A stretch of 64,000 bases of DNA, from positions 32,001 through 96,000 of the IMG/VR virus record IMGVR_UViG_3300027969_000042, one strand, 5' to 3'. Below are positions 1-64,000 of the stretch, piece by piece. This stretch comes from a virus. Below the pieces are notes generated by a model. The model made no database searches. It worked only from the letters and a program-made list of their open reading frames with translations, and was not told the origin of the DNA. Numbering within the stretch: the first letter of the stretch is position 1; every line of letters begins with the position of its first letter. Both the position numbers and the translations under genes were made by a program.

Positions 1-3000
1 GTTAGTATGGCACCATTTATTGGTGGTGTTCCTGTTCCTGTTCTTATTTGTACTTCGGAACCGTTAGTATCACCAACACTATTATCTATATCACCTGATA
101 TAATTATCAGTATTTTTCCAGAAAAAGTTGGTGTTATCGATGCAGATAATCCCATCATTACACCAGTTATCGAAGTAGTAGTATTTGGATCACTAGGTGT
201 TTTCTGAGTAGTTGTATTCACAACAGAACCAGTTGCTCCAGTTGCTCCGGATGTTCCTGATGAACCACTTGTACCTGATGAACCAGATGAACCACTTGTT
301 CCTGAAGAACCACTTGGACCTGTAGCACCAATTATACCACTTGTACCTGATGAACCGGATGTTCCAGAAGAACCACTTGGACCTGTAGCACCAATTATAC
401 CACTTGTACCTGATGAACCACTTGTACCTGATGAACCGGATGTTCCAGAAGAACCACTTGGACCTGTAGCACCAATTATACCACTTGTACCTGATGAACC
501 ACTTGTACCGGATGTACCTCTTGTACCCGAAGAACCAGATGAACCACTTGTTCCAGATGAACCAGAACTACCGGATGAACCACTTGTTCCAGATGAACCA
601 CTTGTACCTGATGAACCACTTGTACCGGATGAACCACTTGTGCCGGATGAACCATTACTACCAGTCGGACCAGTATTTATAGGTGCAGTTTGCCAAGTTG
701 CGGCAGTTGCAGAAACGGCCATTAAAACCTGTCCTATACTAGGTGCAGTTGCACCTGCTATATAAACTGGAGTTGTATTTGTTTTTAAACTATCAGATTC
801 AACATAATTTGTCAAACCGGTTATTGTCTTATTTGTTAAAGATTGTGTCAAACTTGTTATATTATCTAATATAACTTTATCAGTGCTTAACATAAATCCA
901 TTATCAATACTTGTTACAACAGAGTGTAAAGTACCACCTGGTTGATTACCGTGTGCGTGAATATGATCTTGTCTTGCAAAAGCATTTACTCCACCAATTT
1001 GACTAAAAGTTCCAATTGTAGAAGGTGTTCCCGTTGGTAAAGGATCTACTCCACCAGGAAGATGTCTTGAAGCATGAGATGTAATACTAACATTGTTTAT
1101 TAAGTTTACACCAGTAATAGAGTTGCTACCCATTTGTAAATTACTAGTTAGTGCTCTTGTACCATTTGATAATAAGTATTGTGGATGGTCATCATTAGAT
1201 AATCCTATTAAAGAAGAGTGTTCTGAGGATGCATTAATACCAGCTGCTCTAAAACCAACTAATGGTCTTTGATCTCTAATCTCTGCTATACTTGCAGTTC
1301 CTTGTTGAACTATAATACCAGCAATTAAAGCGACTGCATCGGTAAAATAATCTGGAGGTGTTGCCAAATTAGCAACTTGTGCTGCTAATATATCAGTATG
1401 TTGAGTATTATCATAAACCATAAAATATTTCTCTTCTATACCATCTCCAATTACATATAATGAGTGTTTTGCATAGTATGATGCACTTAATGAAATTAAA
1501 GAGTTAGTACCAGCATAATAGTTATTATCAACTGAATTAGTTGATGAGATTATCCAATCACCTAAACCATCAGGATAATAACTACTAAATGTAATTCCTA
1601 TTCCACCAGACGGATTAAATTCATTGGCACCAAAGTAGTATGTTCCTTGTGAAACATTTAATTGTAATGATTGTGATGCATTTTGCGTTACAATAGACCC
1701 AGAAGAATAAATCGGACCCAATCCTTTTCTCAATAATTTAACTGCTCTATTTGACCAGTGTTCCGCAGGAAGTGGTGTTTTTTCAATAAACTCAAATCCC
1801 ACCGAATTTGTTCTTACTCTACCTAATAATATATTTGCAGAAGTATCTGGAATAGTAGTATCAGAGGTTAAAACCTTTGATTCATTAAAATAAATATATC
1901 TAGTTGAATGTGGTGTAATACCTATTGATGAATTATCCCAATCATGTCTGTTTAAAATACCGACCGTACCAATAAATCCAGAGTTTATATGAAAATATCC
2001 AAATCCAGCAGCAACACTAAGTGTTAAACCACTTCCATTAGATAATTCACCGCCTTCAATAACACCCATTGTAGATGCTCTTGATATAAGTGTAGATACA
2101 TCAGTTGTTACTGTTGGTGTATATGTAATATTTAATCCACCAGAAATTGTAAAATCTCCAATTACTGAATCAGAATATGCTATACTTACACCATCTGCCA
2201 AAGTAACTACTTTTGATTTTTCAAATGAACCATTTAAGTTTCCTATTGTATCAGGATGATTTATTTGTATATGATGATTTGTAGTTTGACAAGATATACC
2301 AACACCAATTATATTAGAAGCAGTATCTAAACCAGTTGTTGGATTAGTAATACCATAGTCCCATGATGTATAATTTACTGCATTTAATCTAGATTTTGCA
2401 CCATTTTCAATTATTAAAAATGTTGATCCTAATTGAATAGTCCCTGCATTTGCTTGCACCGAGTTCATTACAATCTCACAATTTATACCAGATGCTTTTG
2501 CAAACCAAGTTGGTTTAACAGTTGCCATACCTTGTGAATAACAATGTAAAAGTAAGATTCTTGAAGGTACTGAGTTATTATTGTTATAAGCAGTAAATCC
2601 TTTATCAAATTCAAATGAATCTCCGTATCTTGAATCTACTACTTGTACAGTTGTTCTACTAGTGTCTGCATAACAAATAACATGTGAATCATTAGTACCA
2701 AATATAACATCTTTTATAATAAATGCACTTTGATCTGTACCAGTAGGTGATGTATGATAAAATGCAGCATAACCTAAACCGGCACCAGTTACTGTAATAC
2801 CGGATACTGCACAATCATCTTTTCCTAAGAATATATGTTGTGTATTTGTTTTAGGTAAAACTCTTGTGGTTCTACTTCCTTTTATATCAACATAAGATCT
2901 CATTTGAATAGTATCTTCATAATAATCACCAGGACCAACATTTATTGTATATCCATTTGTTATTGTAGCATCATTTACAGATTCAACTGCTGCTTTAATA

Positions 3001-5420
3001 GAAGTAAAATCTCCACCTTTTTTAGATACTGTTATTAAGTTTATATCTCTATTTACAACATAAAATGGTGCCAATTTAGGGATATTTATTTTTTCATATT
3101 TAATTGCACCAAAAATTTCTCCTTGCGTATCAGGATGTTCAATAAGTAAGTCATATGAAACACTTTCTAATAATTTAATACCATTTGATTTGAATGTTGA
3201 GAATGTACCAACATTACCAACTTTTACTGCATTATACCAATTGGTAAAATATGAACCAACTACATCTAGTGATGCACCATCTTCTAAATAAGCACCAATA
3301 CCATATCCTTCACCTTTATTACCAGATGTCAGTATATCAACTGATGCACCAACTCCTGATATAAAAGTACCAATTGAGTTTGTACCACCTATTGGTAAAT
3401 TATAATAATTTTCTAAATTCACATAAGAGATAAATTCATTTTCTGAAATAACTTTAACACCATAAGAATACACTCCATTAAAATCGATATATTCTCCATA
3501 AAATTCACTATCAACAGAGTTTGCAGTTACTTCAATACCTATATCACAACTTTCAAATGAAATTTTATGAACTTGTGAGTAGTTACCATTATTATAGACT
3601 CTAATGGCAGGAACTCCAATTGAACTATTTTGTATTGTTAAAAATGAAATTTCATTATTTGTACCTAAATCAAAAACTACATTATCTGCAATTGGTTCTA
3701 TAACTACTGAATCAATAGATGAACCAACAATAGATACATATGGACTATTAGTTAAATCTATAGTAGGTTCTAAATAAATACCTGGATTTACTTTAATAAT
3801 ATATCTGTTATTCTCATCCATATCATTAATAGATGCAACTGCAGCTGCTAATGATTGATGATCTCCATCTCTTTTTGCAACAGTTATAATTTTTAAGTCA
3901 TAGTTATAAATATAAAATGGTGCACCGTCTAAATAAAATTTAGTATGGTCAACAACTCCAAAACAAAATCCTGTTGTTAAAGGATGCTCAATATAAAAAT
4001 CATATATACCAGATTCTGATATAGATAAGCTATTTAATCTTAAATCTGGTGCATTTAAACCTTCATTTTTTGAATATATTGTTTTTTCAAATCCTCTTAA
4101 TGTTGATGCTAGTGCAATTACTTGAGCACCATCATAAACAATTATACCAGTTGTACCAGTTGCTGGTTTTACTCGTATTGTTGAGTTTGTCAATGTAAAT
4201 AATGTATTTACACCATATACTGTAATAAATGTTACAAGTGGTGATACTAAGTCATAGTAATTACAATCTACTAATAAAATTTGTGTAATAACCTCATTAG
4301 TATTATTTACTAAAAATCCATATTTATTTGTACCTGTAATTGTACATCTATTTACATGAACCAATGACTTTTCTACTGCACCATAACAATGTACCTGTGT
4401 TTCATTATTTTTAAAATTACAATCTCTAATAACAAATTCAACTCCACCAGTACCTTCATGATAAACTGCTAATCCACCAATCCCATTGGCACCACTTAAA
4501 GTTACTTTATTGATTGATGACTCATCACAACCTATAAAAATAGTACTTGTGCTATCAATTGGTTTAACAATTACTCCACCGGTAGTATCACCGATAACAG
4601 AAATATGTGATTTCATTGTTATTGTGTCTTCTTCATATACACCAGGTCCAACTTTAATAATAAATGGATTAGATGCAGATGCGGTTGTAATTGAATCAAC
4701 TGCTTCTTTAATACTTGAAAATTGATTAGATCCAGTTGTTCCTTTTTTAACAGTAATTATATTGGTATCATAGATTTGTAAATCTAATTGATCGATTGCT
4801 AATTGCACATTAGTTTGTGTTAGACTACCAATTGGTTCATAAGTTACTAATGATGCAGTAAATGATGTTGGTGTTAGTCCGATCTCTCCTTGTGGTCCTG
4901 TCACTCCTTGAGGTCCAGGTATAGTTGAATCCGCTCCTGTTGCACCGATTGGTCCTATTTCTCCTTGAGGTCCTGTTGCACCGATTGGTCCTTGAGGTCC
5001 AGGTATATTTGAATCCGCTCCTGTTGCACCGATTGGTCCGATCTCTCCTTGTGGTCCAGTTGCACCGATTGACCCTACTTCTCCTTGAGGTCCAGTTGCA
5101 CCAGTCGTTGCTTGTTCAAATACATGTGTTACGTAGTTTTGAATATCTTTATCTATTAGAATAGGTACGTTACTAGTTAGTGTATCTATCTGTTGTTGTA
5201 ATCTTATTAAAGCAAGTTTTGCCTCATTTTGTGTTGAGAAATCTATTATTACAACTTTTAATGACTTTAAACTTATTCTTAATAGATTATTATCAACAGA
5301 TACATTTATTATAACAAATGGATTTATTGTATATTTAATATCATTAGTATCATCTAAAACTTTAATACTTCTGTCAGATGTAGTAATTGGTCTCAAAAAT
5401 TTATAGTAACTATAACTCAT
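1..5420 (-). CDS. Giant tail fibre/adhesin, >1806 aa, running off the window start: collagen-like repeats, three tandem beta-helix modules, fibre motifs and SSGTSG repeats
   Basis: Not in the ORF track (no stop inside the window). ATG at 5420 gives [11 protein letters not shown]...; the frame was in register wherever I translated it, including position 3 ([19 protein letters not shown]), though I did not check every codon. Contains GATGPQGE repeats, ITVxKxG-D-F/H-xSI..AV.SI...I.VGPG.Y.E x3, DDHPQY and [12 protein letters not shown]. Confidence 0.85.
230..665 (-). repeat. Coding low-complexity repeat (SSGTSG / [11 protein letters not shown] units; ~63-nt unit three times)
   Basis: Repeated ccacttgtacctgatgaa and ggacctgtagcaccaattata on the + strand, in frame with the fibre gene. 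Confidence 0.9.
4890..5110 (-). repeat. Collagen-like Gly-X-Y coding repeat
   Basis: [38 protein letters not shown] in the fibre frame. Confidence 0.9.
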
Positions 5421-5435
5421 TATTTTAATTTATTT

Positions 5436-6572
5436 TTATACTGTTATTGTAAGGTCCATATGAACACCTTCTAATGTATTGTGTGCTATATCAGAAAAAT
5501 TGAATGTTAGTGAATATGTACCTGGTACTAATATTGTTGAAATACTTGCGGTTGAACTACTTAAAATTATATTAGAAGGTTGCATAGACATAGTTCCATC
5601 TCTATTATCATGTATTGTATCAACTAATAAATCAATCAATAGTGATGAATCTATATAAGATCCACTTACACCATAAGTTGATAAAGAGAACTCTGTAGAG
5701 AAAGTTAAACCCATTGATGTATTATAAGGACCATTGATTAAATCACCGTTAAATGCAATAAAATCATTATCTAAATCACCAACTGAATTATTAAAGTAAA
5801 CAGTAGGATCTTCATTATCACCAGTAGGTATTGCATCAATGTTAATATCTGGATTTTCAATTATATAATTTAATATTGAGTGAGCTTGATAAGCATCATA
5901 TTCTGTTAAAAATTGTAGGAAAATAGTTCCATAACTAGCATCATCTATAATTAAAATTGTGCCAGTTTTTTCAATTGTTTCGATATTCACAATTTCGATA
6001 TAAATCAAAGGTCTAATAGTAGTTCCTTTATCATTTATCTTAATAGATTCTCCTATAATATGTGTTTTAATATCTGTATAATTTAAACCAACAAATGAAG
6101 TACTTGATTTATTTACAGAGTCATTAAAGAATGTATATGTGTCATCAATAACACCAACCATAACATCTAATGATACTGGATATTTTTCACTTGGATTTGA
6201 TAGATAAAGTTGTTTGATTCTGTTAGTTGAGTTACCAGTTAAAACCATCATTTGTGCCATTGTATGAACTTTGGCCATATCATCATAAAAGCACCAATTT
6301 ATATAGTTGTCTTCTTCAACTGATTTTTGATTATAAACAGCTTTTATACAAAGAAAAGTTGCATTATCACCTAGTCCTAAATGATTTAATAAGTAATTGG
6401 TTTGTCCAGATTTAAGTATAACTCTACTTCTAAGTAATTGTTTATATGGCATTCTTAAATCAGAAACAGTAAGTCTATCTACTGTATTGGCACCTTCGAT
6501 TGCAATAAAATCTCCTCCACTTACTTTGATATATTGAGCACTAGCTCCAAATAATGATGATTGACATCCCAT
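5436..6572 (-). CDS. Hypothetical virion structural protein
   Basis: 378-aa ORF in a structural cluster, preceded by a TAATATATACA motif. Confidence 0.7.
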   Translation of the reverse strand: MGCQSSLFGASAQYIKVSGGDFIAIEGANTVDRLTVSDLRMPYKQLLRSRVILKSGQTNYLLNHLGLGDNATFLCIKAVYNQKSVEEDNYINWCFYDDMAKVHTMAQMMVLTGNSTNRIKQLYLSNPSEKYPVSLDVMVGVIDDTYTFFNDSVNKSSTSFVGLNYTDIKTHIIGESIKINDKGTTIRPLIYIEIVNIETIEKTGTILIIDDASYGTIFLQFLTEYDAYQAHSILNYIIENPDINIDAIPTGDNEDPTVYFNNSVGDLDNDFIAFNGDLINGPYNTSMGLTFSTEFSLSTYGVSGSYIDSSLLIDLLVDTIHDNRDGTMSMQPSNIILSSSTASISTILVPGTYSLTFNFSDIAHNTLEGVHMDLTITV

Positions 6573-6618
6573 AATAAATTATTAATTTTAATGTATATAT
6601 TAAAAATTAAAAATCTAT

Positions 6619-9330
6619 TTACTTAATATCTTCAATATTTATTGCATACCTCTCTTTTAATACATCAGAATTTGATATTCTAGTTATTCTAATTTTTTTA
6701 CCTTTATTAAAACTAAAATAAGGCATATTAGAAAGTAAATAACCATTATTTACATTATTTATATTATTTGTAGCAGTTGAGTTAAAAGATAGTGGTAATG
6801 ATGCTGTTGAACCATAGTTAACTAAACTTGCATTTGAACTAATATCTAGTATTATATAAGAATCTACTGAATCTACTGACTGAACTGTATATTGACCAGA
6901 AAAATCATAAATAGAAGAAGTTCCAACAAATAAGTTATTTAAGTGAAGAACATCACCAGTTTTAATTGAATTTGTTACTAACTCTTGAGGTGCTTTTAAA
7001 GGTACCCTCAATACAGAACCAACATCCAAAAGTATTAACTTATCTAAGTTTATTTCAAACTTAAACTCATTCCATAAGTAAGATGAATTAGGTTGTTGTG
7101 TGAATGTGTTATAGTAAACTGGTAAGTTTATACCACCTGCTAGTAAAACTTGTGTTGTTGCCTGAGTAGTTGTGTTTATAATATCAGTATTCATATAAAT
7201 ATCTAACATCTTATTCTGAGTAGAGAAGTTACCAGCAACAATATTAATATCAACTGATTGTTTATAATATAAATCCTTATCAAAAATAAAAGTTAGTTTA
7301 TCATTATTAGTTAAGTCCAACTCAACTTCATCATTATTAGTGAAATTTACTAAAAAGTCTCTATTTTTAGGAACTGTTAAAGTCGCGGGTATAATACCTT
7401 GTGAACTATACATATCAGTTGCATTATAAACATAAACTCTTTCATAAGAAGTATTTACTGTGTCTAATTGTATATACGGTGGTGTTCCGGGAACTGTAGT
7501 AACATCTATAGTTTCTGATGATAAAATTTGATTAGTTGAATATAATCTTAATAAACTTTCAAGATTTTGAATTTTTGTATTTAGTGTTGCTAAATCTGTT
7601 TGTGTGTAAATTAAACTTTTTAAGAAGGTTACTTCATCTCTAACATTACCTTGTTCTGCAAGTAGATTTATAAAACTGTCATTTGTTGCAGCAAGTTTAG
7701 ACATTGACTTATTAAACAAGTTCATACTAAACATGGAATTTATAGCATCAGGATTATATGAATCTTGTGGATTTTCATTTATTATATTAAAGTTAAGATT
7801 TAAACTAAATGCAAATGAAGTACCATCTTGTATTCCATTAGTTACAAACTTTTTATAAGTTGGAAATCTTAAACTTGTTTCTTCAGGAATTACATTATTA
7901 TCCGGGTGATCTAAAAATGAAACACCATATAAATTAGTTGTTGATTTACCACTATTATCCTCAACAGTATAATACCATAAAATAGCATTAAATTCAAATG
8001 CAACTGGTGGTAAATTATTTATCTCTAAAGCATTAAATTGATCAAAGTTAGTTAAGTTTCTACCTAAGATATTCATTTTAACATAGTGATTAGTATTAAA
8101 GTTCATTGTAATACCATCAATGTTTTTACCATTGACAATAGGTGAATTTATATTACCATCTATACCATAATATTTACCACTTCTTCTGAATGAGTCACCA
8201 GGTGCTGTTTCATATGTAAAATCGGTAGTATCATATTGTCCAAAGTAAGAACCTGGATAATTTTGTGGTGTATTTACAATTGGTGAATTAAATGATTCTG
8301 CTCCAATTATTTCTGGTTGATATTGACTAGGAATAATAGGAAAAGTTTTATTAGGTTTGTAATTCACATCCGTCATCGTTCTAAAAAGAATGTCTGGTGT
8401 TTGACCAGTATGATCTGGAATATGTGCATGAACCTCTGTATAAGAACGATTAGCTTGTTGAACATTACTAACACCTTGTACTTCACCAATATATCTAACT
8501 AATCTATTATAAACTAATTTTGCCTTACCAGTTACAGGTGAAGTATTTAAACTAAAGACATTATTAGTAGCTAATTCAAATGTTACTATATTTCCACTAA
8601 CTGATCTTACTCTTACATTTATACCACTATCGGTTTCTATACCTTGTAAATCTGATATAGCCTGTGTAGACAATCCTATTACATTATAAATATTTACAAC
8701 ATCACCAATTACAAAGTTAGTAGTACCATTGAAGGTAATTACTAAATACCCAGTTGATCCATCAAAATATGGTGTGTCCCACTCAACAACTTCTCTTTCC
8801 TTCCATAAATATTCTGGAAAGTATTGATCATCATTTACATTACCTGATTGAAACTCTGCCAAATTACTAAAGTATTCGTCATCTGGAATAGCAGGTTCAA
8901 AATCAATTATATTTAATTTCTTTGCCCATTTAAAGAAAATCTTTTCTGTTGTAGTTTCAAGTGCATTGTTATCATAATAATACTCAGTATTATTTAGTTT
9001 TGATTCTTTTATAGTAACTTCTTGATTTGCGACATAGTTTCTTAATGATTCGATTATTTCTTCACTAAAATTTGCAGCAGGTGTTGCAGCAAATGATTTT
9101 TTAAATTTAGTTTCAAAGTCAAAGTAAATTGGTTTTGATGCAGTTGGTGAACCAGTAGCCTCTGTATATTGTTCAGTTACTTGCTTTGGTAGATTTAATA
9201 AAGCGTATTTAGAAAAATACATTTTATAATTTGAGTTCTGATATGCTGCTGAAATATCTTCTGCTGCACTAGGGAACGCATAAAACGTAGTACCGTTAGT
9301 CTTTAGTGATTTATATAAAGGACAAGACAT
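6619..9330 (-). CDS. Large hypothetical structural protein (baseplate/tail-like)
   Basis: 903-aa N/T/S-rich, beta-rich ORF with a late-type motif upstream. Confidence 0.7.
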   Translation of the reverse strand: MSCPLYKSLKTNGTTFYAFPSAAEDISAAYQNSNYKMYFSKYALLNLPKQVTEQYTEATGSPTASKPIYFDFETKFKKSFAATPAANFSEEIIESLRNYVANQEVTIKESKLNNTEYYYDNNALETTTEKIFFKWAKKLNIIDFEPAIPDDEYFSNLAEFQSGNVNDDQYFPEYLWKEREVVEWDTPYFDGSTGYLVITFNGTTNFVIGDVVNIYNVIGLSTQAISDLQGIETDSGINVRVRSVSGNIVTFELATNNVFSLNTSPVTGKAKLVYNRLVRYIGEVQGVSNVQQANRSYTEVHAHIPDHTGQTPDILFRTMTDVNYKPNKTFPIIPSQYQPEIIGAESFNSPIVNTPQNYPGSYFGQYDTTDFTYETAPGDSFRRSGKYYGIDGNINSPIVNGKNIDGITMNFNTNHYVKMNILGRNLTNFDQFNALEINNLPPVAFEFNAILWYYTVEDNSGKSTTNLYGVSFLDHPDNNVIPEETSLRFPTYKKFVTNGIQDGTSFAFSLNLNFNIINENPQDSYNPDAINSMFSMNLFNKSMSKLAATNDSFINLLAEQGNVRDEVTFLKSLIYTQTDLATLNTKIQNLESLLRLYSTNQILSSETIDVTTVPGTPPYIQLDTVNTSYERVYVYNATDMYSSQGIIPATLTVPKNRDFLVNFTNNDEVELDLTNNDKLTFIFDKDLYYKQSVDINIVAGNFSTQNKMLDIYMNTDIINTTTQATTQVLLAGGINLPVYYNTFTQQPNSSYLWNEFKFEINLDKLILLDVGSVLRVPLKAPQELVTNSIKTGDVLHLNNLFVGTSSIYDFSGQYTVQSVDSVDSYIILDISSNASLVNYGSTASLPLSFNSTATNNINNVNNGYLLSNMPYFSFNKGKKIRITRISNSDVLKERYAINIEDIK

Positions 9331-9385
9331 AAATTTATAGTGTATATTTTATTTATATATAAAAAAATGAAACCTCTATTAAATG

Positions 9386-9416
9386 AAAAATCCTCACTTA
9401 CTGAGGATTTTATTTT
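9386..9416. terminator. Intrinsic terminator
   Basis: AAAAATCCTCA-cttac-TGAGGATTTT. Confidence 0.75.
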
Positions 9417-9435
9417 ATAACAAAATTTAGAATTA

Positions 9436-9806
9436 TTATTTAAAATTTTTAATTTTTTGTAATCTAGATTTAAAACTAACTGCGGTTTTATAGTCTCTTT
9501 CCATTAAGGATGGATTATTCCTACTTATTGACTTTACTACACTATCAGATAAACTTAATAGAGTATCACAGTAATCAGTTATAACATTACGTTCAATCTG
9601 TAAATCTAAATATACTTTTTCTAAACTATCAATTGCAGATTTCATAGTCCATATATAATCACTTAATTCATTATATGATCTAAAATAAGTATTAGATTTA
9701 AGATAATCTATAGAATCTTTAATTATTTTTAATTCTTTAATTCTTTTTTCTCAAGTTTTGCAATTGGATCTGATTTGAACCAATTAAATTTTTCTAAGTG
9801 TTTCAT
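9436..9806 (-). pseudogene. Hypothetical gene split by a 1-nt frameshift at an A6 run (9744-9749)
   Basis: ATG at 9806 gives MKHLEKFNWFKSDPIAKLEKKELKN*. The -1 frame is open from the A run into ORF 9436..9645, giving a joined product of about 123 aa. Confidence 0.55.
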
Positions 9807-10225
9807 TATTTATTTATCATTTTAACGACTTCCATAAAAGCACGTTCTGTTCCTTTAATTACATATTCGTATAAACCAAACGCATTTACTTCTGTAGGTG
9901 ATTCATCATAGAACTTTATATTGTTTAAGATCTCATCTATATCATTTCTAAACTTTAAATAAAAGTCATATATATCAGAATCATTTATAAATCCTTCAAC
10001 TTTAACATCTTCTGGATTCTTTTCAAATGATTCAATAAATGATTTTAGTTCACCACCACTTTTTTGTATAGTATTTTCAATCATTTTATTTATTTCTTCT
10101 TTAACTTCAGTATATTTAGAACCATCTAAAGATTTAATACCTTCTGATTCTACTGGTGTTTCGGTTTGAACCTGAGTTGTTGACTCATCTGCTTCGTTTA
10201 TAAACTGTGAATATTTCTTTATCAT
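9806..10225 (-). CDS. Hypothetical acidic protein with CTS-like N-terminus
   Basis: MIKKYSQFINE; TAATATATAG lies just upstream of the ATG. Confidence 0.75.
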   Translation of the reverse strand: MIKKYSQFINEADESTTQVQTETPVESEGIKSLDGSKYTEVKEEINKMIENTIQKSGGELKSFIESFEKNPEDVKVEGFINDSDIYDFYLKFRNDIDEILNNIKFYDESPTEVNAFGLYEYVIKGTERAFMEVVKMINK

Positions 10226-10254
10226 ATACTATATATTAAATTTAAAATATAATT

Positions 10255-13200
10255 TTAACTCCATTTTGCTTTTTCTCCAAAAGTACCATCATACCAAATA
10301 CCTCCTTGCCAGTATCCAGTTTCAAAAATACCATTTGTCCAAATACCTGATCTCCAATCAGTATTTCTAAATCTACTTATAACTCTCATCTTTGTTTCAA
10401 CACCATTTCTATTTTCAAAATAAAAGTCATCATCGTAATAAGTACTACTATTATTAATATTAATATCAGAATCTATATAGATTCTAGTTGTTTTATTATC
10501 TAAATCTGGATTTTCTGCATAAAGTATTTTATATCTTTCTCTTCTAAAATAAGAACTGTAGTATGAACCACCAGATGATAACTGTTCTCCTTTAGGAACA
10601 ATAGTAATCTCATCTCCTATATTAAATCTAAATACTCCATTTAATGTTAAATAAGAATTATCTTGACTAATTTTAACTTTTATTATTTGTATCTCTTCTG
10701 ATATACCACCATACCAAACCCCTGATTTAAAATCAATATTATAGAAAATACCACCATATACATCACCAGAATACCAAGAACCAGTATACCATATTGAATA
10801 TTTATGTGATAAGGAAACTTGAGGTTCATCATTATTATCTAGTATCATTCTTGAATAAAAGCTACCGCTTAACCATTGACCACCATGCCAAGTTGCGGTT
10901 CTACTATTAAATGCTTTTGTTCCAAATCTGGATAAGCCATTTTTTTCCTCAAAAATACCATCATACCACATACCATTCTCAAAGTCTCCACCATTCCATT
11001 TACCATCAATCCAAAATGTTGGATCGTTGTTACAGTTCAGTATACCATCATTCCAAGTACCTGCTATCCAAATTCCACCAGAGAATTCACCATCATTCCA
11101 AGTACCATCATTCCAAGTACCTTTATACCAGTCTCCTGTATTCCAAGTACCACCATACCATCTACCATCAACCCAAACTCCATCGTTCCAAGTACCATCA
11201 TACCATCTTCCAGAAAACCAAGTTGATAAAGATTTATCTGAAGTGTTGTTGGCAACTTCAACAGATATTAAATTATCTTTAATTTTTTTAGCATTCCAAG
11301 TACCACCATACCAATCTCCCGATTTCCAAATACCTGACATCCAAGTACCACCAAACCATCTACCACATTCCCAATTACCTTTATACCAAATAATATTATT
11401 GGCATCAGTTCCAATTATAGCATCAGTAATTTCTGCTTCTAATATCCAAGGATAATTTAACGATAGTGTCTCAACTGTTAAACCATCAACTAGTCTAAAT
11501 CTAAACTTATTAAAATCAACATTTACTAAACTATAAACATCACCTGATAGGTTCAAATTATCAATACTTAATTCTATTGCATTCTTACCTCTTTTATCAA
11601 CACCAATATCAATAATATCAATTGGTTGATAATTTAAAAATGGATCTCTTTTAACATATTTAACAAATCCAGTATCACCAACAGTATTGGCACTAAAAGG
11701 TAAGTCAATATAGAAATTTAATGAATTTACTACAGTTACATTTTGATATCCAAAGTATTGTTGATTTAAAAACTGTGATGAGAAAGTACCTCCATTAAAC
11801 TCTAATGTAACACTATCACCAGTTTTTAAATCATGATTATCTTTACATATTATTAAAACCTTTCCATTATAATTAGTAGTACCAATGATAGGAATAGTAT
11901 ATTCCTTGGCAAGTCTTGTAATATTCATTGCCATCTCATTTTTATAATCAATATAAATTAAAGCAGATAATTCTCTGATAGTATCTACATCAGATAATAA
12001 TACTTTTGCATATGAATCAGTTGGTATTTTAAAGTTTAAATCTCTTTCATAGTTATAAAATTCTGATCCAAGTAACAAGTCTTTTTTCTTTAATAAACCT
12101 CTTTGTATATTATTTAATTCTTGTAAGTCATGACTAATTTGTAATAATGTACGTCTTGATTTAATATCCATTAAAGTAGGATAGTCTGATGTAGAATTTA
12201 TACTTGTTGCAAAGTTTATTTTTTTGTGAAATTCTATAACAAAAGGAGTATTACTAAAATTGGTGTCAGTTGTTATTTCTTTTTTCATAACTAACAATCT
12301 CTCGGTAGTATATGTATCATTTGATGTATAAATAGTAAGATCAATAAAAGTATTGATAAATATACTCTCCCACTCTAATCTCAAATCAGAACCAAAATAT
12401 ATCTTGTTTGATACATAATTATAATCAAAGTAAACCTCTGTTGTTGTTGTACTAGATGCAATTGATGCTGGTACAGATCTATAATCAGGCATTGCTAAGT
12501 ATTCTTTATTTGCATAAAATTTAGGAGTTGGACTCGTATTGTCATTTAATTGCTCTAAATAATCTAAAAGATTATATGTAGGAGTATATCCAAACTTTAG
12601 AAATCCACCAGTATATGACATCGTTGCAATAACAGAGTTAGTTCCTAATCGTATATCATCATTTACAAATACATTAGTTGCTAAGTTATAATATGATGTT
12701 AAGTTGTTAAATTTAGCATTTATAGTTATATTTGATGGAGTGTCTGAACTAGGTGGTGTATAGTTTAAATTATAACCATTAGAAATTGGATGTGAATTAA
12801 AATTATTTTCTAATTCACCAACTGTTTTATATTTATTTAGATTTATTATATTTATAGGACTACTTGTTTTAGTTAAATTTGTAATAATATTCTCATTAAA
12901 ATTAGTAAACATATAAAGATAGTTAAATGATCGATTTGAGGGTGCCATTTGACGTTCAAATTCACTTTGTGGTAAATTCTGAGGTATTGTTAATTCTGAA
13001 ATTCTATTAACAACAAAATTACCATCAACTACATCACTTTCCAATCTGATAACATCACCAACTCTAACAAGATATGTCATAGGTACTCTAATAATCATTA
13101 TTGAATCCTTCAAATAAATTGTAGATAATGCGGTAGGATATGTAATAGTAGGTGGATTCAATCCATTAAACCTACTTTGTTCAAAGTCAATTGATGGAGG

Positions 13201-16098
13201 TGCTAATCTTTCTAATTGAGTAAGTGAATTTGTTACATCATCAGAAATAACTGAGAATGAACCACTGACTGTAGAGTATGAGAAAGTTGTTGATATTAAA
13301 ACTTTTGTTGACTCATCAAGTGGTGAATACGTACCACCTGCATAGTATCTAAATGTCTTTTCAGTATCCTTCCAATATGTTAACCAATTTGTTTCTGATT
13401 GAGTCATAAAACTTGGAGCCGTTGCACCATGTATAAGAGGATCAAACCATAAATTAGATACGCTAGAAGTTAGTGAAACTATATTTGGATCTTGATAAAT
13501 AAAGTTTATACTCCAGTTACTAAATGTTCCTACAGGTGTACTTACTATTGGTTCAATCGGTCCGCCTAGTACAGGTGATGCAAATCTACCAAAAGGATCA
13601 ATAGATCTTACACGTGGTTCTACTACATCAATATATAATGTCCAGTTTCCATTTATAGAAGAATTTGAAAATAACTCACTAAATATGTTAGTATTTGATA
13701 TCCAACCAGTTCCTCCAATTCCTAATATTTTATCCATTTGATATTTCTTATTATTATAAGAAATATCTGGAGTGCTACTAAAATTAGTATAAACAGTGCT
13801 AGTACAGAACTTAGTATTTGAAAAGGTTAGACCAGTACCACTATTATTTCTTTTAAGATTTATTACTTTACCACTAGGTGATTTTAAGTTCACTCTTAAT
13901 TTATTTATTGATGTTGTATTTAAGTTTAAATTTACTTCAATATTAAGTGGAATCGGATTATTATTACCAACTGTTATAGTATCTGTAGTAACGGAATTAG
14001 TCATAATTGACATGGCCGAAGTTGTTGATGTAATTAGAAAGTTACTAAAAGTACTTGATAGATAAAAGACTGCCTCATTTGGTAATCTATAATCACCAAG
14101 ATCTGTAAAAAAGTTTAATTTACCTGCAATATCATAATCTAAAAATAACATTTTTGATTTTAATCTTGAGTCCAAAGTTGGATCTGGTGTGTTAAATACA
14201 AGTGTATTATAGTCTGCTTTCAATAATAAAGAACTATTACCACAAACTACTAATTCATTTGCATTATAATTAAATATCTTATTTACATATAGATTACTCT
14301 CTGGTTGAGCATTTTGTGAATTTCTGATAGTATTAGAGTAGATATTATCAACTCCAACATATTGAAATGAGTCTAAGTTAAATGATGATATACCATATGC
14401 AGGCCCACCTGTGTTGTTGGCTCTTAACCAACTAAAGTAAAATATATTTGATGATGTACCAGTACCTTCAAATCTTGTAATTGACTTAATATCACCATAA
14501 TCTTCTTTAAAAGACAAATAAATAAAATCAAAATTAGGTATTGAACTGTTTATGTCATAAACAATTATTTTATTCTCTGCAGTTGTTAGTAATAATATCT
14601 CTTTATCTGGTAAACTGCTTTGTGTGGAGTATGAGAAACTTAAACCCCAAGAACTTTTTGTTATATACATATCATTGATGTTATCAACAAGTAAATATTC
14701 CTCAAAATCATCTATAAATCTAGAAACTCTTCTTTTATAGACATCCCATCCTTGAATATCTTCTTTTAATTCAAGAAATACTCCTGAATTACCTACAATA
14801 TAAATACTACTAGATGTATAAAATATTGCTTTGTTGTAATAGTATGAATCAAAGTCATCAACTATTATTTTTTGACAAGTTAAACCATCATCTATTATCA
14901 ATATTGTGTTTAGATCACCAACAATTACACCTTTAATATCATTATAAAATGAAACAGACTTTAAATTAGTTGTAACACCAGTATCAATTTTCTCAATAGT
15001 GAAGTCATGTTTTCTTACTTTTAAAAGTATTCCATTATCACCACATATCCAATAGTACTTTTCTGTTTGTGAAATACTTCTAAGATTTACTTTATATTTA
15101 TTTGGGATGATATTAGATAATCCTCCTTGAGTATTTAAAATAACACCAAATTCTCCTACTGCAATAGTTCTTTCCGGAATACTATAAGTAATTCCTTTCA
15201 AATAGTAAGATTGTGTTGTATATTTAACTACATCATAATAGTTTATTTCAAATAGATTATTATAATCAACTCTATTTCTAAGTAACCAATTATGTTTTTC
15301 TTTAAACTCAATGGGTTCATTTAAAGATGTTGTTGGATAATAACCATTTAATAGTCTACTTAAATGAAATTGCTTTTCTGCATTGATATTTCCAAGTTTA
15401 ACAGAAACACTGTATCTAATACAGTCCGCATAATCACTTAATTCCGTAGTTTTATATAACTTACCCTTATTAAATGTATAAATACCATTATCAGAGTTAT
15501 AGAAGTTATATTCTATAGTTGCACCATAGTCTTGAATAACTGTATAGTGACCCTTAAAATATGTATTGGGATCTCTATCAAATGGTAGGGTAGTAGTTGA
15601 TATTTGATCTTTTACCAATATTCTATGACCATTTAATACTTTAACATCATCAATATATAACTCATTAAAAGTTGCACCTAAATCTAAAAATCTAGTAGTA
15701 GTTGCTATATCAACATATATGAAGTTTTTTACTGAATCCTTTATAAGTCTATCTGGGGTAAATAAGTTTTTTAAAGTTAAACCATACTCAGATACATACT
15801 TTTCATAAAAATCATATGATGTAAGGTTAGTTATTGGAGATTTAAAATTAGATGGAAGACCAGTTAAATAACTATAAGGTGAACCAACCACATCTACATA
15901 CCAATTTCTTGGTTCATATTCACCTAAAATATCATAAATATTCTCTAAATTATTTATAGGTAAGTAAGTTGCACCACTAAGACACTTAGAGTAGAATCTT
16001 GTAGAAGCGAGCTCTTGCTTTAAATAGTCAAAATTATTTTTTGATATTTTATCTTCAACGGTTACCCATTTGTTATAATCAGTATTAAATGTCCACAT
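10255..16098 (-). CDS. 1947-aa mosaic virion protein (fibre-type RILVKDQ..NGIY segment, beta-propeller-like repeats, P-domain-like insert, C-terminal W-x-x-G-x pentapeptide repeats)
   Basis: Motifs read from the translation, e.g. LRVNLKSPSGKVINL...NGNWTLYI and WYKGNWECGRWFGGTW. Confidence 0.75.
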   Translation of the reverse strand: MWTFNTDYNKWVTVEDKISKNNFDYLKQELASTRFYSKCLSGATYLPINNLENIYDILGEYEPRNWYVDVVGSPYSYLTGLPSNFKSPITNLTSYDFYEKYVSEYGLTLKNLFTPDRLIKDSVKNFIYVDIATTTRFLDLGATFNELYIDDVKVLNGHRILVKDQISTTTLPFDRDPNTYFKGHYTVIQDYGATIEYNFYNSDNGIYTFNKGKLYKTTELSDYADCIRYSVSVKLGNINAEKQFHLSRLLNGYYPTTSLNEPIEFKEKHNWLLRNRVDYNNLFEINYYDVVKYTTQSYYLKGITYSIPERTIAVGEFGVILNTQGGLSNIIPNKYKVNLRSISQTEKYYWICGDNGILLKVRKHDFTIEKIDTGVTTNLKSVSFYNDIKGVIVGDLNTILIIDDGLTCQKIIVDDFDSYYYNKAIFYTSSSIYIVGNSGVFLELKEDIQGWDVYKRRVSRFIDDFEEYLLVDNINDMYITKSSWGLSFSYSTQSSLPDKEILLLTTAENKIIVYDINSSIPNFDFIYLSFKEDYGDIKSITRFEGTGTSSNIFYFSWLRANNTGGPAYGISSFNLDSFQYVGVDNIYSNTIRNSQNAQPESNLYVNKIFNYNANELVVCGNSSLLLKADYNTLVFNTPDPTLDSRLKSKMLFLDYDIAGKLNFFTDLGDYRLPNEAVFYLSSTFSNFLITSTTSAMSIMTNSVTTDTITVGNNNPIPLNIEVNLNLNTTSINKLRVNLKSPSGKVINLKRNNSGTGLTFSNTKFCTSTVYTNFSSTPDISYNNKKYQMDKILGIGGTGWISNTNIFSELFSNSSINGNWTLYIDVVEPRVRSIDPFGRFASPVLGGPIEPIVSTPVGTFSNWSINFIYQDPNIVSLTSSVSNLWFDPLIHGATAPSFMTQSETNWLTYWKDTEKTFRYYAGGTYSPLDESTKVLISTTFSYSTVSGSFSVISDDVTNSLTQLERLAPPSIDFEQSRFNGLNPPTITYPTALSTIYLKDSIMIIRVPMTYLVRVGDVIRLESDVVDGNFVVNRISELTIPQNLPQSEFERQMAPSNRSFNYLYMFTNFNENIITNLTKTSSPINIINLNKYKTVGELENNFNSHPISNGYNLNYTPPSSDTPSNITINAKFNNLTSYYNLATNVFVNDDIRLGTNSVIATMSYTGGFLKFGYTPTYNLLDYLEQLNDNTSPTPKFYANKEYLAMPDYRSVPASIASSTTTTEVYFDYNYVSNKIYFGSDLRLEWESIFINTFIDLTIYTSNDTYTTERLLVMKKEITTDTNFSNTPFVIEFHKKINFATSINSTSDYPTLMDIKSRRTLLQISHDLQELNNIQRGLLKKKDLLLGSEFYNYERDLNFKIPTDSYAKVLLSDVDTIRELSALIYIDYKNEMAMNITRLAKEYTIPIIGTTNYNGKVLIICKDNHDLKTGDSVTLEFNGGTFSSQFLNQQYFGYQNVTVVNSLNFYIDLPFSANTVGDTGFVKYVKRDPFLNYQPIDIIDIGVDKRGKNAIELSIDNLNLSGDVYSLVNVDFNKFRFRLVDGLTVETLSLNYPWILEAEITDAIIGTDANNIIWYKGNWECGRWFGGTWMSGIWKSGDWYGGTWNAKKIKDNLISVEVANNTSDKSLSTWFSGRWYDGTWNDGVWVDGRWYGGTWNTGDWYKGTWNDGTWNDGEFSGGIWIAGTWNDGILNCNNDPTFWIDGKWNGGDFENGMWYDGIFEEKNGLSRFGTKAFNSRTATWHGGQWLSGSFYSRMILDNNDEPQVSLSHKYSIWYTGSWYSGDVYGGIFYNIDFKSGVWYGGISEEIQIIKVKISQDNSYLTLNGVFRFNIGDEITIVPKGEQLSSGGSYYSSYFRRERYKILYAENPDLDNKTTRIYIDSDININNSSTYYDDDFYFENRNGVETKMRVISRFRNTDWRSGIWTNGIFETGYWQGGIWYDGTFGEKAKWS

Positions 16099-16101
16099 AA
16101 A

Positions 16102-16317
16102 TTATTTCTTTACTTTTAATTTCCAAATAACTGTCTTGCTGTCCAATTTAACATCACTTTTGATAATTCTAACTTTTGACTTTTTTAACACTTCTCTTAT
16201 ATTAGATATAAATGTATCATATTGATAAATATCTTTTATGTAGTTTGAAATGTCGATTAAGTAGTAAGTTTCATCTGAGAATATTAAATCATAAATTAAA
16301 TCATCAGTTTTCTTCAC
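16102..16317 (-). CDS. Hypothetical protein (GTG start)
   Basis: 71-aa ORF; the GTG overlaps the TGA of a 7-codon uORF starting at 16337. Confidence 0.6.
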   Translation of the reverse strand: MKKTDDLIYDLIFSDETYYLIDISNYIKDIYQYDTFISNIREVLKKSKVRIIKSDVKLDSKTVIWKLKVKK

Positions 16318-16383
16318 AACAAAAAAATTTTTTTCATTGTATATATTAAAATTTGAGTACCTATAAAGAAAATAATTGTTATA

Positions 16384-17169
16384 TTATTGTTGTTTATAAC
16401 GTTTCATGATTTCTATTAAGAATGGATCTCTAACAATATCATCCTCTGTAAATTCAATAAATCCAATACCTGGAACTCCTTGAAGTCTATCCCAAGCATC
16501 ATCTAAACCACATTTCTCACCTTTATTCAATTTTAAGTCAATTTGGTCTGAATCTCCCATTATTACTAACTTAGATTCTTCTCCCATTCTAGAAATAAAA
16601 GTTTTCATTTCTACCGGAGAACAGTTTTGTGATTCATCAAAAATACAAAAAGAACCAACTGGATTACCTTGAGCATCCCATTTTCCAAATGTAGATCCTC
16701 TTAAAAAGTTTAATACAGTGTCTTTTATAACACCTCTTTCTTTTAGTAATTTTGTTGGTTCTGTTCCTATTAGTTTTGTTAAGCTATCATAAAAATGTGT
16801 GTAATAACTTAAAGTTTTTTCATTTATATCTCCAGGTAAGGCACCTAAACCTCTACTGGATGTTATTTCAACAATTGGTTTTGTTAAAACGATTTGATCT
16901 ATATTTACAGTTGGATCTTTAATACATTCTAATGCAGTTAGTAAAGATATTAAAGTTTTTCCTGTTCCTGCAGCACCTCTTACAAATGTTATTCTATTTT
17001 CTAGAATAGTATCGTGCATTTCTTTTTGTTTTTTGTTTTTGAATTTACAATTTACTCTAAATTGTGGAGTGCCCTGTGGTATTACTTTTTCTTTTGGTGT
17101 TCTTTTTACCGGTTCTACTTTTGTTTCGTCTGCAATTGGTTTCTTTGTGGTTCTTCTGCGTACACTCAT
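16384..17169 (-). CDS. phoH: PhoH-like ATPase
   Basis: Walker A GAAGTGKT, LGALPGD, FLRGSTF, DESQN, SRMG, GDSDQID, DIVR. Confidence 0.95.
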   Translation of the reverse strand: MSVRRRTTKKPIADETKVEPVKRTPKEKVIPQGTPQFRVNCKFKNKKQKEMHDTILENRITFVRGAAGTGKTLISLLTALECIKDPTVNIDQIVLTKPIVEITSSRGLGALPGDINEKTLSYYTHFYDSLTKLIGTEPTKLLKERGVIKDTVLNFLRGSTFGKWDAQGNPVGSFCIFDESQNCSPVEMKTFISRMGEESKLVIMGDSDQIDLKLNKGEKCGLDDAWDRLQGVPGIGFIEFTEDDIVRDPFLIEIMKRYKQQ

Positions 17170-17257
17170 AAATTTAAAGTCTTATTTTTTAATATATATT
17201 ATATTACTTCTTCTCTATAAAGATTAGAAAAGGATTATACAATTTAATATATACAGT

Positions 17258-17485
17258 ATGAAATTTATACTTGAATACAAAGCATTTTATAAAGAAGGTG
17301 ATATTGTTCTTACTGAATACTGGTATAATGATATGATAACACCAGTAAGAATAATTGAAAAGGTCTCAAAATCCAGATTTAAAGTAAGTCATGATGTAGA
17401 AGGTTCTTCTATCAGAAATGCACCTGATGAAGTAATAAAGACATCTGAAATATTAGATAAACATAAAACAAAAAACCCATCATAA
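17258..17485 (+). CDS. Hypothetical protein
   Basis: 75-aa ORF; TAATATATACA sits directly before the ATG and a terminator follows. Confidence 0.7.
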   Translation: MKFILEYKAFYKEGDIVLTEYWYNDMITPVRIIEKVSKSRFKVSHDVEGSSIRNAPDEVIKTSEILDKHKTKNPS

Positions 17486-17498
17486 GATGGGTTTTTTT
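17470..17498. terminator. Bidirectional intrinsic terminator
   Basis: AAAAACCCATC-ataa-GATGGGTTTTT between convergent genes. Confidence 0.85.
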
Positions 17499-17499
17499 A

Positions 17500-18693
17500 T
17501 TAGTCTAACATTTCTTCTACTAAACACTCGTAGAAAAATTTATCATAATCATTGTTCTCAATATCTAAATATTGTTCTCTAATTACTTCTAATTCTCTTT
17601 CTTTCAACTTAGTACCATTGTACTTTGATAAAAGCCAATCGTATTGTTTATCATTTGGAGTAGAAATTTCTACTAAGTTTCCACCATTATCGAAGTAAGT
17701 TTTACCTTTTTTCTTTTGATTTCCTCTTCTTGTTGATTTTTTACCACCATTTCGCATCATTATATCATCTGCACCAGTGTTATCATACCAATCTTCATAG
17801 TAAGTAACGTCTCTGCTCTTAGTACCACTTCTACTCCAAGAACTTCCACTATCAGCTCTTTTAGTTCTAGTAGCATAGTTATCCCAGTCTGCAGGATAAG
17901 AAGCTGTAGTATAAGTTTTGAAAGATTTACCTTCATAAACTGATGTATCTCTTTTTGTTGGTAAGTTTTCCCAATCAACTAATAAACAAGCACTCGCTAA
18001 ATTTACTAAGTGTCTTATATCTTGATTTTCACTTTTAGTGTGTTCTGAATAATAACCTACTGAAACATTTGTACATTCTGGAATAAGGTCAACAAACTCA
18101 GCAGAGTCAGTGTAAACACCACCATCATCTTTAATATATTTTAATTTGTAATCTGATTTGTTTAATTCAGCACAAAAAGCATCTGCAAATTCATCTGAAC
18201 AACATCTTGCCCAAGATTGGTGTGTAATAATTGAGGTAGTACCTCTTCTATCAAAAGAAATAATTCTATCATATATACCTTTAAATTCACCATATTTTGC
18301 TGCTAAACCAGAACCAATACAACCAACTTCTTCACCAATGAAAAAGTAGTATGTTCCTGGAATGTTATGTTTCATCATCCAAATCATAACTGATACGCCT
18401 GCTTTATCATCAGCACCAAGTGTAGTTGTGCCATCAGTTCTAATAGTCTCACCATCAAGTACATGTTTTACTGGTTCGTGTTTACTAGAAACTGTATCTA
18501 AGTGAGAAGCAAAAATTGTTCTTGATTCTCCGATCTTGTAGAAGTAATTTCCGTGAGTGTCTTTACTGATGTCTTTTGGTAAATAACCAAGACTTACCAT
18601 TTCTTCTAAACAAATATCCTCATATCCGTGAGGGTAAGTCTTTGAAGTCAGTTTAAGAAACAACTCAGGAATAAATTTGTTTACGTTTATCAT
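17500..18693 (-). CDS. M20/M28-family zinc peptidase-like protein
   Basis: SHLDTV, LGADDKAGV, GEEVGCIGS, SFDRRG, EHT metal-ligand pattern. Confidence 0.8.
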   Translation of the reverse strand: MINVNKFIPELFLKLTSKTYPHGYEDICLEEMVSLGYLPKDISKDTHGNYFYKIGESRTIFASHLDTVSSKHEPVKHVLDGETIRTDGTTTLGADDKAGVSVMIWMMKHNIPGTYYFFIGEEVGCIGSGLAAKYGEFKGIYDRIISFDRRGTTSIITHQSWARCCSDEFADAFCAELNKSDYKLKYIKDDGGVYTDSAEFVDLIPECTNVSVGYYSEHTKSENQDIRHLVNLASACLLVDWENLPTKRDTSVYEGKSFKTYTTASYPADWDNYATRTKRADSGSSWSRSGTKSRDVTYYEDWYDNTGADDIMMRNGGKKSTRRGNQKKKGKTYFDNGGNLVEISTPNDKQYDWLLSKYNGTKLKERELEVIREQYLDIENNDYDKFFYECLVEEMLD

Positions 18694-18711
18694 CTATTTT
18701 ATTTATTTATT

Positions 18712-18742
18712 CAAAGATACAAAAAAAATTATAAACAAACAA
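18712..18742 (-). promoter_or_regulatory. Bacteroidota sigma-A-type promoter
   Basis: TTG-N20-TATCTTTG upstream of the peptidase gene. Confidence 0.7.
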
Positions 18743-18779
18743 GAAAAATATAATATATATCGTTATAGCTGTTATATAA

Positions 18780-18837
18780 TTCATGTCGGGTATCAATAGG
18801 GTGCCTTTGAGATTTAATTGAGAATCAAAGATATGGA
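18780..18837 (+). ncRNA. Candidate cis-regulatory three-way-junction RNA in a 5' UTR
   Basis: P1 TTCATGTC/GATATGGA, P2 GGTATC/GGTGCC, P3 TTTGA/TCAAA with 0-1 nt junctions; G-U pairs favour the + strand. Confidence 0.5.
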
Positions 18838-18860
18838 TAAAAAAATTAAAAAACAAAAAA

Positions 18861-19904
18861 ATGGCAAAACAAGTCAAAACTACTGTCCCAAGTGCGTGGA
18901 TAGTAAATTCCAATGATAGAGGAAGAAAATCTATCAAAAAAGGTAAAGTTTATCTATCAGATAAAGAAGAATTTCAGATAGAATTATTTAACCCACTTCA
19001 AGACTGCGTTCTAGCAGACATTAAATTAAACGGTAACTCAATTTCAAAATCAGGATTAGTTTTAAATCCAGGACAAAGATTTTATTTAGATTGTTTTATT
19101 GACGATAAGAAAAAATTTATTTTTGATACTTATGAAGTTGATGATACCGATGAAACTACACAAGCAATTGCTAAAAATGGATTATTAGAAGTTTTCTTCT
19201 ATAAAGAATCTGTTGTTACTTTACAAAATTGGAGTGATAGATTTAATAGAATTTTAACTACTCGAACTTATCCCTACTGGGTTTATCCAACTTATCCTTA
19301 CTGGGGTAATACTGTTACAATCGGTGCTCCTTATTGTGGTACAGGAACAACAAATACGTTTACTACTACTAATCTTACAAGTGGTAGTATTGATTTAAGT
19401 AATCTTAATATATCAACCGGTAATGCTTATTATTCTTCAAATACAATGGCAATAAATTCTTCTTATACTAACAATGTTTCTCTTACGAGTGCAATTGGTG
19501 GTAGTGCTAAAAGTATTGAAACTGGTAGAATTGGTAAAGGAGATAATTCTAAACAAAAGTTTGAATCAGTTGATATGGATTTTGATAAATACTATATCGC
19601 ATCAACAATTCTACAAATCTTACCAGAAAGTAGAAGACCGATTGAAACTAAAGAAATTAAAGTTCATAAAAATCTAATTGAGGTAAAAGTACCTAAAGGA
19701 CTTAGTAAGGATTCAATTTCTAAAATCGAAGAATTAGTATCTGATTTTGTATGGGAGAAAGATACAAATGAAAATAGAGATAAGATTGATGATAAAATAA
19801 AATCAGTTGAACTATTACAAAAACTTGGTGAATTACATAAAGCAGGAATTTTAACTGATGAAGAATTCACAACAAAGAAAGTAGAATTACTTTCTAAAAT
19901 ATAA
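18861..19904 (+). CDS. Hypothetical protein with C-terminal SHOCT domain
   Basis: LQKLGELHKAGILTDEEFTTKKVELL is a SHOCT-type helix pair. Confidence 0.75.
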   Translation: MAKQVKTTVPSAWIVNSNDRGRKSIKKGKVYLSDKEEFQIELFNPLQDCVLADIKLNGNSISKSGLVLNPGQRFYLDCFIDDKKKFIFDTYEVDDTDETTQAIAKNGLLEVFFYKESVVTLQNWSDRFNRILTTRTYPYWVYPTYPYWGNTVTIGAPYCGTGTTNTFTTTNLTSGSIDLSNLNISTGNAYYSSNTMAINSSYTNNVSLTSAIGGSAKSIETGRIGKGDNSKQKFESVDMDFDKYYIASTILQILPESRRPIETKEIKVHKNLIEVKVPKGLSKDSISKIEELVSDFVWEKDTNENRDKIDDKIKSVELLQKLGELHKAGILTDEEFTTKKVELLSKI

Positions 19905-19928
19905 TTAAACTAATAACAGCTATAGAAG

Positions 19929-19957
19929 AAAAGAGGGTTTTTAACTCTCTTTTTTTT
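19929..19957 (+). terminator. Intrinsic terminator
   Basis: AAAAGAGGGTT-ttt-AACTCTCTTTT followed by a T run. Confidence 0.75.
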
Positions 19958-19970
19958 ATATATATGTGAT

Positions 19971-20435
19971 ATGAGATACCTAAAGAGATATAACGAAGCA
20001 AAAGATACTAGAAGTTTCTATTTTAGTGCCAAACCCGAAGAAGGTGAATTAGATGAACTTAGAGATTTCTGTGAAACACATTTAGCTTATCTTGTAGATA
20101 AAGACTTTGTAGTTGATGTCTCAAATGATTTTACTCATAAAAACTTTCATATTTCTATTCTTAAAGAAGGAAGTAAATATAAAGGATTTACTTGGGAAGA
20201 AATTAAAGATCATTTTATTCCTTTTTTAACACACTTATCAAGAAAATATGATATATGTTATGAAAGTGTAAAATTTAACCCGTTAGTGGGTGGACTTCCT
20301 AAAACATATACATCATATGATGTTGATAGAATTATATCAGAAGATGATCTTAAATTGTTTATTTACTTTCGTGAATTAGAAACTATTTCAGAAGTTTCAA
20401 TTGATATTGAATATAAAATGAATTTACAAGACTAA
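19971..20435 (+). CDS. Hypothetical protein with CTS-like N-terminus
   Basis: MRYLKRYNEA; TTATATATG upstream. Confidence 0.75.
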   Translation: MRYLKRYNEAKDTRSFYFSAKPEEGELDELRDFCETHLAYLVDKDFVVDVSNDFTHKNFHISILKEGSKYKGFTWEEIKDHFIPFLTHLSRKYDICYESVKFNPLVGGLPKTYTSYDVDRIISEDDLKLFIYFRELETISEVSIDIEYKMNLQD

Positions 20436-20439
20436 AAAT

Positions 20440-20463
20440 AAAACCATCAATTAAGATGGTTTT
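20440..20463. terminator. Bidirectional terminator
   Basis: AAAACCATC-aattaa-GATGGTTTT. Confidence 0.75.
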
Positions 20464-20606
20464 ACTAATTCTCTTAACTTAACTATAACAAATCTTTTTC
20501 TAAAATCTATTACATATTGTGCTAGATTAAACCATCGTAATTCAATTAGTTTATTTAGTATATTTGATGTTATAGAAAGTAATATAAAGTATATTTCTTT
20601 TCTCAT
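20451..20606 (-). CDS. Small hypothetical protein (51 aa)
   Basis: Hand-translated MRKEIYFILLSITSNILNKLIELRWF...VKPS*; fills the operon gap next to 20608. Confidence 0.5.
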   Translation of the reverse strand: MRKEIYFILLSITSNILNKLIELRWFNLAQYVIDFRKRFVIVKLRELVKPS

Positions 20607-20607
20607 T

Positions 20608-20853
20608 TTAAATCTCTGTTTCTTTTATTAAATCAATTATTCTTTGTCTACTATCTTTACATTGTTCTAAACAACTTTGTAACATTTCTAATCCGGCAGG
20701 ATGGTTTAAAATTTTATCTAATCTTTCCTCTGATAATAAATCCACTAAAGTCCAAAACGGACCTAATTGATTTCTCAATTTTGCTTGTGGTGTTTCATTT
20801 ATCCAATTTCCTTCTTGGTCTTTATGACCTGTACTTTCACTAAACTTTTTCAT
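20608..20853 (-). CDS. Hypothetical protein
   Basis: 81-aa ORF (MKKFSES) coupled to the NUDIX gene. Confidence 0.7.
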   Translation of the reverse strand: MKKFSESTGHKDQEGNWINETPQAKLRNQLGPFWTLVDLLSEERLDKILNHPAGLEMLQSCLEQCKDSRQRIIDLIKETEI

Positions 20854-21425
20854 TACTTTTGTAAGTTCATATATTCTTTTAGTTTCAATAAAATATAATC
20901 AGTTATTAAATCTGATGCTTGGATATTTTTCAATTGTTTAATATCTAATTTTACTGACTTAGACATTCCTTCGTGTTTTGTTCCATCACCTTTTGGTACA
21001 ATTTCCTCAAAATCTTTATTGTGAAGTGGAATAATATAAGGATAAACTTTATTAGCATTCATCTTAGTTAAAAACAAAGGTCTCAACGCTTCTAGTTCAA
21101 AGTCTTCTCTCAAAACAATACCTGCTTCTTCTTCAAGTTCTCTTGTAATTGCTAAATCATGTGATTCACCTTCTTCTGTGCCACCACCGACTAATGTAAG
21201 ATGATATTCTTGTCCGTCTGTATATTTGAATGTTGGAATATATTCGTATCTTAAAATGACTTGATTTGATTCAATCAAGTAAGGTATACAAACAACATAA
21301 TCTTTATGTCTTACAATCGACCAGTCTTCGAATTTAATGACTGACATATGTTTATCTTGATAAAGTGGTTCTTCTTTATCTTTTTTAAATTCTTCTTTTG
21401 GTTTAAGGCTACTAAATTTATCCAC
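20853..21425 (-). CDS. NUDIX hydrolase
   Basis: Nudix box GGGTEEGESHDLAITRELEEEAG. Confidence 0.9.
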   Translation of the reverse strand: MDKFSSLKPKEEFKKDKEEPLYQDKHMSVIKFEDWSIVRHKDYVVCIPYLIESNQVILRYEYIPTFKYTDGQEYHLTLVGGGTEEGESHDLAITRELEEEAGIVLREDFELEALRPLFLTKMNANKVYPYIIPLHNKDFEEIVPKGDGTKHEGMSKSVKLDIKQLKNIQASDLITDYILLKLKEYMNLQK

Positions 21426-21458
21426 TTTACTATATTAGTTTTTCTTATATATTAAATT

Positions 21459-22097
21459 TTAATATCTATAATTGCGGGTCGGCTTGCGGCATTTTAATTG
21501 ACTTTTGCAATTGTTTAACTCAGAATTCCCTGCTTCTAAACGAGCAGACTTTCTCTTTAGAACCAAGCCTTCGATCATATCAATTTCTACTAAATCATTA
21601 TACAAATCTAAAAAGTTTGATGTATAAGACTTCACTCTATAAATGTTCTCTGATATACCGTATAAGTAAGGTTTCTCACAAGCTTTTGTACCATACAATT
21701 TGTCAAGTAAGACAACTCTTTCTTCAAAAGTTTTACCAACTAAAGAATCTCCATCTAAAACAAGAATGTCAAAGATAACAAACTTATGATTGAAAACTTT
21801 ACGATTTTCATCACTCTTACTTTTATTCATATACTCACCATTGATTACCATCCATTCACCATTTCCACGGTACATAGATTTTAATTCTTCATCGGTAATT
21901 TGAAAGTTAGTAAGTCTGCCATTGTGTCTATTCATTACAATGTGTTTTTCACCATTAGTGTAAATGGTACAGTTTGAACCATTAAGTTTTGGTTGTCCTA
22001 AAAGTGTGTTATTATCCCAGAAGTCTAAATCACTAGACATTATCGCGTTTTTTGGACGTGGTGGGTAGATGTATCTATAGTTTGAGTATTTTGCCAT
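21459..22097 (-). CDS. ATP-dependent ligase-like nucleotidyltransferase (adenylation domain only)
   Basis: Motif I QPKLNG, then INGEY, FVIFDIL, EGLVLK and a terminal KCRK; 212 aa with no OB domain. Confidence 0.8.
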   Translation of the reverse strand: MAKYSNYRYIYPPRPKNAIMSSDLDFWDNNTLLGQPKLNGSNCTIYTNGEKHIVMNRHNGRLTNFQITDEELKSMYRGNGEWMVINGEYMNKSKSDENRKVFNHKFVIFDILVLDGDSLVGKTFEERVVLLDKLYGTKACEKPYLYGISENIYRVKSYTSNFLDLYNDLVEIDMIEGLVLKRKSARLEAGNSELNNCKSQLKCRKPTRNYRY

Positions 22098-22101
22098 AGC
22101 T

Positions 22102-22133
22102 CAAAGATACAATAAAAAAATAAATCCACCAAA
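22102..22133 (-). promoter_or_regulatory. Bacteroidota sigma-A-type promoter
   Basis: TTTG-N20-TATCTTTG ending 4 nt before the ligase ATG. Confidence 0.7.
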
Positions 22134-22184
22134 GATTGGTGGATATTTATGCAACATCATGATAAACTATATAATATAATCGCC

Positions 22185-22793
22185 TTAATTTTTCCAGTTG
22201 AAATTCTTAAAGAACACAAATAAGTCTTTATTGTGTTTTCTTTTACTTTCAAACATATGGTTCTCGGCATTATTTACCATTTCTAGTTTTTGCTCAATAA
22301 TTTGAACTGGGTCTTGTATCTTGTAAGTTTTCTTATTAAAAGTAAATGTATTATATTTTACTTTATCATTATTATCTAAAAAGAAATCTACATTAAAAGT
22401 TTGTCTTTTATTGAAAATACGTTTCCAACTGAAATCTTCTGTGATATATTGATAACCAAGCCTTTCAGAATTTACAGGAATGTTTTCATCACCATATCTA
22501 TTTTTATTAAATCCTCCAGTAGGTCTTTTATCGACAATTAAATCAATGTCTTTAATTTCTCTATTTATTAGAGAATATAAATTTAGAGCTAGTGAACCAG
22601 TAATGATAGAATCAGGATATTGATTACCTATAAATCTTAGATAACTTTCATATCTATCAAAGGTATTTTCAAAAACTTTAAACTTTACGTCTTCGGTAAT
22701 CAATCTAATTTTTAAGTTTCTAATTTCACTCAAAGGTGAAAAATCTGAGGGTATCTCAGTGTAAGTATATCCAACCATATCTCCGTCTTCCAT
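22185..22793 (-). CDS. Pol-beta-like nucleotidyltransferase-fold protein
   Basis: IITGSLAL...DIDLIV (GS plus DxD). The likely start is the ATG at 22793, directly after the upstream small ORF. Confidence 0.65.
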   Translation of the reverse strand: MEDGDMVGYTYTEIPSDFSPLSEIRNLKIRLITEDVKFKVFENTFDRYESYLRFIGNQYPDSIITGSLALNLYSLINREIKDIDLIVDKRPTGGFNKNRYGDENIPVNSERLGYQYITEDFSWKRIFNKRQTFNVDFFLDNNDKVKYNTFTFNKKTYKIQDPVQIIEQKLEMVNNAENHMFESKRKHNKDLFVFFKNFNWKN

Positions 22794-22794
22794 T

Positions 22795-22899
22795 TTAATT
22801 GTTAAGTTCTTGTAGTAATTCTGACTCAATAAAGTCATTATACATTTGTGATAAATAGTATGCTTGTTCAGCAGAATAATTTTCTAAATCGTAGTCCAT
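22795..22899 (-). CDS. Small acidic protein (34 aa)
   Basis: MDYDLENYSAEQAYYLSQMYNDFIESELLQELNN*; TATATTTG element at 22916-22923. Confidence 0.55.
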   Translation of the reverse strand: MDYDLENYSAEQAYYLSQMYNDFIESELLQELNN

Positions 22900-22966
22900 A
22901 GTGTTTATATTTCTACAAATATACAAAAATTATTTTAAATAATTTGACTAATTTTATTATATCTTA

Positions 22967-23407
22967 CTATTGATTTACTAAATTTTGAAGCTTGTTCTGC
23001 TGTGTATATAAACGTCCTGAGAAATTGACTGGAGATCCGTGTGTTAAATGTCCACCGTGAGATAAATCAAATCCTAAAATTTTATCACCAGGTTTTAAAC
23101 AAGCGTGAAAAACCGCAGTATTTGCTTGAGAACCAGAGTGTGGTTGTACATTGACATATTCTACACCAAATAATTCCTTGGCTCTTTCAATGGCGATTTT
23201 TTCTACAACATCGACAACTTCACAACCACCATAGTATCTTTTATCTGGATAGCCTTCTGCGTATTTATTTGTTAAACAAGATCCGGCAGCTTTCATTACT
23301 TGATCACTTACAAAGTTTTCTGATGCAATAAGTTCTATTCCGTGAATTTGTCTACTCTCTTCTTCTAATATAAGATCAAAGATTTTACTATCATTTTGTA
23401 CTTTCAT
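22967..23407 (-). pseudogene. glyA: Truncated serine hydroxymethyltransferase (N-terminal ~134 aa)
   Basis: [47 protein letters not shown]; ends after SGRLY with no PLP-lysine THK motif and no continuation in other frames. Confidence 0.85.
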
Positions 23408-23422
23408 TTTTTTAATTTTTTT

Positions 23423-23839
23423 TTATATTATAAAACCTGTCTGTAGATTATCTAAAAATCTTTGAGGTAAATAAATGTTTCTTAATTTCATTGCAGATTT
23501 AAAAAGAGGTGCAATTTCTTCCACGGTAAAATAAGCTAAGTTACAACCTAATTCAACTACATAAAAAGTTAGATGTTTATTATCTTTAGCAAACTGAAGA
23601 AAAGTATCAACACCCAGTTTAATCTCACCTAAACTTACTGGTTGATACTCTTTTCGTAGTTCTTTTGTTATTATAGCATATGATTGACCTTGAAGTCCTT
23701 CAGATTGTCCATATATAGCACCAAACTTATTTCTTGCGGTTAAGGCAGCACCTTTTCCGTGTCTTCCTTGACGGTTACTACCGAAAACGAAGATCTCATT
23801 TTCTTTTAATTCTTTTATGTAATTAGGTGTTACGTACAT
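23423..23839 (-). CDS. A1S_2505-like (macrodomain-like) protein
   Basis: EIFVFGSNRQGRHGKGAA...FGAIYGQSEGLQGQSYAI, ELGCNLA. Confidence 0.7.
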   Translation of the reverse strand: MYVTPNYIKELKENEIFVFGSNRQGRHGKGAALTARNKFGAIYGQSEGLQGQSYAIITKELRKEYQPVSLGEIKLGVDTFLQFAKDNKHLTFYVVELGCNLAYFTVEEIAPLFKSAMKLRNIYLPQRFLDNLQTGFII

Positions 23840-24176
23840 CTTTTCTAATTAAATCTCCAAGTGTTGGTCTTTCAGTTCTTACTGTTCCACCAGGTAGTCC
23901 TAGTAAATCATTTATTCGTTTTTCTCTCAAAACTTCTTTTGAGTAGAAAGATTCCATATCAACTGCATGATACATTTTTCTTCCTTTACTATGAATATAA
24001 TCTAAGTTAGGTAAAAGGTGTAAATTTCCATCGGCAGATTTATTATAACCATAGTCATAATAATTATCATATTCTTCCCATCCAGAATAGTAATAGTAGT
24101 CCCACCACATGGTAGTTTCCATTTTTACTTCTGATCTAAAAAGTTTATCCTCGTATGTTTTATTTATTGCTCTCAT
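23823..24176 (-). CDS. Hypothetical protein
   Basis: 117-aa ORF overlapping both neighbours; contains LREKRINDLLG. Confidence 0.65.
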   Translation of the reverse strand: MRAINKTYEDKLFRSEVKMETTMWWDYYYYSGWEEYDNYYDYGYNKSADGNLHLLPNLDYIHSKGRKMYHAVDMESFYSKEVLREKRINDLLGLPGGTVRTERPTLGDLIRKDVRNT

Positions 24177-24492
24177 TGAAAATTTTTCCTATTCTCCAAT
24201 CTCTTATATTTATCTTAAAATCTTCAAATGAATCTGAATCTGCGAACAATTCAATTCTTTCATTTATTTCTTTTATCAAATTTTCTAACTCAGGTGTATT
24301 ATACATACTTTTACCTGGATAAACACATTCTACTTTACTTTCTCCTTGAACTGGTAATACCCACGTAGTTATATTATCATAACTAAGTTGATTTTTAAAT
24401 TCTGCTAGATGTTGGGCAGCAGTTTGACGTGACATCCCAGCAATACTTACATAAAAAGCAAAAATTGGATTATCTAAATTTAATTCTCCCAT
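24160..24492 (-). CDS. Hypothetical protein
   Basis: 110-aa ORF ending IRDWRIGKIFNESNK. Confidence 0.7.
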   Translation of the reverse strand: MGELNLDNPIFAFYVSIAGMSRQTAAQHLAEFKNQLSYDNITTWVLPVQGESKVECVYPGKSMYNTPELENLIKEINERIELFADSDSFEDFKINIRDWRIGKIFNESNK

Positions 24493-24506
24493 AACAATTT
24501 TATTTG

Positions 24507-24938
24507 TTATATGATTAAATCTAATAGATGTTCTACTCTATTAAAGATTTTATCTTTAGCTTCTTCTTTTGTTAGAAACCCACACCAATCTAATTCATCT
24601 GCTTGAAGATTTTCAATAGGCACAATTTCACTTTCTAAACCAATTTCAGAAATATCTTCTATATAAACGGTGTATAAGTATAATCTCTTATAGTTCTCAC
24701 CATATTTATCTACATAATTTACTACAATAGGTTCTTCTTTATTACTAATTTGTTCTCTAGTGATTATAATAGAAGTTTCTTCTGCTAATTCTCTAATTGC
24801 AGCGACTATTCGTTTTTCATCTTTTTCAATTCCTCCTTTGGGAAATGAGAAAGTTTTCTCCCATCTTGCATTAGTGGCATGAGAAAGAAGAATTTTAGTG
24901 TTATTTAAAATTATTATTATACCTGCAGACTTTTTCAT
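24507..24938 (-). CDS. NUDIX hydrolase
   Basis: FPKGGIEKDEKRIVAAIRELAEETS. Confidence 0.9.
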   Translation of the reverse strand: MKKSAGIIIILNNTKILLSHATNARWEKTFSFPKGGIEKDEKRIVAAIRELAEETSIIITREQISNKEEPIVVNYVDKYGENYKRLYLYTVYIEDISEIGLESEIVPIENLQADELDWCGFLTKEEAKDKIFNRVEHLLDLII

Positions 24939-24940
24939 CT

Positions 24941-25558
24941 TTAATTAAATGTTAAATTATAGACCTCTTGTATTGCCAAAATACCATTTGGTTTAATTTC
25001 TCTTGTTCCAATTCCAGCAAAATTTTCACTTGTAATAACCGGTGTACCTTTTAACTCTCTAAACGATAATGACGTATATGACCATCTAAACCATTTATCT
25101 TTGTCTTGATCAAAAACATAAACTGTTTTTTGATTATCAACTGCCATTTGAACCGCATAACCTGTACCACCATCAACTACTTCAAATTGTGACTTATTAT
25201 AAAATCCTTTTGAACCCTTTTTACCTGCTGCTACAATAGTTCCTATAGCAAATACTTCATCAGAATACTTTACTTGTGCCCAATTTCTTGCTAACAAGTT
25301 CATAAATCTGTGAATACCAAATCTACCTAAAGTTTTATTAGCAATCTGAATTGCTTTTACTCCTTCTTCATAGTCAGTATCACTAATCTCTACTTTATTA
25401 TCAGTAGTATGATACTTTGTCTTATAAGAATAAGCTTTAGTTTTCACACCATAGATAGTACCTTTATTTTCCCAAACAGTGTCCGCACCCTCAGCACCGC
25501 CAGAGTGACAAACAATTTTCGTTAAGTCAATTGGTACATTACCAAATATATCTATCAT
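24941..25558 (-). CDS. SLOG-superfamily protein
   Basis: HSGGAEGAD, RN..QV..SD, GGTGYAVQMA, AGIGTR. Confidence 0.7.
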   Translation of the reverse strand: MIDIFGNVPIDLTKIVCHSGGAEGADTVWENKGTIYGVKTKAYSYKTKYHTTDNKVEISDTDYEEGVKAIQIANKTLGRFGIHRFMNLLARNWAQVKYSDEVFAIGTIVAAGKKGSKGFYNKSQFEVVDGGTGYAVQMAVDNQKTVYVFDQDKDKWFRWSYTSLSFRELKGTPVITSENFAGIGTREIKPNGILAIQEVYNLTFN

Positions 25559-25872
25559 ATTCCTAATTCTTTTAATTTATTATCTCTTAAAGAAGATTTA
25601 TAATCTTCTGTCTGTGTTATAAAGTACTCGTCCATTTCTTCTAAAGTAAAATAATAATTTTTTACTTTTTCCTCATAAGGTAAGTTCCACCAATTTGGTT
25701 TATCATAAACAAAACTATCATCTTCGATACAGAAACCATAACCTTCTTTTTCAGTTGCTCCATTCCACATTAAGTCACCACAACCTTTTATTTTGTAGTG
25801 ACCTTTTAGTTTTAATGTTTCATATTGTTTTATACAAACAACTTGATCTCCCATTTCAAATCTATCGTCCAT
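25555..25872 (-). CDS. Hypothetical protein
   Basis: 105-aa ORF ending LRDNKLKELGI. Confidence 0.7.
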   Translation of the reverse strand: MDDRFEMGDQVVCIKQYETLKLKGHYKIKGCGDLMWNGATEKEGYGFCIEDDSFVYDKPNWWNLPYEEKVKNYYFTLEEMDEYFITQTEDYKSSLRDNKLKELGI

Positions 25873-26044
25873 TTGTTAAAGATAATATTTTATTTTTTCT
25901 TTGTTCTATTTTTTTAAGTTTTTTCTTAATCACTGAAACTCTTTTCATTGTCGCAGATGTAGAAATCTCTTTTGTTCCATAATATGAGTTTATCTGTATT
26001 TTTAACCAAGCTAATTCTGCTTTAAGATTTCCCATGATGATCAA
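25862..26044 (-). CDS. Small basic hypothetical protein
   Basis: 60-aa ORF; the start may be at 26035. Confidence 0.55.
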   Translation of the reverse strand: MIIMGNLKAELAWLKIQINSYYGTKEISTSATMKRVSVIKKKLKKIEQRKNKILSLTNGR

Positions 26045-26603
26045 CTTTATGAACTTCTCTTTTACTCATTATTGAGTAAATTTCGTTTATGTGATATGGT
26101 CTAAAATCTTTATGAGTATCTACACCAACATCCATAGATCTTCCGTAATCAGGAATACTTCCGTGTGAATGTCCGTAAAGGTGTATTGTACCTCTATGAG
26201 ATTTTGGCCATATTCTGTGAGAGTAATGTGATAAATGGAATTGTTGTTTTCCAACATATCCAGTATAAACATACCCTACACTTGTAAAAAGTTCCTGTAA
26301 TTCTAAAGAATCCTCAATTTCTTGATCGTGGTTTCCTAAAATTAAGTGAATGTTTTTACAAATTAAAGAGTTTCTAAACTCTCTAATTGTTCTAGCATCA
26401 CCAAACGCAAAGTCTCCAAGGTGATACAAAGTATCGTCCTCTTTAACATATTTGTTGATGTTAGCAATTAAAGCTTCGTTCATTTGTTGAACGCTTGTAA
26501 ACTTTCTGAACCCGTCCGTCCAACGAGAAACTTCTTTTCCCGCGATGTTCTTGTGACCATAATGTGTATCACTGGTGAACCATATATTCATTTCTTTTTT
26601 CAT
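26022..26603 (-). CDS. Calcineurin-like metallophosphoesterase
   Basis: SDTHYGH, HLGDFAFG, ILGNHD, LSHY, LYGHSH; TATATTTG promoter element at 26610-26617. Confidence 0.9.
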   Translation of the reverse strand: MKKEMNIWFTSDTHYGHKNIAGKEVSRWTDGFRKFTSVQQMNEALIANINKYVKEDDTLYHLGDFAFGDARTIREFRNSLICKNIHLILGNHDQEIEDSLELQELFTSVGYVYTGYVGKQQFHLSHYSHRIWPKSHRGTIHLYGHSHGSIPDYGRSMDVGVDTHKDFRPYHINEIYSIMSKREVHKVDHHGKS

Positions 26604-26643
26604 TTAACACAAATATACGAAAAAAAAGTTTTATATATACATT

Positions 26644-26889
26644 ATGATTATAAAAAGTTTTAATAAGTTCAACGAAAGTCTTAGTGATCCAATTTTTACA
26701 GATGAGATTCCTCATTATGGTGAATACTATACTATTCCTGAATTTAAAGAAGCTATAGAAGATGGTGACATTACAAAAGATGATGGAACTGGTTATTATT
26801 CAAATGGAGAACATATGAGTAGAAAGAATCCTGTTTTTGATTCAGAAGAACCAGATGGTTCAAGATATGTAATTTGGTTTAATAAATAA
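26644..26889 (+). CDS. Hypothetical protein with CTS-like N-terminus
   Basis: MIIKSFNKFNES; TTATATATACA directly upstream. Confidence 0.7.
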   Translation: MIIKSFNKFNESLSDPIFTDEIPHYGEYYTIPEFKEAIEDGDITKDDGTGYYSNGEHMSRKNPVFDSEEPDGSRYVIWFNK

Positions 26890-26904
26890 AAAATATAAAA
26901 TATT

Positions 26905-27135
26905 ATGATAAAAAAATTCAACGAATTTCTAAAAGAGTCTTACAGACCTAATGAAGGACAAGATGGTTCAACTAGTGTTCATTTAAAAGATGAAGAATTG
27001 GACTTATTCCAAACAGAAGGTTCTTTAAGAACTTTAATTACTGATGAGAAAATCTCTTTGGTTGGAAACGATTTATGGTATCACGAAGATGATAAACAAA
27101 CTATTGATACATTAAGTAACTACTTTAGTATATAA
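26905..27135 (+). CDS. Hypothetical protein with CTS-like N-terminus
   Basis: MIKKFNEFLKES. Confidence 0.7.
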   Translation: MIKKFNEFLKESYRPNEGQDGSTSVHLKDEELDLFQTEGSLRTLITDEKISLVGNDLWYHEDDKQTIDTLSNYFSI

Positions 27136-27149
27136 AAAAATAAACAAAT

Positions 27150-28871
27150 ATGAAAATTAAAAAAACAAATTTTCTATTATTAAGATCAGCATCAATTTTA
27201 TTGATGCTGTTCGTGTATAATGGATATTCGCAATGTACGAATACTACTACATGGGATGGAACTGGTTGGTCTAATGGATTTCCAGATTCCGTAACAACTG
27301 CTGTTATAGATGGAGCTTATGATACAATCAACGATGGTTCCATAGATTGTTGTTCTCTTTCTGTTACTAACCAGGGAAATTTAACTATAAGCTCCGGTGA
27401 CTACTGTAATATCTATTCAAATATTACTGTTGATCCAGCTGGTATATTATTAGTAAAGTCAGGTGGTTCTCTTATTCCTAATAATAATAGTGCGGTCTCT
27501 ACTGGGATTGTTAAGGTTGAGAGAAAAACACCGCTCACTAAGAGATACGATTATACATATTGGAGTAGTCCAGTTTCTACAACAATAGGAACTGCTTTGT
27601 TACCCGCTAAATGGGAACCTAATTATACATTTACATTCTATACGCCTAATTTCTATGATGTCGAAACACGTTACCAAACCACATTTATTTCAAATTTCCC
27701 GGATGGTCAAGATGACAATGGTGATACTTGGACAAGAACTAATATAGCAAATAGCATGATTCCGGGTAAAGGATATGCTTCAATGATTAAATCAATAACT
27801 GCAACCGGAGTATATCCTAGAATAGAAACCGTTACTTTTATAGGTTCTCTAAATACTGGTGTAATTACTATACCTTTGGATTTAAGTCAAAATACTGCAA
27901 GCGATGTTGATGATTTTAATTTAGTAGGAAATCCATATTCCGCAAGTATAAACTCAAACGACTTTATCGATGAAAATATCTTAAATATCTCAGGAACTTT
28001 ATATTTTTGGACACATGCAAATACATTGACTACATCATATTCAGGTTTAGAACAATTCAACTTCTCCGCAAATGATTATGCTAAGTACACTAAATTAGGC
28101 GGGATAAATGCAGTCTTCGGCGGTAAAAAACCTTCCAATGTTATAGGAAGCGGTCAAGGGTTTTTAGTAGAAGCAGAAAGTGCAAATAACTTAGTTTTTA
28201 CACCTAATTTAATGTCAAAGGCTTATGTTAATACAACAGCAGTTTCTTTTTTTAGAGGTAGTAATAATAACAAAAGAAAACTTTGGTTAAATATGACAGA
28301 TGGTGAATTGTTTTCTCAACAACTAATTGGTTATAACTCAAGTTCTGACTTAGAATATAATAAAGGTTGGGATAGTGGATGGGAAAGTAGTATCGCAGTT
28401 GCTAGATTACCTCTTAAATTTTATTCAATAGAAGAAAATTATCACTATGATATCCAAGCAAGAGGTAGATTCGACGAAGATGACGAAGTTAGATTAGGTT
28501 ATTTTAGTGCAGCAAACGCTCAATTTACTATTAGTATTGATCAGAAAGAAGGAAAAATTAAAGATGTTTATCTATATGATGAAGTTTTTGATATATGGCA
28601 CGATCTTTCAGTACCATATACTTTTGATACTACTACTGGAGAATTTAATACACGATTCCGTATAAGATATAAACTACCAGAAGATGAAGACGATCATGAT
28701 GATAAAATTAAGAGTAATCTAGTTAAGAAGATAGATGTTTACGATTTATTTAATAGAAGGATTGATTCAATTGAAGGTGATAATTTAGATAATCTACCAT
28801 CTGGTCAAATCTTAATACTTAAAATATATCAAGGTGATGAAGTAATAACTAAAAAATACTTTAAAAAATAA
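27150..28871 (+). CDS. Secreted Flavobacterium-type T9SS-cargo-like protein
   Basis: Signal peptide (..LLMLFVYNGYSQ), TTWDGTGWSNG, YTYWSSPV, FNLVGNPY, LYFWTH, GQGF, and a CTD-like end IDVYDLFNR..ILILKI...ITKKYFKK. Confidence 0.75.
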   Translation: MKIKKTNFLLLRSASILLMLFVYNGYSQCTNTTTWDGTGWSNGFPDSVTTAVIDGAYDTINDGSIDCCSLSVTNQGNLTISSGDYCNIYSNITVDPAGILLVKSGGSLIPNNNSAVSTGIVKVERKTPLTKRYDYTYWSSPVSTTIGTALLPAKWEPNYTFTFYTPNFYDVETRYQTTFISNFPDGQDDNGDTWTRTNIANSMIPGKGYASMIKSITATGVYPRIETVTFIGSLNTGVITIPLDLSQNTASDVDDFNLVGNPYSASINSNDFIDENILNISGTLYFWTHANTLTTSYSGLEQFNFSANDYAKYTKLGGINAVFGGKKPSNVIGSGQGFLVEAESANNLVFTPNLMSKAYVNTTAVSFFRGSNNNKRKLWLNMTDGELFSQQLIGYNSSSDLEYNKGWDSGWESSIAVARLPLKFYSIEENYHYDIQARGRFDEDDEVRLGYFSAANAQFTISIDQKEGKIKDVYLYDEVFDIWHDLSVPYTFDTTTGEFNTRFRIRYKLPEDEDDHDDKIKSNLVKKIDVYDLFNRRIDSIEGDNLDNLPSGQILILKIYQGDEVITKKYFKK

Positions 28872-28874
28872 AAT

Positions 28875-28903
28875 AAAAACCCAACAATTAGTTGGGTTTT
28901 TTT
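28875..28903. terminator. Bidirectional terminator
   Basis: AAAAACCCAAC-aatta-GTTGGGTTTTT. Confidence 0.85.
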
Positions 28904-29613
28904 ATATACATTCTTAAATTCTCCCATAAAAACTGAAAGATATTATCAATTTGGTCATATTTAATTCTAATCAAATTTATATAATTCTCTTCACAATAAT
29001 CATTCTTAATTTTGTCATTTAACTTCATTCTTTGATAAGTTTTAGAGCCACCTAACGTATCAACAGGCTCAAAGTGATATAATCCATCAAACTCAATACA
29101 TGTTCTAATAGACTCAATATAAAAGTCAAATGATATATTATTAATAAATAGTTTATGTTTATAATCTATATTAAATTTTTTAAGAAAATCCATAATTTCT
29201 TTTTCTCCTTCTAAATCATATTTATTTAAAGTATCATTTAAAATAGATTCTTCGTTCTTTCTAAACTCTGGTGCCAATCCTTCTAAATGAGATTTAGCTC
29301 TTTGTTCATAAACAATACCATTATAAATAACTTTAATATTATTTAGTGCTCCTTCATACTTAGTTAAAGAATAATCATATTTATCTTTCCATACTTCCTT
29401 GGCCTCTAATATAAATTGTTCGGTAGTTTTTTTATAAAGTACTTTCTCTGGACATCTACCAGATAAATGCTTTATTACTTTTTGATAATAAACATTATCA
29501 TCAAATTTAACTTTTATAGTATCTGATACCTTTACTTTATCAGATAAATCTATGTATTCATACTTATATCCGTGTATATTATGTGCCTTTTCTAAAAATT
29601 TTAATCTTGTCAT
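28888..29613 (-). mobile_element. Free-standing putative homing endonuclease (DUF723-like repeats plus Vsr/DUF559-like nuclease domain)
   Basis: Twice repeated F..KA..(I/V)HG/W.KY.Y units; C-terminal FDFYI..CIEFDG..H..ND.IKN.YC...LIRI; divergent from uvsX. Confidence 0.7.
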
Positions 29614-29725
29614 ATACTATATATCAAAAAGTTATACCCCCTTTCAAAACTTTTTTAAAAAATGTTGAAAGGGGAGAGTAATAAGTTTATATATACATTA
29701 TAGAAAAAATTAATAATTAAAGATT

Positions 29726-30958
29726 ATGGCAAAAGTTGCAAAAGAAGTTAAAAAATTTGAATTTAGTAAAGTAGGAACAATTCTAGATAATATTGGAAAA
29801 AGTATTCCAATTGTTATTGAAAAAGAAATAAAAGAAAAAGTATTCATTTCAACGGGTGTATATTTAGTAGATGCTGCAATGTCAGGTAGATTACTTAATG
29901 GTGGTATAGCGACTAATAGAATTAGTGTTTTTGCTGGTGAATCAGGTGCAGGAAAGTCGTTTATGTGTTTCTCGTGTGCAAAACACGCACAAAAAGCAGG
30001 ATATAGTGTTATTTATATTGATACTGAAAATGCTATTGATTTGGAAGATTTACCAAAATATGGTGTAGATAATTCAATAGATAAATTTAGATTAGTTCGT
30101 TCGAATAAAGTTGAAGATGTGAATATGTTATTAACACAATTGATTGATGATTTAAAAGAACAAAAAATGGCTGGTTATGAATTACCTAAATTACTAATAG
30201 TTATTGATTCATTGGGTCAAATGGCTTCAAATAAAGAAAAAAATGACTTATTAAAAGGAGATATTAAACAAGATATGACTAAAGCTAAAGCATTAGGATC
30301 TTTATTTAGAAGTATCAATACAGATCTTGGATATTTAGATATTCCACTTTTAGTTGCAAATCACACATATTTAACTATGGATCTTTTTCCTAAATCTGTA
30401 ATGAAAGGTGGTAATGGTCTATTATATTCTGCGTCAGTTATCGGTATGATGTCAAAATCACAACTTAAAACTGGTGAAGAAGATGATATGGATTTAGGTT
30501 CAAGTGGTATTTCAGTTTTATTTAAAACACAGAAGTCTAGATTGGCAAAACCTAAGAAAATCAGATTTGATATTTCATTTGCACATGGTATGAATCCTTT
30601 CACTGGATTAGATGCTTTCTGTAGACCAGAGTACTTTGATAAAATTGGTATTGCGAAAGGTAAAATGGAAGTTGATAAATCAACTGGTGAAATGAAGTTT
30701 ATTCCGGGTGGAATTAGATGGTATATTGATCACTTAAATAAATCAGTACATACTAAACAATTATTCACTCAAGAGGTATTCACTCAAGAGGTATTAGAAA
30801 AAATGGAACCAATTGTAAATGATTACTTTAGATTTAAGTCTTTAGATGAAATAGAAGACGTTGAGAAAGAATTCAATAGTATCATCGGTGATGAAGATGA
30901 TACAACAGATGATAACGGATTTACAGACTCAGCAGATGCTGATGATATTTTCGGATAA
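29726..30958 (+). CDS. uvsX: UvsX/RecA-like recombinase
   Basis: ISTG...D.AMSG, Walker A GESGAGKS, YIDTENA, VIDSLG, ANHTY, KGG.G..YSAS. Confidence 0.92.
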   Translation: MAKVAKEVKKFEFSKVGTILDNIGKSIPIVIEKEIKEKVFISTGVYLVDAAMSGRLLNGGIATNRISVFAGESGAGKSFMCFSCAKHAQKAGYSVIYIDTENAIDLEDLPKYGVDNSIDKFRLVRSNKVEDVNMLLTQLIDDLKEQKMAGYELPKLLIVIDSLGQMASNKEKNDLLKGDIKQDMTKAKALGSLFRSINTDLGYLDIPLLVANHTYLTMDLFPKSVMKGGNGLLYSASVIGMMSKSQLKTGEEDDMDLGSSGISVLFKTQKSRLAKPKKIRFDISFAHGMNPFTGLDAFCRPEYFDKIGIAKGKMEVDKSTGEMKFIPGGIRWYIDHLNKSVHTKQLFTQEVFTQEVLEKMEPIVNDYFRFKSLDEIEDVEKEFNSIIGDEDDTTDDNGFTDSADADDIFG

Positions 30959-30977
30959 AAATAAAAAAATATTGCTT

Positions 30978-31118
30978 ATGAAAATTTTAGACAGAATGTT
31001 ATTATTTTGTATGTGGTTATCATTAAGGTTTGATAAATTAGATACAACAGATAGAAAGATATTTGACTGTATACCAGAACAAAAGAACAAAAAGAGAAGA
31101 GAAATGCAACTTATATAA
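30978..31118 (+). CDS. Small hypothetical protein (46 aa)
   Basis: MKILDRMLLFCMWL... from the internal ATG at 30978. Confidence 0.4.
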   Translation: MKILDRMLLFCMWLSLRFDKLDTTDRKIFDCIPEQKNKKRREMQLI

Positions 31119-31174
31119 AAATTAAAACCCCTTTATTAAAGTGGGTTTAAAAACAAAAAAAAATAAAAATTATT

Positions 31175-31348
31175 ATGACAAAACAAGAAATTTACGAACA
31201 GTTGAAAACTTTGTGGGAAGACTTTGATACAAATCACAACAAAACAACTAAGAAATCTGATGCAGATGCTCGTAAAGCATTAGGAGAAATTAAAAAATTA
31301 GTAACTCCTTATAGAACGGAATCGGTTAATGAAGCTAAAGCACAATAA
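31175..31348 (+). CDS. Histone-H1-like (Hc1-type) small DNA-binding protein, 57 aa
   Basis: Hand-translated MTKQEIYEQLKTLWEDF...KKSDADARKALGEIKKLVTPYRTES; resembles the Bacteroidota Hc1 pattern; A-rich start context. Confidence 0.6.
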   Translation: MTKQEIYEQLKTLWEDFDTNHNKTTKKSDADARKALGEIKKLVTPYRTESVNEAKAQ

Positions 31349-31425
31349 GTAGTAGTAGTTTATAGTTTATTTTTCCTTATTTCTTAAAATAAGGTGGTGG
31401 AAGTTCAACTAACCGGTTGACCCTG

Positions 31426-31457
31426 AAAAACCCTCAAATCTAATTTGAGGGTTTTTT
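31426..31457. terminator. Bidirectional terminator
   Basis: AAAAACCCTCAAAT-cta-ATTTGAGGGTTTTT. Confidence 0.85.
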
Positions 31458-31973
31458 GTTTTCTCCATAACTTAAAGTACTTTTCTTATACCAAAGTATC
31501 CAATAAAGTACTGTAAATAAAGATCCAAATGGTGTTTTTAAATCAGAGTAGTATCTAATAATAAAATCAATAACATGTCCAAAAATCATTATAAAAAGAA
31601 ATAAGATAAACATCTTATCAAGTTTTTTAGAGTAAAGTGATCTTTTAATATTGTTGATATGTTGTTTTTTTATAAAAAATCTACTAGTCAGATCTTGTAA
31701 CTTTTCGTCTCTACTACAAGACGTACACATTTTAAAATCTTCTGATCTTTCATTCTGTGAAACCCTTGTAAATATACCACTAAGTTGATTAAATTTATTT
31801 ACTTGATTTTGTTCTATATCTGGTATAATATCTTGTTTACAAGAATAACATTTGATACCTTGTTGTACATCAAATGTTATTAGTGTTTTTTTCTTACGTA
31901 ATCGAAATAATAAAACTGATACAATAATCATTACTAATAATGACATTAAAGTAAAAAAGAAAGATACTGTCAT
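31440..31973 (-). CDS. Membrane protein with CxxC...CxxC zinc ribbon
   Basis: N-terminal TM helix, CYSC/CTSC pairs, two C-terminal TM helices. Confidence 0.7.
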   Translation of the reverse strand: MTVSFFFTLMSLLVMIIVSVLLFRLRKKKTLITFDVQQGIKCYSCKQDIIPDIEQNQVNKFNQLSGIFTRVSQNERSEDFKMCTSCSRDEKLQDLTSRFFIKKQHINNIKRSLYSKKLDKMFILFLFIMIFGHVIDFIIRYYSDLKTPFGSLFTVLYWILWYKKSTLSYGENKKPSN

Positions 31974-32425
31974 TATGCTAAAATTAGTTCTAAAAACTTA
32001 TCACGTTTTTCTTGTTTAGAGAGCTTTTTAAGACAACTTGGTCCTAATCCATTCTCTATACTAGATGGTACTGTTAAAGCTTTACCACACTTCCCACATT
32101 TACCCTCGTGCCATATCTCAACAAAATCTTGAAGAGTATTCATTCTTAATCTATTAAGAATATAATTAAAAACTTTTACAGATTGTGCATCTGTTGAAAT
32201 AACAGATTTCTTAGAATGTTTAAAGTATCCATTGGCACAAGTTCCAATATAAGTATAAGTTTCTGGTCCAGATAAAACCTTAACAAAAAATAGATTACTA
32301 GTTTTTGATAGTTTTAAAGAGAATGTAAATCGATTATCAGTTTGAGTATTGATAACGGTAAATGTTGATTTACCTGCAAAAATAAATTTAAGTGCATCAG
32401 AATGATTTAGTTTCTTACCTGTCAT
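31973..32425 (-). CDS. DUF6011-like zinc-finger protein
   Basis: HEGKCGKCGKALTVPSSIENGLGPSC; likely start MTGKK at 32425 behind TATATTTG (32442-32449). Confidence 0.75.
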   Translation of the reverse strand: MTGKKLNHSDALKFIFAGKSTFTVINTQTDNRFTFSLKLSKTSNLFFVKVLSGPETYTYIGTCANGYFKHSKKSVISTDAQSVKVFNYILNRLRMNTLQDFVEIWHEGKCGKCGKALTVPSSIENGLGPSCLKKLSKQEKRDKFLELILA

Positions 32426-32509
32426 AGTTTTATTATTTCTACAAATATACAACAATTATTTTAAATAAAAAAATAAAAAAGGAAAACATGTGGCATTACT
32501 ATATAGTTT

Positions 32510-33235
32510 ATGGAATATAACATTATAGCAATTGACCCATCTCTTATTTCAACCGCATTGGTTGTTTCATCCGGAGATACATTTAAGATTTACAACTATT
32601 GTAGAGAGAATAAAGTCTTTGGTAAAAAAGGAATCACAAAGTGGTTTGGTTTTGCAGAAGAATTTATAACTTATAAATTTATTGAGTACCGTGAATATAA
32701 AGATTATTCAGAAGGAGAATTAGTAAAATTAAAAGATTATGATAAAATTAGTGATACAATTATTACTGATATATTAGAAAATATAGATCCTAAAAAACCA
32801 ACTAAGATTGGAATTGAAGGTTACTCATTCTCATCTGCGGCAGGAGATATTATTGATTTAGTTACTTTTTCAACTATTTTAAGAAAGAAACTATTTGATA
32901 AAATATCAGAAGACATTTTTGTTCTTTCACCTTCTACATTAAAATTAGAATCTTGTAAATTGACTTATGCTCCTATCATTAAAGAGATAGGTAAAAAGAA
33001 AATTACTATTAAAGAAGAATGGAGAAATCCACTTGGAATACCCGGAGGAAAATTCACTAAAACAGACATGTTCTTAGCGATTGTTGATAATGATTGTTTA
33101 GATGATTATTGGGCTAAACATTGTAAGTCTACTAAAACTGACATATTAGAACCTAAACAGATACAGAAACCTTATGAAGATGTGAATGATGCTTACTTAA
33201 TTTATATGGTATTAAAAAAAGAAAACCAATCTTAA
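32510..33235 (+). CDS. RuvC-like (RNase H fold) nuclease / Holliday junction resolvase
   Basis: IIAIDPSL, IGIEGYS, DVNDAY acidic pattern. Confidence 0.7.
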   Translation: MEYNIIAIDPSLISTALVVSSGDTFKIYNYCRENKVFGKKGITKWFGFAEEFITYKFIEYREYKDYSEGELVKLKDYDKISDTIITDILENIDPKKPTKIGIEGYSFSSAAGDIIDLVTFSTILRKKLFDKISEDIFVLSPSTLKLESCKLTYAPIIKEIGKKKITIKEEWRNPLGIPGGKFTKTDMFLAIVDNDCLDDYWAKHCKSTKTDILEPKQIQKPYEDVNDAYLIYMVLKKENQS

Positions 33236-33248
33236 TGATTGGTTTTTT
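33222..33248. terminator. Bidirectional terminator
   Basis: AAAACCAATC-ttaat-GATTGGTTTT. Confidence 0.8.
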
Positions 33249-33253
33249 ACTTT

Positions 33254-35332
33254 TTATGAATTTCTTTCTTTTAATTCTTTTAAAAATTTCAAAGTTTCTG
33301 CTTTAGTTTGATCACTACTCATTCTAGCAATTTCTACCCATTCAAACAAATCCTTCCATTCTTTTTCATTGTATTTCTTATAAACACCACTTTTCTCAAA
33401 GTACTCTAAACATTCTGTTCTACCATAGTCAGTTGCCCATTTAGTAATCATACCTCCCTTATTTAAAAGTGTTTGAACAACATCTTTTCTTTCAAGGTAT
33501 TTCATCATCATTAAGAATGATTCCCAATATGGTTCTCCTTTTTTCTTAGCAGCTGGATAACCAGGCATTTGTTCGTAATTACCTTGGAAACATTTTCTAA
33601 GTGGCATATTATGGCTAAACAATGGATCTAAACCTGCAGTTAAACAATAATCTAATGCTTCTGTATCAGGAACAACACTTTTAAATACATCACTAGTCAT
33701 CTCTGAACCATAATCAACTAAAAGTTTAATCATATTAAGATTGGTTGCTTTTGAAATAGGAGCATCTTTTCCCTTTGCTAAGTTAGGTAATCCACCTAAT
33801 TTTAAAATCAATTCTACTTTTTCATAGTTATCTTCAGATACTGCATTAAATAAACATTTTGCATTATCCTTATTGATGTCTGCACCATATTCAGTAACAT
33901 ATTCAATAATTTTTGCCATACTTAAACCTGGCTTAACAATTTCTCTATTGGCTTCTTTAGCTTTTTGTCTTTTTCTAATTTCTTCACCATCCATTGGTAA
34001 GAAGAATCCCCATAGATCTTTATCAATATCATATTCTTTCTCCCATTTTTTTAGTATACCTTTAAATTGTTCTGTACCAACAGAGTGATCTGGTCTATTG
34101 TGACAAGCTCTAACTCTTTTTCCTGGTTCAATTGTAATACCAATTGTTGAAAAATCATCTCTTAATGGGACGTGGAAGTCATAAATATAATATTGTTTAT
34201 TATCATGATTTTCTACATATGAATCCCATTGATATTTAGTATCTTTAATACAGTGTGAAGTGTGTGCATTTACTATTTGATTTGCGGCAAATGAATTTAC
34301 TTCAATTATAAGAATACCATTTTCATTAAATACTTTTTCAACACCTGCTGCTCCTAATCTTGAGTTACAAGTAGTAATCAAATCATTAAATTTAGTAAAT
34401 CCATCCATCTCATAAGATGATAAGTGACCATTTGCTGCAATAATGAAAGCGTGTATATTTTCATATCTTCTTAGTGTTGATTGATAAACTATCTTACCAA
34501 ATGTTGGATTTGGAGTACCATCTGGTTTTAAAGGTCTTGTATCTGGTGACATTCTACCAAAGAAATCATCCCAAACATGTTTTTTCTTTGCCTCATCAAC
34601 TGTACCATCATCTTTTAATCCTAATTGTTCAAAACCAACTGCAACAGATAAAAATCTACTCTTATTTAAGTCAGAAGCTTCATCATATGACTTTTTTAAC
34701 TCTGGAGTTAAAGTATCATACATTTTTTTAATTTTTCTTGATTCCTCTAATCTATCTAATCCATCAGTTAGTAACTCTATGTTATTAAACACATTTTCAT
34801 TTATAAAATTGGCATCAAATTGTATTTTAGTAAAAACACCTTTATCTTTTTCGATTGTAAGATTTTGTAAAATATCTTTATTTTGTAATAATCTTCTATA
34901 AACTACTGATAAATCTTCTAATGGAACATTTTCAAAATAGTAGAAGTAAGTAAAGTTAGATAACCAACCGATATTATCTCTATCTAATTGAAATTCTTTT
35001 TCACCTTTTGGACCTTTAACTTTTGTCTTTAATGTTCTTACTGCAGTAAATTCAGGTGTCTTATCAAATGTTTTAAGAAGTTCTGGAGTAACTGAAATAT
35101 CTCTCAATTTCATCTTAATTCTCTCTCTTGCTTCTGGTTGGAAGTCAATCAATCTAACTGATCTAATTTCTTTATGATCAATTTGTAAACCTAATTCACC
35201 TTGAAGTAAATTAAGTTCTTTTGCTGCAGTTAGTAAAGTATATCTTTCTTTTAAGAATTTCTTAGCTTTGTCTAAGTTCTCATTTAAAGTATCTGTGTTT
35301 AAAAACTGGTTATATTTAAAAAGCTTCATCAA
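33254..35332 (-). CDS. Large protein with C-terminal ankyrin-like repeats and CTS-like N-terminus
   Basis: YGADIN..CLFNAV..VELILKLGG, IKLLVDYG; N-terminus MMKLFKYNQFLNTDTLNE. Confidence 0.7.
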   Translation of the reverse strand: MMKLFKYNQFLNTDTLNENLDKAKKFLKERYTLLTAAKELNLLQGELGLQIDHKEIRSVRLIDFQPEARERIKMKLRDISVTPELLKTFDKTPEFTAVRTLKTKVKGPKGEKEFQLDRDNIGWLSNFTYFYYFENVPLEDLSVVYRRLLQNKDILQNLTIEKDKGVFTKIQFDANFINENVFNNIELLTDGLDRLEESRKIKKMYDTLTPELKKSYDEASDLNKSRFLSVAVGFEQLGLKDDGTVDEAKKKHVWDDFFGRMSPDTRPLKPDGTPNPTFGKIVYQSTLRRYENIHAFIIAANGHLSSYEMDGFTKFNDLITTCNSRLGAAGVEKVFNENGILIIEVNSFAANQIVNAHTSHCIKDTKYQWDSYVENHDNKQYYIYDFHVPLRDDFSTIGITIEPGKRVRACHNRPDHSVGTEQFKGILKKWEKEYDIDKDLWGFFLPMDGEEIRKRQKAKEANREIVKPGLSMAKIIEYVTEYGADINKDNAKCLFNAVSEDNYEKVELILKLGGLPNLAKGKDAPISKATNLNMIKLLVDYGSEMTSDVFKSVVPDTEALDYCLTAGLDPLFSHNMPLRKCFQGNYEQMPGYPAAKKKGEPYWESFLMMMKYLERKDVVQTLLNKGGMITKWATDYGRTECLEYFEKSGVYKKYNEKEWKDLFEWVEIARMSSDQTKAETLKFLKELKERNS

Positions 35333-35344
35333 TTTAATTTATTT

Positions 35345-37069
35345 TTATCTTCTTGTATGTTGGTTTTCGTTTATTCTTTCTATTTCTTTTAAATAGATTT
35401 CTGCGCCTTCTTTAAGAAACTTAGTAAGTCTTTCAACTTCCTTGTAATCCCCTTCATCTAAAGCAGCATCTACAAGTTCTTGAATATCTTTTTGTCTCAT
35501 TTTTGATAGATCTTCATCAGAATATGTTCCGTCATCTTCCGCTGGAGTTTCTTGTATACCTTCTTCTCCAGCCATTTCAGGCACTTCTGGTTCATCATAA
35601 TTAGTTTTAGGTCCAAATCGTTGTTCCATCTCCCATTCTCTTAGAGAACGTTCGTAATCTTCTTCAGTCTCAACAACATGATCAATAAGTTTCTCTACTA
35701 CTTTTTTCGCTTCTGATTGATTAAATCTTTCTGCGTTTATAAAGAATACTAATTTACCTGCTTCCATCTTTTTATCAAAAACAGAAAATAAACTATTGAA
35801 AACTTCTAAGAATTTATTATCAGATAAAGCAAGATCCGCATCTTTCTTAATAATAGCACCTAGATCTTTATCAGTCTTAGAAATTTCTATTGCTTTTGCA
35901 GTTAGTTTATCTTTATCATTGGCTAAAAGTCTAAATATTCTAGTTCTCATTTGTTTATACTTTTGAGAATCTTTACAAGCATTTACAAAATCATTAAACA
36001 TTGCTTGTGCTGTTACACCATATCTAAAATCTTGTGCCTCATCCATAAATGATGAAGTTGCTGCTTTTACTTTTTTAGCAAACTCTTTATCTTTTTTAAT
36101 AGCAGCAGATTGAATCAATAAGTAAATACCTTTAACTGTTTCGTGAATCAACATTGGGAAATCAACACCAACTGCTTTAATAGTAATTTTATTAAAATTT
36201 TGGTTTTCTTTCAATAGTTCAATTGAAAATACACTATTATTTACACTCTCCCAAGTAACATCTGTTGCACCAGCCATTCCACCTGGATTATTACTCATCA
36301 TTGATGCTTTATTGGCAACTGGAATAACCCAGTCCATTTTATCAGCTGTATCGGACATATCTGACCAAATTCTTAAAATTCTACCACCATTTGCACCAAA
36401 TATTTGTTGTAAACCATTTTCAACAAGTGGTGAGAACTTAATAATATCTTTAGTTGCTTTACCTTCACCTTGAGTCAACATATTAAGAATCTTCTTCTTT
36501 AATGAAGCAGTCAAAACATTACCAGTTATATCTTCTGGTTCTTCCGTATTTTCTTCAGCACCTTCAACACTAGAGCAAGATCCATCTGCACAATCATCAT
36601 CTTGTTGATCTTGTTCAGTTTGTTCTTCTTCATCTTCTTCGTGAGTATCATCTGCACGTGGTGGTCTAGCATTTTGTGGAACATCTCTTAAATCAGAGAT
36701 TTGTCTTATAACTTCATTAGGATTTACTAATCTTATATCAAGTTCAACTGGTTTTGCAGATGATTCAAGTATTTCACCGTACTCATCCATAATAACATCT
36801 TTTGCTAAGTTTTGAAGTGCATCAAGTCTTGCTTGCATTTGTTCTCTACCTAATTGTCTACCATCTGGTCCTTGCATCATTAGTTGCATAGATTGGTTCA
36901 TCAATTGTTGAAATTGTGGCCAAATATTTCTCATTTGGCTTTCATCATCAATTCTTACACCTAAATTTCTTCCGGCTTCTTCTTCTGAATTTCTCATGAA
37001 ATCATCTGGAATACCTCTATTTCCTCTTAAATCGATTTCTTCTTTTATAAAGTCTGAAAATTTTCTCAT
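35345..37069 (-). CDS. Hypothetical protein with CTS-like N-terminus and UVR-like C-terminus
   Basis: MRKFSDFIKEE; IHETVKG; LVDAALDEGDYKEVERL. Confidence 0.7.
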   Translation of the reverse strand: MRKFSDFIKEEIDLRGNRGIPDDFMRNSEEEAGRNLGVRIDDESQMRNIWPQFQQLMNQSMQLMMQGPDGRQLGREQMQARLDALQNLAKDVIMDEYGEILESSAKPVELDIRLVNPNEVIRQISDLRDVPQNARPPRADDTHEEDEEEQTEQDQQDDDCADGSCSSVEGAEENTEEPEDITGNVLTASLKKKILNMLTQGEGKATKDIIKFSPLVENGLQQIFGANGGRILRIWSDMSDTADKMDWVIPVANKASMMSNNPGGMAGATDVTWESVNNSVFSIELLKENQNFNKITIKAVGVDFPMLIHETVKGIYLLIQSAAIKKDKEFAKKVKAATSSFMDEAQDFRYGVTAQAMFNDFVNACKDSQKYKQMRTRIFRLLANDKDKLTAKAIEISKTDKDLGAIIKKDADLALSDNKFLEVFNSLFSVFDKKMEAGKLVFFINAERFNQSEAKKVVEKLIDHVVETEEDYERSLREWEMEQRFGPKTNYDEPEVPEMAGEEGIQETPAEDDGTYSDEDLSKMRQKDIQELVDAALDEGDYKEVERLTKFLKEGAEIYLKEIERINENQHTRR

Positions 37070-37070
37070 A

Positions 37071-37259
37071 TTATTTAAAGTAATTATTTATTTGTTGTTT
37101 CTCGTCTTTTGGTAGATCTTTGTAAAGTCTTGTAAATCTATCAATAACATCAACTTCTGATGCTTCTAATATATCTTCTGTTGAAATTGGTTTTACTGGT
37201 GCAATAGGTGCAGCAGTAAGCTCTTCAGTAAACATTTTATATTTTTTTATAAATCCCAT
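37071..37259 (-). CDS. Small hypothetical protein with CTS-like N-terminus
   Basis: MGFIKKYKMFTEE; TAATATATA upstream. Confidence 0.65.
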   Translation of the reverse strand: MGFIKKYKMFTEELTAAPIAPVKPISTEDILEASEVDVIDRFTRLYKDLPKDEKQQINNYFK

Positions 37260-37340
37260 AATAATGTTATTAAATTTTAATATATATATTAAAAGTTATA
37301 TATCAAAAAATAATATATAAACAAAAAATAATAATTTATT

Positions 37341-37862
37341 ATGAAAAAGTTTTCTACTATAAGAAAAATCTACGAGCAAGAAGAAATGGTTCCTGCTAAT
37401 CTACCACAAGTAGATCAACCACAAGGAACTGAAGTTGTTAAAACTGAACAACCAGAACCACAACCACAAGAAGGTGAAAACGCAGGAAGTGCAGTTTCAC
37501 TTTTTTCTAAACTATTTGAATCAAGAGAAATGGCACATATCTATCACTTACAAGTAAATGGTGAACAAGGTTCTCACGCGGCACATACTGCATTAGGTGA
37601 GTACTATGATGAAGTTTTAGAGTTGTTGGACCAAACCATAGAAACTTACCAAGGTCAATATGGTATCATTGATGGTTATCAAACAATTGATACCGCAGCA
37701 ACAAGAACAAAAGAAAAAGTTGAATACTTTGAAGAATTGGTGGAATTTGTAAAACATTCTAGAAAGGCTATATCAGTAGAAGATACACACTTACAAAATA
37801 TAATTGATGAAATAGTTGGACTTATGTATAGAACTCTATACAAATTGAAATTTACTAAGTAA
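37341..37862 (+). CDS. Ferritin-like (DUF5856-type) protein
   Basis: AHIYHLQ..HAAHTALGEYYDE..D..IETYQG...LQNIIDEI...YKL four-helix diiron pattern. Confidence 0.75.
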   Translation: MKKFSTIRKIYEQEEMVPANLPQVDQPQGTEVVKTEQPEPQPQEGENAGSAVSLFSKLFESREMAHIYHLQVNGEQGSHAAHTALGEYYDEVLELLDQTIETYQGQYGIIDGYQTIDTAATRTKEKVEYFEELVEFVKHSRKAISVEDTHLQNIIDEIVGLMYRTLYKLKFTK

Positions 37863-37865
37863 AAT

Positions 37866-37893
37866 AAAAACCACTCAATTGAGTGGTTTTTTT
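37866..37893. terminator. Bidirectional terminator
   Basis: AAAAACCACTCAATTGAGTGGTTTTT palindrome. Confidence 0.85.
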
Positions 37894-38108
37894 ATATCTT
37901 GTGTTGTGTAAAAGTTATTATTTACTTTTTTAGTTGCATATCTACTTTTTATCATACTATCTGCGGATGGCATTCCAAGCAATCTTCTAATTTTACTTTT
38001 TCTAAAATAGTTCTTATATTGTATAGTAGTTATACTTTGTGCCATTACATAGGGTACATAAATGTAACCTGGATCTGCTGTTTCTTTTTCTTTTCTACCT
38101 ACTAACAT
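37875..38108 (-). CDS. Mini-protein resembling the C-terminal segment of the gp23-type major capsid protein
   Basis: LVGRK..DPGYIYVPYV...SRYATKKVNNNFY matches the gp23 pattern G.K....D.G..Y.PY...TRY. Confidence 0.6.
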   Translation of the reverse strand: MLVGRKEKETADPGYIYVPYVMAQSITTIQYKNYFRKSKIRRLLGMPSADSMIKSRYATKKVNNNFYTTQDIKKPLN

Positions 38109-38226
38109 TAAATAATCTTTTAATTTTATTTTTTCTATTTGTAGGTCTCATAGCTAACCACATTCTCCAACCAGTAGTATCATACTGATGATTATTAGTT
38201 CCTGGCCAACCCGCTGCAAATGACAT
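38095..38226 (-). CDS. Small hypothetical protein (43 aa)
   Basis: Hand-translated MSFAAGWPGTNNHQYDTTGWRMWLAMRPTNRKNKIKRLFNVSR*. Confidence 0.55.
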   Translation of the reverse strand: MSFAAGWPGTNNHQYDTTGWRMWLAMRPTNRKNKIKRLFNVSR

Positions 38227-38246
38227 AGTATTATACTATTTAATTA

Positions 38247-38564
38247 CTATTTGTTTTCTGTGTAAAGGTATTTCCTCCCGTCCACATTGTAAGAGTCTAA
38301 ATTATTCACAACTGTATCTAATTTATCAACACAGTCATCTAAATCTTTTTTAATAATCTGTAAAGCGGCAATTGAGTCATCTATTTGGTCATTACTCTTA
38401 GTGGAACTGTTTCTGTAGTTACTTAATTCAGTACCAAGTGCATCTATCTTTTTAGATCTATCTTCTATATTGGCGATGAAGTCTTTTAACTCATCCATAA
38501 TTTCTGTTATTCTTTCTGTTGATATATCTAATTGATCACTTTCAAAAAATCTTTTTATTTTCAT
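38247..38564 (-). CDS. Coiled-coil hypothetical protein with CTS-like N-terminus
   Basis: MKIKRFFES; heptad-rich. Confidence 0.7.
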   Translation of the reverse strand: MKIKRFFESDQLDISTERITEIMDELKDFIANIEDRSKKIDALGTELSNYRNSSTKSNDQIDDSIAALQIIKKDLDDCVDKLDTVVNNLDSYNVDGRKYLYTENK

Positions 38565-38599
38565 TTTATCGGATTATAATTTTAATATATATATTTAAT

Positions 38600-39283
38600 A
38601 TGAAAAGACAAAATAAACTAATTTTAGAATTTACTGAATTTAACTTACAAAGAATGAATTCAGATTCTGTTCAAGCATCTACACACGTTGATGATCCTTC
38701 ATTATCTATCAATGCTTTTGATAAGAATCAAGATATGATTAGACAAGCTATGTCACGTATCAATGACATTATGTATAATTTGAAGGGAACTAACGCATAT
38801 AAAGCTCTTAGAAGTAAATTGGCTCTAGAAGAACAGGATATTAAAAGATTAAAGGTTTTAAGAATAGTTAAATCAACTTCATTAAAATATGATATTTATA
38901 TAGCATTTACAATTGGTGAAGAAGAATATTGGGGAGTTTTAGAAGATATGATGTCAGGTTCACCTGACTTTACATCGGAAGTTTTTAAAGATGCTGATTT
39001 ATATCAACCTAAAGAATGGATTATTAAAATAAAAGGTTTAATTGTTAAAACATTAAAAACTTGGTTGAAACCAGATCCTGGAATGTATAGACTTTTAAAT
39101 GATGAAGTTCTTTGTTATTCTGTTGAAACTGGAAAACAATTAAGAATGGAAAAAGGAATTGAAATAGAATTGATTAGATCACATAATGATAAAATAGTTA
39201 TTAAACACAATTCTGATATATATAACTTAGTTGGAGATAATTATGTTTACTTCAATTGGTGGTTTGAAAAACTAGAAGAATAA
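38600..39283 (+). CDS. Hypothetical protein
   Basis: Likely start MKRQNKLILEFTEFN at 38600, behind TAATATATA. Confidence 0.7.
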   Translation: MKRQNKLILEFTEFNLQRMNSDSVQASTHVDDPSLSINAFDKNQDMIRQAMSRINDIMYNLKGTNAYKALRSKLALEEQDIKRLKVLRIVKSTSLKYDIYIAFTIGEEEYWGVLEDMMSGSPDFTSEVFKDADLYQPKEWIIKIKGLIVKTLKTWLKPDPGMYRLLNDEVLCYSVETGKQLRMEKGIEIELIRSHNDKIVIKHNSDIYNLVGDNYVYFNWWFEKLEE

Positions 39284-39311
39284 AAAAAAGAGACTTTGAA
39301 GTCTCTTTTTT
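39284..39311. terminator. Bidirectional terminator
   Basis: AAAAAAGAGACTT-tg-AAGTCTCTTTTTT. Confidence 0.85.
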
Positions 39312-39314
39312 GTT

Positions 39315-42300
39315 TTATGGTATAAAATCAATTTTTATTTCATATGCTTGTGCACCACCACTTAACGCTCCTAAGGTTCCACTATATGTACAATTAAACA
39401 TTTTATACGGCGCAGGAATCCCTAATTTTGTCACATTATAACCTCTAGTAACCCATTGAGTATTACCTAAAGTACCTGCATTAGCGATCATGTAGCTTTT
39501 CCCGTTTATTAAACTAGTAATAGGTATATATATTACGTATATAAACTGTGAACCTCTTTGTAATTGGAAATTAACACTTACTGCAGTTGCTACCGAATCA
39601 AATCTTTGTAATGTATTAACTACTTGAGAACCGATTGTATTTATAGTTGATACTCCATTTGAGTTTGTTAGATCTACAAAATAAGGATCATATCTAATAT
39701 CCTGTAAAACATTATTTTTGAAAGTAAATACTCCATTAAACTTTCCACCATTTGCAACTCCTGTTTGTACTGATGAGCTCCAACCAACCGCAGGATTCCA
39801 TTGACAACCCCATCTTTGATCAACAGTACCACTCCAATTTTCACCTCCATTACCCCCTAATATCGTTGGAGCACCAGTTGTTGATGTTTGAACTAGATTA
39901 TATGCACTAAAATATAAACTAGTACAATTTAACATATCAACATATGCAACTCCTGATGTTCTTTTATCGAATAAGTTTACTGAAGGTCCACCTAATCTAC
40001 AATTTCTAAATATAAAGATAGGAGTAGAACCAGTTATTCTACCATATCCGCCACCGATAGTAGTACCATCCGCATTTAAAGGATCCCAAAATTGTTTAGT
40101 TAGGTCGGGTTCAACAATAAAATAACTTTTACGTGTACCACTGGATACACTAATCTTTGCATCGAAAAATCTAATCAAACCGCCCTTTGCATAATAACAG
40201 TCGTTATCATGTAGATATCCAACTGGAACTGCTGGATATCCAGTTGATCCAAATAAATTATCAGTTAATTGACCAGTACCTACACCTTTAGTAAATTCTA
40301 TTTTTGATTTTCCACCAATCATATAGATACCTTGATATCTGGTAGTTACATTACATGTAACATTAATACCAATATGTCCATCATTATTATATCCTATAAC
40401 AGAAGGTCCCCCGGGACGTTCCGGATGAGTCGACACTAAATTATTATTCTCATCTAGATTAAATAGAAATAAATTATCATTCTGTTGTCTTGATGGACCA
40501 TAAGGACCACTTGATGGTACAATCGGTTTATATAGAGAAAGTATACTTCCCTCACCACTAAGATTTATTTGATGGTAATCACCACTATAATTAGTAGTTG
40601 AAATATCACTACCACTACATCTAAATCCTCTACCACCTTTGTAGGATACACTGGCACCACCTTCATAATTATAACCCGGTTGACCGGATATACCCGGTAT
40701 TAGGCTACCTCTTATTTCAAGTTGACAATCTTTATCAATTGATATATCAACCTGTGCACCTATATACGCTTTTGGACCATTTGGATCGGATGTTGGATTA
40801 GTTACTGGATCATACGTTGGCCAAGTAGACCATTGCCATGTGAATAATTTTCCGGGTGCAAATTTAACAGTGTCATCTAAATCAATTAAATATCCAGTAG
40901 TCGTAGATATTAGATTAGTACATTCTATTTTTAAACGAAGAAATCTATAGTTGAAATCACCACCATAGAAATAAGTTGTTTTACCTTGTATTGTTATTGT
41001 TTCATATGCATATGATGGATACCATCTATTCCCACCGGTTGTACCAAACTCATTTTCATAGAAATCCATACCATTTTGAATTGCACTATTTTGTATAGTA
41101 CCAACTAATGAACCTGGTACTCCCGGTGTACCTAAGTTATATTTTATACTATTAGTAAATGGTCTTGCCTGTGTTCCATCACCTCTATAATATCCTGTTG
41201 CACTTAGAAATCTACCTGCAATTGCACCGGGTAGATTTTGTTGATCATATGCTCTTTTCCAATCATCATAAGTTGGTATATAAGTAACATTTACATATAA
41301 AGCTCTCGATGAACCAGCCTCAGGAGATTCAATTACTAAATTATCTGATGAATCAACAGATACTTTTAATGTATCTGATTTTATTCTACGAAATTCGTGA
41401 TTTGCACCAATAAGGCCTTTGTAAACTGGAGTTCCATCAGTTGAACCAACACTTCGTGCATTAAGTTCTAATCTAACACTACCACCACCGGTATTTCCAT
41501 CAGTGATGGAAAGTCCAGTTGATACTAAACTAAAAAATTCATATAATTGACTTGATGTGTTAGTTCCACTATATAACGAAATTGCACCTGAGTTACCAAG
41601 TCCTAAACTATTAGGAGAATAAACTGGCGCGACATTTAATATATCTTGCCATGAAGTTGTTAAGTTACTACCATTTGTAGTAAGTACATATCTAGGATTT
41701 GTATTTGTTGGACTAGAGTTTGCAGGACCTAGAGTATTAGTATTAATCCATTGTAGTTGTAATCTACCACCACTTCCTGGTCCACCATTAATATTTTGTG
41801 CATTTATATTATGAATATACGATCCGTTTCCTACAAATCCATTATTTGTTCTTATACGACCTTCTACGTGTAATCCGTATTTTATACTAGCAGAAGAATC
41901 AGCAAGTTGAGGAGTTCCCGCACCACCAGAATTATTAGGATTTGTACCACCAGTAACCAATCCTGTAGTAAGATTTACCACCGAAACATGGTCATAGTCA
42001 TCATATAGTAAACTCTTTGTTAAAACAGTTCCAGTATCATAGAACTTTGTTACATAATTTCGATAACCACCTGAAGGAGTAAATGTAGGACTTCCTGAAC
42101 CGAATACTGACGCACCTGTTAGATTTTCATTTGACCAAGTTGTACCAGTCCAAACATAAGGTAGATTAGCATTGAAATCCCATATTCTAAGACCTGGATA
42201 TACAAATCCCATATTAGAGCTTATATCATCTCTATACGCATAGAAAGGTGTTGGATATATACTACCAGTACCACCTGGTATTGACTGAGATCCAACAACA

Positions 42301-42362
42301 AATCTGTTATCTATTGGATTTTTAATATTTACTTGAAAGTTATCGGTTATTTTAATTGCCAT
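39315..42362 (-). CDS. Large Gly/Thr-rich tail-associated protein
   Basis: 1015 aa; NFQVN..NPIDNRFVV N-terminus; beta-rich. Confidence 0.7.
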   Translation of the reverse strand: MAIKITDNFQVNIKNPIDNRFVVGSQSIPGGTGSIYPTPFYAYRDDISSNMGFVYPGLRIWDFNANLPYVWTGTTWSNENLTGASVFGSGSPTFTPSGGYRNYVTKFYDTGTVLTKSLLYDDYDHVSVVNLTTGLVTGGTNPNNSGGAGTPQLADSSASIKYGLHVEGRIRTNNGFVGNGSYIHNINAQNINGGPGSGGRLQLQWINTNTLGPANSSPTNTNPRYVLTTNGSNLTTSWQDILNVAPVYSPNSLGLGNSGAISLYSGTNTSSQLYEFFSLVSTGLSITDGNTGGGSVRLELNARSVGSTDGTPVYKGLIGANHEFRRIKSDTLKVSVDSSDNLVIESPEAGSSRALYVNVTYIPTYDDWKRAYDQQNLPGAIAGRFLSATGYYRGDGTQARPFTNSIKYNLGTPGVPGSLVGTIQNSAIQNGMDFYENEFGTTGGNRWYPSYAYETITIQGKTTYFYGGDFNYRFLRLKIECTNLISTTTGYLIDLDDTVKFAPGKLFTWQWSTWPTYDPVTNPTSDPNGPKAYIGAQVDISIDKDCQLEIRGSLIPGISGQPGYNYEGGASVSYKGGRGFRCSGSDISTTNYSGDYHQINLSGEGSILSLYKPIVPSSGPYGPSRQQNDNLFLFNLDENNNLVSTHPERPGGPSVIGYNNDGHIGINVTCNVTTRYQGIYMIGGKSKIEFTKGVGTGQLTDNLFGSTGYPAVPVGYLHDNDCYYAKGGLIRFFDAKISVSSGTRKSYFIVEPDLTKQFWDPLNADGTTIGGGYGRITGSTPIFIFRNCRLGGPSVNLFDKRTSGVAYVDMLNCTSLYFSAYNLVQTSTTGAPTILGGNGGENWSGTVDQRWGCQWNPAVGWSSSVQTGVANGGKFNGVFTFKNNVLQDIRYDPYFVDLTNSNGVSTINTIGSQVVNTLQRFDSVATAVSVNFQLQRGSQFIYVIYIPITSLINGKSYMIANAGTLGNTQWVTRGYNVTKLGIPAPYKMFNCTYSGTLGALSGGAQAYEIKIDFIP

Positions 42363-42391
42363 ACTCTATATATATTTTTTTTAATTCTCAT

Positions 42392-43918
42392 TTAAGGTAA
42401 ATGTATAAATTTATAATTTACTGCGGTTGGTATTGATGTCGGCATAGTCCACTTATAAACTTTATAAGTTTTTGATGTCCAAGCACCATTTGGATCCCAT
42501 CTGGTTTGTATTGTTGGAGTACCAAAGAATGTAGTAACATCATTTCCAACATCATCTATAACTTGTGCCAAATTTGGATAGTCACTATCAAACATAAAAT
42601 AAAAGTCACCTCCCCCACTAACACTTACTATCTTTTCTCCTAAGTATTCAATTTTCTTTGATAGATTGTTAAGTAATAGTGTTGATGTTATTGTACTTGA
42701 TACTATACCATAGAAATATGGATAAATTCCCTTAATAAAAGTACTAGCAGTTTCAGTTCTAGTACCATCACTAACAACCACTGAGAAAATAACTTCTGTT
42801 GAAGTTAAACTATTTGGTATTATACCTAAGGCAGTACCAGTTATTGTAGTATGAACTGGTGTAGTTATTGGTAATAAACTTCCAGGAATCATCTGTATTA
42901 GATTAATTGGTAATGTCGGATTTGTTCTTTTACGTATAGTATATGTTAAAATTGGATCTACTGGAACACCAACTTCTGAATAGTTTGAATCAATTGTAAT
43001 TGAACATAGTGGTCCTAAATAAGGATAAAGAATTCTTCTCAAAACATCTACAATTGGAACATTACTAAATGTAGTTCCCATTGGAATTCCTCCTAATGAT
43101 ATTGGCATATATCTTGAATCATCTAACTCTAAAGAATACCCATTCACATTTACTGGTGTTCCGAAAATTGATAAGCTTTGACTAGATGTTCCTATTGTAT
43201 TCATTGATGGTAATGTAAGTTGTTCCCAACTTAAATAACCACTTGAAGTTGTTCCTCTCCAAAATAATGTTGTACTATCACTTGCAGAAGTATTACTATA
43301 TGAAATACTAGGCCAAGGTAAAGCATTTATAGAAAATGTACCTGCAGCATAATCATATCCATTTGTGACATTTACTTGACCTACTTTTGTAACAAAATCT
43401 ATTGATAAAGATTCTGTTGCCCCAGATACTATCTCACTTTGTATAAATGGTGCAATTGAATATAATCCATTATTTTTACCAGATAATATAGAAACTCTTG
43501 TTATTGTATTATCTAGTGTATCTAACTTAGTATTATAAAGAAATATATCAACATTATTTGATAGTAATGTAGAGTTCATAATATCATGATATCCATTATA
43601 TGAAAATGTTCCAGAGTATGCTCTTTTACCAATAAATATTTTTCTTTTAATATCTCTATCTGTTGGATCAACTGCATCTAATCCTAAGTAACTTCTATTA
43701 TTATTATTAGTTGTTACATAAATTGATTGTGTTGATGTTTGTTTAAATGGAATACTTGAATGGATTGATAAAACTGCATCACGTAAATCTTTAGGATCAA
43801 TAAGCTTAGTATCATTATCTTTTAACAATAATAATATTTTATCAAAGTTATTTCTAATATGAAGTGGACTACTATTAGCCTCGGTTATTAGTCCTATATT
43901 TAAACTGAATGTTCCCAT
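42392..43918 (-). CDS. Structural protein, paralog of 43925..45583
   Basis: Shares DN..KLI.P.D.RDA.LS, DIK.KI..GKR and L...LYPY with its neighbour. Confidence 0.7.
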   Translation of the reverse strand: MGTFSLNIGLITEANSSPLHIRNNFDKILLLLKDNDTKLIDPKDLRDAVLSIHSSIPFKQTSTQSIYVTTNNNNRSYLGLDAVDPTDRDIKRKIFIGKRAYSGTFSYNGYHDIMNSTLLSNNVDIFLYNTKLDTLDNTITRVSILSGKNNGLYSIAPFIQSEIVSGATESLSIDFVTKVGQVNVTNGYDYAAGTFSINALPWPSISYSNTSASDSTTLFWRGTTSSGYLSWEQLTLPSMNTIGTSSQSLSIFGTPVNVNGYSLELDDSRYMPISLGGIPMGTTFSNVPIVDVLRRILYPYLGPLCSITIDSNYSEVGVPVDPILTYTIRKRTNPTLPINLIQMIPGSLLPITTPVHTTITGTALGIIPNSLTSTEVIFSVVVSDGTRTETASTFIKGIYPYFYGIVSSTITSTLLLNNLSKKIEYLGEKIVSVSGGGDFYFMFDSDYPNLAQVIDDVGNDVTTFFGTPTIQTRWDPNGAWTSKTYKVYKWTMPTSIPTAVNYKFIHLP

Positions 43919-43924
43919 TTCTTA

Positions 43925-45583
43925 TTAAAATATAAATTTAAAATTACCGTTTCCATTTACAAAACTAATAGGTGTTGTTGAATAAAGTCCTGGATAAGCA
44001 CATAGCCACTTACTTCTCCAAACTCTAAATGATCTAGGATAACCAGTTGTTGGGTGTGTTGAATCAATTGCAGCAGTTGCTAGATAACTTGTAAAAGAAG
44101 AATAAATAGGTTCAGTTCTTTCATGTATAATAAATCCATTCGGATCTTGAATTTGTTGTAAACCATAATATTGTAAAGGAAGAGAACCATTTTCCCAAAC
44201 AGAGTCTTTTACGTGAATAAAATATATATATCCAGAACCATTATAAGGTATAGAAAAAGACCCACCCGACCCTGGATAAGGCAAGATCAATTTATTAAAA
44301 GTTGATACTATACTATTAAAATTAGTACTATTTATAACTGATGATGTAAATCCATAATAGATAGGATAAACATATTGTATTGTAGCAGTTTTACTATATG
44401 AGAAAGAAGTAGTTAAACTAGAGTCAGATACATTTAAAGTCCAAGTCTTTATAGACCCTACTGATGTCGCAGGAACTGAACTATATGTTACTGCATTTAT
44501 TGTATGTGTTACAAATGAACCTGGTATTCCAGAGAAAGATAAACCCGTATAACTTGTATTAGGTATAATCTGATAATTAAATATCTTTTCATTCGTATTT
44601 CTTTGATATGTTGTAATTTTACTATTTATAACAACTGATGCAGTTGTTCCAACTTCGGCATATGTTGTACCAGTAACTGTATTTATTACACTTAACTCTA
44701 AAACAGGTGGTACATAAGGGTATAAAAGTTCTTTTAAAACCTCTGTTACTGGCCAGTTTTGATAAGTAGTTCCATTAAAAAAAGATGATGCTGGAAATGT
44801 TGATGCACTTGCAACACCACCAATTGTGATTGGTACATAATCGTCATCTATAAACTCAATTGGATATCCATTTACACTTACTGTACTACCATAGATATTT
44901 GTTGGATATCCTGGTGTTCCAATTGAATTAAGTGTTATGGTTGGATCTTCCCATTTAAGATATCCTGATGGATAAGTTCCACGGTATCTCAAAATTCTAC
45001 CATCAGATGCAGATCCAAATGTTTCTGCGACAGTTGGGAAAAGTACCTGATTTATAGCAACTCTTCCAGTTGTAGAAAGTATGTTTATTGCACCAGAAAG
45101 TGCAGGATTTATTATGTTTAAATCAATTGCAGTCTCACTAGCATCTACTTTAGATTCTATATAAGGTGCATATTGATATAAACCAGAATTAGTACCTGCT
45201 AAAATTCCTATTTTAGTTGAACTTTGTGTTACTGAATCTGGTTTAGTATTAAATAAGAATATATCCGTATCACTACCTAACAGGAATGAGTTCATTACAT
45301 CTAAATTACCATAACTTCTTTTACCTAAAAGTATTTTTTCTTTAATATCTCTATTACTAGGATTATTAGAATCAATACCAATATATTCAAAATTTGCTAA
45401 TGAATTAGGTGTTGTGATTTTAAATGGTGAATTTGCCCAAGTAGATAAAAAAGCATCTCTAACGTCTCTTGGAGATATTAACTTTTGTGTATTATCTTGA
45501 ATATCATTTAAAACACTGAAAATATTAGGCTTTCTAGTTGTTTCAGTTAATTGTCCGGAGTTTATGCTAAAAGTAGCTGGCAT
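43925..45583 (-). CDS. Structural protein, paralog of 42392..43918
   Basis: Shared motifs as above; TTATATATACAT upstream. Confidence 0.7.
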   Translation of the reverse strand: MPATFSINSGQLTETTRKPNIFSVLNDIQDNTQKLISPRDVRDAFLSTWANSPFKITTPNSLANFEYIGIDSNNPSNRDIKEKILLGKRSYGNLDVMNSFLLGSDTDIFLFNTKPDSVTQSSTKIGILAGTNSGLYQYAPYIESKVDASETAIDLNIINPALSGAINILSTTGRVAINQVLFPTVAETFGSASDGRILRYRGTYPSGYLKWEDPTITLNSIGTPGYPTNIYGSTVSVNGYPIEFIDDDYVPITIGGVASASTFPASSFFNGTTYQNWPVTEVLKELLYPYVPPVLELSVINTVTGTTYAEVGTTASVVINSKITTYQRNTNEKIFNYQIIPNTSYTGLSFSGIPGSFVTHTINAVTYSSVPATSVGSIKTWTLNVSDSSLTTSFSYSKTATIQYVYPIYYGFTSSVINSTNFNSIVSTFNKLILPYPGSGGSFSIPYNGSGYIYFIHVKDSVWENGSLPLQYYGLQQIQDPNGFIIHERTEPIYSSFTSYLATAAIDSTHPTTGYPRSFRVWRSKWLCAYPGLYSTTPISFVNGNGNFKFIF

Positions 45584-45635
45584 CTAATTAAATTCTTTTT
45601 ATGTATATATAAAAAAATTAGAACTACTTTATAAA

Positions 45636-45661
45636 AAAAGTCCAACTTTCGTTGGACTTTT
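45636..45661 (-). terminator. Intrinsic terminator
   Basis: AAAAGTCCAAC-tttc-GTTGGACTTTT. Confidence 0.8.
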
Positions 45662-45664
45662 GTT

Positions 45665-46066
45665 TTAATTAAATAAGAACTCTAATTTAATTAAATCTTT
45701 AACTTTTGCAGTTGTTAAACCTAAATCTTCAAAATCAATTTTTTGAAATGGAATCTCAGTTTCAATTTCCATTAGTTGAGTCATTTCTTTTGTAAACTCA
45801 TCAACATTTGTAATGTTTACTGTTCCTTCGATTGGATTACCATCTTGTCCTGTTGGAACTACCGGATTACCATCTTCTCCTTTTTCAACCCATTTGTCTA
45901 AGATTTTTTTCTCCATTTTTAACTTATCTTCAACGATTGAAGATAACTCTTTAATAATTCTTGTCAATCTAAATGCGATTGTAGCATTTATATCCAACTC
46001 AATTAAAGTGTTTAATGCACCAATTGTGTCATTAGTAAGTTGTTGATTTTTAATTATCATACTCAT
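45665..46066 (-). CDS. Hypothetical protein (DUF1617-like helical)
   Basis: 133-aa ORF; the family guess is from the overall pattern only. Confidence 0.6.
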   Translation of the reverse strand: MSMIIKNQQLTNDTIGALNTLIELDINATIAFRLTRIIKELSSIVEDKLKMEKKILDKWVEKGEDGNPVVPTGQDGNPIEGTVNITNVDEFTKEMTQLMEIETEIPFQKIDFEDLGLTTAKVKDLIKLEFLFN

Positions 46067-46092
46067 TTTTAAACTTTTTATTTTTTATATAA

Positions 46093-46806
46093 CTATATAT
46101 CTGTTTTGTTTACTTCCTGCAAACGTTTTTTAATAATTTCAAAATATTTTTCTTCCTTCTCAATTAAAATATATTTTCTATCTAATAATAATGCGGCGTG
46201 TCCAGTTGTACCAGTTCCTGCAAATGAATCTAATACAATATCACCTGGATTAGAATGTTTTCTTATTAAATCTTTCATTAGTTCCAATGGTTTCTGTGTC
46301 GGATGTTCATAACGTTCTTTTCCATGACAAATAGGATATCTATAAGTACCATTATCATATTCAGAATTGAACGTTGGTTTTTTATCTTTTATAAATGTAA
46401 AAAAGTATTCAGTCGCATTTGATAGATAGTTTAATTTTGAATTTATTGGCACTGGATTATTTTTAACCCAACAACCTACTCTTGGTTGTTTAAATTTAAC
46501 CAATTCTGCATTTTCTTTTAACTCATTTGCTTTCCAAATGTCATAGAAAATAATTAAAGTTCCACCTTTCTTTAAAATACGATAGTATTGTTTAAAAAGT
46601 TCTTCCCAATTTAACTCTGTTTTATCCCATTCACCAAAGTCAATTGAAATATTGTATTTGGAAACTAGTTCTTTTGGTGTATTTTCGGTAATACCTTTAA
46701 ACCCAGAATCACGAGAGATAATATAAGGTGGATCTATTAAAACCAAATCAATAGAATTACTTTCTATTTTTAATAATTCTTCATAACCATCACCATTTAT
46801 AATCAT
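46093..46806 (-). CDS. Beta-class N6-A/N4-C DNA methyltransferase
   Basis: IDPPY, HPTQKP, VLDSFAGTGTT. Confidence 0.92.
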   Translation of the reverse strand: MIINGDGYEELLKIESNSIDLVLIDPPYIISRDSGFKGITENTPKELVSKYNISIDFGEWDKTELNWEELFKQYYRILKKGGTLIIFYDIWKANELKENAELVKFKQPRVGCWVKNNPVPINSKLNYLSNATEYFFTFIKDKKPTFNSEYDNGTYRYPICHGKERYEHPTQKPLELMKDLIRKHSNPGDIVLDSFAGTGTTGHAALLLDRKYILIEKEEKYFEIIKKRLQEVNKTDI

Positions 46807-46856
46807 AAAAGTATATATTACTACGTCATGAGCCCCTGAAAAATAATATATAAACT

Positions 46857-47621
46857 ATGATAAATGAATTTTTTAGAAAACTATTTATAAGAAAAAGAAA
46901 GATAGATATTAAACTACTTCCATCACAGGGTTTATTTTATAAGAATGATCTTAAAATAACTGTTACCCCGGCAAGTAAAAATGATATTATTGACTATGAA
47001 AAAAACTATGTTAAAGATGATGTAGGTGTTGTAATATATTATATTAAAAAAATAGTTCAAAAAAATATTATAATCTCTAGTGGATATAAGTATGAAGATA
47101 TTAAAAGCATTGACGTTATATTCATATTTTTAGAAATTGTTAGTTTAACAAAAGGAAGACCAATCAATTTAATTTACTTTGATAAGAATAAAGATAAAGA
47201 AGAAAAAATAGAATTTGGATCTAAAAACTTTAACTATTTTCAATTAGGTGATCTAATAAAGTATTATGATTATGAAGAAAGATGTTTTGTAGTAAATGGT
47301 TATAAATATACACTACCATCAATTGGTGTTGAGAATTGTTTGACAAATTTTCTAATTATAAAATCTGCAGAAGAAAATTCAAGTGTTTATAATTCATACT
47401 TTTATGACTTTACACACTTTGTCGGCCATAAAAATCATCTAAAATACAAAGAGATTGAAAATTTATTACAAATATTTAATTTTGACATGGAATCAGAAGA
47501 AATAATAAAGGTGAAAAAAATAATAAATGCCTTTGCACCAATTCAAAGATACTCACTAATCAAAGATGGTAAAGTAGTTGAAATGACTTCTAAGATAAAT
47601 CTTGAAAAAATTTGGAGATAA
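46857..47621 (+). CDS. Baseplate hub-like protein (T4 gp26-like)
   Basis: LLPSQGLFY..ITV.P.., D..FIFL.I..LT pattern; TAATATATA upstream. Confidence 0.5.
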   Translation: MINEFFRKLFIRKRKIDIKLLPSQGLFYKNDLKITVTPASKNDIIDYEKNYVKDDVGVVIYYIKKIVQKNIIISSGYKYEDIKSIDVIFIFLEIVSLTKGRPINLIYFDKNKDKEEKIEFGSKNFNYFQLGDLIKYYDYEERCFVVNGYKYTLPSIGVENCLTNFLIIKSAEENSSVYNSYFYDFTHFVGHKNHLKYKEIENLLQIFNFDMESEEIIKVKKIINAFAPIQRYSLIKDGKVVEMTSKINLEKIWR

Positions 47622-47647
47622 AAAAACCCACCAATTGGTGGGTTTTT
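47622..47647. terminator. Bidirectional terminator
   Basis: AAAAACCCACCAATTGGTGGGTTTTT palindrome. Confidence 0.85.
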
Positions 47648-47649
47648 AA

Positions 47650-49098
47650 TTAAAGTTGAATAGCTTTAATTTCATTGAAAAGAGCTTTTTTATCCATCTC
47701 CATCATCTTCATTACATCGAAAACTTTATCAGAGAAACCAGCTAAAGCAAATACATTGTTTTCTGGAAACTGCATTGTACCAAGACCCGCTAAATCCCAA
47801 GAGTAAACATAAGGATTTGCATCATACGTTTTCTTGTATTGTTTGAACTCAGCAGTTGGACTTGTGTAACCAACCCATCCTTGCATATCTGAAAGGATAA
47901 CAACTCTATCATACTTTTTATTAGCAGTAGTAAAGATTGACTTGAAGTTTGTTCCACCTCCAGAGTATCTAAAACTATTTCTAATTGTCATAACAGAATC
48001 CATTGGGTTGTATGACTTGTAGTCCGATCTATTCGCGAATGTTAAAACATCTGCGTTGTTGGATTTTGCTAAAATAGCACCAAATAATGAAGCAATCTCA
48101 GAAGGTCTTCCACTCATTGATCCAGAAACGTCCATAACAACTAATGTATCACCATCAAACTTAGGAACATTACACATTGAAACCTCTAACGCTTGGTTTA
48201 TCGCAACTAAAACGTCTCTAACTCCTTTTGAAGATCCCATTTTACTGATTTCTTCGTAAGCAGTTGCAAATCTAAAAGGTAAAACTCTTGATTTACTAAT
48301 CATTCTTTCATCTACTAACAACTCACAAGCAGCAGGAACTACGTTAGGTGCTTGATTTAAGATGTTTCTTAGGTTTCTCAAAAGTGCAAAATAACCAATT
48401 TTTCTTGAAGTGATTAAATCAGTCCAAGCATCAGATTTTAATTGACTTAAATCTTCTTCATTCTCAGCTACTTGACCTGCTTGAGAAAGTTTAGCTTCCC
48501 AAGTTTCTGTGTTTTTCAAATCACCTTTAACAAGTAATTCTAAAGCAGTTTTGTTTCTATCAGTTGGAACTGGGTGTACAATGTTCACTAAGTCAACTAA
48601 TTTAAGGTCTTTGTTTTTACCAGAGTATTTTGCTAATTGATAAGCATCGAATTTATCGAAAGCTTTTGCAAATCCTTTTTTCAAAGAGTTTGGAAACTTT
48701 GGATTGTCTTTACTTGTTTTGTGTAATAAGTAGTATGACATAATCTCAGTCATATCATCAACACGAACTACAACTTTGTCATAGAAGTTTTTACCTAATT
48801 CACTACCTTTTAACTCTGATGCCAATTCACCAGCTAAAGCGTGAGTAATACTTCTCATACCAAATTTATCACGAGCATAAATTGCTGCTTTTGCTGAGAA
48901 CTCAGGATCTACTTTCTTAACCAAGTTTCTTAAATCTTTTAATGTATCATTACCAGACTTATAGAATTGATCATTTACGAATGAAGTCAATAACATAGAT
49001 ACTAAAGCTAATTCATTTGTTTGAGAATAAGCTTCACCACCTGCTAGGTTTATAGTTTTTGTTTTTGGCTCTTTTACGGTTGTGTTAAATTTTGACAT
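47650..49098 (-). CDS. rsr: Ro60/TROVE-domain RNA-binding protein with C-terminal vWA
   Basis: NLAGGEAY, AIYARDKFGMRS, QLAKY, DLVNIVHP, ALLRNLRNI, SRVLPFRF, MIDAS-like DVSGSM, GGGT, LSDMQ. Confidence 0.93.
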   Translation of the reverse strand: MSKFNTTVKEPKTKTINLAGGEAYSQTNELALVSMLLTSFVNDQFYKSGNDTLKDLRNLVKKVDPEFSAKAAIYARDKFGMRSITHALAGELASELKGSELGKNFYDKVVVRVDDMTEIMSYYLLHKTSKDNPKFPNSLKKGFAKAFDKFDAYQLAKYSGKNKDLKLVDLVNIVHPVPTDRNKTALELLVKGDLKNTETWEAKLSQAGQVAENEEDLSQLKSDAWTDLITSRKIGYFALLRNLRNILNQAPNVVPAACELLVDERMISKSRVLPFRFATAYEEISKMGSSKGVRDVLVAINQALEVSMCNVPKFDGDTLVVMDVSGSMSGRPSEIASLFGAILAKSNNADVLTFANRSDYKSYNPMDSVMTIRNSFRYSGGGTNFKSIFTTANKKYDRVVILSDMQGWVGYTSPTAEFKQYKKTYDANPYVYSWDLAGLGTMQFPENNVFALAGFSDKVFDVMKMMEMDKKALFNEIKAIQL

Positions 49099-49130
49099 AT
49101 TATTATTTTATTTTTATTTCGTTTTTTTGT

Positions 49131-49171
49131 AAAAAAAAAGACCAGAATTACATTTCTGTAAATCTGGTCTT
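49131..49171 (-). terminator. Intrinsic terminator between the ncRNAs and the Ro60 gene
   Basis: Minus strand: AAGACCAGA-loop-TCTGGTCT plus a T run, ending about 32 nt before the Ro60 ATG. Confidence 0.75.
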
Positions 49172-49182
49172 ATTATAATTTA

Positions 49183-49408
49183 GCAAACAAGAATATTAGC
49201 CTAAGCGACGCAAAGAATTCTACTTAACTTTGCCGATATTTAAAGTAACATCTCACTCATATTTTTAAAGGAAACTTATGAATTCCTGACTTTTCGACCA
49301 GAGGCAAGCGCTATTGCCCTTACATGGTAGCATAGAGTAGTCGTCTCTATACGTTCTTTCTGATAGTTGTATAATATACGAAGTATCTTAGAACTTTGCT
49401 ATGTTTGC
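49183..49408 (-). ncRNA. Y-RNA-like structured RNA 2 (~226 nt)
   Basis: Ends pair (GCAAACA/TGTTTGC 7 bp; CTAAG/CTTAG 5 bp); internal hairpins ATAGAG/CTCTAT, GGCAA/TTGCC, AGGAA/TTCCT, CAAAG/CTTTG; shares TAGCAAA-N6-AGATACTTCG with RNA 1. Confidence 0.6.
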
Positions 49409-49427
49409 GTTTTTTTATAAATAAAAC

Positions 49428-49492
49428 CAGAGTAAGTTATCTTAGAGAGTTTTTTTGAATCCATATCGAAGTATCTCTATGATTTGCTACTG
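49428..49492 (-). ncRNA. Y-RNA-like structured RNA 1 (~65 nt)
   Basis: Terminal CAG/CTG and TAGAGA/TCTCTA stems; same TAGCAAA-N6-AGATACTTCG motif. Confidence 0.55.
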
Positions 49493-49614
49493 ATTGTATT
49501 ATTGTATTATTAAATTAGAAAAAGTTTAATCTTTTTCTAATTTATTTTATGTATATAGTAACCTTGAAAATTTCGCTTTTTTCCAAGGTGGATTTTTTAT
49601 AGTGTTCTAGAATG

Positions 49615-49914
49615 TTATTTATCTTTCATAAAATCAACAATTCTACTTTTAATCCTATCCAAATCTACATAATTTCTTCCATTAGGATTTGTAAAATTTC
49701 TTTCTTCGTCTGTGTTCGGGTCAAAATTTCCTAAACTACTTACATAATAGTCTTTAATTAGGTCTATTACTTCATCCTTAGTATATTTTTGAGTTGGTTT
49801 TTCAGAGTCTACATGTATATGATAGTAATCACCACTCATATCACCAGTCTTTGTTTGGTAATCATCTGGTACTCCAGACCCTGGAAAATGTTCAAATAAT
49901 TTAATATTTTTCAT
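49615..49914 (-). CDS. Hypothetical protein with CTS-like N-terminus
   Basis: MKNIKLFEHF; TTATATATAG upstream. Confidence 0.7.
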   Translation of the reverse strand: MKNIKLFEHFPGSGVPDDYQTKTGDMSGDYYHIHVDSEKPTQKYTKDEVIDLIKDYYVSSLGNFDPNTDEERNFTNPNGRNYVDLDRIKSRIVDFMKDK

Positions 49915-49947
49915 AAATTTATATTTTTTTTATATACTATATATAAA

Positions 49948-49974
49948 AAAATCCTCTTAAAAAAAGAGGATTTT
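49948..49974 (-). terminator. Intrinsic terminator after nrdA
   Basis: AAAATCCTCTT-aaaaa-AAGAGGATTTT. Confidence 0.75.
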
Positions 49975-49978
49975 ATTT

Positions 49979-52528
49979 TTATGAACCACAAGCTAAACAA
50001 TCATCAGGATTGTCTAACGAACAACTGATTTCTGCCATTTGGTCTTCAACAGATTTCACTTCTTCTTGAGTTGTGAATTTAACTGCATCACCTGCTGCTT
50101 TATTTCTTAGATAGTAAATACCTGTTTTTAATGAAGCTTTTTTCTCTCTATAGAATCTAGCTTTACCAGCTTTATCATAGATTACTTCTGTATTTTCTCC
50201 TTGTGGGATAATTTCAACACCATGTTCATCTTTCATAAGAGCTCTTCTTCCCCATCCGTAAAAGTGCATTGCTGTCAATTTTGCGAAGTTTGGTGAATCC
50301 ATAAAGATATTCATAGATTGAGTTTGATCAATAAATGCTCCTCTTTCTGCTGCCATATCAATTACATCTCTTTGTTTAATCTCATAAACAGTTTTAAAGA
50401 TTTCTTTTACATTAGTAGGTACTTCAGGGATATTCTGAACTGAACCATTCTCTGCAATAATTTTTCTTCTAATGTTATCTGACCAGATACCTAATTTAAC
50501 TAATTCTTTTACAAGGTATTTGTTTACAATGATAAAAGTACCAGATAAAACACCTCTTGTGTACATATTTGAAGTTTGTGCTTCACAACTTGCTTCGTTT
50601 CCTAAGATAGATGCAGTTGATGCAGTTGGCATAATACAAGTAGTTAAAGAATTTCTAACACCATATTTTTTAATATCTTCTCTTAATTTATCCCAATCCC
50701 ATCTTTTTGTTGGTTTTGCACCCCATAAATCAAATTGGAATTTTCCCTCTGATATTGGAGATCCTTTAAATGTTGGATAAGCGCCTTCTACTTTAGCTAA
50801 ATCACAAGAAGCTTTAATCGAAGCATAATAAATAGTTTCAAAAATTTCTTTGTTTAATGATTTCGCTTCATCAGAATCATAAGTAATTCCTAATAAAAAG
50901 AATACATCTGCCAATCCTTGAACTCCTAAACCAATTGGTCTATGTAATAAGTTTGAGAATCTAGCTGCTTCTGATGGATAAAAATTTACATCAATAACCT
51001 TATTCAAGTTTACAGTAGCTTGATAAGCAACATCATATAATTTATTATGATTATAAGTTTTGTTTTTATTTACAAATTTAGGAAGTGCAATAGAAGCTAA
51101 GTTACAAACAGCAGTTTCATTTACAGATTCTTCACCATAGAATGAACCTAATCCTAAACTTTCAAGTAATTCTTTATTTTGAAGAATTTCTTTTTGTACT
51201 TTAGTAATTCCAGTGGCTTCAACAATTTCTGCACACAAATTAGAACTTCTAACTACACCAATGTTTGATTGGTTAGACTTCTCATTGATAGAATCTTTAT
51301 ATAAAATATAAGGTGTTCCTGTTTCAATTTGAGATTCTAAGATTTTATTCCAAACCTCTCTTGCTTTTATTACTTTTTTAAATCGTCCTTCTGATTCATA
51401 ACTAATGTATAAGTCTCTAAATTCTTGGCCATAAGTTTCAGTTAAACCAGGACACTCGTGTGGACACATTAAAGACCAATCTTCATCTAAGTCAACTCTT
51501 TCCATAAATAAGTCATTAGTCCACATAGCCAAGAATAAATCTCTTGCTCTGATTTCATCTTTACCTTGGTTTTTTCTTAAATCTAGGAAATCCATAATAT
51601 CTGCATGCCAAGGTTCCATATAAATTGCTATTGAACCTTTTCTTTTTCCACCACCTTGATCTACCGCTCTTGCAGTTTCATTGAAGATTTTTAAGAAAGG
51701 AATAATACCATTTGAAGTACCATTAGTTCCGGCAATATAAGTACCTTTAGCTCTTACTTTTGTAAAAGAAATACCAATACCACCTGCATTTTTAGAAATT
51801 TGTGCAGACTCTTTTAGTGTATTGAAGATACCTTCGATAGAATCTGATTCTGTATCAAGTAAGAAACAAGATGATAATTGTGGTCTTGTTGTTCCAGAGT
51901 TGAATAATGTTGGTGTAGCGTGTGTATAATAACCTTCTGAAAGTAAGTTATAAGTATCGATAACACCTTGTATGTCTTCACCACATACTTGTAGTGCTGT
52001 TCTCATATACATATATTGAGGTCTTTCGGCAACTTTACCGTCAAGTTTCAATAGATATGATTTTTCTAATGTTTTGAATCCAAAGTAATCAAAATTATGA
52101 TCTCTGGAGTGTACAATTGCAGAATCTAATTCATCTGCGTGTTTTTTTACAATATCACGGAAAGTTTTAGAAACAATCGGTGAATGTTTTCTAGTTTTTG
52201 GATCTATGTATTTGTATAAATCAGAAACCGTTTCTGAAAAACTCTTTTTAGTTTCTTTGTGTAATGCCGTAATTGCTAATCTAGCCGCTAATGTTGAATA
52301 GTCAGGGTGTTTTGTTGTAAGAGATGCCGCAGTCTCCATTGCTAGAGAATCTAAAACAGAAGTTTGAATATCTGGCATAATACCTTCAATTACTTTTTGG
52401 GCAACTTCAAATGGTACAATCCATTTCTGGTCTAGTCCATAAGTTTGTTGTGTGATTCTATCTAAGATTTTGTCTAACATGACTGGCTCTTTCTTACCAT
52501 TTCTTTTCATTACTTTTATCATGCTCAT
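49979..52528 (-). CDS. nrdA: Class Ia ribonucleotide reductase alpha subunit with ATP cone
   Basis: ATP cone, TPTLFNSGT, QLSSCFL, GGGKRKG, SNLCAEI, VCNLAS, PTASTA, GIYYLR, C-terminal CLAC. Confidence 0.97.
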   Translation of the reverse strand: MSMIKVMKRNGKKEPVMLDKILDRITQQTYGLDQKWIVPFEVAQKVIEGIMPDIQTSVLDSLAMETAASLTTKHPDYSTLAARLAITALHKETKKSFSETVSDLYKYIDPKTRKHSPIVSKTFRDIVKKHADELDSAIVHSRDHNFDYFGFKTLEKSYLLKLDGKVAERPQYMYMRTALQVCGEDIQGVIDTYNLLSEGYYTHATPTLFNSGTTRPQLSSCFLLDTESDSIEGIFNTLKESAQISKNAGGIGISFTKVRAKGTYIAGTNGTSNGIIPFLKIFNETARAVDQGGGKRKGSIAIYMEPWHADIMDFLDLRKNQGKDEIRARDLFLAMWTNDLFMERVDLDEDWSLMCPHECPGLTETYGQEFRDLYISYESEGRFKKVIKAREVWNKILESQIETGTPYILYKDSINEKSNQSNIGVVRSSNLCAEIVEATGITKVQKEILQNKELLESLGLGSFYGEESVNETAVCNLASIALPKFVNKNKTYNHNKLYDVAYQATVNLNKVIDVNFYPSEAARFSNLLHRPIGLGVQGLADVFFLLGITYDSDEAKSLNKEIFETIYYASIKASCDLAKVEGAYPTFKGSPISEGKFQFDLWGAKPTKRWDWDKLREDIKKYGVRNSLTTCIMPTASTASILGNEASCEAQTSNMYTRGVLSGTFIIVNKYLVKELVKLGIWSDNIRRKIIAENGSVQNIPEVPTNVKEIFKTVYEIKQRDVIDMAAERGAFIDQTQSMNIFMDSPNFAKLTAMHFYGWGRRALMKDEHGVEIIPQGENTEVIYDKAGKARFYREKKASLKTGIYYLRNKAAGDAVKFTTQEEVKSVEDQMAEISCSLDNPDDCLACGS

Positions 52529-52628
52529 TTTTAATTTTTTGTTTTTTATATATTGAAATACTTTTTAATCTAAAAAAATCAATATTCTTTTTTTTATTGG
52601 TTTTTTATAATTGATAAAAAAATATTTT

Positions 52629-53597
52629 TTATAAAAAATCTATGTTGTTTAGTTTGTTTAAATTATACTTAAACTTTGTATTATTTAAAATTTTAGAGAT
52701 TTGTTTAATATTTACTTGATAAATATTTTCGTAAGAATCTACTTTAAAAGTATTATTCTCATAGTCTGTCTCCATTACTACTCCAGTTATAATCTTCTCT
52801 TCTTCTGTGATTGGATCATCCCAGATAAATTCAATTTCTGTTCCTTCGTAGATATTTCTATTTGTAATATCTTTTGAATTGATATTTTTTCCTATATGGT
52901 CTTGTAATTCATTTATAATTAAATTACGCCATTTATTATCTAACAGTTTAAACATATTAAATAAATTATCAGAAAAGTAAACTGATAATTCGTTGAATAG
53001 TTCAACATTTGTAAAACTTTCATCTTTTAGATGAACTTTTAGTAAAGAGTAATAATTATTAAAATCTACTCTTGATGGTTTTCTTCTATTATTCAGAAAA
53101 CTAATTGATGTATGTTCTCCTAATACAAAATAAACTCTTTCTTTAACTAATTTTGTTCTAATGTATATCTCATTATCTATTGATTCGAAATGATAATTAG
53201 AACCTTTGTCTACTTCAATGGTTTCTCTATAATAACCAGAAAATAAATCTGATGTATCATCTTCATCTACTGCTTCTTCTTTCTTACCTTTAAAGATAGA
53301 ATCATATTTTAATGAGTGTTTTCCTTCTATCTTATGTTTAGATAAAACAATATCTTCTTCATCTGATTCTGGAGACTTTTCAACTTCTGGTATTATATCT
53401 AGATTCAAATCATCCTCATCTATTTCAATGATAATATCTAAATCTTCATCATCACCAAAATCTAAACCAGAGTCACCTGAATCATCAGAATCATCATCAA
53501 ACTCTTCCATAGATGGTCCTTCAAAGTTATCATCGTCGTTATCATCATTAAAGTCATTTTCGAAGTCGTCATCTTCATCGACAATTTTATTTGCCAT
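52629..53597 (-). CDS. Hypothetical protein with very acidic N-terminus
   Basis: 322 aa; D/E-rich first ~80 residues. Confidence 0.7.
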   Translation of the reverse strand: MANKIVDEDDDFENDFNDDNDDDNFEGPSMEEFDDDSDDSGDSGLDFGDDEDLDIIIEIDEDDLNLDIIPEVEKSPESDEEDIVLSKHKIEGKHSLKYDSIFKGKKEEAVDEDDTSDLFSGYYRETIEVDKGSNYHFESIDNEIYIRTKLVKERVYFVLGEHTSISFLNNRRKPSRVDFNNYYSLLKVHLKDESFTNVELFNELSVYFSDNLFNMFKLLDNKWRNLIINELQDHIGKNINSKDITNRNIYEGTEIEFIWDDPITEEEKIITGVVMETDYENNTFKVDSYENIYQVNIKQISKILNNTKFKYNLNKLNNIDFL

Positions 53598-53638
53598 AGC
53601 TTTTTATTTTTTTTATATACAAAATATAATTTTGTTGT

Positions 53639-54967
53639 TTAACTATCCAAAAACTGATCGTTCTCTAAAGTTAAGTAGGTTGAGTTCAGGTTTAGTCTAA
53701 TTTGTGATTTTAAGAAATCACCGTCTCTTTGTTTCAGTAACTTAAATCTATACAAGTTCTGTCTTTTCATTTCTTCTGTACGAATAATTGCAAAAAATGT
53801 ATCTGCAGTTTCTGCAATTGCTTTTGATTCGGGTACACTTTCTAATGTAATATCTGCAGAGTTCCAAGCGTCTTTTGCTACTTGAACTCCTGTTATCACA
53901 GGACACTTATATTTGGCTCCTATTGCTCTTAATCCTTCAGATAGAACTTTACCTTTCGAGTATAAGTTATCTGTTCCTGAACCTTTAGGTGCAGCGACAA
54001 GAGTAATATAGTCAACTATAACTAAGTCAATTTTAATTCCTTTTTTCTCCTTAAGTTTTTGAATGTAATTATCAAAGTCTGCGACAGTTGCTGTTCCGGC
54101 TGCCCAGAATTTAGCATATATCTTACCAACTTTCCTATCAAAAATATCACCACCATCGGTTTTACTTAAACCAGCGATTCTTTTTTTGATTAGATCAATA
54201 TCTTTTGATACAACATCATAATCATTTATAGGTATTTTTAAACGCATAGCACCTAAACGTTTCATTACTTTTCTTTCACTCATTTCAAGTGTAATATAAA
54301 GTACATTGTGTCCCATATCAGCAGATTTAACTGCAAAGTTTTGCATCCATAATGATTTACCATTATTGGTTTCTGCCATGATTACATTAAAAGTTCCAAT
54401 ATCCCATCCACCACCTAACATATGGTCAATAGTTGGGAAACCACAACTAACTTTAAACTTAGAACTATCTTGTACGTGACTTTCGGCATCGTCAAAATCA
54501 ACACCCATATCGTCATCGTCAACAAAATTAGTAGAAGACATTTCATCTACTATTGCTTTGATACGTCCGGCTGCTTCAACTGCTTTTTCAAAGTCAGAGA
54601 TAGAGTCAAGATTTCTGGTTTCATCGATAATATCGATAGTTCCTGTTTTTAAACGATTGGCTAATATCCAAGCGTTAAATTTCGGTTCGATGAAGTTTTT
54701 TTCATCGTACTCTTTAAGATCTACTTGTAAAATTGATTTTAAAATTTCTTTCGTGATAACACCTTCTTTGTCTTCGAGAGCAACCATATCTAATATCTGT
54801 CTGGGAGTAGGTGTTCCAGTATCACTATTAGTTAACATATAAGTTCTTATAACTCCGTAAACAAATTGAATTTCAGAATTTCTAAAAAAGAAAGTTTTCA
54901 CTACATCGAAATACTTCTTATTGCTTAAAATGTAATTGAAGAATACCTTCTCTAGTTGTGGTGTCAT
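53639..54967 (-). CDS. Replicative helicase, T4 gp41/DnaB-like
   Basis: AETNNGKS Walker A, YITLEMSE, IVDY, QVAKD, ESK.IAETAD. Confidence 0.9.
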   Translation of the reverse strand: MTPQLEKVFFNYILSNKKYFDVVKTFFFRNSEIQFVYGVIRTYMLTNSDTGTPTPRQILDMVALEDKEGVITKEILKSILQVDLKEYDEKNFIEPKFNAWILANRLKTGTIDIIDETRNLDSISDFEKAVEAAGRIKAIVDEMSSTNFVDDDDMGVDFDDAESHVQDSSKFKVSCGFPTIDHMLGGGWDIGTFNVIMAETNNGKSLWMQNFAVKSADMGHNVLYITLEMSERKVMKRLGAMRLKIPINDYDVVSKDIDLIKKRIAGLSKTDGGDIFDRKVGKIYAKFWAAGTATVADFDNYIQKLKEKKGIKIDLVIVDYITLVAAPKGSGTDNLYSKGKVLSEGLRAIGAKYKCPVITGVQVAKDAWNSADITLESVPESKAIAETADTFFAIIRTEEMKRQNLYRFKLLKQRDGDFLKSQIRLNLNSTYLTLENDQFLDS

Positions 54968-55021
54968 TAATTTGATTAATTTTATTATTATAGTAAATCT
55001 TACGTTTAAGTTTGCTATAAA

Positions 55022-55804
55022 TTACTGTTCATTAATCATTTCACCATCTGTTGGTTTAAGAGTAAAGTCCGATACCTTCTTTATAACAGTGGTATCGACT
55101 TCATCAACTATTTCTTTTTTATCTTTTGGACTAATTTTATCTTTAAGTCTGTCAATAATATTAATTATTCCATTCTTTGCAATTAAAGTTCCAACACCCA
55201 TTGTTAAAGCGGCAAAGTTTTCAAGGAAAGTATCTACATTTAAGTCATATTTTCCTATTACATAAAGAATTCCATTCATTATAGGTATCAAAATTGCAGT
55301 ATAAGCAAACATATCAATAAAATTTTTTGCAACTGCACTTAAATGTTTTCCAATTATTGTAAAAATACTAGTAATAGACTTAAATAGTTTGACAACTTTC
55401 TTAACAATTCCATTCCCGATACCCATCATTTTTAATTCTTCTAACATAGATTTAGAATCTTTTGTTAAAATCTCTTCTTCTTGACCATCTTTGAATTTCT
55501 TCTCTTCTAAATATACTATAGTAAAAGCACATATTGTAAGAAGTACTACTTTATCAGCTGTAATGTCAATAGAACTAATTTTCATATTAGTCATTAGTTT
55601 ATCAACTATTGGATAAAGAGCTTTGATACCAGTACCAAATGTTAAAGATAAATTTCCATTTAATCTTAAATCACTTATTACTCTTTTTTGAACTTTTTTA
55701 TACTCTGTTTCGTCAGATTCGGTAATTAAACCATCAAATGAATTGATAAAATCCAACGCCATTGAATCTTGAAGTGAGTATTGTTGAAATTTCTGTATTT
55801 TCAT
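55022..55804 (-). CDS. Hypothetical membrane protein
   Basis: 260 aa, hydrophobic helices, MKIQKFQQY start; TAATATATA upstream. Confidence 0.7.
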   Translation of the reverse strand: MKIQKFQQYSLQDSMALDFINSFDGLITESDETEYKKVQKRVISDLRLNGNLSLTFGTGIKALYPIVDKLMTNMKISSIDITADKVVLLTICAFTIVYLEEKKFKDGQEEEILTKDSKSMLEELKMMGIGNGIVKKVVKLFKSITSIFTIIGKHLSAVAKNFIDMFAYTAILIPIMNGILYVIGKYDLNVDTFLENFAALTMGVGTLIAKNGIINIIDRLKDKISPKDKKEIVDEVDTTVIKKVSDFTLKPTDGEMINEQ

Positions 55805-55888
55805 ATCATATATATTAAAAAATAATTATAAAAACGAGAAAAGTGATATAAATATTTAATATATAATTAAAAATAGATTTAAAATAAT

Positions 55889-56476
55889 ATGAAACACATT
55901 AAAAAATTTGAGAACTTTAGTTTTGAAGAAGAGGAAAAGTTCGGTAGATTCGCACAAGAACGTGAAAGTGACACGGTTAAATTTGGCGAAGAAGGTAACG
56001 AATTCAACGATGAAGACTTTGATGATCAAAATTGTGAGTTTTGTAACTGTGCACCATGTAATTGTGAAGATGCACAAGAAGAAGAAGAAACTAATGAATT
56101 AGGTGAAGAAGAAGATGACTATGGTCAATCTGATGAGGAAGCTGACGAAGAAGATGATCAAGAAGAACACAGAATCAGAAGATGGGGAGATGAAGAAATC
56201 GTTGAAAAGAAAAAAGTAAACGCAGGTTTTCAAGCTTACTTAGATAAACAAAAAGCTAAAAGTAAAGGTAAAGAAGACGATAAAAAAGGTGGAAAAGGTA
56301 AACCAGATTTCTTAGATTTAGATAAAGATGGTGATAAAAAAGAAACTATGAAAAAAGCTGCTAAAGATGCCAAAGAAGATGATGATAAAGGTACTGCTAA
56401 AAAAGGTTTAACTGCAGGACAGAAAAAACTTCCTGAGGCAATGCAAAAAGCTATTCTTAAAAAACAAGGTAAATAG
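55889..56476 (+). CDS. Charge-bipartite protein (acidic N-half, Lys-rich C-half), possibly head core/scaffold-like
   Basis: MKHIKKFENF; CEFCNCAPCNC; PDFLDLDKDGDKKETMKKAAKD. Confidence 0.7.
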   Translation: MKHIKKFENFSFEEEEKFGRFAQERESDTVKFGEEGNEFNDEDFDDQNCEFCNCAPCNCEDAQEEEETNELGEEEDDYGQSDEEADEEDDQEEHRIRRWGDEEIVEKKKVNAGFQAYLDKQKAKSKGKEDDKKGGKGKPDFLDLDKDGDKKETMKKAAKDAKEDDDKGTAKKGLTAGQKKLPEAMQKAILKKQGK

Positions 56477-56490
56477 TAAAATATCAATAA

Positions 56491-56518
56491 AAAAAAAGAC
56501 CCAATTGGGTCTTTTTTT
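56491..56518. terminator. Bidirectional terminator
   Basis: AAAAAAAGACCCAATTGGGTCTTTTTTT palindrome. Confidence 0.85.
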
Positions 56519-58185
56519 TATGTAGTGACTTTGATGTTTACTTTCTTAATTGCTTCTTGAATCCAATTAGGTAAGAAATGAGAACTATGTTTCATCACAT
56601 CCCCAAATGAACCATCCAGAATAATAGTATCTGCATAATCCGTATCGGAACGAACTGAACGACCAGTCATTTGGATAAATCCAGAAACTGTTTTCCATGC
56701 ATACCAATCAGGATTATTACTTTGCCTCATTTTGTTTTTTTGAGATGCCAAACTTGGATAAGGAACTTTGGCAATAATCTGAAATCTAGCCAAATCATCA
56801 TCCAATGAAACTCCCGTATCCATACTTGGACTTACAAGAACGGTGGGTTTATCAGTTTCACAGTGTCTTTTCAGAACTTCATCTTTATTAGTAGAATCAT
56901 GAAATACAAATCTTTTATCTTTTATACCTTTTTGAATCCAATTTGATAATTCAAACGAGTTTGTATGTATAATTCCTTTTTGACCGGCATACTTATTCAT
57001 AATCTTCTTTATGTAAGGAACATACTTTTGAAAAGTTTCTTCTTTATTCTTATAGGACATTTTACCAATTGGCATATAAATAATTGGTCGATTCTTTGCA
57101 GGAAATGGTGATTCAATTGAGTGATAAGCGGCTTTAGTAACATCTAATCCATTTAACTGACAGAATAAATTCTTATCTAAAATAGTACCAGACATCATAA
57201 ATACCATATCATAGTGAGAAAAAACATATTTATCTAAATAATCATATGCCCAGATAGGTTCTAATGAAAGTTCTTTCTGTCTTAATTTTTCATTATAACT
57301 AGATTCCAATACCCAGTTATTTGGATTTGCCTTATATTCAGTTAAAAATAATTCAATCTTCATCTGATATTGTTTCAAATCAGTAACTAACTGCATTAGT
57401 TTAACATCACTGTTTTTACCGTTTAAAACTTTGTTGATTTTTAGATCTCTTTTATCTTGAACTACATCTCTCTCAGATTTAGACATACCTTTCTCCATTT
57501 GTTCCATAGTGGTAACTACTTCATTATTGAAATAACGTAGAAAATCTACATAAGTACTAATAGAAGTAACTGCTTTTAATCTAGCAATCAAATCATTCTC
57601 ATTAGAGAAACTAAATCGTTTGATTACTAATTCAGTTATTTTTATAGAGATAAATGAACTCATTACATCGTCAAAGTCGTGTGCTTCATCAACAATTAAA
57701 ACTCTTGCATCTCTAGCTTCCATTAGTTTTTGATTATACATTGCATAAAGAATATAAAGATAGAAGTTAGTTAAAGAAACTCCACTACTAATATAACCCT
57801 CTCTTGCAGAAGAATAAGGACAAACCTCACAAGATGTTTTATTAAGTCTATTAAATTCAGAACCTTGTGCACAAGAACATGCATAAGACGAACATTCATA
57901 GTTTTCTTTACCTTTTAAATCTGCGATAGATTCATAAGTACTTGAATACTGATCTTGTAGAATTTTTGAGTTAGTAATTATATCAACTCTTGCCATTTTA
58001 TTCTTATTCTTTTTATACCAATCTGCTATCATTAAAGCAAGATGGCTTTTACCAACACCGACTGGCATATCTAATAAGAAGAATTTGGTAGTAGGATCTT
58101 TTTTGAATTGTTGGTCAATAAAATCTATTGCTTCTTGTTGTTGTTTTCGAGGACTATATTTTGAAAGATCTTTCTTTAATGACAT
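56518..58185 (-). CDS. DinG/YoaA-like SF2 helicase
   Basis: MPVGVGKS, Fe-S cysteines, VDEAH, MSGT, IAKVPYP, QMTGRSVR..D. Confidence 0.9.
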   Translation of the reverse strand: MSLKKDLSKYSPRKQQQEAIDFIDQQFKKDPTTKFFLLDMPVGVGKSHLALMIADWYKKNKNKMARVDIITNSKILQDQYSSTYESIADLKGKENYECSSYACSCAQGSEFNRLNKTSCEVCPYSSAREGYISSGVSLTNFYLYILYAMYNQKLMEARDARVLIVDEAHDFDDVMSSFISIKITELVIKRFSFSNENDLIARLKAVTSISTYVDFLRYFNNEVVTTMEQMEKGMSKSERDVVQDKRDLKINKVLNGKNSDVKLMQLVTDLKQYQMKIELFLTEYKANPNNWVLESSYNEKLRQKELSLEPIWAYDYLDKYVFSHYDMVFMMSGTILDKNLFCQLNGLDVTKAAYHSIESPFPAKNRPIIYMPIGKMSYKNKEETFQKYVPYIKKIMNKYAGQKGIIHTNSFELSNWIQKGIKDKRFVFHDSTNKDEVLKRHCETDKPTVLVSPSMDTGVSLDDDLARFQIIAKVPYPSLASQKNKMRQSNNPDWYAWKTVSGFIQMTGRSVRSDTDYADTIILDGSFGDVMKHSSHFLPNWIQEAIKKVNIKVTT

Positions 58186-58304
58186 ATTTTAGTTGATATT
58201 TTTGTTACGTTTTATATGATATAAAAGGTAATTGTTTAAAAAATGAATTTTTTTAAATTTATTTTAGTTTTTTATTAGAAAACAAGGTTTTTTATAATTT
58301 TTAT

Positions 58305-58511
58305 ATGATATATAGATTAAACTACCACATTTTTATGGAACATATCTTACACCACGATGAATTCTCTGTTTATACAACAACAGATGAGATTTTTAATTTT
58401 ATTGACGAATTATTAGAAAATGGACTTTCAAATGAGTTTGAAATATATGATCTTTGTATTGAAAAATTCGGACAATATTTTACCCAACATCTTGATTCAC
58501 TAAAAGAATAA
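58305..58511 (+). CDS. Small acidic hypothetical protein
   Basis: 68-aa ORF with a terminator after it. Confidence 0.55.
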   Translation: MIYRLNYHIFMEHILHHDEFSVYTTTDEIFNFIDELLENGLSNEFEIYDLCIEKFGQYFTQHLDSLKE

Positions 58512-58535
58512 AACCCTCAACTGCGAGGGTTTTTT
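58510..58535. terminator. Bidirectional terminator
   Basis: AAAACCCTC-aactgc-GAGGGTTTT. Confidence 0.8.
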
Positions 58536-58536
58536 A

Positions 58537-60063
58537 TTATAATTCTGATTCAAGTTCTTTTATTTCATCCATTACTGCTTTCAGTTCATCTTTCTTATTC
58601 ATCATAATTTTCTTATTGAACTTTCTATCTGCATAAACATCTTCCAACATTCTTAATGTTGGTGATAATCTTTTCTCAAATACTACACCATTTACACATA
58701 CAACATGTTTTTCTAAGTCAATAGGTCTTCCATTATCACAGAATCCTTTATCTTTCTCATTCTGAAGTCCAACAAACGTTTCTGGTGCAATAAAGAATTG
58801 TCTTTGTGTTGTAGGATATAGTGAAGCAAAGTCATAAATAACCACCCATCTATTCATTCCTACTATAGGGTCTTTAACCCATCCACCAGCAATTGTTGAA
58901 TCACCATCACCTCTGTCTTCTTTGAAAAGAACAATGTTATCCATTTCTCTAAAACGGTTTCTCAAAACACCTTCTGTAATTGCAAGTGAGCCTAAAGCAT
59001 TATTCATTTGAGATACTACATCGACAATTCTAATTTTTGCCAATGATGAAATCGCATAAATAATAGAGATATAATTTCTCGACTCATGTATTTTTTGTAC
59101 AAGTACAGAATCGACTGCGTTATAATACATAAATGTTTCAAAATCATCCTCATAAAGTTTTTGTAATGAACCATTATATTTAATCTTCTCAACTCCAACT
59201 AGTTTATTTGCGACAAAGTCTAATGAAGATGATTCTTTTACTTTAATAGAGGTATCACATATCTCATATAATTGCATATAATCAAAAATCATTCTATGTG
59301 CAGGAACTTCATAATCAGTACCCCACATTTTATTGATTCTTTTTAATGGTGATGAAACCGCTGGATCAATTTTATATTCTTTACCGTTTGCCCATTTAGA
59401 AATCTTTCTACTTCTGTTTACTAAATATAACCAGTCATACTGTAAGAAGTTCCAACCGGTCAAAATTGGCATCTTTGGTATCATATTATTGAAGAAAGCA
59501 TAAAGCATATCAAATTCATCATCATATTTAACATATTTGAATTTATATTCTGTACCAAATTTTTTAAAGTATTTATTTGTGTTATCACAAATTCTATTTT
59601 GCATATCTTCTGGCATATCTTTTAAGCCAAGAAGTATGATTTTATCATCATATACAATAGATATAGAAAGAACTTGTGTACAAGCACCTTCTTTTGTAAC
59701 ATTTCCATCTGCATCTTTAATATCTGCGGCTTCTGGGAATCCATCAACGATTTCTGTTTCAATATCTATAAAGAATATCTTTGGTAAGTTAAATTCAAAG
59801 ATTTCTGTTTTTTCTTTTTCTGGAAGTGAATCTAAGAATTCATAGATAGCGTATCTATCTGGATGATTTACTTCAATTTGTTTTACCGATTTTCCGTCCC
59901 AAGACTTAAATTCGGCATGTTTTTGTGGATCTGTATCTTCACAAGATACATATTTCATTGGAGTGTCCCAATTGTAATACTTCAGCTTTATATCGCCCGA
60001 TTTATCTACGTAGCTTACTACTAATTTCTTTGTATTTGTTAAGTATTGTGTTTCTACTAGCAT
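58537..60063 (-). CDS. Family-B DNA polymerase, N-terminal half (exonuclease plus motif A) of a split gene
   Basis: FIDIETE, GWNF..YD, YNAVDS, YDFASLYP; stops in the fingers with no KxxxNSxYG or YGDTDS. Confidence 0.88.
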   Translation of the reverse strand: MLVETQYLTNTKKLVVSYVDKSGDIKLKYYNWDTPMKYVSCEDTDPQKHAEFKSWDGKSVKQIEVNHPDRYAIYEFLDSLPEKEKTEIFEFNLPKIFFIDIETEIVDGFPEAADIKDADGNVTKEGACTQVLSISIVYDDKIILLGLKDMPEDMQNRICDNTNKYFKKFGTEYKFKYVKYDDEFDMLYAFFNNMIPKMPILTGWNFLQYDWLYLVNRSRKISKWANGKEYKIDPAVSSPLKRINKMWGTDYEVPAHRMIFDYMQLYEICDTSIKVKESSSLDFVANKLVGVEKIKYNGSLQKLYEDDFETFMYYNAVDSVLVQKIHESRNYISIIYAISSLAKIRIVDVVSQMNNALGSLAITEGVLRNRFREMDNIVLFKEDRGDGDSTIAGGWVKDPIVGMNRWVVIYDFASLYPTTQRQFFIAPETFVGLQNEKDKGFCDNGRPIDLEKHVVCVNGVVFEKRLSPTLRMLEDVYADRKFNKKIMMNKKDELKAVMDEIKELESEL

Positions 60064-60120
60064 TTTATTTCCGTCTATTTTTTATTTTATATATCTTTTT
60101 ATGAAAAAAGTTATGATTAG

Positions 60121-60151
60121 TTTGGTACTTAAATTATTTTTTGTATATTTG
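60121..60151 (+). promoter_or_regulatory. Bacteroidota sigma-A-type promoter
   Basis: TTTG-N19-TATATTTG, a consensus match. Confidence 0.85.
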
Positions 60152-60172
60152 TAAAACAAACAAATAGATAAT

Positions 60173-60598
60173 ATGAACAAAATTTACTTCTTAAAAATAG
60201 TTAGTGAGAATATTGAAGAATTTGATATAAATAGTACTGATAATCATCCTATATATGAAGATTTATCAAATTGTTTAGATAAAGATGATGTAGAATATTT
60301 AGGATTTACAAAAGATGATGATATTTTTGTTAGATTGCCGGACTATAAAGTAGATAAAATAACTGCGGTTTTATCTAAATATTTTGAATTCACAAAAACT
60401 GATGTAACGGATAAAATTATTTCTGGTGATATAGAAAAAGAATATCCGGAAGTTAAAGAAGTTACTCCTAAGTTATTTATTGATTTTAGATTAGATAATA
60501 CATCAGTAGATGACATATTAGATAAAATTATCGAAAGTGGAATTGACTCATTAGATAAAATAGATAAAACCATATTAAAAAAGTCTCAATCTAAATAG
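60173..60598 (+). CDS. Hypothetical protein with DUF6576-like C-terminus
   Basis: VDDILDKIIESGIDSLDKIDKTIL. Confidence 0.65.
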   Translation: MNKIYFLKIVSENIEEFDINSTDNHPIYEDLSNCLDKDDVEYLGFTKDDDIFVRLPDYKVDKITAVLSKYFEFTKTDVTDKIISGDIEKEYPEVKEVTPKLFIDFRLDNTSVDDILDKIIESGIDSLDKIDKTILKKSQSK

Positions 60599-60613
60599 AT
60601 GTGAGACTTTTTT
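60577..60613. terminator. Bidirectional terminator
   Basis: AAAAAAGTCTCA...TGAGACTTTTTT. Confidence 0.8.
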
Positions 60614-60640
60614 AATTCATTTATAAAGTAAGAAGAATTA

Positions 60641-60985
60641 TTATCCTAGTGGATTATCTCTTCTGTGAGCAGCAGCTCCTGCAATTTTTTGGAAATCGGA
60701 TGTTCCAGTAATGTATGTAACATACCATTTACCATCTGATTGACTTTGAATTTCTTTCAAATGTCCTTTAAATCCATTTTCTTTAGCTTTAGCTTTTAGT
60801 TTTTCTTTATCAAAAACCATTCTATCATCAGTTTGTGCTTCTTTTTCAAAAGCTTCCAATTCTGTTAAGAATGTTTTCATAGTACCAACTTCTTCTGCTT
60901 TATCGGCATGGCCAGTAAAAAATTTTCTTACAGAACCTTCTTCTTCATTTATTGAGTGTGATTCAAATGTTTTTAAGTATCTCAT
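60641..60985 (-). CDS. Hypothetical protein with CTS-like N-terminus
   Basis: MRYLKTFESHSINEE. Confidence 0.75.
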   Translation of the reverse strand: MRYLKTFESHSINEEEGSVRKFFTGHADKAEEVGTMKTFLTELEAFEKEAQTDDRMVFDKEKLKAKAKENGFKGHLKEIQSQSDGKWYVTYITGTSDFQKIAGAAAHRRDNPLG

Positions 60986-61036
60986 AGTATTATTTATATT
61001 TTTTTTTATTTTTTTATTGAAAGGTTTTAATTCTAC

Positions 61037-61378
61037 CTAAAACGGTGCAACATTTTCTTTGTCGTCTAAAGGATAAGCTTCTTTTTTCTCGAAATCTACA
61101 TGTATTGAATCTCCTACATTAAAAGTAAGATTGTCTGTAGAAAATTCTACTTCTTTACCTTGAGAATCTTTACCGTGTACATTAAAGTAGTTATGTTTAC
61201 CACCACCCATCTCAATTCTTTTAACCATTAAGTCTCCATTGTATTGATCAGATGCCTCACCTTCTACATGTCCATTATGACAAGCAGTCGCTAAAGCCAT
61301 AATAGCACCTAGTGCCACATTTTTAAGATTTAATTCTTCATTTGTTGAATGTGATTCAAATGTTTTTAAATGTTTCAT
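61037..61378 (-). CDS. Hypothetical protein, CTS-like N-terminus followed by a lipobox-like segment
   Basis: MKHLKTFESHSTNEE-LNLKNVALGAIMALATAC. Confidence 0.75.
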   Translation of the reverse strand: MKHLKTFESHSTNEELNLKNVALGAIMALATACHNGHVEGEASDQYNGDLMVKRIEMGGGKHNYFNVHGKDSQGKEVEFSTDNLTFNVGDSIHVDFEKKEAYPLDDKENVAPF

Positions 61379-61451
61379 ATTTATTTATATCTTTTTGACT
61401 TATTATATATTATATTTAAAAAACCATTTTTTTATTTTTTATATAATAACT

Positions 61452-62129
61452 ATGAAAATAATTGACAATGGTAGAGGTATCGGATTTATTGAAGAGGACG
61501 AACCTCAAATAGAACAAAATAGAGAAACATACTTTATTTATGAGAAAGAAGATGTTCCACAGGAACTAATTGATAGATGCGAAGATGCTTCAAAGCTAAC
61601 TGGTGAGACTTATTTTATTTTTGATGGTAAAATAACAACAAAAGTTGTATCTAATTCTTCTTCAAGAGAAGAGAAGCTAGCTTATTTAACTGGTGAACTA
61701 GATCAAGAATTAGAAAAATATAAAGAAACTTATCATATTGGTGATGAAAACTTCTTTAATGATCTACCTTCAAGATTCTCATATTATGATACAGAAACAA
61801 AACTAACTTGTAGATATAAGAAAATTGACTTAGTAATTGAGTATTTAGATAAATTAGGATTTACTAAATCACAATTTAATTATGGTGCAGAATACGAACA
61901 ATCATTCTATATTGAAATACATGATGAAAATAATAAATTCATTGAAAAGTTTATTGTTAGATTACAACCTAACTTATTTTTAAAAGTTATGCACTGTGAT
62001 ACAGACAATACTTCTATTTATAGTGGATTCTTTAATAAACAAAAGATATTGAACGCCATATCTAAAGTTTCTATTGTTGGATATGAATGTATTATGAGAA
62101 ATGCAAAATTAGAAAAGTTATTACAATAA
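61452..62129 (+). CDS. Hypothetical protein
   Basis: Likely start MKIIDNGRG at 61452; ends MRNAKLEKLLQ. Confidence 0.7.
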   Translation: MKIIDNGRGIGFIEEDEPQIEQNRETYFIYEKEDVPQELIDRCEDASKLTGETYFIFDGKITTKVVSNSSSREEKLAYLTGELDQELEKYKETYHIGDENFFNDLPSRFSYYDTETKLTCRYKKIDLVIEYLDKLGFTKSQFNYGAEYEQSFYIEIHDENNKFIEKFIVRLQPNLFLKVMHCDTDNTSIYSGFFNKQKILNAISKVSIVGYECIMRNAKLEKLLQ

Positions 62130-62157
62130 AAAAGTCGAGATTTACTCGACTTTTTTT
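62129..62157. terminator. Bidirectional terminator
   Basis: AAAAAGTCGAG-attta-CTCGACTTTTT. Confidence 0.85.
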
Positions 62158-62158
62158 A

Positions 62159-62980
62159 TTATTTTAATAAGTTATAATACTCATTGAAATGTTTAATTCT
62201 ATCATCTAATCCGATAGTACCACCATTTACTCTTTTTGTTACAGCAGTAACTGTTGCCTTATCAGCACCTTTATCACAGATAGCCCAAAGACCATTAGAG
62301 TTAAAGAAGAAAGCAGCAGAAGCTAAAGGATATTTAGTTGCAACTAAATCTGGATTTGAAGCAATATCTTCTCCAATAAATTTACCGAATCTTGTGTAGT
62401 TTTCTTTACCAGTCAATTGAATAAAACCTCTTCCTCTGAATTTGAATCCTTCTTTTGAAGCTTCATCACCGTTACCCATTCTTGACGCATAAACTCTTGA
62501 GGCAATCTTTTCTGGATTTCTAGCATATAAGTCTGACATATTACCAGGAAAATATTTTCCAAATATTTTTTTCAAACCATCTGCTGAATAATTTACATTT
62601 TCAGTAACTGCTTTGAACCCACCACTCTCGTGACCACACTGTGATAAAAAGTGAGCCAATCTTAAATTTGTTGTAATACCAAATTTTGCAGCAGTATCAG
62701 GAATCTGTGCAATTACTGAATCAGGAATATGTCCTTTTAATTTTTCTAATTTAAGTGTTCCTGACACAACCGGAGCAACTGCTGGAGAAGAGCCAAACAT
62801 TTTTGTCCAAGTTCCATCACCAACGATACCATCTGCAGTTAAACCATTAGCAGTTTGCCATTGTTTTACTAACTTTTCAGTGCCCGGACCAAAATCTCCA
62901 TCTACACTAGTACCTAATTTTTCTTGGAGTTTCTTAACATCATCTCCTTCTGAACCTACTTTTAATAACATAACTTTCAA
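62159..62980 (-). CDS. Endolysin: peptidoglycan-binding domain plus GH19 muramidase
   Basis: LKVGSEGDDVKKLQ..DG.FGPGT..DGIVG; AHFLSQCGHESGGF, RGRGFIQLTG, VNGG. Confidence 0.92.
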   Translation of the reverse strand: MKVMLLKVGSEGDDVKKLQEKLGTSVDGDFGPGTEKLVKQWQTANGLTADGIVGDGTWTKMFGSSPAVAPVVSGTLKLEKLKGHIPDSVIAQIPDTAAKFGITTNLRLAHFLSQCGHESGGFKAVTENVNYSADGLKKIFGKYFPGNMSDLYARNPEKIASRVYASRMGNGDEASKEGFKFRGRGFIQLTGKENYTRFGKFIGEDIASNPDLVATKYPLASAAFFFNSNGLWAICDKGADKATVTAVTKRVNGGTIGLDDRIKHFNEYYNLLK

Positions 62981-63024
62981 TATTTTCTTTTATATATTTA
63001 AAAAAAATATTGAAATTTATCCTA

Positions 63025-63372
63025 CTAGTTAAGTAATTGTTTAATTATCGAGTCTCTATTGTACTTTATGAACCAGTTTTTATCATTAAATTCTATCTCA
63101 TAAATAATCTTAGTATTGGGATAGTCAATGTTTTCAAGTGTTATATCTGAGTTTTCTAATTTCATATGAATATATTTTTTCTTTATTCCATAGATATTAC
63201 TTAACTTAATGATAAATCGATCAGAGTATGTCATTCTTAAAGAATTATCATCTTCTATTTTATAGATTGTACTAATATCATAAAACCCGATGTGTTTATC
63301 ACCACACTTTATTTCAACTGTGTTATGTACACATAACTTTTGATAGGATAATCTATTAATTTTTAATTGCAT
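63025..63372 (-). CDS. Hypothetical protein
   Basis: 115 aa ending NRDSIIKQLLN; the start codon is uncertain. Confidence 0.6.
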   Translation of the reverse strand: MQLKINRLSYQKLCVHNTVEIKCGDKHIGFYDISTIYKIEDDNSLRMTYSDRFIIKLSNIYGIKKKYIHMKLENSDITLENIDYPNTKIIYEIEFNDKNWFIKYNRDSIIKQLLN

Positions 63373-63408
63373 GAAACAAATATAGTTTTTTTATTTAATA
63401 TATATATT

Positions 63409-63912
63409 ATGAAATACTTAAAATTATATCAAAAGTTTTTTGAAGATGGTGAAGGTGGCGGAACCGCTACCGTAAATGTTTCAAATACTGCAGGAATGGG
63501 TGCGGTTGTTGCTGCACAAGTTGGTCCTTTACCAGGTGTACCTGGAACAAGTGGATCAGGTGACATTGGATTTGGATTAGGTGGTGCACAAACTAAAACA
63601 CCAATAGACAGTTTCAATGGTAAGAAGAAAAAGAAAGATAAAAAAGGTGATCCTAGTCAAGTATCTGATTTAAGAGATTTAGAGGAAGTAAGTACTAGCG
63701 AGTCATTGGGATGGGAAGAACCAAGTGATGATAATACATTTGATTCTGCAACAAAATGTGTAGAATTATATTACTGGCTTTGTAATGATAAAGTTGATAA
63801 AGAACTACTTGATAAAGGTATTGAAGAAATAACCGGTGGTGAAGGTTGGTATTCACTAGATGATGAAACACTTAATCAACTAATTGACTTTTTAGAAAAC
63901 TATAATAAATAA
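63409..63912 (+). CDS. Hypothetical protein with CTS-like N-terminus
   Basis: Likely start MKYLKLYQKFFED at 63409, directly behind TAATATATATA. Confidence 0.7.
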   Translation: MKYLKLYQKFFEDGEGGGTATVNVSNTAGMGAVVAAQVGPLPGVPGTSGSGDIGFGLGGAQTKTPIDSFNGKKKKKDKKGDPSQVSDLRDLEEVSTSESLGWEEPSDDNTFDSATKCVELYYWLCNDKVDKELLDKGIEEITGGEGWYSLDDETLNQLIDFLENYNK

Positions 63913-63913
63913 A

Positions 63914-63943
63914 AAAAATCCCATCATTTGATGGGATTTTTTT
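63914..63943. terminator. Intrinsic terminator
   Basis: AAAAATCCCATCA-tt-TGATGGGATTTTT. Confidence 0.85.
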
Positions 63944-64000
63944 ATACTAATTTATCTAATAATTCACCTCTTTTTTGAGATTTTGTTTTAAACTTAGGAC

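Follow-up and report, generated by a model that had tools for sequence, protein, structure and literature searches.

Unrelated proteins of an uncultured huge phage share an N-terminal peptide resembling the T4 capsid-targeting sequence

In an uncultured huge phage, about a quarter of the genes begin with variants of one short peptide that is real, specific to the N-terminus and under constraint at the peptide level. It is an amphipathic helix of 10–13 residues at the extreme N-terminus, with the consensus Phi-K-x-[FYW]-x-x-[FYL], then usually Phi-x-E. We consider it likely that this peptide is a tag for prohead-core (capsid) targeting and processing, of the type of the capsid-targeting sequence (CTS) of phage T4, on a greatly enlarged scale. 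The tag matches both the T4 tag and a repeat in the phage's own protease–scaffold protein, and dozens of proteins with no relation to one another are therefore probably loaded into the capsid and trimmed inside it. The DNA analyzed, referred to as the window, is a 64,000-nt stretch covering positions 32,001–96,000 of IMGVR_UViG_3300027969_000042. All counts are based on a gene call of 62 genes in the window and 172 genes in the 177.5-kb contig. Megablast of the 64-kb window against phage records returned no matches.

Distribution and constraint of the N-terminal tag

Tagged starts were found at 16 of the 62 window genes and, across the contig, at 36 of the 172 genes by regular expression or 44 when looser forms were included. 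An earlier note had listed about 19 tagged N-termini in the window, all of which translate as quoted at their coordinates (Table 1). The peptides therein exist, the motif being genome-wide makes the figure an undercount, and three of the quoted matches are weak. Two registers of the tag were distinguished, MIKKYxxFIxE (B) and MKYLKxFExF (A); in register A, the Glu often directly follows the first aromatic residue (LFE, FNE).

Table 1. Tagged and candidate tagged proteins in the 64,000-nt window (window coordinates)
Protein	Coordinates	Strand	Remarks
139 aa, MIKKYSQFINE, tagged	9806..10225	-	register B; 22.8 bits
25-codon mini-ORF, MKHLEKFNWF	9729..9806	-	tag with almost no body; reality uncertain, not a normal gene
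75 aa, MKFILEYKAFYKE	17258..17485	+	tag weak or atypical; TTTAATATATA 4 nt upstream
154 aa, MRYLKRYNEA, tagged	19971..20435	+	register A
81 aa, MKKFSES	20608..20853	-	weak match only
81 aa, MIIKSFNKFNES, tagged	26644..26889	+	12.3 bits
76 aa, MIKKFNEFLKES, tagged	26905..27135	+	top-scoring tag; 24.4 bits
691 aa, MKLFKYNQFLN, tagged	33254..35329	-	probable ankyrin-repeat protein; Pfam Ank_2 E 0.003
574 aa, MRKFSDFIKEE, tagged	35345..37069	-	20.8 bits
62 aa, MGFIKKYKMFTEE, tagged	37071..37259	-	17.0 bits
173 aa, MKKFSTIRKIYEQEE, tagged	37341..37862	+	DUF5856 at aa 78–169
105 aa, MKIKRFFES	38247..38564	-	looser tag
227 aa, MKRQNKLILEFTEF	38600..39283	+	loose, core shifted by ~5 residues; weak match
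99 aa, MKNIKLFEHF, tagged	49615..49914	-	
260 aa, MKIQKFQQY	55022..55804	-	looser tag
195 aa, MKHIKKFENFSFEEEE, tagged	55889..56476	+	21.4 bits
114 aa, MRYLKTFESHSINEEE, tagged	60641..60985	-	tag end HSINE, as in capsid-internal EFHSINE
113 aa, MKHLKTFESHSTNEE, tagged	61037..61378	-	
167 aa, MKYLKLYQKFFED, tagged	63409..63912	+	capsid-protein homology, E 4e-7

A strict core, defined as [LIVM][KR].[FYW]..[FYWLI] within the first 6 offsets, is present in 24 of the 172 genes, compared with 2 of 780 internal-Met windows and 8 of 471 spurious ATG-ORFs from the same DNA. The motif also stands well above chance in the comparison with shuffled controls that had been suggested earlier: after 1000 shuffles of residues 2–13, the strict core was found in a mean of 3.1 and a maximum of 9 genes. 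Because a free EM motif search over residues 2–18 yielded a diffuse model (lambda 0.72), a seeded, leave-one-out PWM was used instead. At a cut-off of at least 7 bits, this profile selected 30 of the 172 real starts, none of the 780 internal-Met windows, 3 of the 471 spurious ORFs and 8 of 46,382 internal protein positions. Its information peaks at two aromatic positions (i, i+3), followed by the Phi and Glu positions; the top columns are [YF] with 2.2 bits and F with 2.8 bits, three residues apart. The helical amphipathicity of the tag is 0.50 versus 0.30 (p 1e-10). The tripeptide [LI]-x-E, beginning at residues 6–15, occurs in 24 of 42 tagged and 21 of 128 untagged genes (p 1e-6), or in 35 and 28 of these, respectively, when Phe is also allowed; seven of the 42 tags hold no [LIVMF]-x-E at all.

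The protein bodies behind the tag are unrelated, as the earlier note had stated: an all-vs-all BLASTP with the first 15 residues removed yielded one weak tagged–tagged pair among 44. Its observation that the enzymes lack the tag was likewise borne out for two NUDIX proteins, a ligase, a metallophosphoesterase, an SHMT fragment and a RecA-like protein in the window. The protein at 9806..10225 has an acidic T/Q/E-rich linker behind its tag and matched no Pfam family, and in the DUF5856 protein a P/Q/E-rich linker of ~60 aa separates tag and domain. The ankyrin call for the 691-aa protein is accompanied by an Atlas score of 0.98 with 212 shared features, and its orthologue in LR745206 is 44% identical. 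The start codon of the mini-ORF at 9729..9806 shares nucleotides with the stop codon of the preceding gene (TAATG). The weak match at 17258 reads MKFILEYKAF, and 'MMKLFKY', quoted at 35332, starts at a TTG codon that immediately precedes the ATG at 35329.

The motif could in principle be a by-product of nucleotide-level forces, i.e., a preference for A/T-rich codons at gene starts (genome of 29% GC), selection on translation initiation (possibly leaderless) or a promoter–start–tag DNA cassette spreading by recombination. The tag residues K, Y, L, I, F, N and E do have A/T-rich codons, and a conserved TTTAATATATA element lies only 4–6 nt upstream of many starts. This explanation is nevertheless largely refuted, and we regard it as hardly credible. 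The motif is lost on shuffling and is missing from spurious ORFs of the same DNA, and tag codons are no more A/T-biased than elsewhere (AAA 0.75 vs 0.81, TTT 0.85 vs 0.80, GAA 0.72 vs 0.79 for tags and genome, respectively), so that the constraint lies at the peptide level. Identical tag residues share codons no more than expected (observed 0.70/0.49, expected 0.64/0.62), and DNA words shared among tags reach 22 nt at most. Amino-acid replacements within the tag are conservative (F/Y/W, I/L/V, K/R), synonymous sites vary in matched DNA of relatives, and the close-set promoter element also precedes sixteen untagged genes. On the grounds of shuffles, spurious ORFs, codon use and short shared words, AT bias, a translation artefact and a recombining cassette were rejected. 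A signal peptide or membrane anchor was rejected as well, a hydrophobic segment being present in none of the tagged proteins. The earlier note had placed many tagged genes behind an ATATATA late-type motif. This association is real, with AATATATA found within 80 nt upstream of 24 of 42 tagged and 34 of 130 untagged genes (OR 3.8, p 3e-4), but it is not exclusive to tagged genes; the 'late-type' label is plausible.

Links between the tag and the head module

The contig encodes a gp23-type capsid protein (Pfam Gp23, 98 bits) and a gp20-type portal (Portal_T4, 199 bits), and a gene for a 730-aa protein lies upstream of the capsid gene. Neither the capsid protein nor the 730-aa protein gave a useful result in phmmer searches against PDB sequences, and the protease was therefore demonstrated by its fold. 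Residues 1–210 were modeled by AF2 with a pLDDT of 83, and the top Foldseek match of this domain is T4 gp21 (5JBL; E 1.8e-6, TM 0.55/0.70, probability 1.00), the next being herpesvirus assemblins. BLASTP against T4 gp21 gave an E-value of 9e-5, H72 and S127 are invariant, and the Peptidase_S77 match is weak (17.8 bits, below the cut-off). Residues 305–437 consist of ten tandem 14-residue repeats, each containing YSEY[ILV]AE and with it the core of the tag, and an acidic tail follows. The repeats are conserved in ~150 representatives down to ~40% identity, with Y-x-x-Y-[LIV]-x-E nearly invariant, and they are also present in LR745206, LR756501 and LR756504. The ten repeats represent one evolutionary event, so the motif match counts as a single coincidence or not; from the background rate, its occurrence there by chance is estimated at roughly 0.4%.

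The N-terminal region of the capsid protein also holds the motif (EYAEFHSINE, aa 34–43), and Glu is absent from residue 44 to ~130. The tag of the protein at 63409 aligns onto capsid residues 29–43, and the homology runs on past the tag. In T4 gp23, FGSFLTE occupies residues 59–65, at the end of the 65-residue propeptide; the alignment of the two capsid proteins is weak (21% identity), and so the position of the motif relative to the gp23 cleavage site is not established.

The likeness to the T4 CTS, asserted in the earlier note, proved to be specific. Mutagenesis of the T4 CTS assigned residues 4 and 7 to targeting and residues 8 and 10 to processing (PMC9026906), and these are the informative positions of the tag profile. 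When the PWM trained on this phage alone was applied to 134 T4 ORFs, IPI, IPII and IPIII were the top three, and gp24 ranked fifth. The tag is thus tied to head assembly by three independent links, namely the protease–scaffold repeats, the capsid motif and the recognition of T4 internal proteins by the profile.

Tagged proteins, alternative functions and significance

The tag of the 574-aa protein is kept in 114 of 114 full-length orthologues; F4, F/Y7, I/V8 and E10 are retained in all of them, whereas the x positions vary. In its AF2 model, the tag forms a helix (residues 2–11) followed by coil (12–23), and the body found no Foldseek match in the PDB. A search with the DUF5856 protein returned close, tagged orthologues only. 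For the 574-aa and 691-aa proteins no homologue was found in any cultured phage, and cultured phages with a virion proteome yielded none for any tagged protein.

Several properties of the cargo count against the CTS reading. The list would be very long, taking in a quarter of all genes, and its members are acidic (median pI 4.8; 33 of 42 below pI 6). Seven tags lack [LIVMF]-x-E, and in register A the Glu often sits right behind the first aromatic residue. One tagged protein bears an NFACT-R domain, which binds RNA, and would not obviously belong in a capsid. Acidic cargo including the NFACT-R and ankyrin-like proteins, as well as the sheer number of tagged genes, would suit a docking helix for a non-capsid partner (a phage or host hub protein, a chaperone or a compartment), whose likeness to the scaffold repeat and the CTS would be convergent. 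Short amphipathic helices with i, i+3 aromatics are common interaction motifs, and other tag systems are present in this genome and in other phages. We regard such a function as quite improbable: it needs three separate head-module coincidences (the repeats, the capsid N-terminal region and the homology of the 63409 protein beyond its tag), and it would leave to chance both the enrichment of T4-type [LI]-x-E and the selection of exactly T4's internal proteins by the profile.

Somewhat unlikely, in our view, is that the tag brings proteins into the prohead for service inside the head, as core components, inner-body-like DNA organizers or assembly factors, and not as injected effectors. Several tagged proteins, including the 574-aa and DUF5856 proteins, are conserved clade-wide and not hypervariable, two tagged genes sit within the head module, and part of the capsid protein recurs in one tagged protein; the capsids of phiKZ-type giant phages, moreover, contain many internal structural proteins (PMC5694885). 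Most tagged proteins, however, are small ORFans without relatives beyond the clade, and the 574-aa and 691-aa proteins have diverged far more rapidly than the capsid protein (31–44% versus 71% identity to LR745206). The ankyrin-like protein and a GH108 lysozyme-like protein look host-directed, and CTS proteins are ejected in T4 (PMC9026906).

Under the capsid-targeting reading, the tag helix would mimic one scaffold repeat unit and thereby dock on the prohead core during its assembly, and because of this docking tagged proteins would become enclosed as the shell forms. In tags, scaffold repeats and capsid propeptide alike, the activated protease would cut after the Glu of Phi-x-E (in the propeptide, after I-N-E43). 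Fragments of the scaffold would then exit, while the cargo would remain with the DNA and, as suggested solely by T4, be ejected with it into the host. We infer packaging, cleavage and ejection of the tagged proteins by analogy, and only by analogy might they be called co-injected effectors, as had been proposed earlier.

To our knowledge, no member of this huge-phage clade is in culture, and hundreds of huge-phage genes have no known function. Tentatively, Mahaphage-clade phages of Bacteroidota, the largest known (up to 735 kb), may load and inject ~50–150 proteins per genome via one sequence-readable tag equal to a single protease–scaffold repeat unit. If so, the genomes of uncultured huge phages could directly reveal which of their proteins are packaged and injected, and the tag could derive evolutionarily from the scaffold itself. 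As a capsid address, the tag would let a simple profile flag proteins that accompany the DNA and are active ahead of phage gene expression; such proteins would be the best candidates for anti-defence and takeover factors. That tag, scaffold repeat and capsid propeptide are linked suggests that a CTS may work by imitating a scaffold unit, and a short tag with its cognate protease site could become a protein-packaging tool.

Comparison with known head-targeting systems

T4 internal proteins are basic, whereas the cargo described here is acidic and ranges up to 691 aa. Both phages have a short peptide of 10–13 residues at the extreme N-terminus of unrelated proteins, with aromatics at i and i+3 and then Ile/Leu-x-Glu (MKTYQEFIAE in T4; MIKKYSQFINE and MRKFSDFIKEE here). 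They also share a gp21-fold protease, a gp23-type capsid protein, a gp20-type portal and the motif shape in the N-terminal region of the capsid protein. Whereas T4 has a handful of tagged genes, this phage has 36–44 in 177 kb, and a relative of 635 kb has at least 53 strict register-A starts; the register MKYLKxFExF is not seen in T4. The protease is here fused to a scaffold-like region of ten tag-core repeats, whereas T4 has separate gp21 and gp22, and an Ar-x-x-Ar-Phi-x-E regular expression found no match in gp22. In T4, IPI, IPII and IPIII carry the CTS, Alt and gp24 carry it as short propeptides, and the gp21 prohead protease cleaves it off (Mullaney and Black 1996, reviewed in PMC9026906, PMC3012670). 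Gp21 cleaves at L/I-X-E, and the internal proteins co-purify with gp22 (PMC9026906).

In phiKZ-like giant phages (phiKZ, 201phi2-1, SPN3US), the gp175/gp245 proteases process head propeptides; ~50 head proteins are loaded via N-terminal propeptides cut after Glu by a gp21-related protease, as proposed here (PMC5694885, PMC9026906). Their propeptides are mostly longer than 100 residues and not shared, unlike the short, shared tags of this phage, and their cleavage motif S/A/G-x-E is not enriched here ([SAG]-x-E in 3 of 42 tagged versus 13 of 128 untagged genes). The phiKZ-like phages have no confirmed scaffold counterpart (PMC5694885).

The tag system is shared by relatives whose size reaches 735 kb. 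At a Lak phage locus, ORF coverage was 64% under table 11, which would fit a different genetic code. The nearest cultured relative is Tenacibaculum phage PTm1, whose capsid protein is 29% identical. Its repeat unit differs (..FTKELSEGIEKWI.., still with L-x-E), and it has a tag of its own, [KR]KLYxxISEN, seen in two neighbouring ORFs in the part of the genome looked at. PTm1 ORF-300, annotated as 'prohead core scaffolding protein and protease', lies directly upstream of a gp23-type capsid gene and combines a protease domain with a repeat-rich acidic tail, as in the phage described here.

Occurrence and properties of the N-terminal tag

The window corresponds to bases 32,001-96,000 of a single viral contig of 177,545 bp with 29% G+C and a CheckV completeness estimate of 74%. 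Genes were predicted across the full contig using a codon model derived from the contig's own long ORFs; the 172 genes obtained account for 93% of its sequence. Translation recovered all 19 of the tag-like N-terminal peptides quoted in the earlier note, each at its own position, and the motif proved more widespread than that list, extending genome-wide across the 172 genes. Two registers share one core, Phi-K-x-[FYW]-x-x-[FYL], which begins at residue 4 in register A (MKYLKLFEEF, MKHIKKFENF) or at residue 2 in register B (MIKKYSQFINE, MIKKFNEFLKE). A strict regular expression for this core matched 24 of 172 gene starts versus 2 of 780 internal-Met windows and 8 of 471 spurious ATG-ORF starts from the same DNA, and shuffling residues 2–13 of the real N-termini gave a mean of 3.1 and a maximum of 9 matches. 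With a position matrix built by leave-one-out and a 7-bit cut-off, the hits were 30 of 172 gene starts, against none of 780 internal-Met windows, 3 of 471 spurious starts and 8 of 46,382 internal positions. When register-specific expressions and looser forms are combined, 36–44 of the 172 genes are tagged, and 16 of the 62 genes lying wholly inside the window.

Synonymous codons are used in the tag as they are elsewhere in the genome (AAA 0.75 vs 0.81; TTT 0.85 vs 0.80; GAA 0.72 vs 0.79). When two tags carry an identical residue at an identical position, the codon is also identical at a frequency of 0.70 in register A and 0.49 in register B, against the 0.64 and 0.62 expected from codon usage, and the longest DNA words common to the 5' regions of tagged genes do not exceed 22 nt. 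The constraint therefore acts on the peptide. This excludes AT bias and a recently copied DNA cassette as the origin of the tag.

As a helix, the tag is strongly amphipathic (mean hydrophobic moment 0.50 vs 0.30 in untagged N-termini, p 1e-10), and it is followed by residues of acidic, disorder-prone character (net charge -2.4 vs -0.4, p 3e-6). Once the first 15 residues were removed, BLASTP among 44 tagged proteins detected a single weak pair. The majority of the tagged proteins lack a Pfam family; those with an assignment comprise DUF5856, GH108 (lysozyme-like), NFACT-R_1, DUF6576 and a probable ankyrin-repeat protein. None of them contains a membrane-type hydrophobic segment, and the recognisable enzymes in the window lack the tag, as had been stated at first reading. 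In a 574-aa tagged protein, F4, F/Y7, I/V8 and E10 are kept in 114/114 full-length orthologues and the other positions vary. A tagged 354-aa protein (MISKYNQFLINE) and an untagged 379-aa paralogue share 29% identity over 197 aa; the pair represents one body with and without the tag and is suited to testing what the tag adds. A 25-codon ORF (MKHLEKFNWFKSDPIAKLEKKELKN), beginning with an ATG that overlaps the stop codon of the tagged gene upstream (TAATG), encodes hardly more than the tag; it may be either a remnant or a tag peptide in free form.

A promoter-like element, AATATATA, usually inside TTTAATATATA, was found in the 80 nt preceding 24 of 42 tagged genes and 34 of 130 untagged ones. The association of tag and putative late-type motif suggested in the earlier note holds (OR 3.8, p 3e-4) but is not exclusive, as PhoH and an 849-aa protein at 49979-52528 also have the element. 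Several very large ORFs, a peptidase gene of the head module and the gene for the protease-scaffold protein are preceded by it as well. The distance from the TTTAATATATA end to the ATG is 4–6 nt in about 28 genes and 18–27 nt in about 25 others. The element occurs genome-wide, for example upstream of the genes at window 9806-10225, 17258, 26644 and 63409, and the class with the short distance may give rise to leaderless or nearly leaderless mRNAs.

Protease-scaffold protein and head genes

A whole-proteome scan for Ar-x-x-Ar-Phi-x-E identified, besides the tags, ten tandem Y-S-E-Y-[ILV]-A-E copies with a 14-residue period at aa 305-437 of a 730-aa protein, whose gene lies directly upstream of the capsid gene. 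The predicted fold of residues 1-210 (pLDDT 83) resembles the T4 prohead protease gp21; in a Foldseek search this region matched 5JBL best (E 1.8e-6, probability 1.00), with herpesvirus assemblins next. The 730-aa protein also matches T4 gp21 by BLASTP (E 9e-5) and, weakly, Peptidase_S77, and His72 and Ser127 are invariant in 45 relatives. Most of 150 family representatives retain the repeat, extending to members whose protease domains are down to about 40% identical.

The N-terminal region of the capsid protein reads ...WMSEYAEFHSINE-NAYVNASN... The tag of the 167-aa protein at 63409 aligns onto this stretch, with homology continuing beyond it (E 4e-7), and the tag of the protein at 60641 ends in HSINE, identical to the capsid stretch. 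A Glu-specific protease could cut the capsid protein no later than I-N-E43, because the protein has no Glu from residue 44 to about residue 130. The opening ~130 residues of the major capsid protein recur, with the middle deleted, as an untagged 108-aa copy (32% identity, E 4e-20), which contains WMSQYAGF and the AMKVAAQTIGLDLVSVKP stretch and ends in a basic tail, RKRKINNI.

Several further genes were noted. Three 'peptidase' genes (phrog_4191, weak Pfam M28 match) are paralogues with the motif YYFF[IL]GE in common, and two of the three are in the head module, where they alternate with tagged genes immediately downstream of the capsid gene. The head cluster also encodes a complete exoribonuclease of the RNase II/R type, which has CSD2 and S1 domains besides its RNB match (Pfam RNB, E 2e-107). 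The portal N-terminus, MASYNNFSQE, scores 12.3 bits with the tag profile and is a candidate tag, conserved in part in relatives (MASYNNFSGG, MASYDRYRGN). Elsewhere in the window, a 146-aa ORF matches Pfam SHMT positions 3-132 of 399 (E 4e-58), indicating a truncated or split glyA-like gene, and a 482-aa protein matching the 'RNA-binding protein' family is followed by the sole long ORF-free gap of the window, at about 49100-49600.

Coordinates of individual features (L002, L005, L006 and L007 are other loci)
Feature	Location	Strand	Remark
108-aa capsid-protein copy	L002:6341-6667 (window coordinates -10659..-10333)	(-)	outside window
25-codon ORF	window 9729-9806	(-)	
'Peptidase' paralogue	window 17500-18693	(-)	
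'Peptidase' paralogue	L006:15158-16435	(-)	
'Peptidase' paralogue	L006:17055-18431	(-)	
glyA-like ORF	window 22967-23407	(-)	first third of serine hydroxymethyltransferase only; Pfam SHMT
482-aa protein	window 47650-49098	(-)	phrog_850
354-aa tagged protein	L005:14773-15837	(+)	outside window
379-aa untagged paralogue	L006:12996-14135	(+)	outside window
Exoribonuclease	L007:8524-10407	(+)	between portal and protease-scaffold gene; outside window
Portal	L007:10862-12625	(-)	outside window

The tag in related phages

The head genes are T4-like by Pfam (Gp23 98 bits, Portal_T4 199 bits) and have very close relatives on contigs of 400-640 kb. The major capsid protein shares 71% identity with that of uncultured phage LR745206.1 (634,780 bp), 52-53% with LR756501/LR756503 (735,411 bp) and LR756504, 35% with LR756500, and 29% with Lak phages of Prevotella and with Tenacibaculum phage PTm1. 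Al-Shayeb et al. 2020 assigned the largest of their huge-phage genomes to a 'Mahaphage' clade, with Bacteroidetes as predicted hosts (PMC7162821).

A narrow register A pattern searched in DNA, M-K-[YH]-Phi-K-x-[FY], gave 9 matches in the contig, 53 in LR745206, 33 in LR756504, 13 in LR756500 and 0 in LR756501, with 0-2 for the reversed pattern used as control; the register B counts were 5, 6, 0, 0 and 9, respectively. The scaffold repeat was also found in LR745206, LR756501 and LR756504, where the ORFs adjoining it are tagged too. The tag system spans the clade, with lineage-specific preferences. In the nearest cultured relative, PTm1, the equivalent gene, labelled 'prohead core scaffolding protein and protease' by the depositors, has a different repeat (..FTKELSEGIEKWI..), and two nearby ORFs (region L015, AP019524.1 199617-224680) share an N-terminal peptide of their own, [KR]KLYxxISEN[FL][IV]xE. 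PTm1 may thus offer a laboratory model for tags of this type.

Comparison with T4 capsid targeting

The best-supported reading is that the peptide is a T4-type capsid-targeting and processing tag carried by dozens of proteins. In the prohead core, the tag helix would assemble jointly with the repeat-bearing part of the protease-scaffold protein; tag, scaffold repeats and capsid propeptide would all be cut after Glu, and by analogy with T4 alone, the cargo would then be ejected into the host. Points that count against this reading or qualify it are the very many tagged genes, some tags without a clear Phi-x-E, and the acidic cargo (median pI 4.8), in contrast to the basic internal proteins of T4. 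Several tagged proteins are conserved clade-wide, which is compatible both with a place inside the head and with effectors. In the open-access literature searched, capsid-targeting sequences (CTS) are described solely for T4 and close relatives and long propeptides for phiKZ-like phages, and no paper connects huge phages with a capsid-targeting tag or tandem CTS-like scaffold repeats.

In T4, gp21 cleaves L/I-X-E sites on the far side of the Glu, processing of the scaffold gp22 yields several fragments, and gp22 and the internal proteins purify together (PMC9026906). In this phage, [LI]-x-E starting at residues 6-15 occurs in 24/42 tagged vs 21/128 untagged genes (p 1e-6), and [SAG]-x-E, the motif of the phiKZ type, shows no enrichment in the same 42 tagged genes relative to the 128 untagged ones. 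The T4 gp23 propeptide of 65 residues ends in F-G-S-F-L-T-E (residues 59-65). When the matrix trained on this phage alone was applied to 134 T4 ORFs in 90 kb of the T4 record, the three top-ranked were IPI (9.1 bits), IPII and IPIII (8.2 bits each), followed by gene 54, under the 7-bit threshold, and gp24, likewise a gp21-cleaved head protein. Residues 4 and 7 of the T4 CTS are the main targeting determinants, with residues 8 and 10 mattering for processing (PMC9026906); the matrix of this phage carries most information at its two aromatic positions.

What the first reader, a model, noticed from the sequence alone, without database searches (positions are those of the whole stretch)
49183..49492. 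Tandem pair of Y-RNA-like ncRNAs of very different size sharing one motif, upstream of a phage Ro60
Seen: two end-paired folds (49428-49492, ~65 nt; 49183-49408, ~226 nt). Both carry CGAAGTATCT-N6-TTTGCTA on + (TAGCAAA-N6-AGATACTTCG on -) at identical spacing, while the flanking stems differ in sequence yet still pair (TAGAG/CTCTA vs CTAAG/CTTAG; CAG/CTG vs GCAAACA/TGTTTGC), which is covariation within one locus. Established: Ro60 proteins bind Y RNAs encoded next to rsr, and Y RNAs consist of a Ro-binding stem plus an effector module. Inference: one minimal Ro-binding RNA plus one RNA with a large multi-hairpin, non-tRNA-like effector domain, possibly a new Y RNA class. The minus strand is favoured by co-orientation with Ro60 and the terminator, but some G-U pairs favour plus, so the strand is not settled.
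Basis: partly seen in the sequence, partly recalled or inferred. Interest (0 to 1): 0.85.

Follow-up and report, generated by a model that had tools for sequence, protein, structure and literature searches.

The report
Two phage Y RNAs beside Ro60
Just upstream of a jumbo phage's Ro60 gene lie two structured non-coding RNAs that share a Ro60-binding stem, and the larger one replaces the usual tRNA-like part of bacterial Y RNAs with a big pseudoknotted domain matching no described family.

Summary
There are two end-paired RNA genes, at 49428-49492 and 49183-49408. They carry the only two exact copies of the shared motif in the window.

The strand is now settled as minus, the same strand as Ro60. 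About 25 related huge-phage loci keep both RNAs. Their stems covary strongly, and G-U pairs outnumber A-C pairs 40 to 7 in the small RNA. More distant phage Ro60 loci carry the same motif at the 5' end of RNAs with correctly oriented tRNA-like T and D arms. Those RNAs hit Rfam YrlA below its threshold.

The shared motif is the phage version of the YrlA Ro60-binding module.
- The small RNA (about 66 nt) is a YrlB-like hairpin.
- The large RNA (226 nt here, 221-294 nt in relatives) has no tRNA-like domain and no Rfam match. It holds several covarying hairpins and a candidate pseudoknot.

A tandem pair of Y RNAs upstream of a phage Ro60 is already published (Thermus phage phiLo, 2025), so the kind is known. 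The oversized non-tRNA effector domain, and the clade that carries it, appear undescribed in what I could search.

Ro60 binding, discrete transcripts and the domain's partner are all untested. Verdict: a new variant of a known kind, of moderate interest. The scan had flagged this same stretch once before, in another read of this genome.

The parts
49425..49494 (-). Small Y RNA (YrlB-like hairpin). The paired core runs 49427-49493. Layout: P1a UCAG/CUGG, a bulged U, P1b AGCAA/UUACU, P2 AUCAUAGAG/CUCUAAGAU, and an apical loop AUACUUCG...AAAAAAAC.
   Evidence: In alignment A1 (23 distinct homologues), 92.7% of cells are paired and 10 of 18 pairs show changes on both sides. No shuffle of 500 reaches this, and slid controls give 27-49%. 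RNAalifold finds the same fold on its own. G-U 40 against A-C 7. Model R1 scores it at 76 bits, E 2e-14, and it is the only copy in the 177.5 kb record.
49183..49408 (-). Large Y RNA, 226 nt. It has the same Ro-binding module: P1 GCAAACA/UGUUUGC, a bulged U, P1b, P2, then AUACUUCG. This module encloses a domain of about 180 nt that is not tRNA-like.
   Evidence: In alignment A3 (23 distinct homologues, 221-294 nt), P1/P1b/P2 are 88% paired and 9 pairs show changes on both sides. No shuffle of 500 reaches this, and slid controls give 25-58%. There is no Rfam hit at E<=10 here or in L009, and no tRNA by ARAGORN.
49467..49489 (-). Shared motif, copy 1 (small RNA): UAGCAAA-N6-AGAUACUUCG on the RNA strand.
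   Evidence: Exact match. G[AU]UACUUCG is invariant in the relatives.
49379..49401 (-). Shared motif, copy 2 (large RNA): UAGCAAA-N6-AGAUACUUCG.
   Evidence: Exact match. It is invariant in the relatives. It aligns to the YrlA consensus CgaAUGCuu through L030.
49330..49352 (-). Large-RNA hairpin H2 (nt 57-79).
   Evidence: AUAGAG/CUCUAU in the window becomes AUAAAG/CUUUAU in L003. The outer stem differs among relatives: GUCU/AGAC, GAC/GUC, GCUU/AAGC. These were read by eye. The formal count on A2 (48.8% paired) was spoiled by a column-mapping error, so this helix has no valid count.
49297..49328 (-). Large-RNA hairpin H3 (nt 81-112), variable in length and sequence.
   Evidence: GGGCAA/UUGCCU in the window is replaced by CUAAGAA/UUCUUAG in L003. 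Read by eye.
49269..49287 (-). Large-RNA hairpin AGGAA/UUCCU with a 9-nt loop (nt 122-140). It is absent in L007 and L010.
   Evidence: 100% paired but invariant within the main subgroup of relatives, group A. It becomes CAAGAA/UUCUUG in a second subgroup, group B. The loop is not a conserved T-loop.
49235..49257 (-). Hairpin AGUGA/UUACU (nt 152-165). Its loop GAUG pairs with a downstream UAUC (nt 171-174), giving a candidate H-type pseudoknot.
   Evidence: The loop-to-downstream helix is 90% paired in 23 sequences. GAUG/CAUC becomes GAAA/UUUC in L014/L015 and UAUG/UAUA in L009. The hairpin stem covaries: AGUGA/UCACU becomes CGUG/CACG.
49210..49233 (-). Large-RNA hairpin GCAAAG/CUUUGC (nt 176-199).
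   Evidence: 100% paired with 3 pairs changed on both sides in A2. The pairs at the tip covary between subgroups.
49126..49174 (-). Intrinsic terminator (AAGACCAGAUU...AAUUCUGGUCUU plus a U9 run). It closes the Y RNA unit 27 nt before the Ro60 start codon.
   Evidence: Inverted repeat I4. The U run is read from the sequence. It is present in all clade loci. In L082 a convergent gene follows it instead of Ro60.
49551..49603 (-). Conserved upstream element: TATAAAAAATCC box, a covarying hairpin, then ACUAUAUAC. It is probably the promoter and 5' end of the Y RNA precursor.
   Evidence: It is present in nearly all clade loci, whatever gene lies upstream. Its function is inferred.
47650..49098 (-). 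Phage Ro60 (TROVE plus vWA), 482 aa.
   Evidence: Pfam TROVE E 1e-18. PHROG 850, RNA-binding protein, E 5e-44. PDB 9KOP/9L5Y, E 1e-25.

Best explanation
The 516-nt intergenic region upstream of the phage Ro60 gene encodes a minus-strand unit. Within it, a roughly 450-470-nt transcript probably starts at a conserved TATAAA-type box and 5' hairpin and ends at a strong terminator. It carries two Y RNAs in tandem.

Both RNAs pair their 5' and 3' ends into the same protein-binding module. This is a lower helix, a bulged U, a conserved AGYGA/UUNCU helix with a non-Watson-Crick centre, and a 9-bp helix of free sequence. Next comes the invariant G[AU]UACUUCG on the 5' side. In the small RNA this faces an A-rich stretch ending in ACA on the 3' side. 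In the large RNA the stretch before the 3' strand of that helix is short and variable (for example UAACG or GUCG). This module is the phage form of the YrlA/YrlB Ro60-binding stem, so each RNA is expected to dock one Ro60 ring.

The small RNA is little more than this module. It would therefore act as a gate or cap on Ro60. In the large RNA the module encloses a roughly 180-240-nt domain of five or more hairpins and a pseudoknot. This takes the place of the tRNA-like effector module of YrlA. By analogy with other Y RNAs, it would tether Ro60 to a partner, either a host or phage nuclease or another RNA-handling factor.

Shown here: the folds, the strand, homology of the module, and the absence of a tRNA-like domain. 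Inferred: Ro60 binding, processing into two RNAs, and the gate and tether roles.
For: - The motif and end-pairing are exact.
- Small RNA: 92.7% paired and 10 pairs changed on both sides. RNAalifold agrees independently.
- Large RNA module: 88% paired and 9 pairs changed on both sides.
- Internal hairpins and the pseudoknot covary.
- Strand: G-U 40 against A-C 7 in the small RNA, and about 60 G-U cells in the large module.
- Distant loci place the same UACUUC motif 5' of correctly oriented T and D arms on the Ro60 strand. These hit RF02553 YrlA at E 5e-9 to 1e-3.
- The L030 alignment puts CGGAUACUU on the YrlA consensus CgaAUGCuu.
- Model R1 finds small hairpins of this type next to YrlA-like RNAs in distant Ro60 loci.
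- The module GUAGUGA-N-GUUACUUCG occurs in at least 119 viral contigs, mostly around tRNA-like inserts.
- Ro60 identity is confirmed.
- Published precedent: Y RNAs lie near Ro60 on the same strand and are modular (PMC4201824, bioRxiv 10.1101/312249). Phage phiLo Ro60 binds two upstream Yrl RNAs and host PNPase (PMC12135203).
Against: - There are no expression, end-mapping or binding data.
- The literal CGAA / GNCGAAN0-1G motif used to define YrlA is absent. The equivalent position reads GAGAUAC.
- Rfam YrlA does not hit the window even at E<=10, so homology of the module rests on intermediates that score below the gathering cut-off.
- In the window's own lineage the small RNA folds better on the plus strand.
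- Much of the large RNA's interior was modelled by eye. The central helices (H2-H4) lack a clean formal count.
- The shuffle controls do not correct for phylogeny.
Confidence: 0.8

Rival explanations
1. There is one functional RNA, not two. The region yields a single transcript of about 310-470 nt with two Ro60-binding stems. It stays unprocessed and assembles two Ro60 rings side by side on a bivalent scaffold.
For: Only about 16 nt of A/U-rich spacer separates the two stems. Just one conserved promoter-like element and one strong terminator are seen. Related loci carry 2-4 modules in tandem. The phiLo Ro60-Yrl2 complex can form dimers (PMC12135203).
Against: M. smegmatis YrlA and YrlB are processed from one precursor into separate Rsr-bound RNAs (PMC4201824). 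In the window the small RNA's stem is followed by UUUUAUUU, which could terminate or mark an end. Some contigs carry the small RNA alone (L075).
Confidence: 0.2
2. The large structured RNA is a cis-acting leader of the Ro60 mRNA. Ro60 binds the Y-like stem in its own 5' UTR and controls read-through of the terminator 27 nt before its start codon (autoregulatory attenuation).
For: The order structured RNA, terminator, gene is typical of attenuators. The terminator lies very close to the start codon, leaving little room for a separate promoter.
Against: In L082 the complete cassette (upstream element, small RNA, large RNA, terminator) is followed by a convergent gene. No Ro60 is present in that 103 kb fragment. 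The only candidate anti-terminator found, the small RNA's 3' end CUCUGGUC, does not covary with the terminator: L022 and L033 change to CGG while the terminator keeps CUGG. Read-through coupling of Ro60 to Y RNA transcription remains possible. That is co-expression rather than a riboswitch-like mechanism.
Confidence: 0.07
3. The RNAs are made from the plus strand, divergent from Ro60. This is suggested by the better plus-strand fold of the window's small element and by the CGAAG sequence, which resembles the published CGAA motif.
For: The plus-strand fold of 49428-49492 has z -3.55 against -0.87 for minus. On the plus strand the motif reads CGAAGUA.
Against: Across the homologues, 40 G-U pairs would become A-C mismatches on the plus strand, against 7 the other way. 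The P2 helix of the large RNA has three positions that are mostly G-U. The large RNA shows no plus-strand signal (z -0.38). Distant relatives have T and D arms that are valid only on the Ro60 strand. On the plus strand the motif would sit in the 3' arm, unlike any known Y RNA.
Confidence: 0.03
4. The repeated motif is a DNA-level signal, such as duplicated promoter or operator sites, rather than part of RNAs.
For: Two identical 17-base patterns 88 bp apart lie in an intergenic region upstream of a gene.
Against: The flanking sequences covary as RNA helices over distances of 45-290 nt, with G-U wobble. The motif occurs nowhere else in the window or in the 177.5 kb record. It is embedded in tRNA-like RNAs elsewhere.
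Confidence: 0.02

Closest known systems
YrlA (Rfam RF02553; Chen et al. 2014, PMC4201824), the tRNA-like bacterial and phage Y RNA
   Same: It is encoded next to Ro60 on the same strand. The 5' and 3' ends pair into a stem carrying the Ro60-binding element. The element AUACUU after the stem matches the YrlA consensus AUGCuu, and includes the conserved UA. The 3' side is A-rich in the small RNA. The RNA is modular.
   Different: There is no T arm, D arm or acceptor-like stem and no literal CGAA. No RF02553 hit is found at E<=10. At 226-294 nt it is much longer than the 80-130 nt of characterised Y RNAs. The effector domain is a multi-hairpin, pseudoknotted fold.
YrlB / Yrn2, the second small Y RNAs of Salmonella, M. 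smegmatis and D. radiodurans
   Same: The small RNA is a long hairpin that is little more than the Ro-binding stem, and it is encoded in tandem with the larger Y RNA.
   Different: The apical loop is A-rich and 25-30 nt long, not a small pyrimidine-rich loop. No sequence similarity to these RNAs could be tested, because no reference sequences were held.
Yrl1/Yrl2 of Thermus phage phiLo (PMC12135203)
   Same: Two Y-like RNAs sit immediately upstream of a phage Ro60. That protein is the window protein's best PDB match (E 1e-25).
   Different: The phiLo RNAs were defined by a CGAA bulge. Model R1 does not find them, and no large structured domain is reported for them. Binding to Ro60 and host PNPase was shown there by experiment, not here.
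Metazoan Y RNAs (RF00019)
   Same: They have a terminal stem with a bulged pyrimidine on the 5' strand within a conserved helix, plus a variable effector loop.
   Different: The conserved sequence differs (GGUCCGA/UUGACC). No Rfam hit was found. They are RNA polymerase III genes.

Membership tests
Y RNA in the broad sense (Ro60-partner ncRNA) | Encoded close to Ro60 on the same strand (the bacterial and phage rule: within about 4 kb) | tested here: met
   The large RNA ends 84 nt before the Ro60 start codon, and the small RNA ends 326 nt before it. Comparative data place them on the same strand as Ro60.
Y RNA in the broad sense (Ro60-partner ncRNA) | The 5' and 3' ends pair into a long stem that carries a conserved, bulged binding helix | tested here: met
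   P1a/P1, a bulged U, P1b and P2 are supported by covariation in both RNAs.
Y RNA in the broad sense (Ro60-partner ncRNA) | Physically bound by Ro60 | not testable with these tools
   This needs co-immunoprecipitation or a gel-shift assay with the protein from 47650-49098.
YrlA (RF02553) | tRNA-like effector domain with conserved T and D stem-loops | tested here: not met
   No tRNA, YrlA or tmRNA hit at E<=10. ARAGORN finds nothing in the window or in 25 clade loci. The UUC-loop hairpin is not conserved and is missing in L007 and L010.
YrlA (RF02553) | GNCGAAN0-1G motif near the 5' end | tested here: not met
   The equivalent position reads UAGAGAUAC or CUAAGAUAC. The invariant part is shifted to UACUUCG.
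YrlA (RF02553) | Score at or above the Rfam gathering cut-off (69 bits) | tested here: not met
   There is no hit in the window. Distant phage relatives with tRNA-like inserts score 24-52 bits.
YrlB-type small Y RNA | A long hairpin made essentially of the Ro-binding stem with a small loop, accompanying a larger Y RNA | tested here: inconclusive
   The hairpin architecture and tandem position fit. The loop is A-rich and about 25-30 nt long, not small and pyrimidine-rich.
Known Rfam families of any kind, for the large domain | A significant covariance-model match | tested here: not met
   The best hits are terminator look-alikes or noise: L20 leader at 26 bits against a cut-off of 58.7, and PutA thermometer at E 0.49.

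The most novel reading that the evidence does not exclude
The large RNA founds a new Y RNA subclass. Its roughly 180-240-nt pseudoknotted domain recruits a partner other than the one reached through tRNA mimicry. This would give a clade of jumbo and mega phages their own Ro60-based RNA-processing particle. Phage Y RNAs in general would then be a swappable-adaptor system: the same Ro-binding arms are seen here around tRNA-like, hairpin-only and at least three unrelated large inserts.
Probability: 0.35. Interest if true: 0.75.

Novelty: new variant of a known kind. Interest (0 to 1): 0.58.

Why it matters
Y RNAs are thought to work as adaptors that gate Ro60 and tether it to an effector. In bacteria the only effector module understood so far is the tRNA mimic of YrlA.

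A well-conserved, covarying family keeps the Ro60-binding arms but replaces the tRNA mimic with a large unrelated fold. That offers a natural test of the adaptor idea and a handle for finding new Ro60 partners.

It also supplies a sharper sequence signature for phage Y RNAs (GUAGYGA ... G[AU]UACUUCG ... UUNCU). The current Rfam model misses this signature at its gathering threshold. The signature marks at least 119 viral contigs.

The phage record here has no tRNA genes in 177.5 kb. This fits a Y RNA that no longer imitates tRNA.

Tried and rejected
- Rfam at gathering and at E<=10 on the window, on L009 and on 28 loci found nothing for the window's RNAs. The L20-leader hit is only the terminator.
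- ARAGORN found no tRNA or tmRNA.
- Model R1 on the phiLo locus gave no significant match, so no direct link to the experimentally studied Yrl1/Yrl2 could be made.
- I considered reading the AGGAA/UUCCU, AGUGA/UCACU and GCAAAG/CUUUGU hairpins as degenerate T, acceptor and D arms in YrlA order. I dropped this because the loops lack the T-loop and D-loop signatures and the first hairpin is dispensable.
- A resemblance of GUGAAAAAGUCC to the RNase P P4 region has no Rfam support.
- Small ORFs: none of 30 aa or more lies within the two RNAs, and the RNA lengths vary by non-multiples of three.
- An anti-terminator formed by the small RNA's 3' end shows no covariation with the terminator.
- My formal count for helix H2 on A2 failed because of a column-mapping error (48.8%). 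H2 therefore rests on inspection only.
- RNAalifold on the 405-column alignment recovered only P1, the pseudoknot helix and one hairpin tip, because the variable regions align poorly.
- The review PMC10870794 is not held.

Full report
**Setting**

The window comes from a 177.5 kb viral record judged 74% complete, so a jumbo phage of roughly 240 kb. It is about 29% G+C.

The minus strand around the finding carries, in order of transcription:
- a ribonucleotide reductase large subunit (49979-52528),
- a 99-aa ORF (49615-49914),
- a 516-nt gap,
- a 482-aa TROVE/vWA protein (47650-49098).

That protein is a Ro60: Pfam TROVE E 1e-18, PHROG 850 E 5e-44. Its best solved relative is the Ro60 of Thermus phage phiLo (9KOP/9L5Y, E 1e-25, full length).

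**The observation**

The pattern CGAAGTATCT-N6-TTTGCTA occurs exactly twice, at 49379-49401 and 49467-49489. Even with three mismatches allowed, only one unrelated site is added (0.31 expected by chance).

No ORF of 30 aa or more lies within the two RNAs.

Single-sequence folding does not fix the strand. The small element prefers plus (z -3.55 against -0.87) and the large one prefers minus (z -2.39 against -0.38).

**Relatives**

A back-translated search with the Ro60 protein found 34 viral loci, at 97% down to 28% identity. One deposited 635 kb megaphage, LR745206.1, also matched.

On the Ro60 strand, nearly every locus has 2-4 tandem copies of ...UAGYGA-N(6-7)-G[AU]UACUUCG upstream of Ro60.

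In the 25 loci whose Ro60 is at least 66% identical to the window's, the arrangement matches the window: a small RNA of 64-72 nt as extracted (about 4 nt of that is flanking sequence), a 13-23 nt spacer, an RNA of 221-294 nt, a terminator, then Ro60.

**The small RNA**

I aligned 23 distinct sequences (A1). The structure is:
- P1a, CCAG/CUGG;
- a bulged U;
- P1b, AGYGA/UUNCU;
- P2, 9 bp;
- an apical loop of 25-30 nt.

This structure is 92.7% paired. Ten of its 18 pairs have changes on both sides, including 8 of the 9 pairs in P2. No shuffle of 500 reaches these values. Sliding the partner by 1-3 columns drops pairing to 27-49%. RNAalifold predicts the same fold with no guidance from me.

P1a also changes in step. 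CCAG/CUGG becomes UCAG/CUGA in L017 and CCG/CGG in L022 and L033.

**The strand**

Several lines agree on the Ro60 strand, which is window minus:
- In A1, 40 cells are G-U and only 7 are A-C, the form a plus-strand G-U would take.
- In the large RNA, three P2 positions and one P1b position are mostly G-U.
- GCAGACA and GCAAGCA pair with UGUUUGC through G-U.
- In distant loci (L029, L030, L031, L034, L024, L026) the same UACUUC motif sits 5' of T arms (GGUUCGAnUCC) and D arms (UAGCUCAnnnGGUAGAGC). These are meaningful only on the Ro60 strand.

The window's own lineage is unusual. It has UAGCAA, which gives a C·A mismatch on minus and a G·U pair on plus. That explains the misleading single-sequence fold.

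**Link to the known family**

Rfam YrlA (RF02553) matches those distant loci on the Ro60 strand over the whole model. The matches fall below the gathering score: 52.2 bits in L032, 48.4 in L030, 43.2 in L023, 42.3 in L029, 36.3 in L031 and 34.0 in L034, with E from 5e-9 to 1e-3.

The printed alignment for L030 places its CGGAUACUU on the consensus CgaAUGCuu. That is the end of the basal helix plus the conserved loop. The published GNCGAAN0-1G motif and the conserved UA lie there (PMC4201824; bioRxiv 10.1101/312249). So the motif shared by the two window RNAs is the phage version of the YrlA/YrlB Ro60-binding element, with P2 standing for the YrlA basal helix.

Model R1, built from the small RNAs, gave these results:
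- It finds only one copy in the phage record.
- It detects short hairpins of the same kind beside tRNA-like Y RNAs in distant loci, such as L032 4032-4101 right after the YrlA hit at 3899-4024.
- It finds nothing in the phiLo locus.

**How widespread the arms are**

Most are Y RNAs whose arms enclose a tRNA-like insert, often inside tRNA arrays. A minority are chance hits in coding sequence. Only 42 of 118 have a Ro60 within the fetched flank.

A crude survey of 129 distinct RNAs with complete arms gave this breakdown:

| Length | Count | Notes |
|---|---|---|
| 80 nt or less | 50 | none with a T-loop |
| 81-140 nt | 42 | 28 with a T-loop signature |
| 141-200 nt | 7 | 5 with a T-loop signature |
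| over 200 nt | 30 | 28 without a T-loop |

Most of the T-loop-free RNAs over 200 nt belong to the window's clade; a few are probably search artefacts. Two other large inserts without T-loops exist elsewhere: L070:10954 (275 nt) and L083:4416 (200 nt).

**The large RNA**

Across 23 distinct sequences (A3), the module P1/P1b/P2 is 88% paired. Nine pairs have changes on both sides, no shuffle of 500 reaches this, and slid controls give 25-58%. For example:
- P1 goes from GCAAACA/UGUUUGC to GAGGACA/UGUCCUC and to ACAAAUA/UAUUUGU.
- The first P1b pair goes from A-U to G-C.
- P2 position 4 goes from U-G to G-U and to A-U.

The centre of P1b is never a standard pair in the large RNA. It is one in only 11 of 23 small RNAs. 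This suggests a conserved non-canonical contact.

The interior falls into three sequence groups that still align. In the order they occur:
- an A/U-rich linker with a conserved AACUAU;
- hairpin H2;
- a variable hairpin H3;
- a conserved purine run, GUGAAAAAGUCC (UCGAAAAGUC in the window);
- a variable branched region, absent in the window;
- the hairpin AAGGAA/UUCCUU (CAAGAA/UUCUUG in group B, absent in L007 and L010);
- UAAAUAAAG;
- a hairpin whose loop GAUG pairs with a downstream CAUC;
- the hairpin GCAAAG/CUUUGY;
- the 3' arm.

The loop-to-downstream helix is 90% paired. It changes to GAAA/UUUC in L014/L015 and to UAUG/UAUA in L009. The last hairpin and its tip covary. H2 and H3 show obvious compensatory replacements between the window and its 96%-identical relative L003. 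I could not give these two a clean formal count.

No Rfam family matches, and ARAGORN finds no tRNA-like element.

**The transcription unit**

A conserved element lies 60-150 nt upstream of the small RNA in nearly all clade loci, whatever gene precedes it (about 60 nt in the window). It consists of a CTATAAANAATCC box, a covarying hairpin and a UAUAUAC-type box. It resembles a T4-type late box followed by a 5' stem-loop.

A strong terminator follows the large RNA.

In L082 the whole cassette is intact but a convergent gene follows it. No Ro60 lies anywhere in that 103 kb fragment. The cassette is therefore an autonomous unit and not merely the Ro60 leader. Read-through into Ro60 remains possible, because only 27 nt separate the U-run from the start codon.

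**Mechanism**

This part is inferred from the published behaviour of Y RNAs:
- Each stem docks a Ro60 ring.
- The small RNA gates the ring.
- The large RNA's domain tethers Ro60 to a partner.

The record has no tRNA genes and no RtcB. It has one Rnl2-type RNA ligase. That fits loss of tRNA mimicry but says nothing about the partner.

**Novelty**

Phage Ro60 with Y RNAs is known from mycobacteriophages and others (PMC4201824). A tandem upstream pair that binds Ro60 and host PNPase was shown for phiLo (PMC12135203).

I found no description of Y RNAs over 200 nt, or of a non-tRNA structured effector domain, in four literature searches or in Rfam 15.

The result is a new variant of a known kind. 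The fold evidence is good and the functional evidence is nil.

Noticed in passing
window 49551-49603 (-): A conserved TATAAA-type box plus a covarying hairpin (CCUUGGAAAA/UUUUCAAGG) lies upstream of the Y RNAs. It is present in nearly all clade loci whatever the upstream gene. It is probably the promoter and 5' stem-loop of the precursor.
   Followed up: partly
window 49363-49368 (-) with 49391-49397 (-): The conserved AACUAU in the large RNA can pair with the 5' arm (GAUAGUU) in competition with P1b/P2. L011 UCAUAG/CUAUGA against L017 UGAUAG/CUAUCA is a change on both sides. This may be a folding intermediate or a switch.
   Followed up: partly
L075 (32.8 kb contig with terminal repeats), around 7611-7720: A small Y RNA of this family is followed directly by the same GACCAGA-type terminator. 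There is no large RNA, and no Ro60 anywhere in the contig. This may be a phage that relies on a host Ro60.
   Followed up: partly
L070:10954-11228 and L083:4416-4615: These are other large Y RNAs without T-loops (275 nt and 200 nt). They have the same Ro-binding arms but unrelated, strongly folding inserts.
   Followed up: no
L024:2192-2500 and L026:2000-2500: Three or four Y RNA modules lie in tandem upstream of Ro60. One (L024 2376-2442) encloses a sequence that scores 52.5 bits as an ordinary, non-permuted tRNA.
   Followed up: no
window 49126-49174 (-): The terminator stem GACCAGA/UCUGGUC is conserved in sequence across loci. Its 3' arm equals the 3' end of the small RNA (CUCUGGUC). The two do not covary, so it may be a relic of a duplicated Y RNA stem.
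   Followed up: partly
window 21534-21992 (-), whole record G000: The 177.5 kb phage record has no tRNA genes and no RtcB, but it encodes an Rnl2-type RNA ligase (PF09414, E 1e-9).
   Followed up: no
L037 (Thermus phage phiLo) 985-1001: The region upstream of the phiLo Ro60 contains UUUACUUCGG, close to the motif invariant here. Its relation to the published Yrl1/Yrl2 could not be checked.
   Followed up: no
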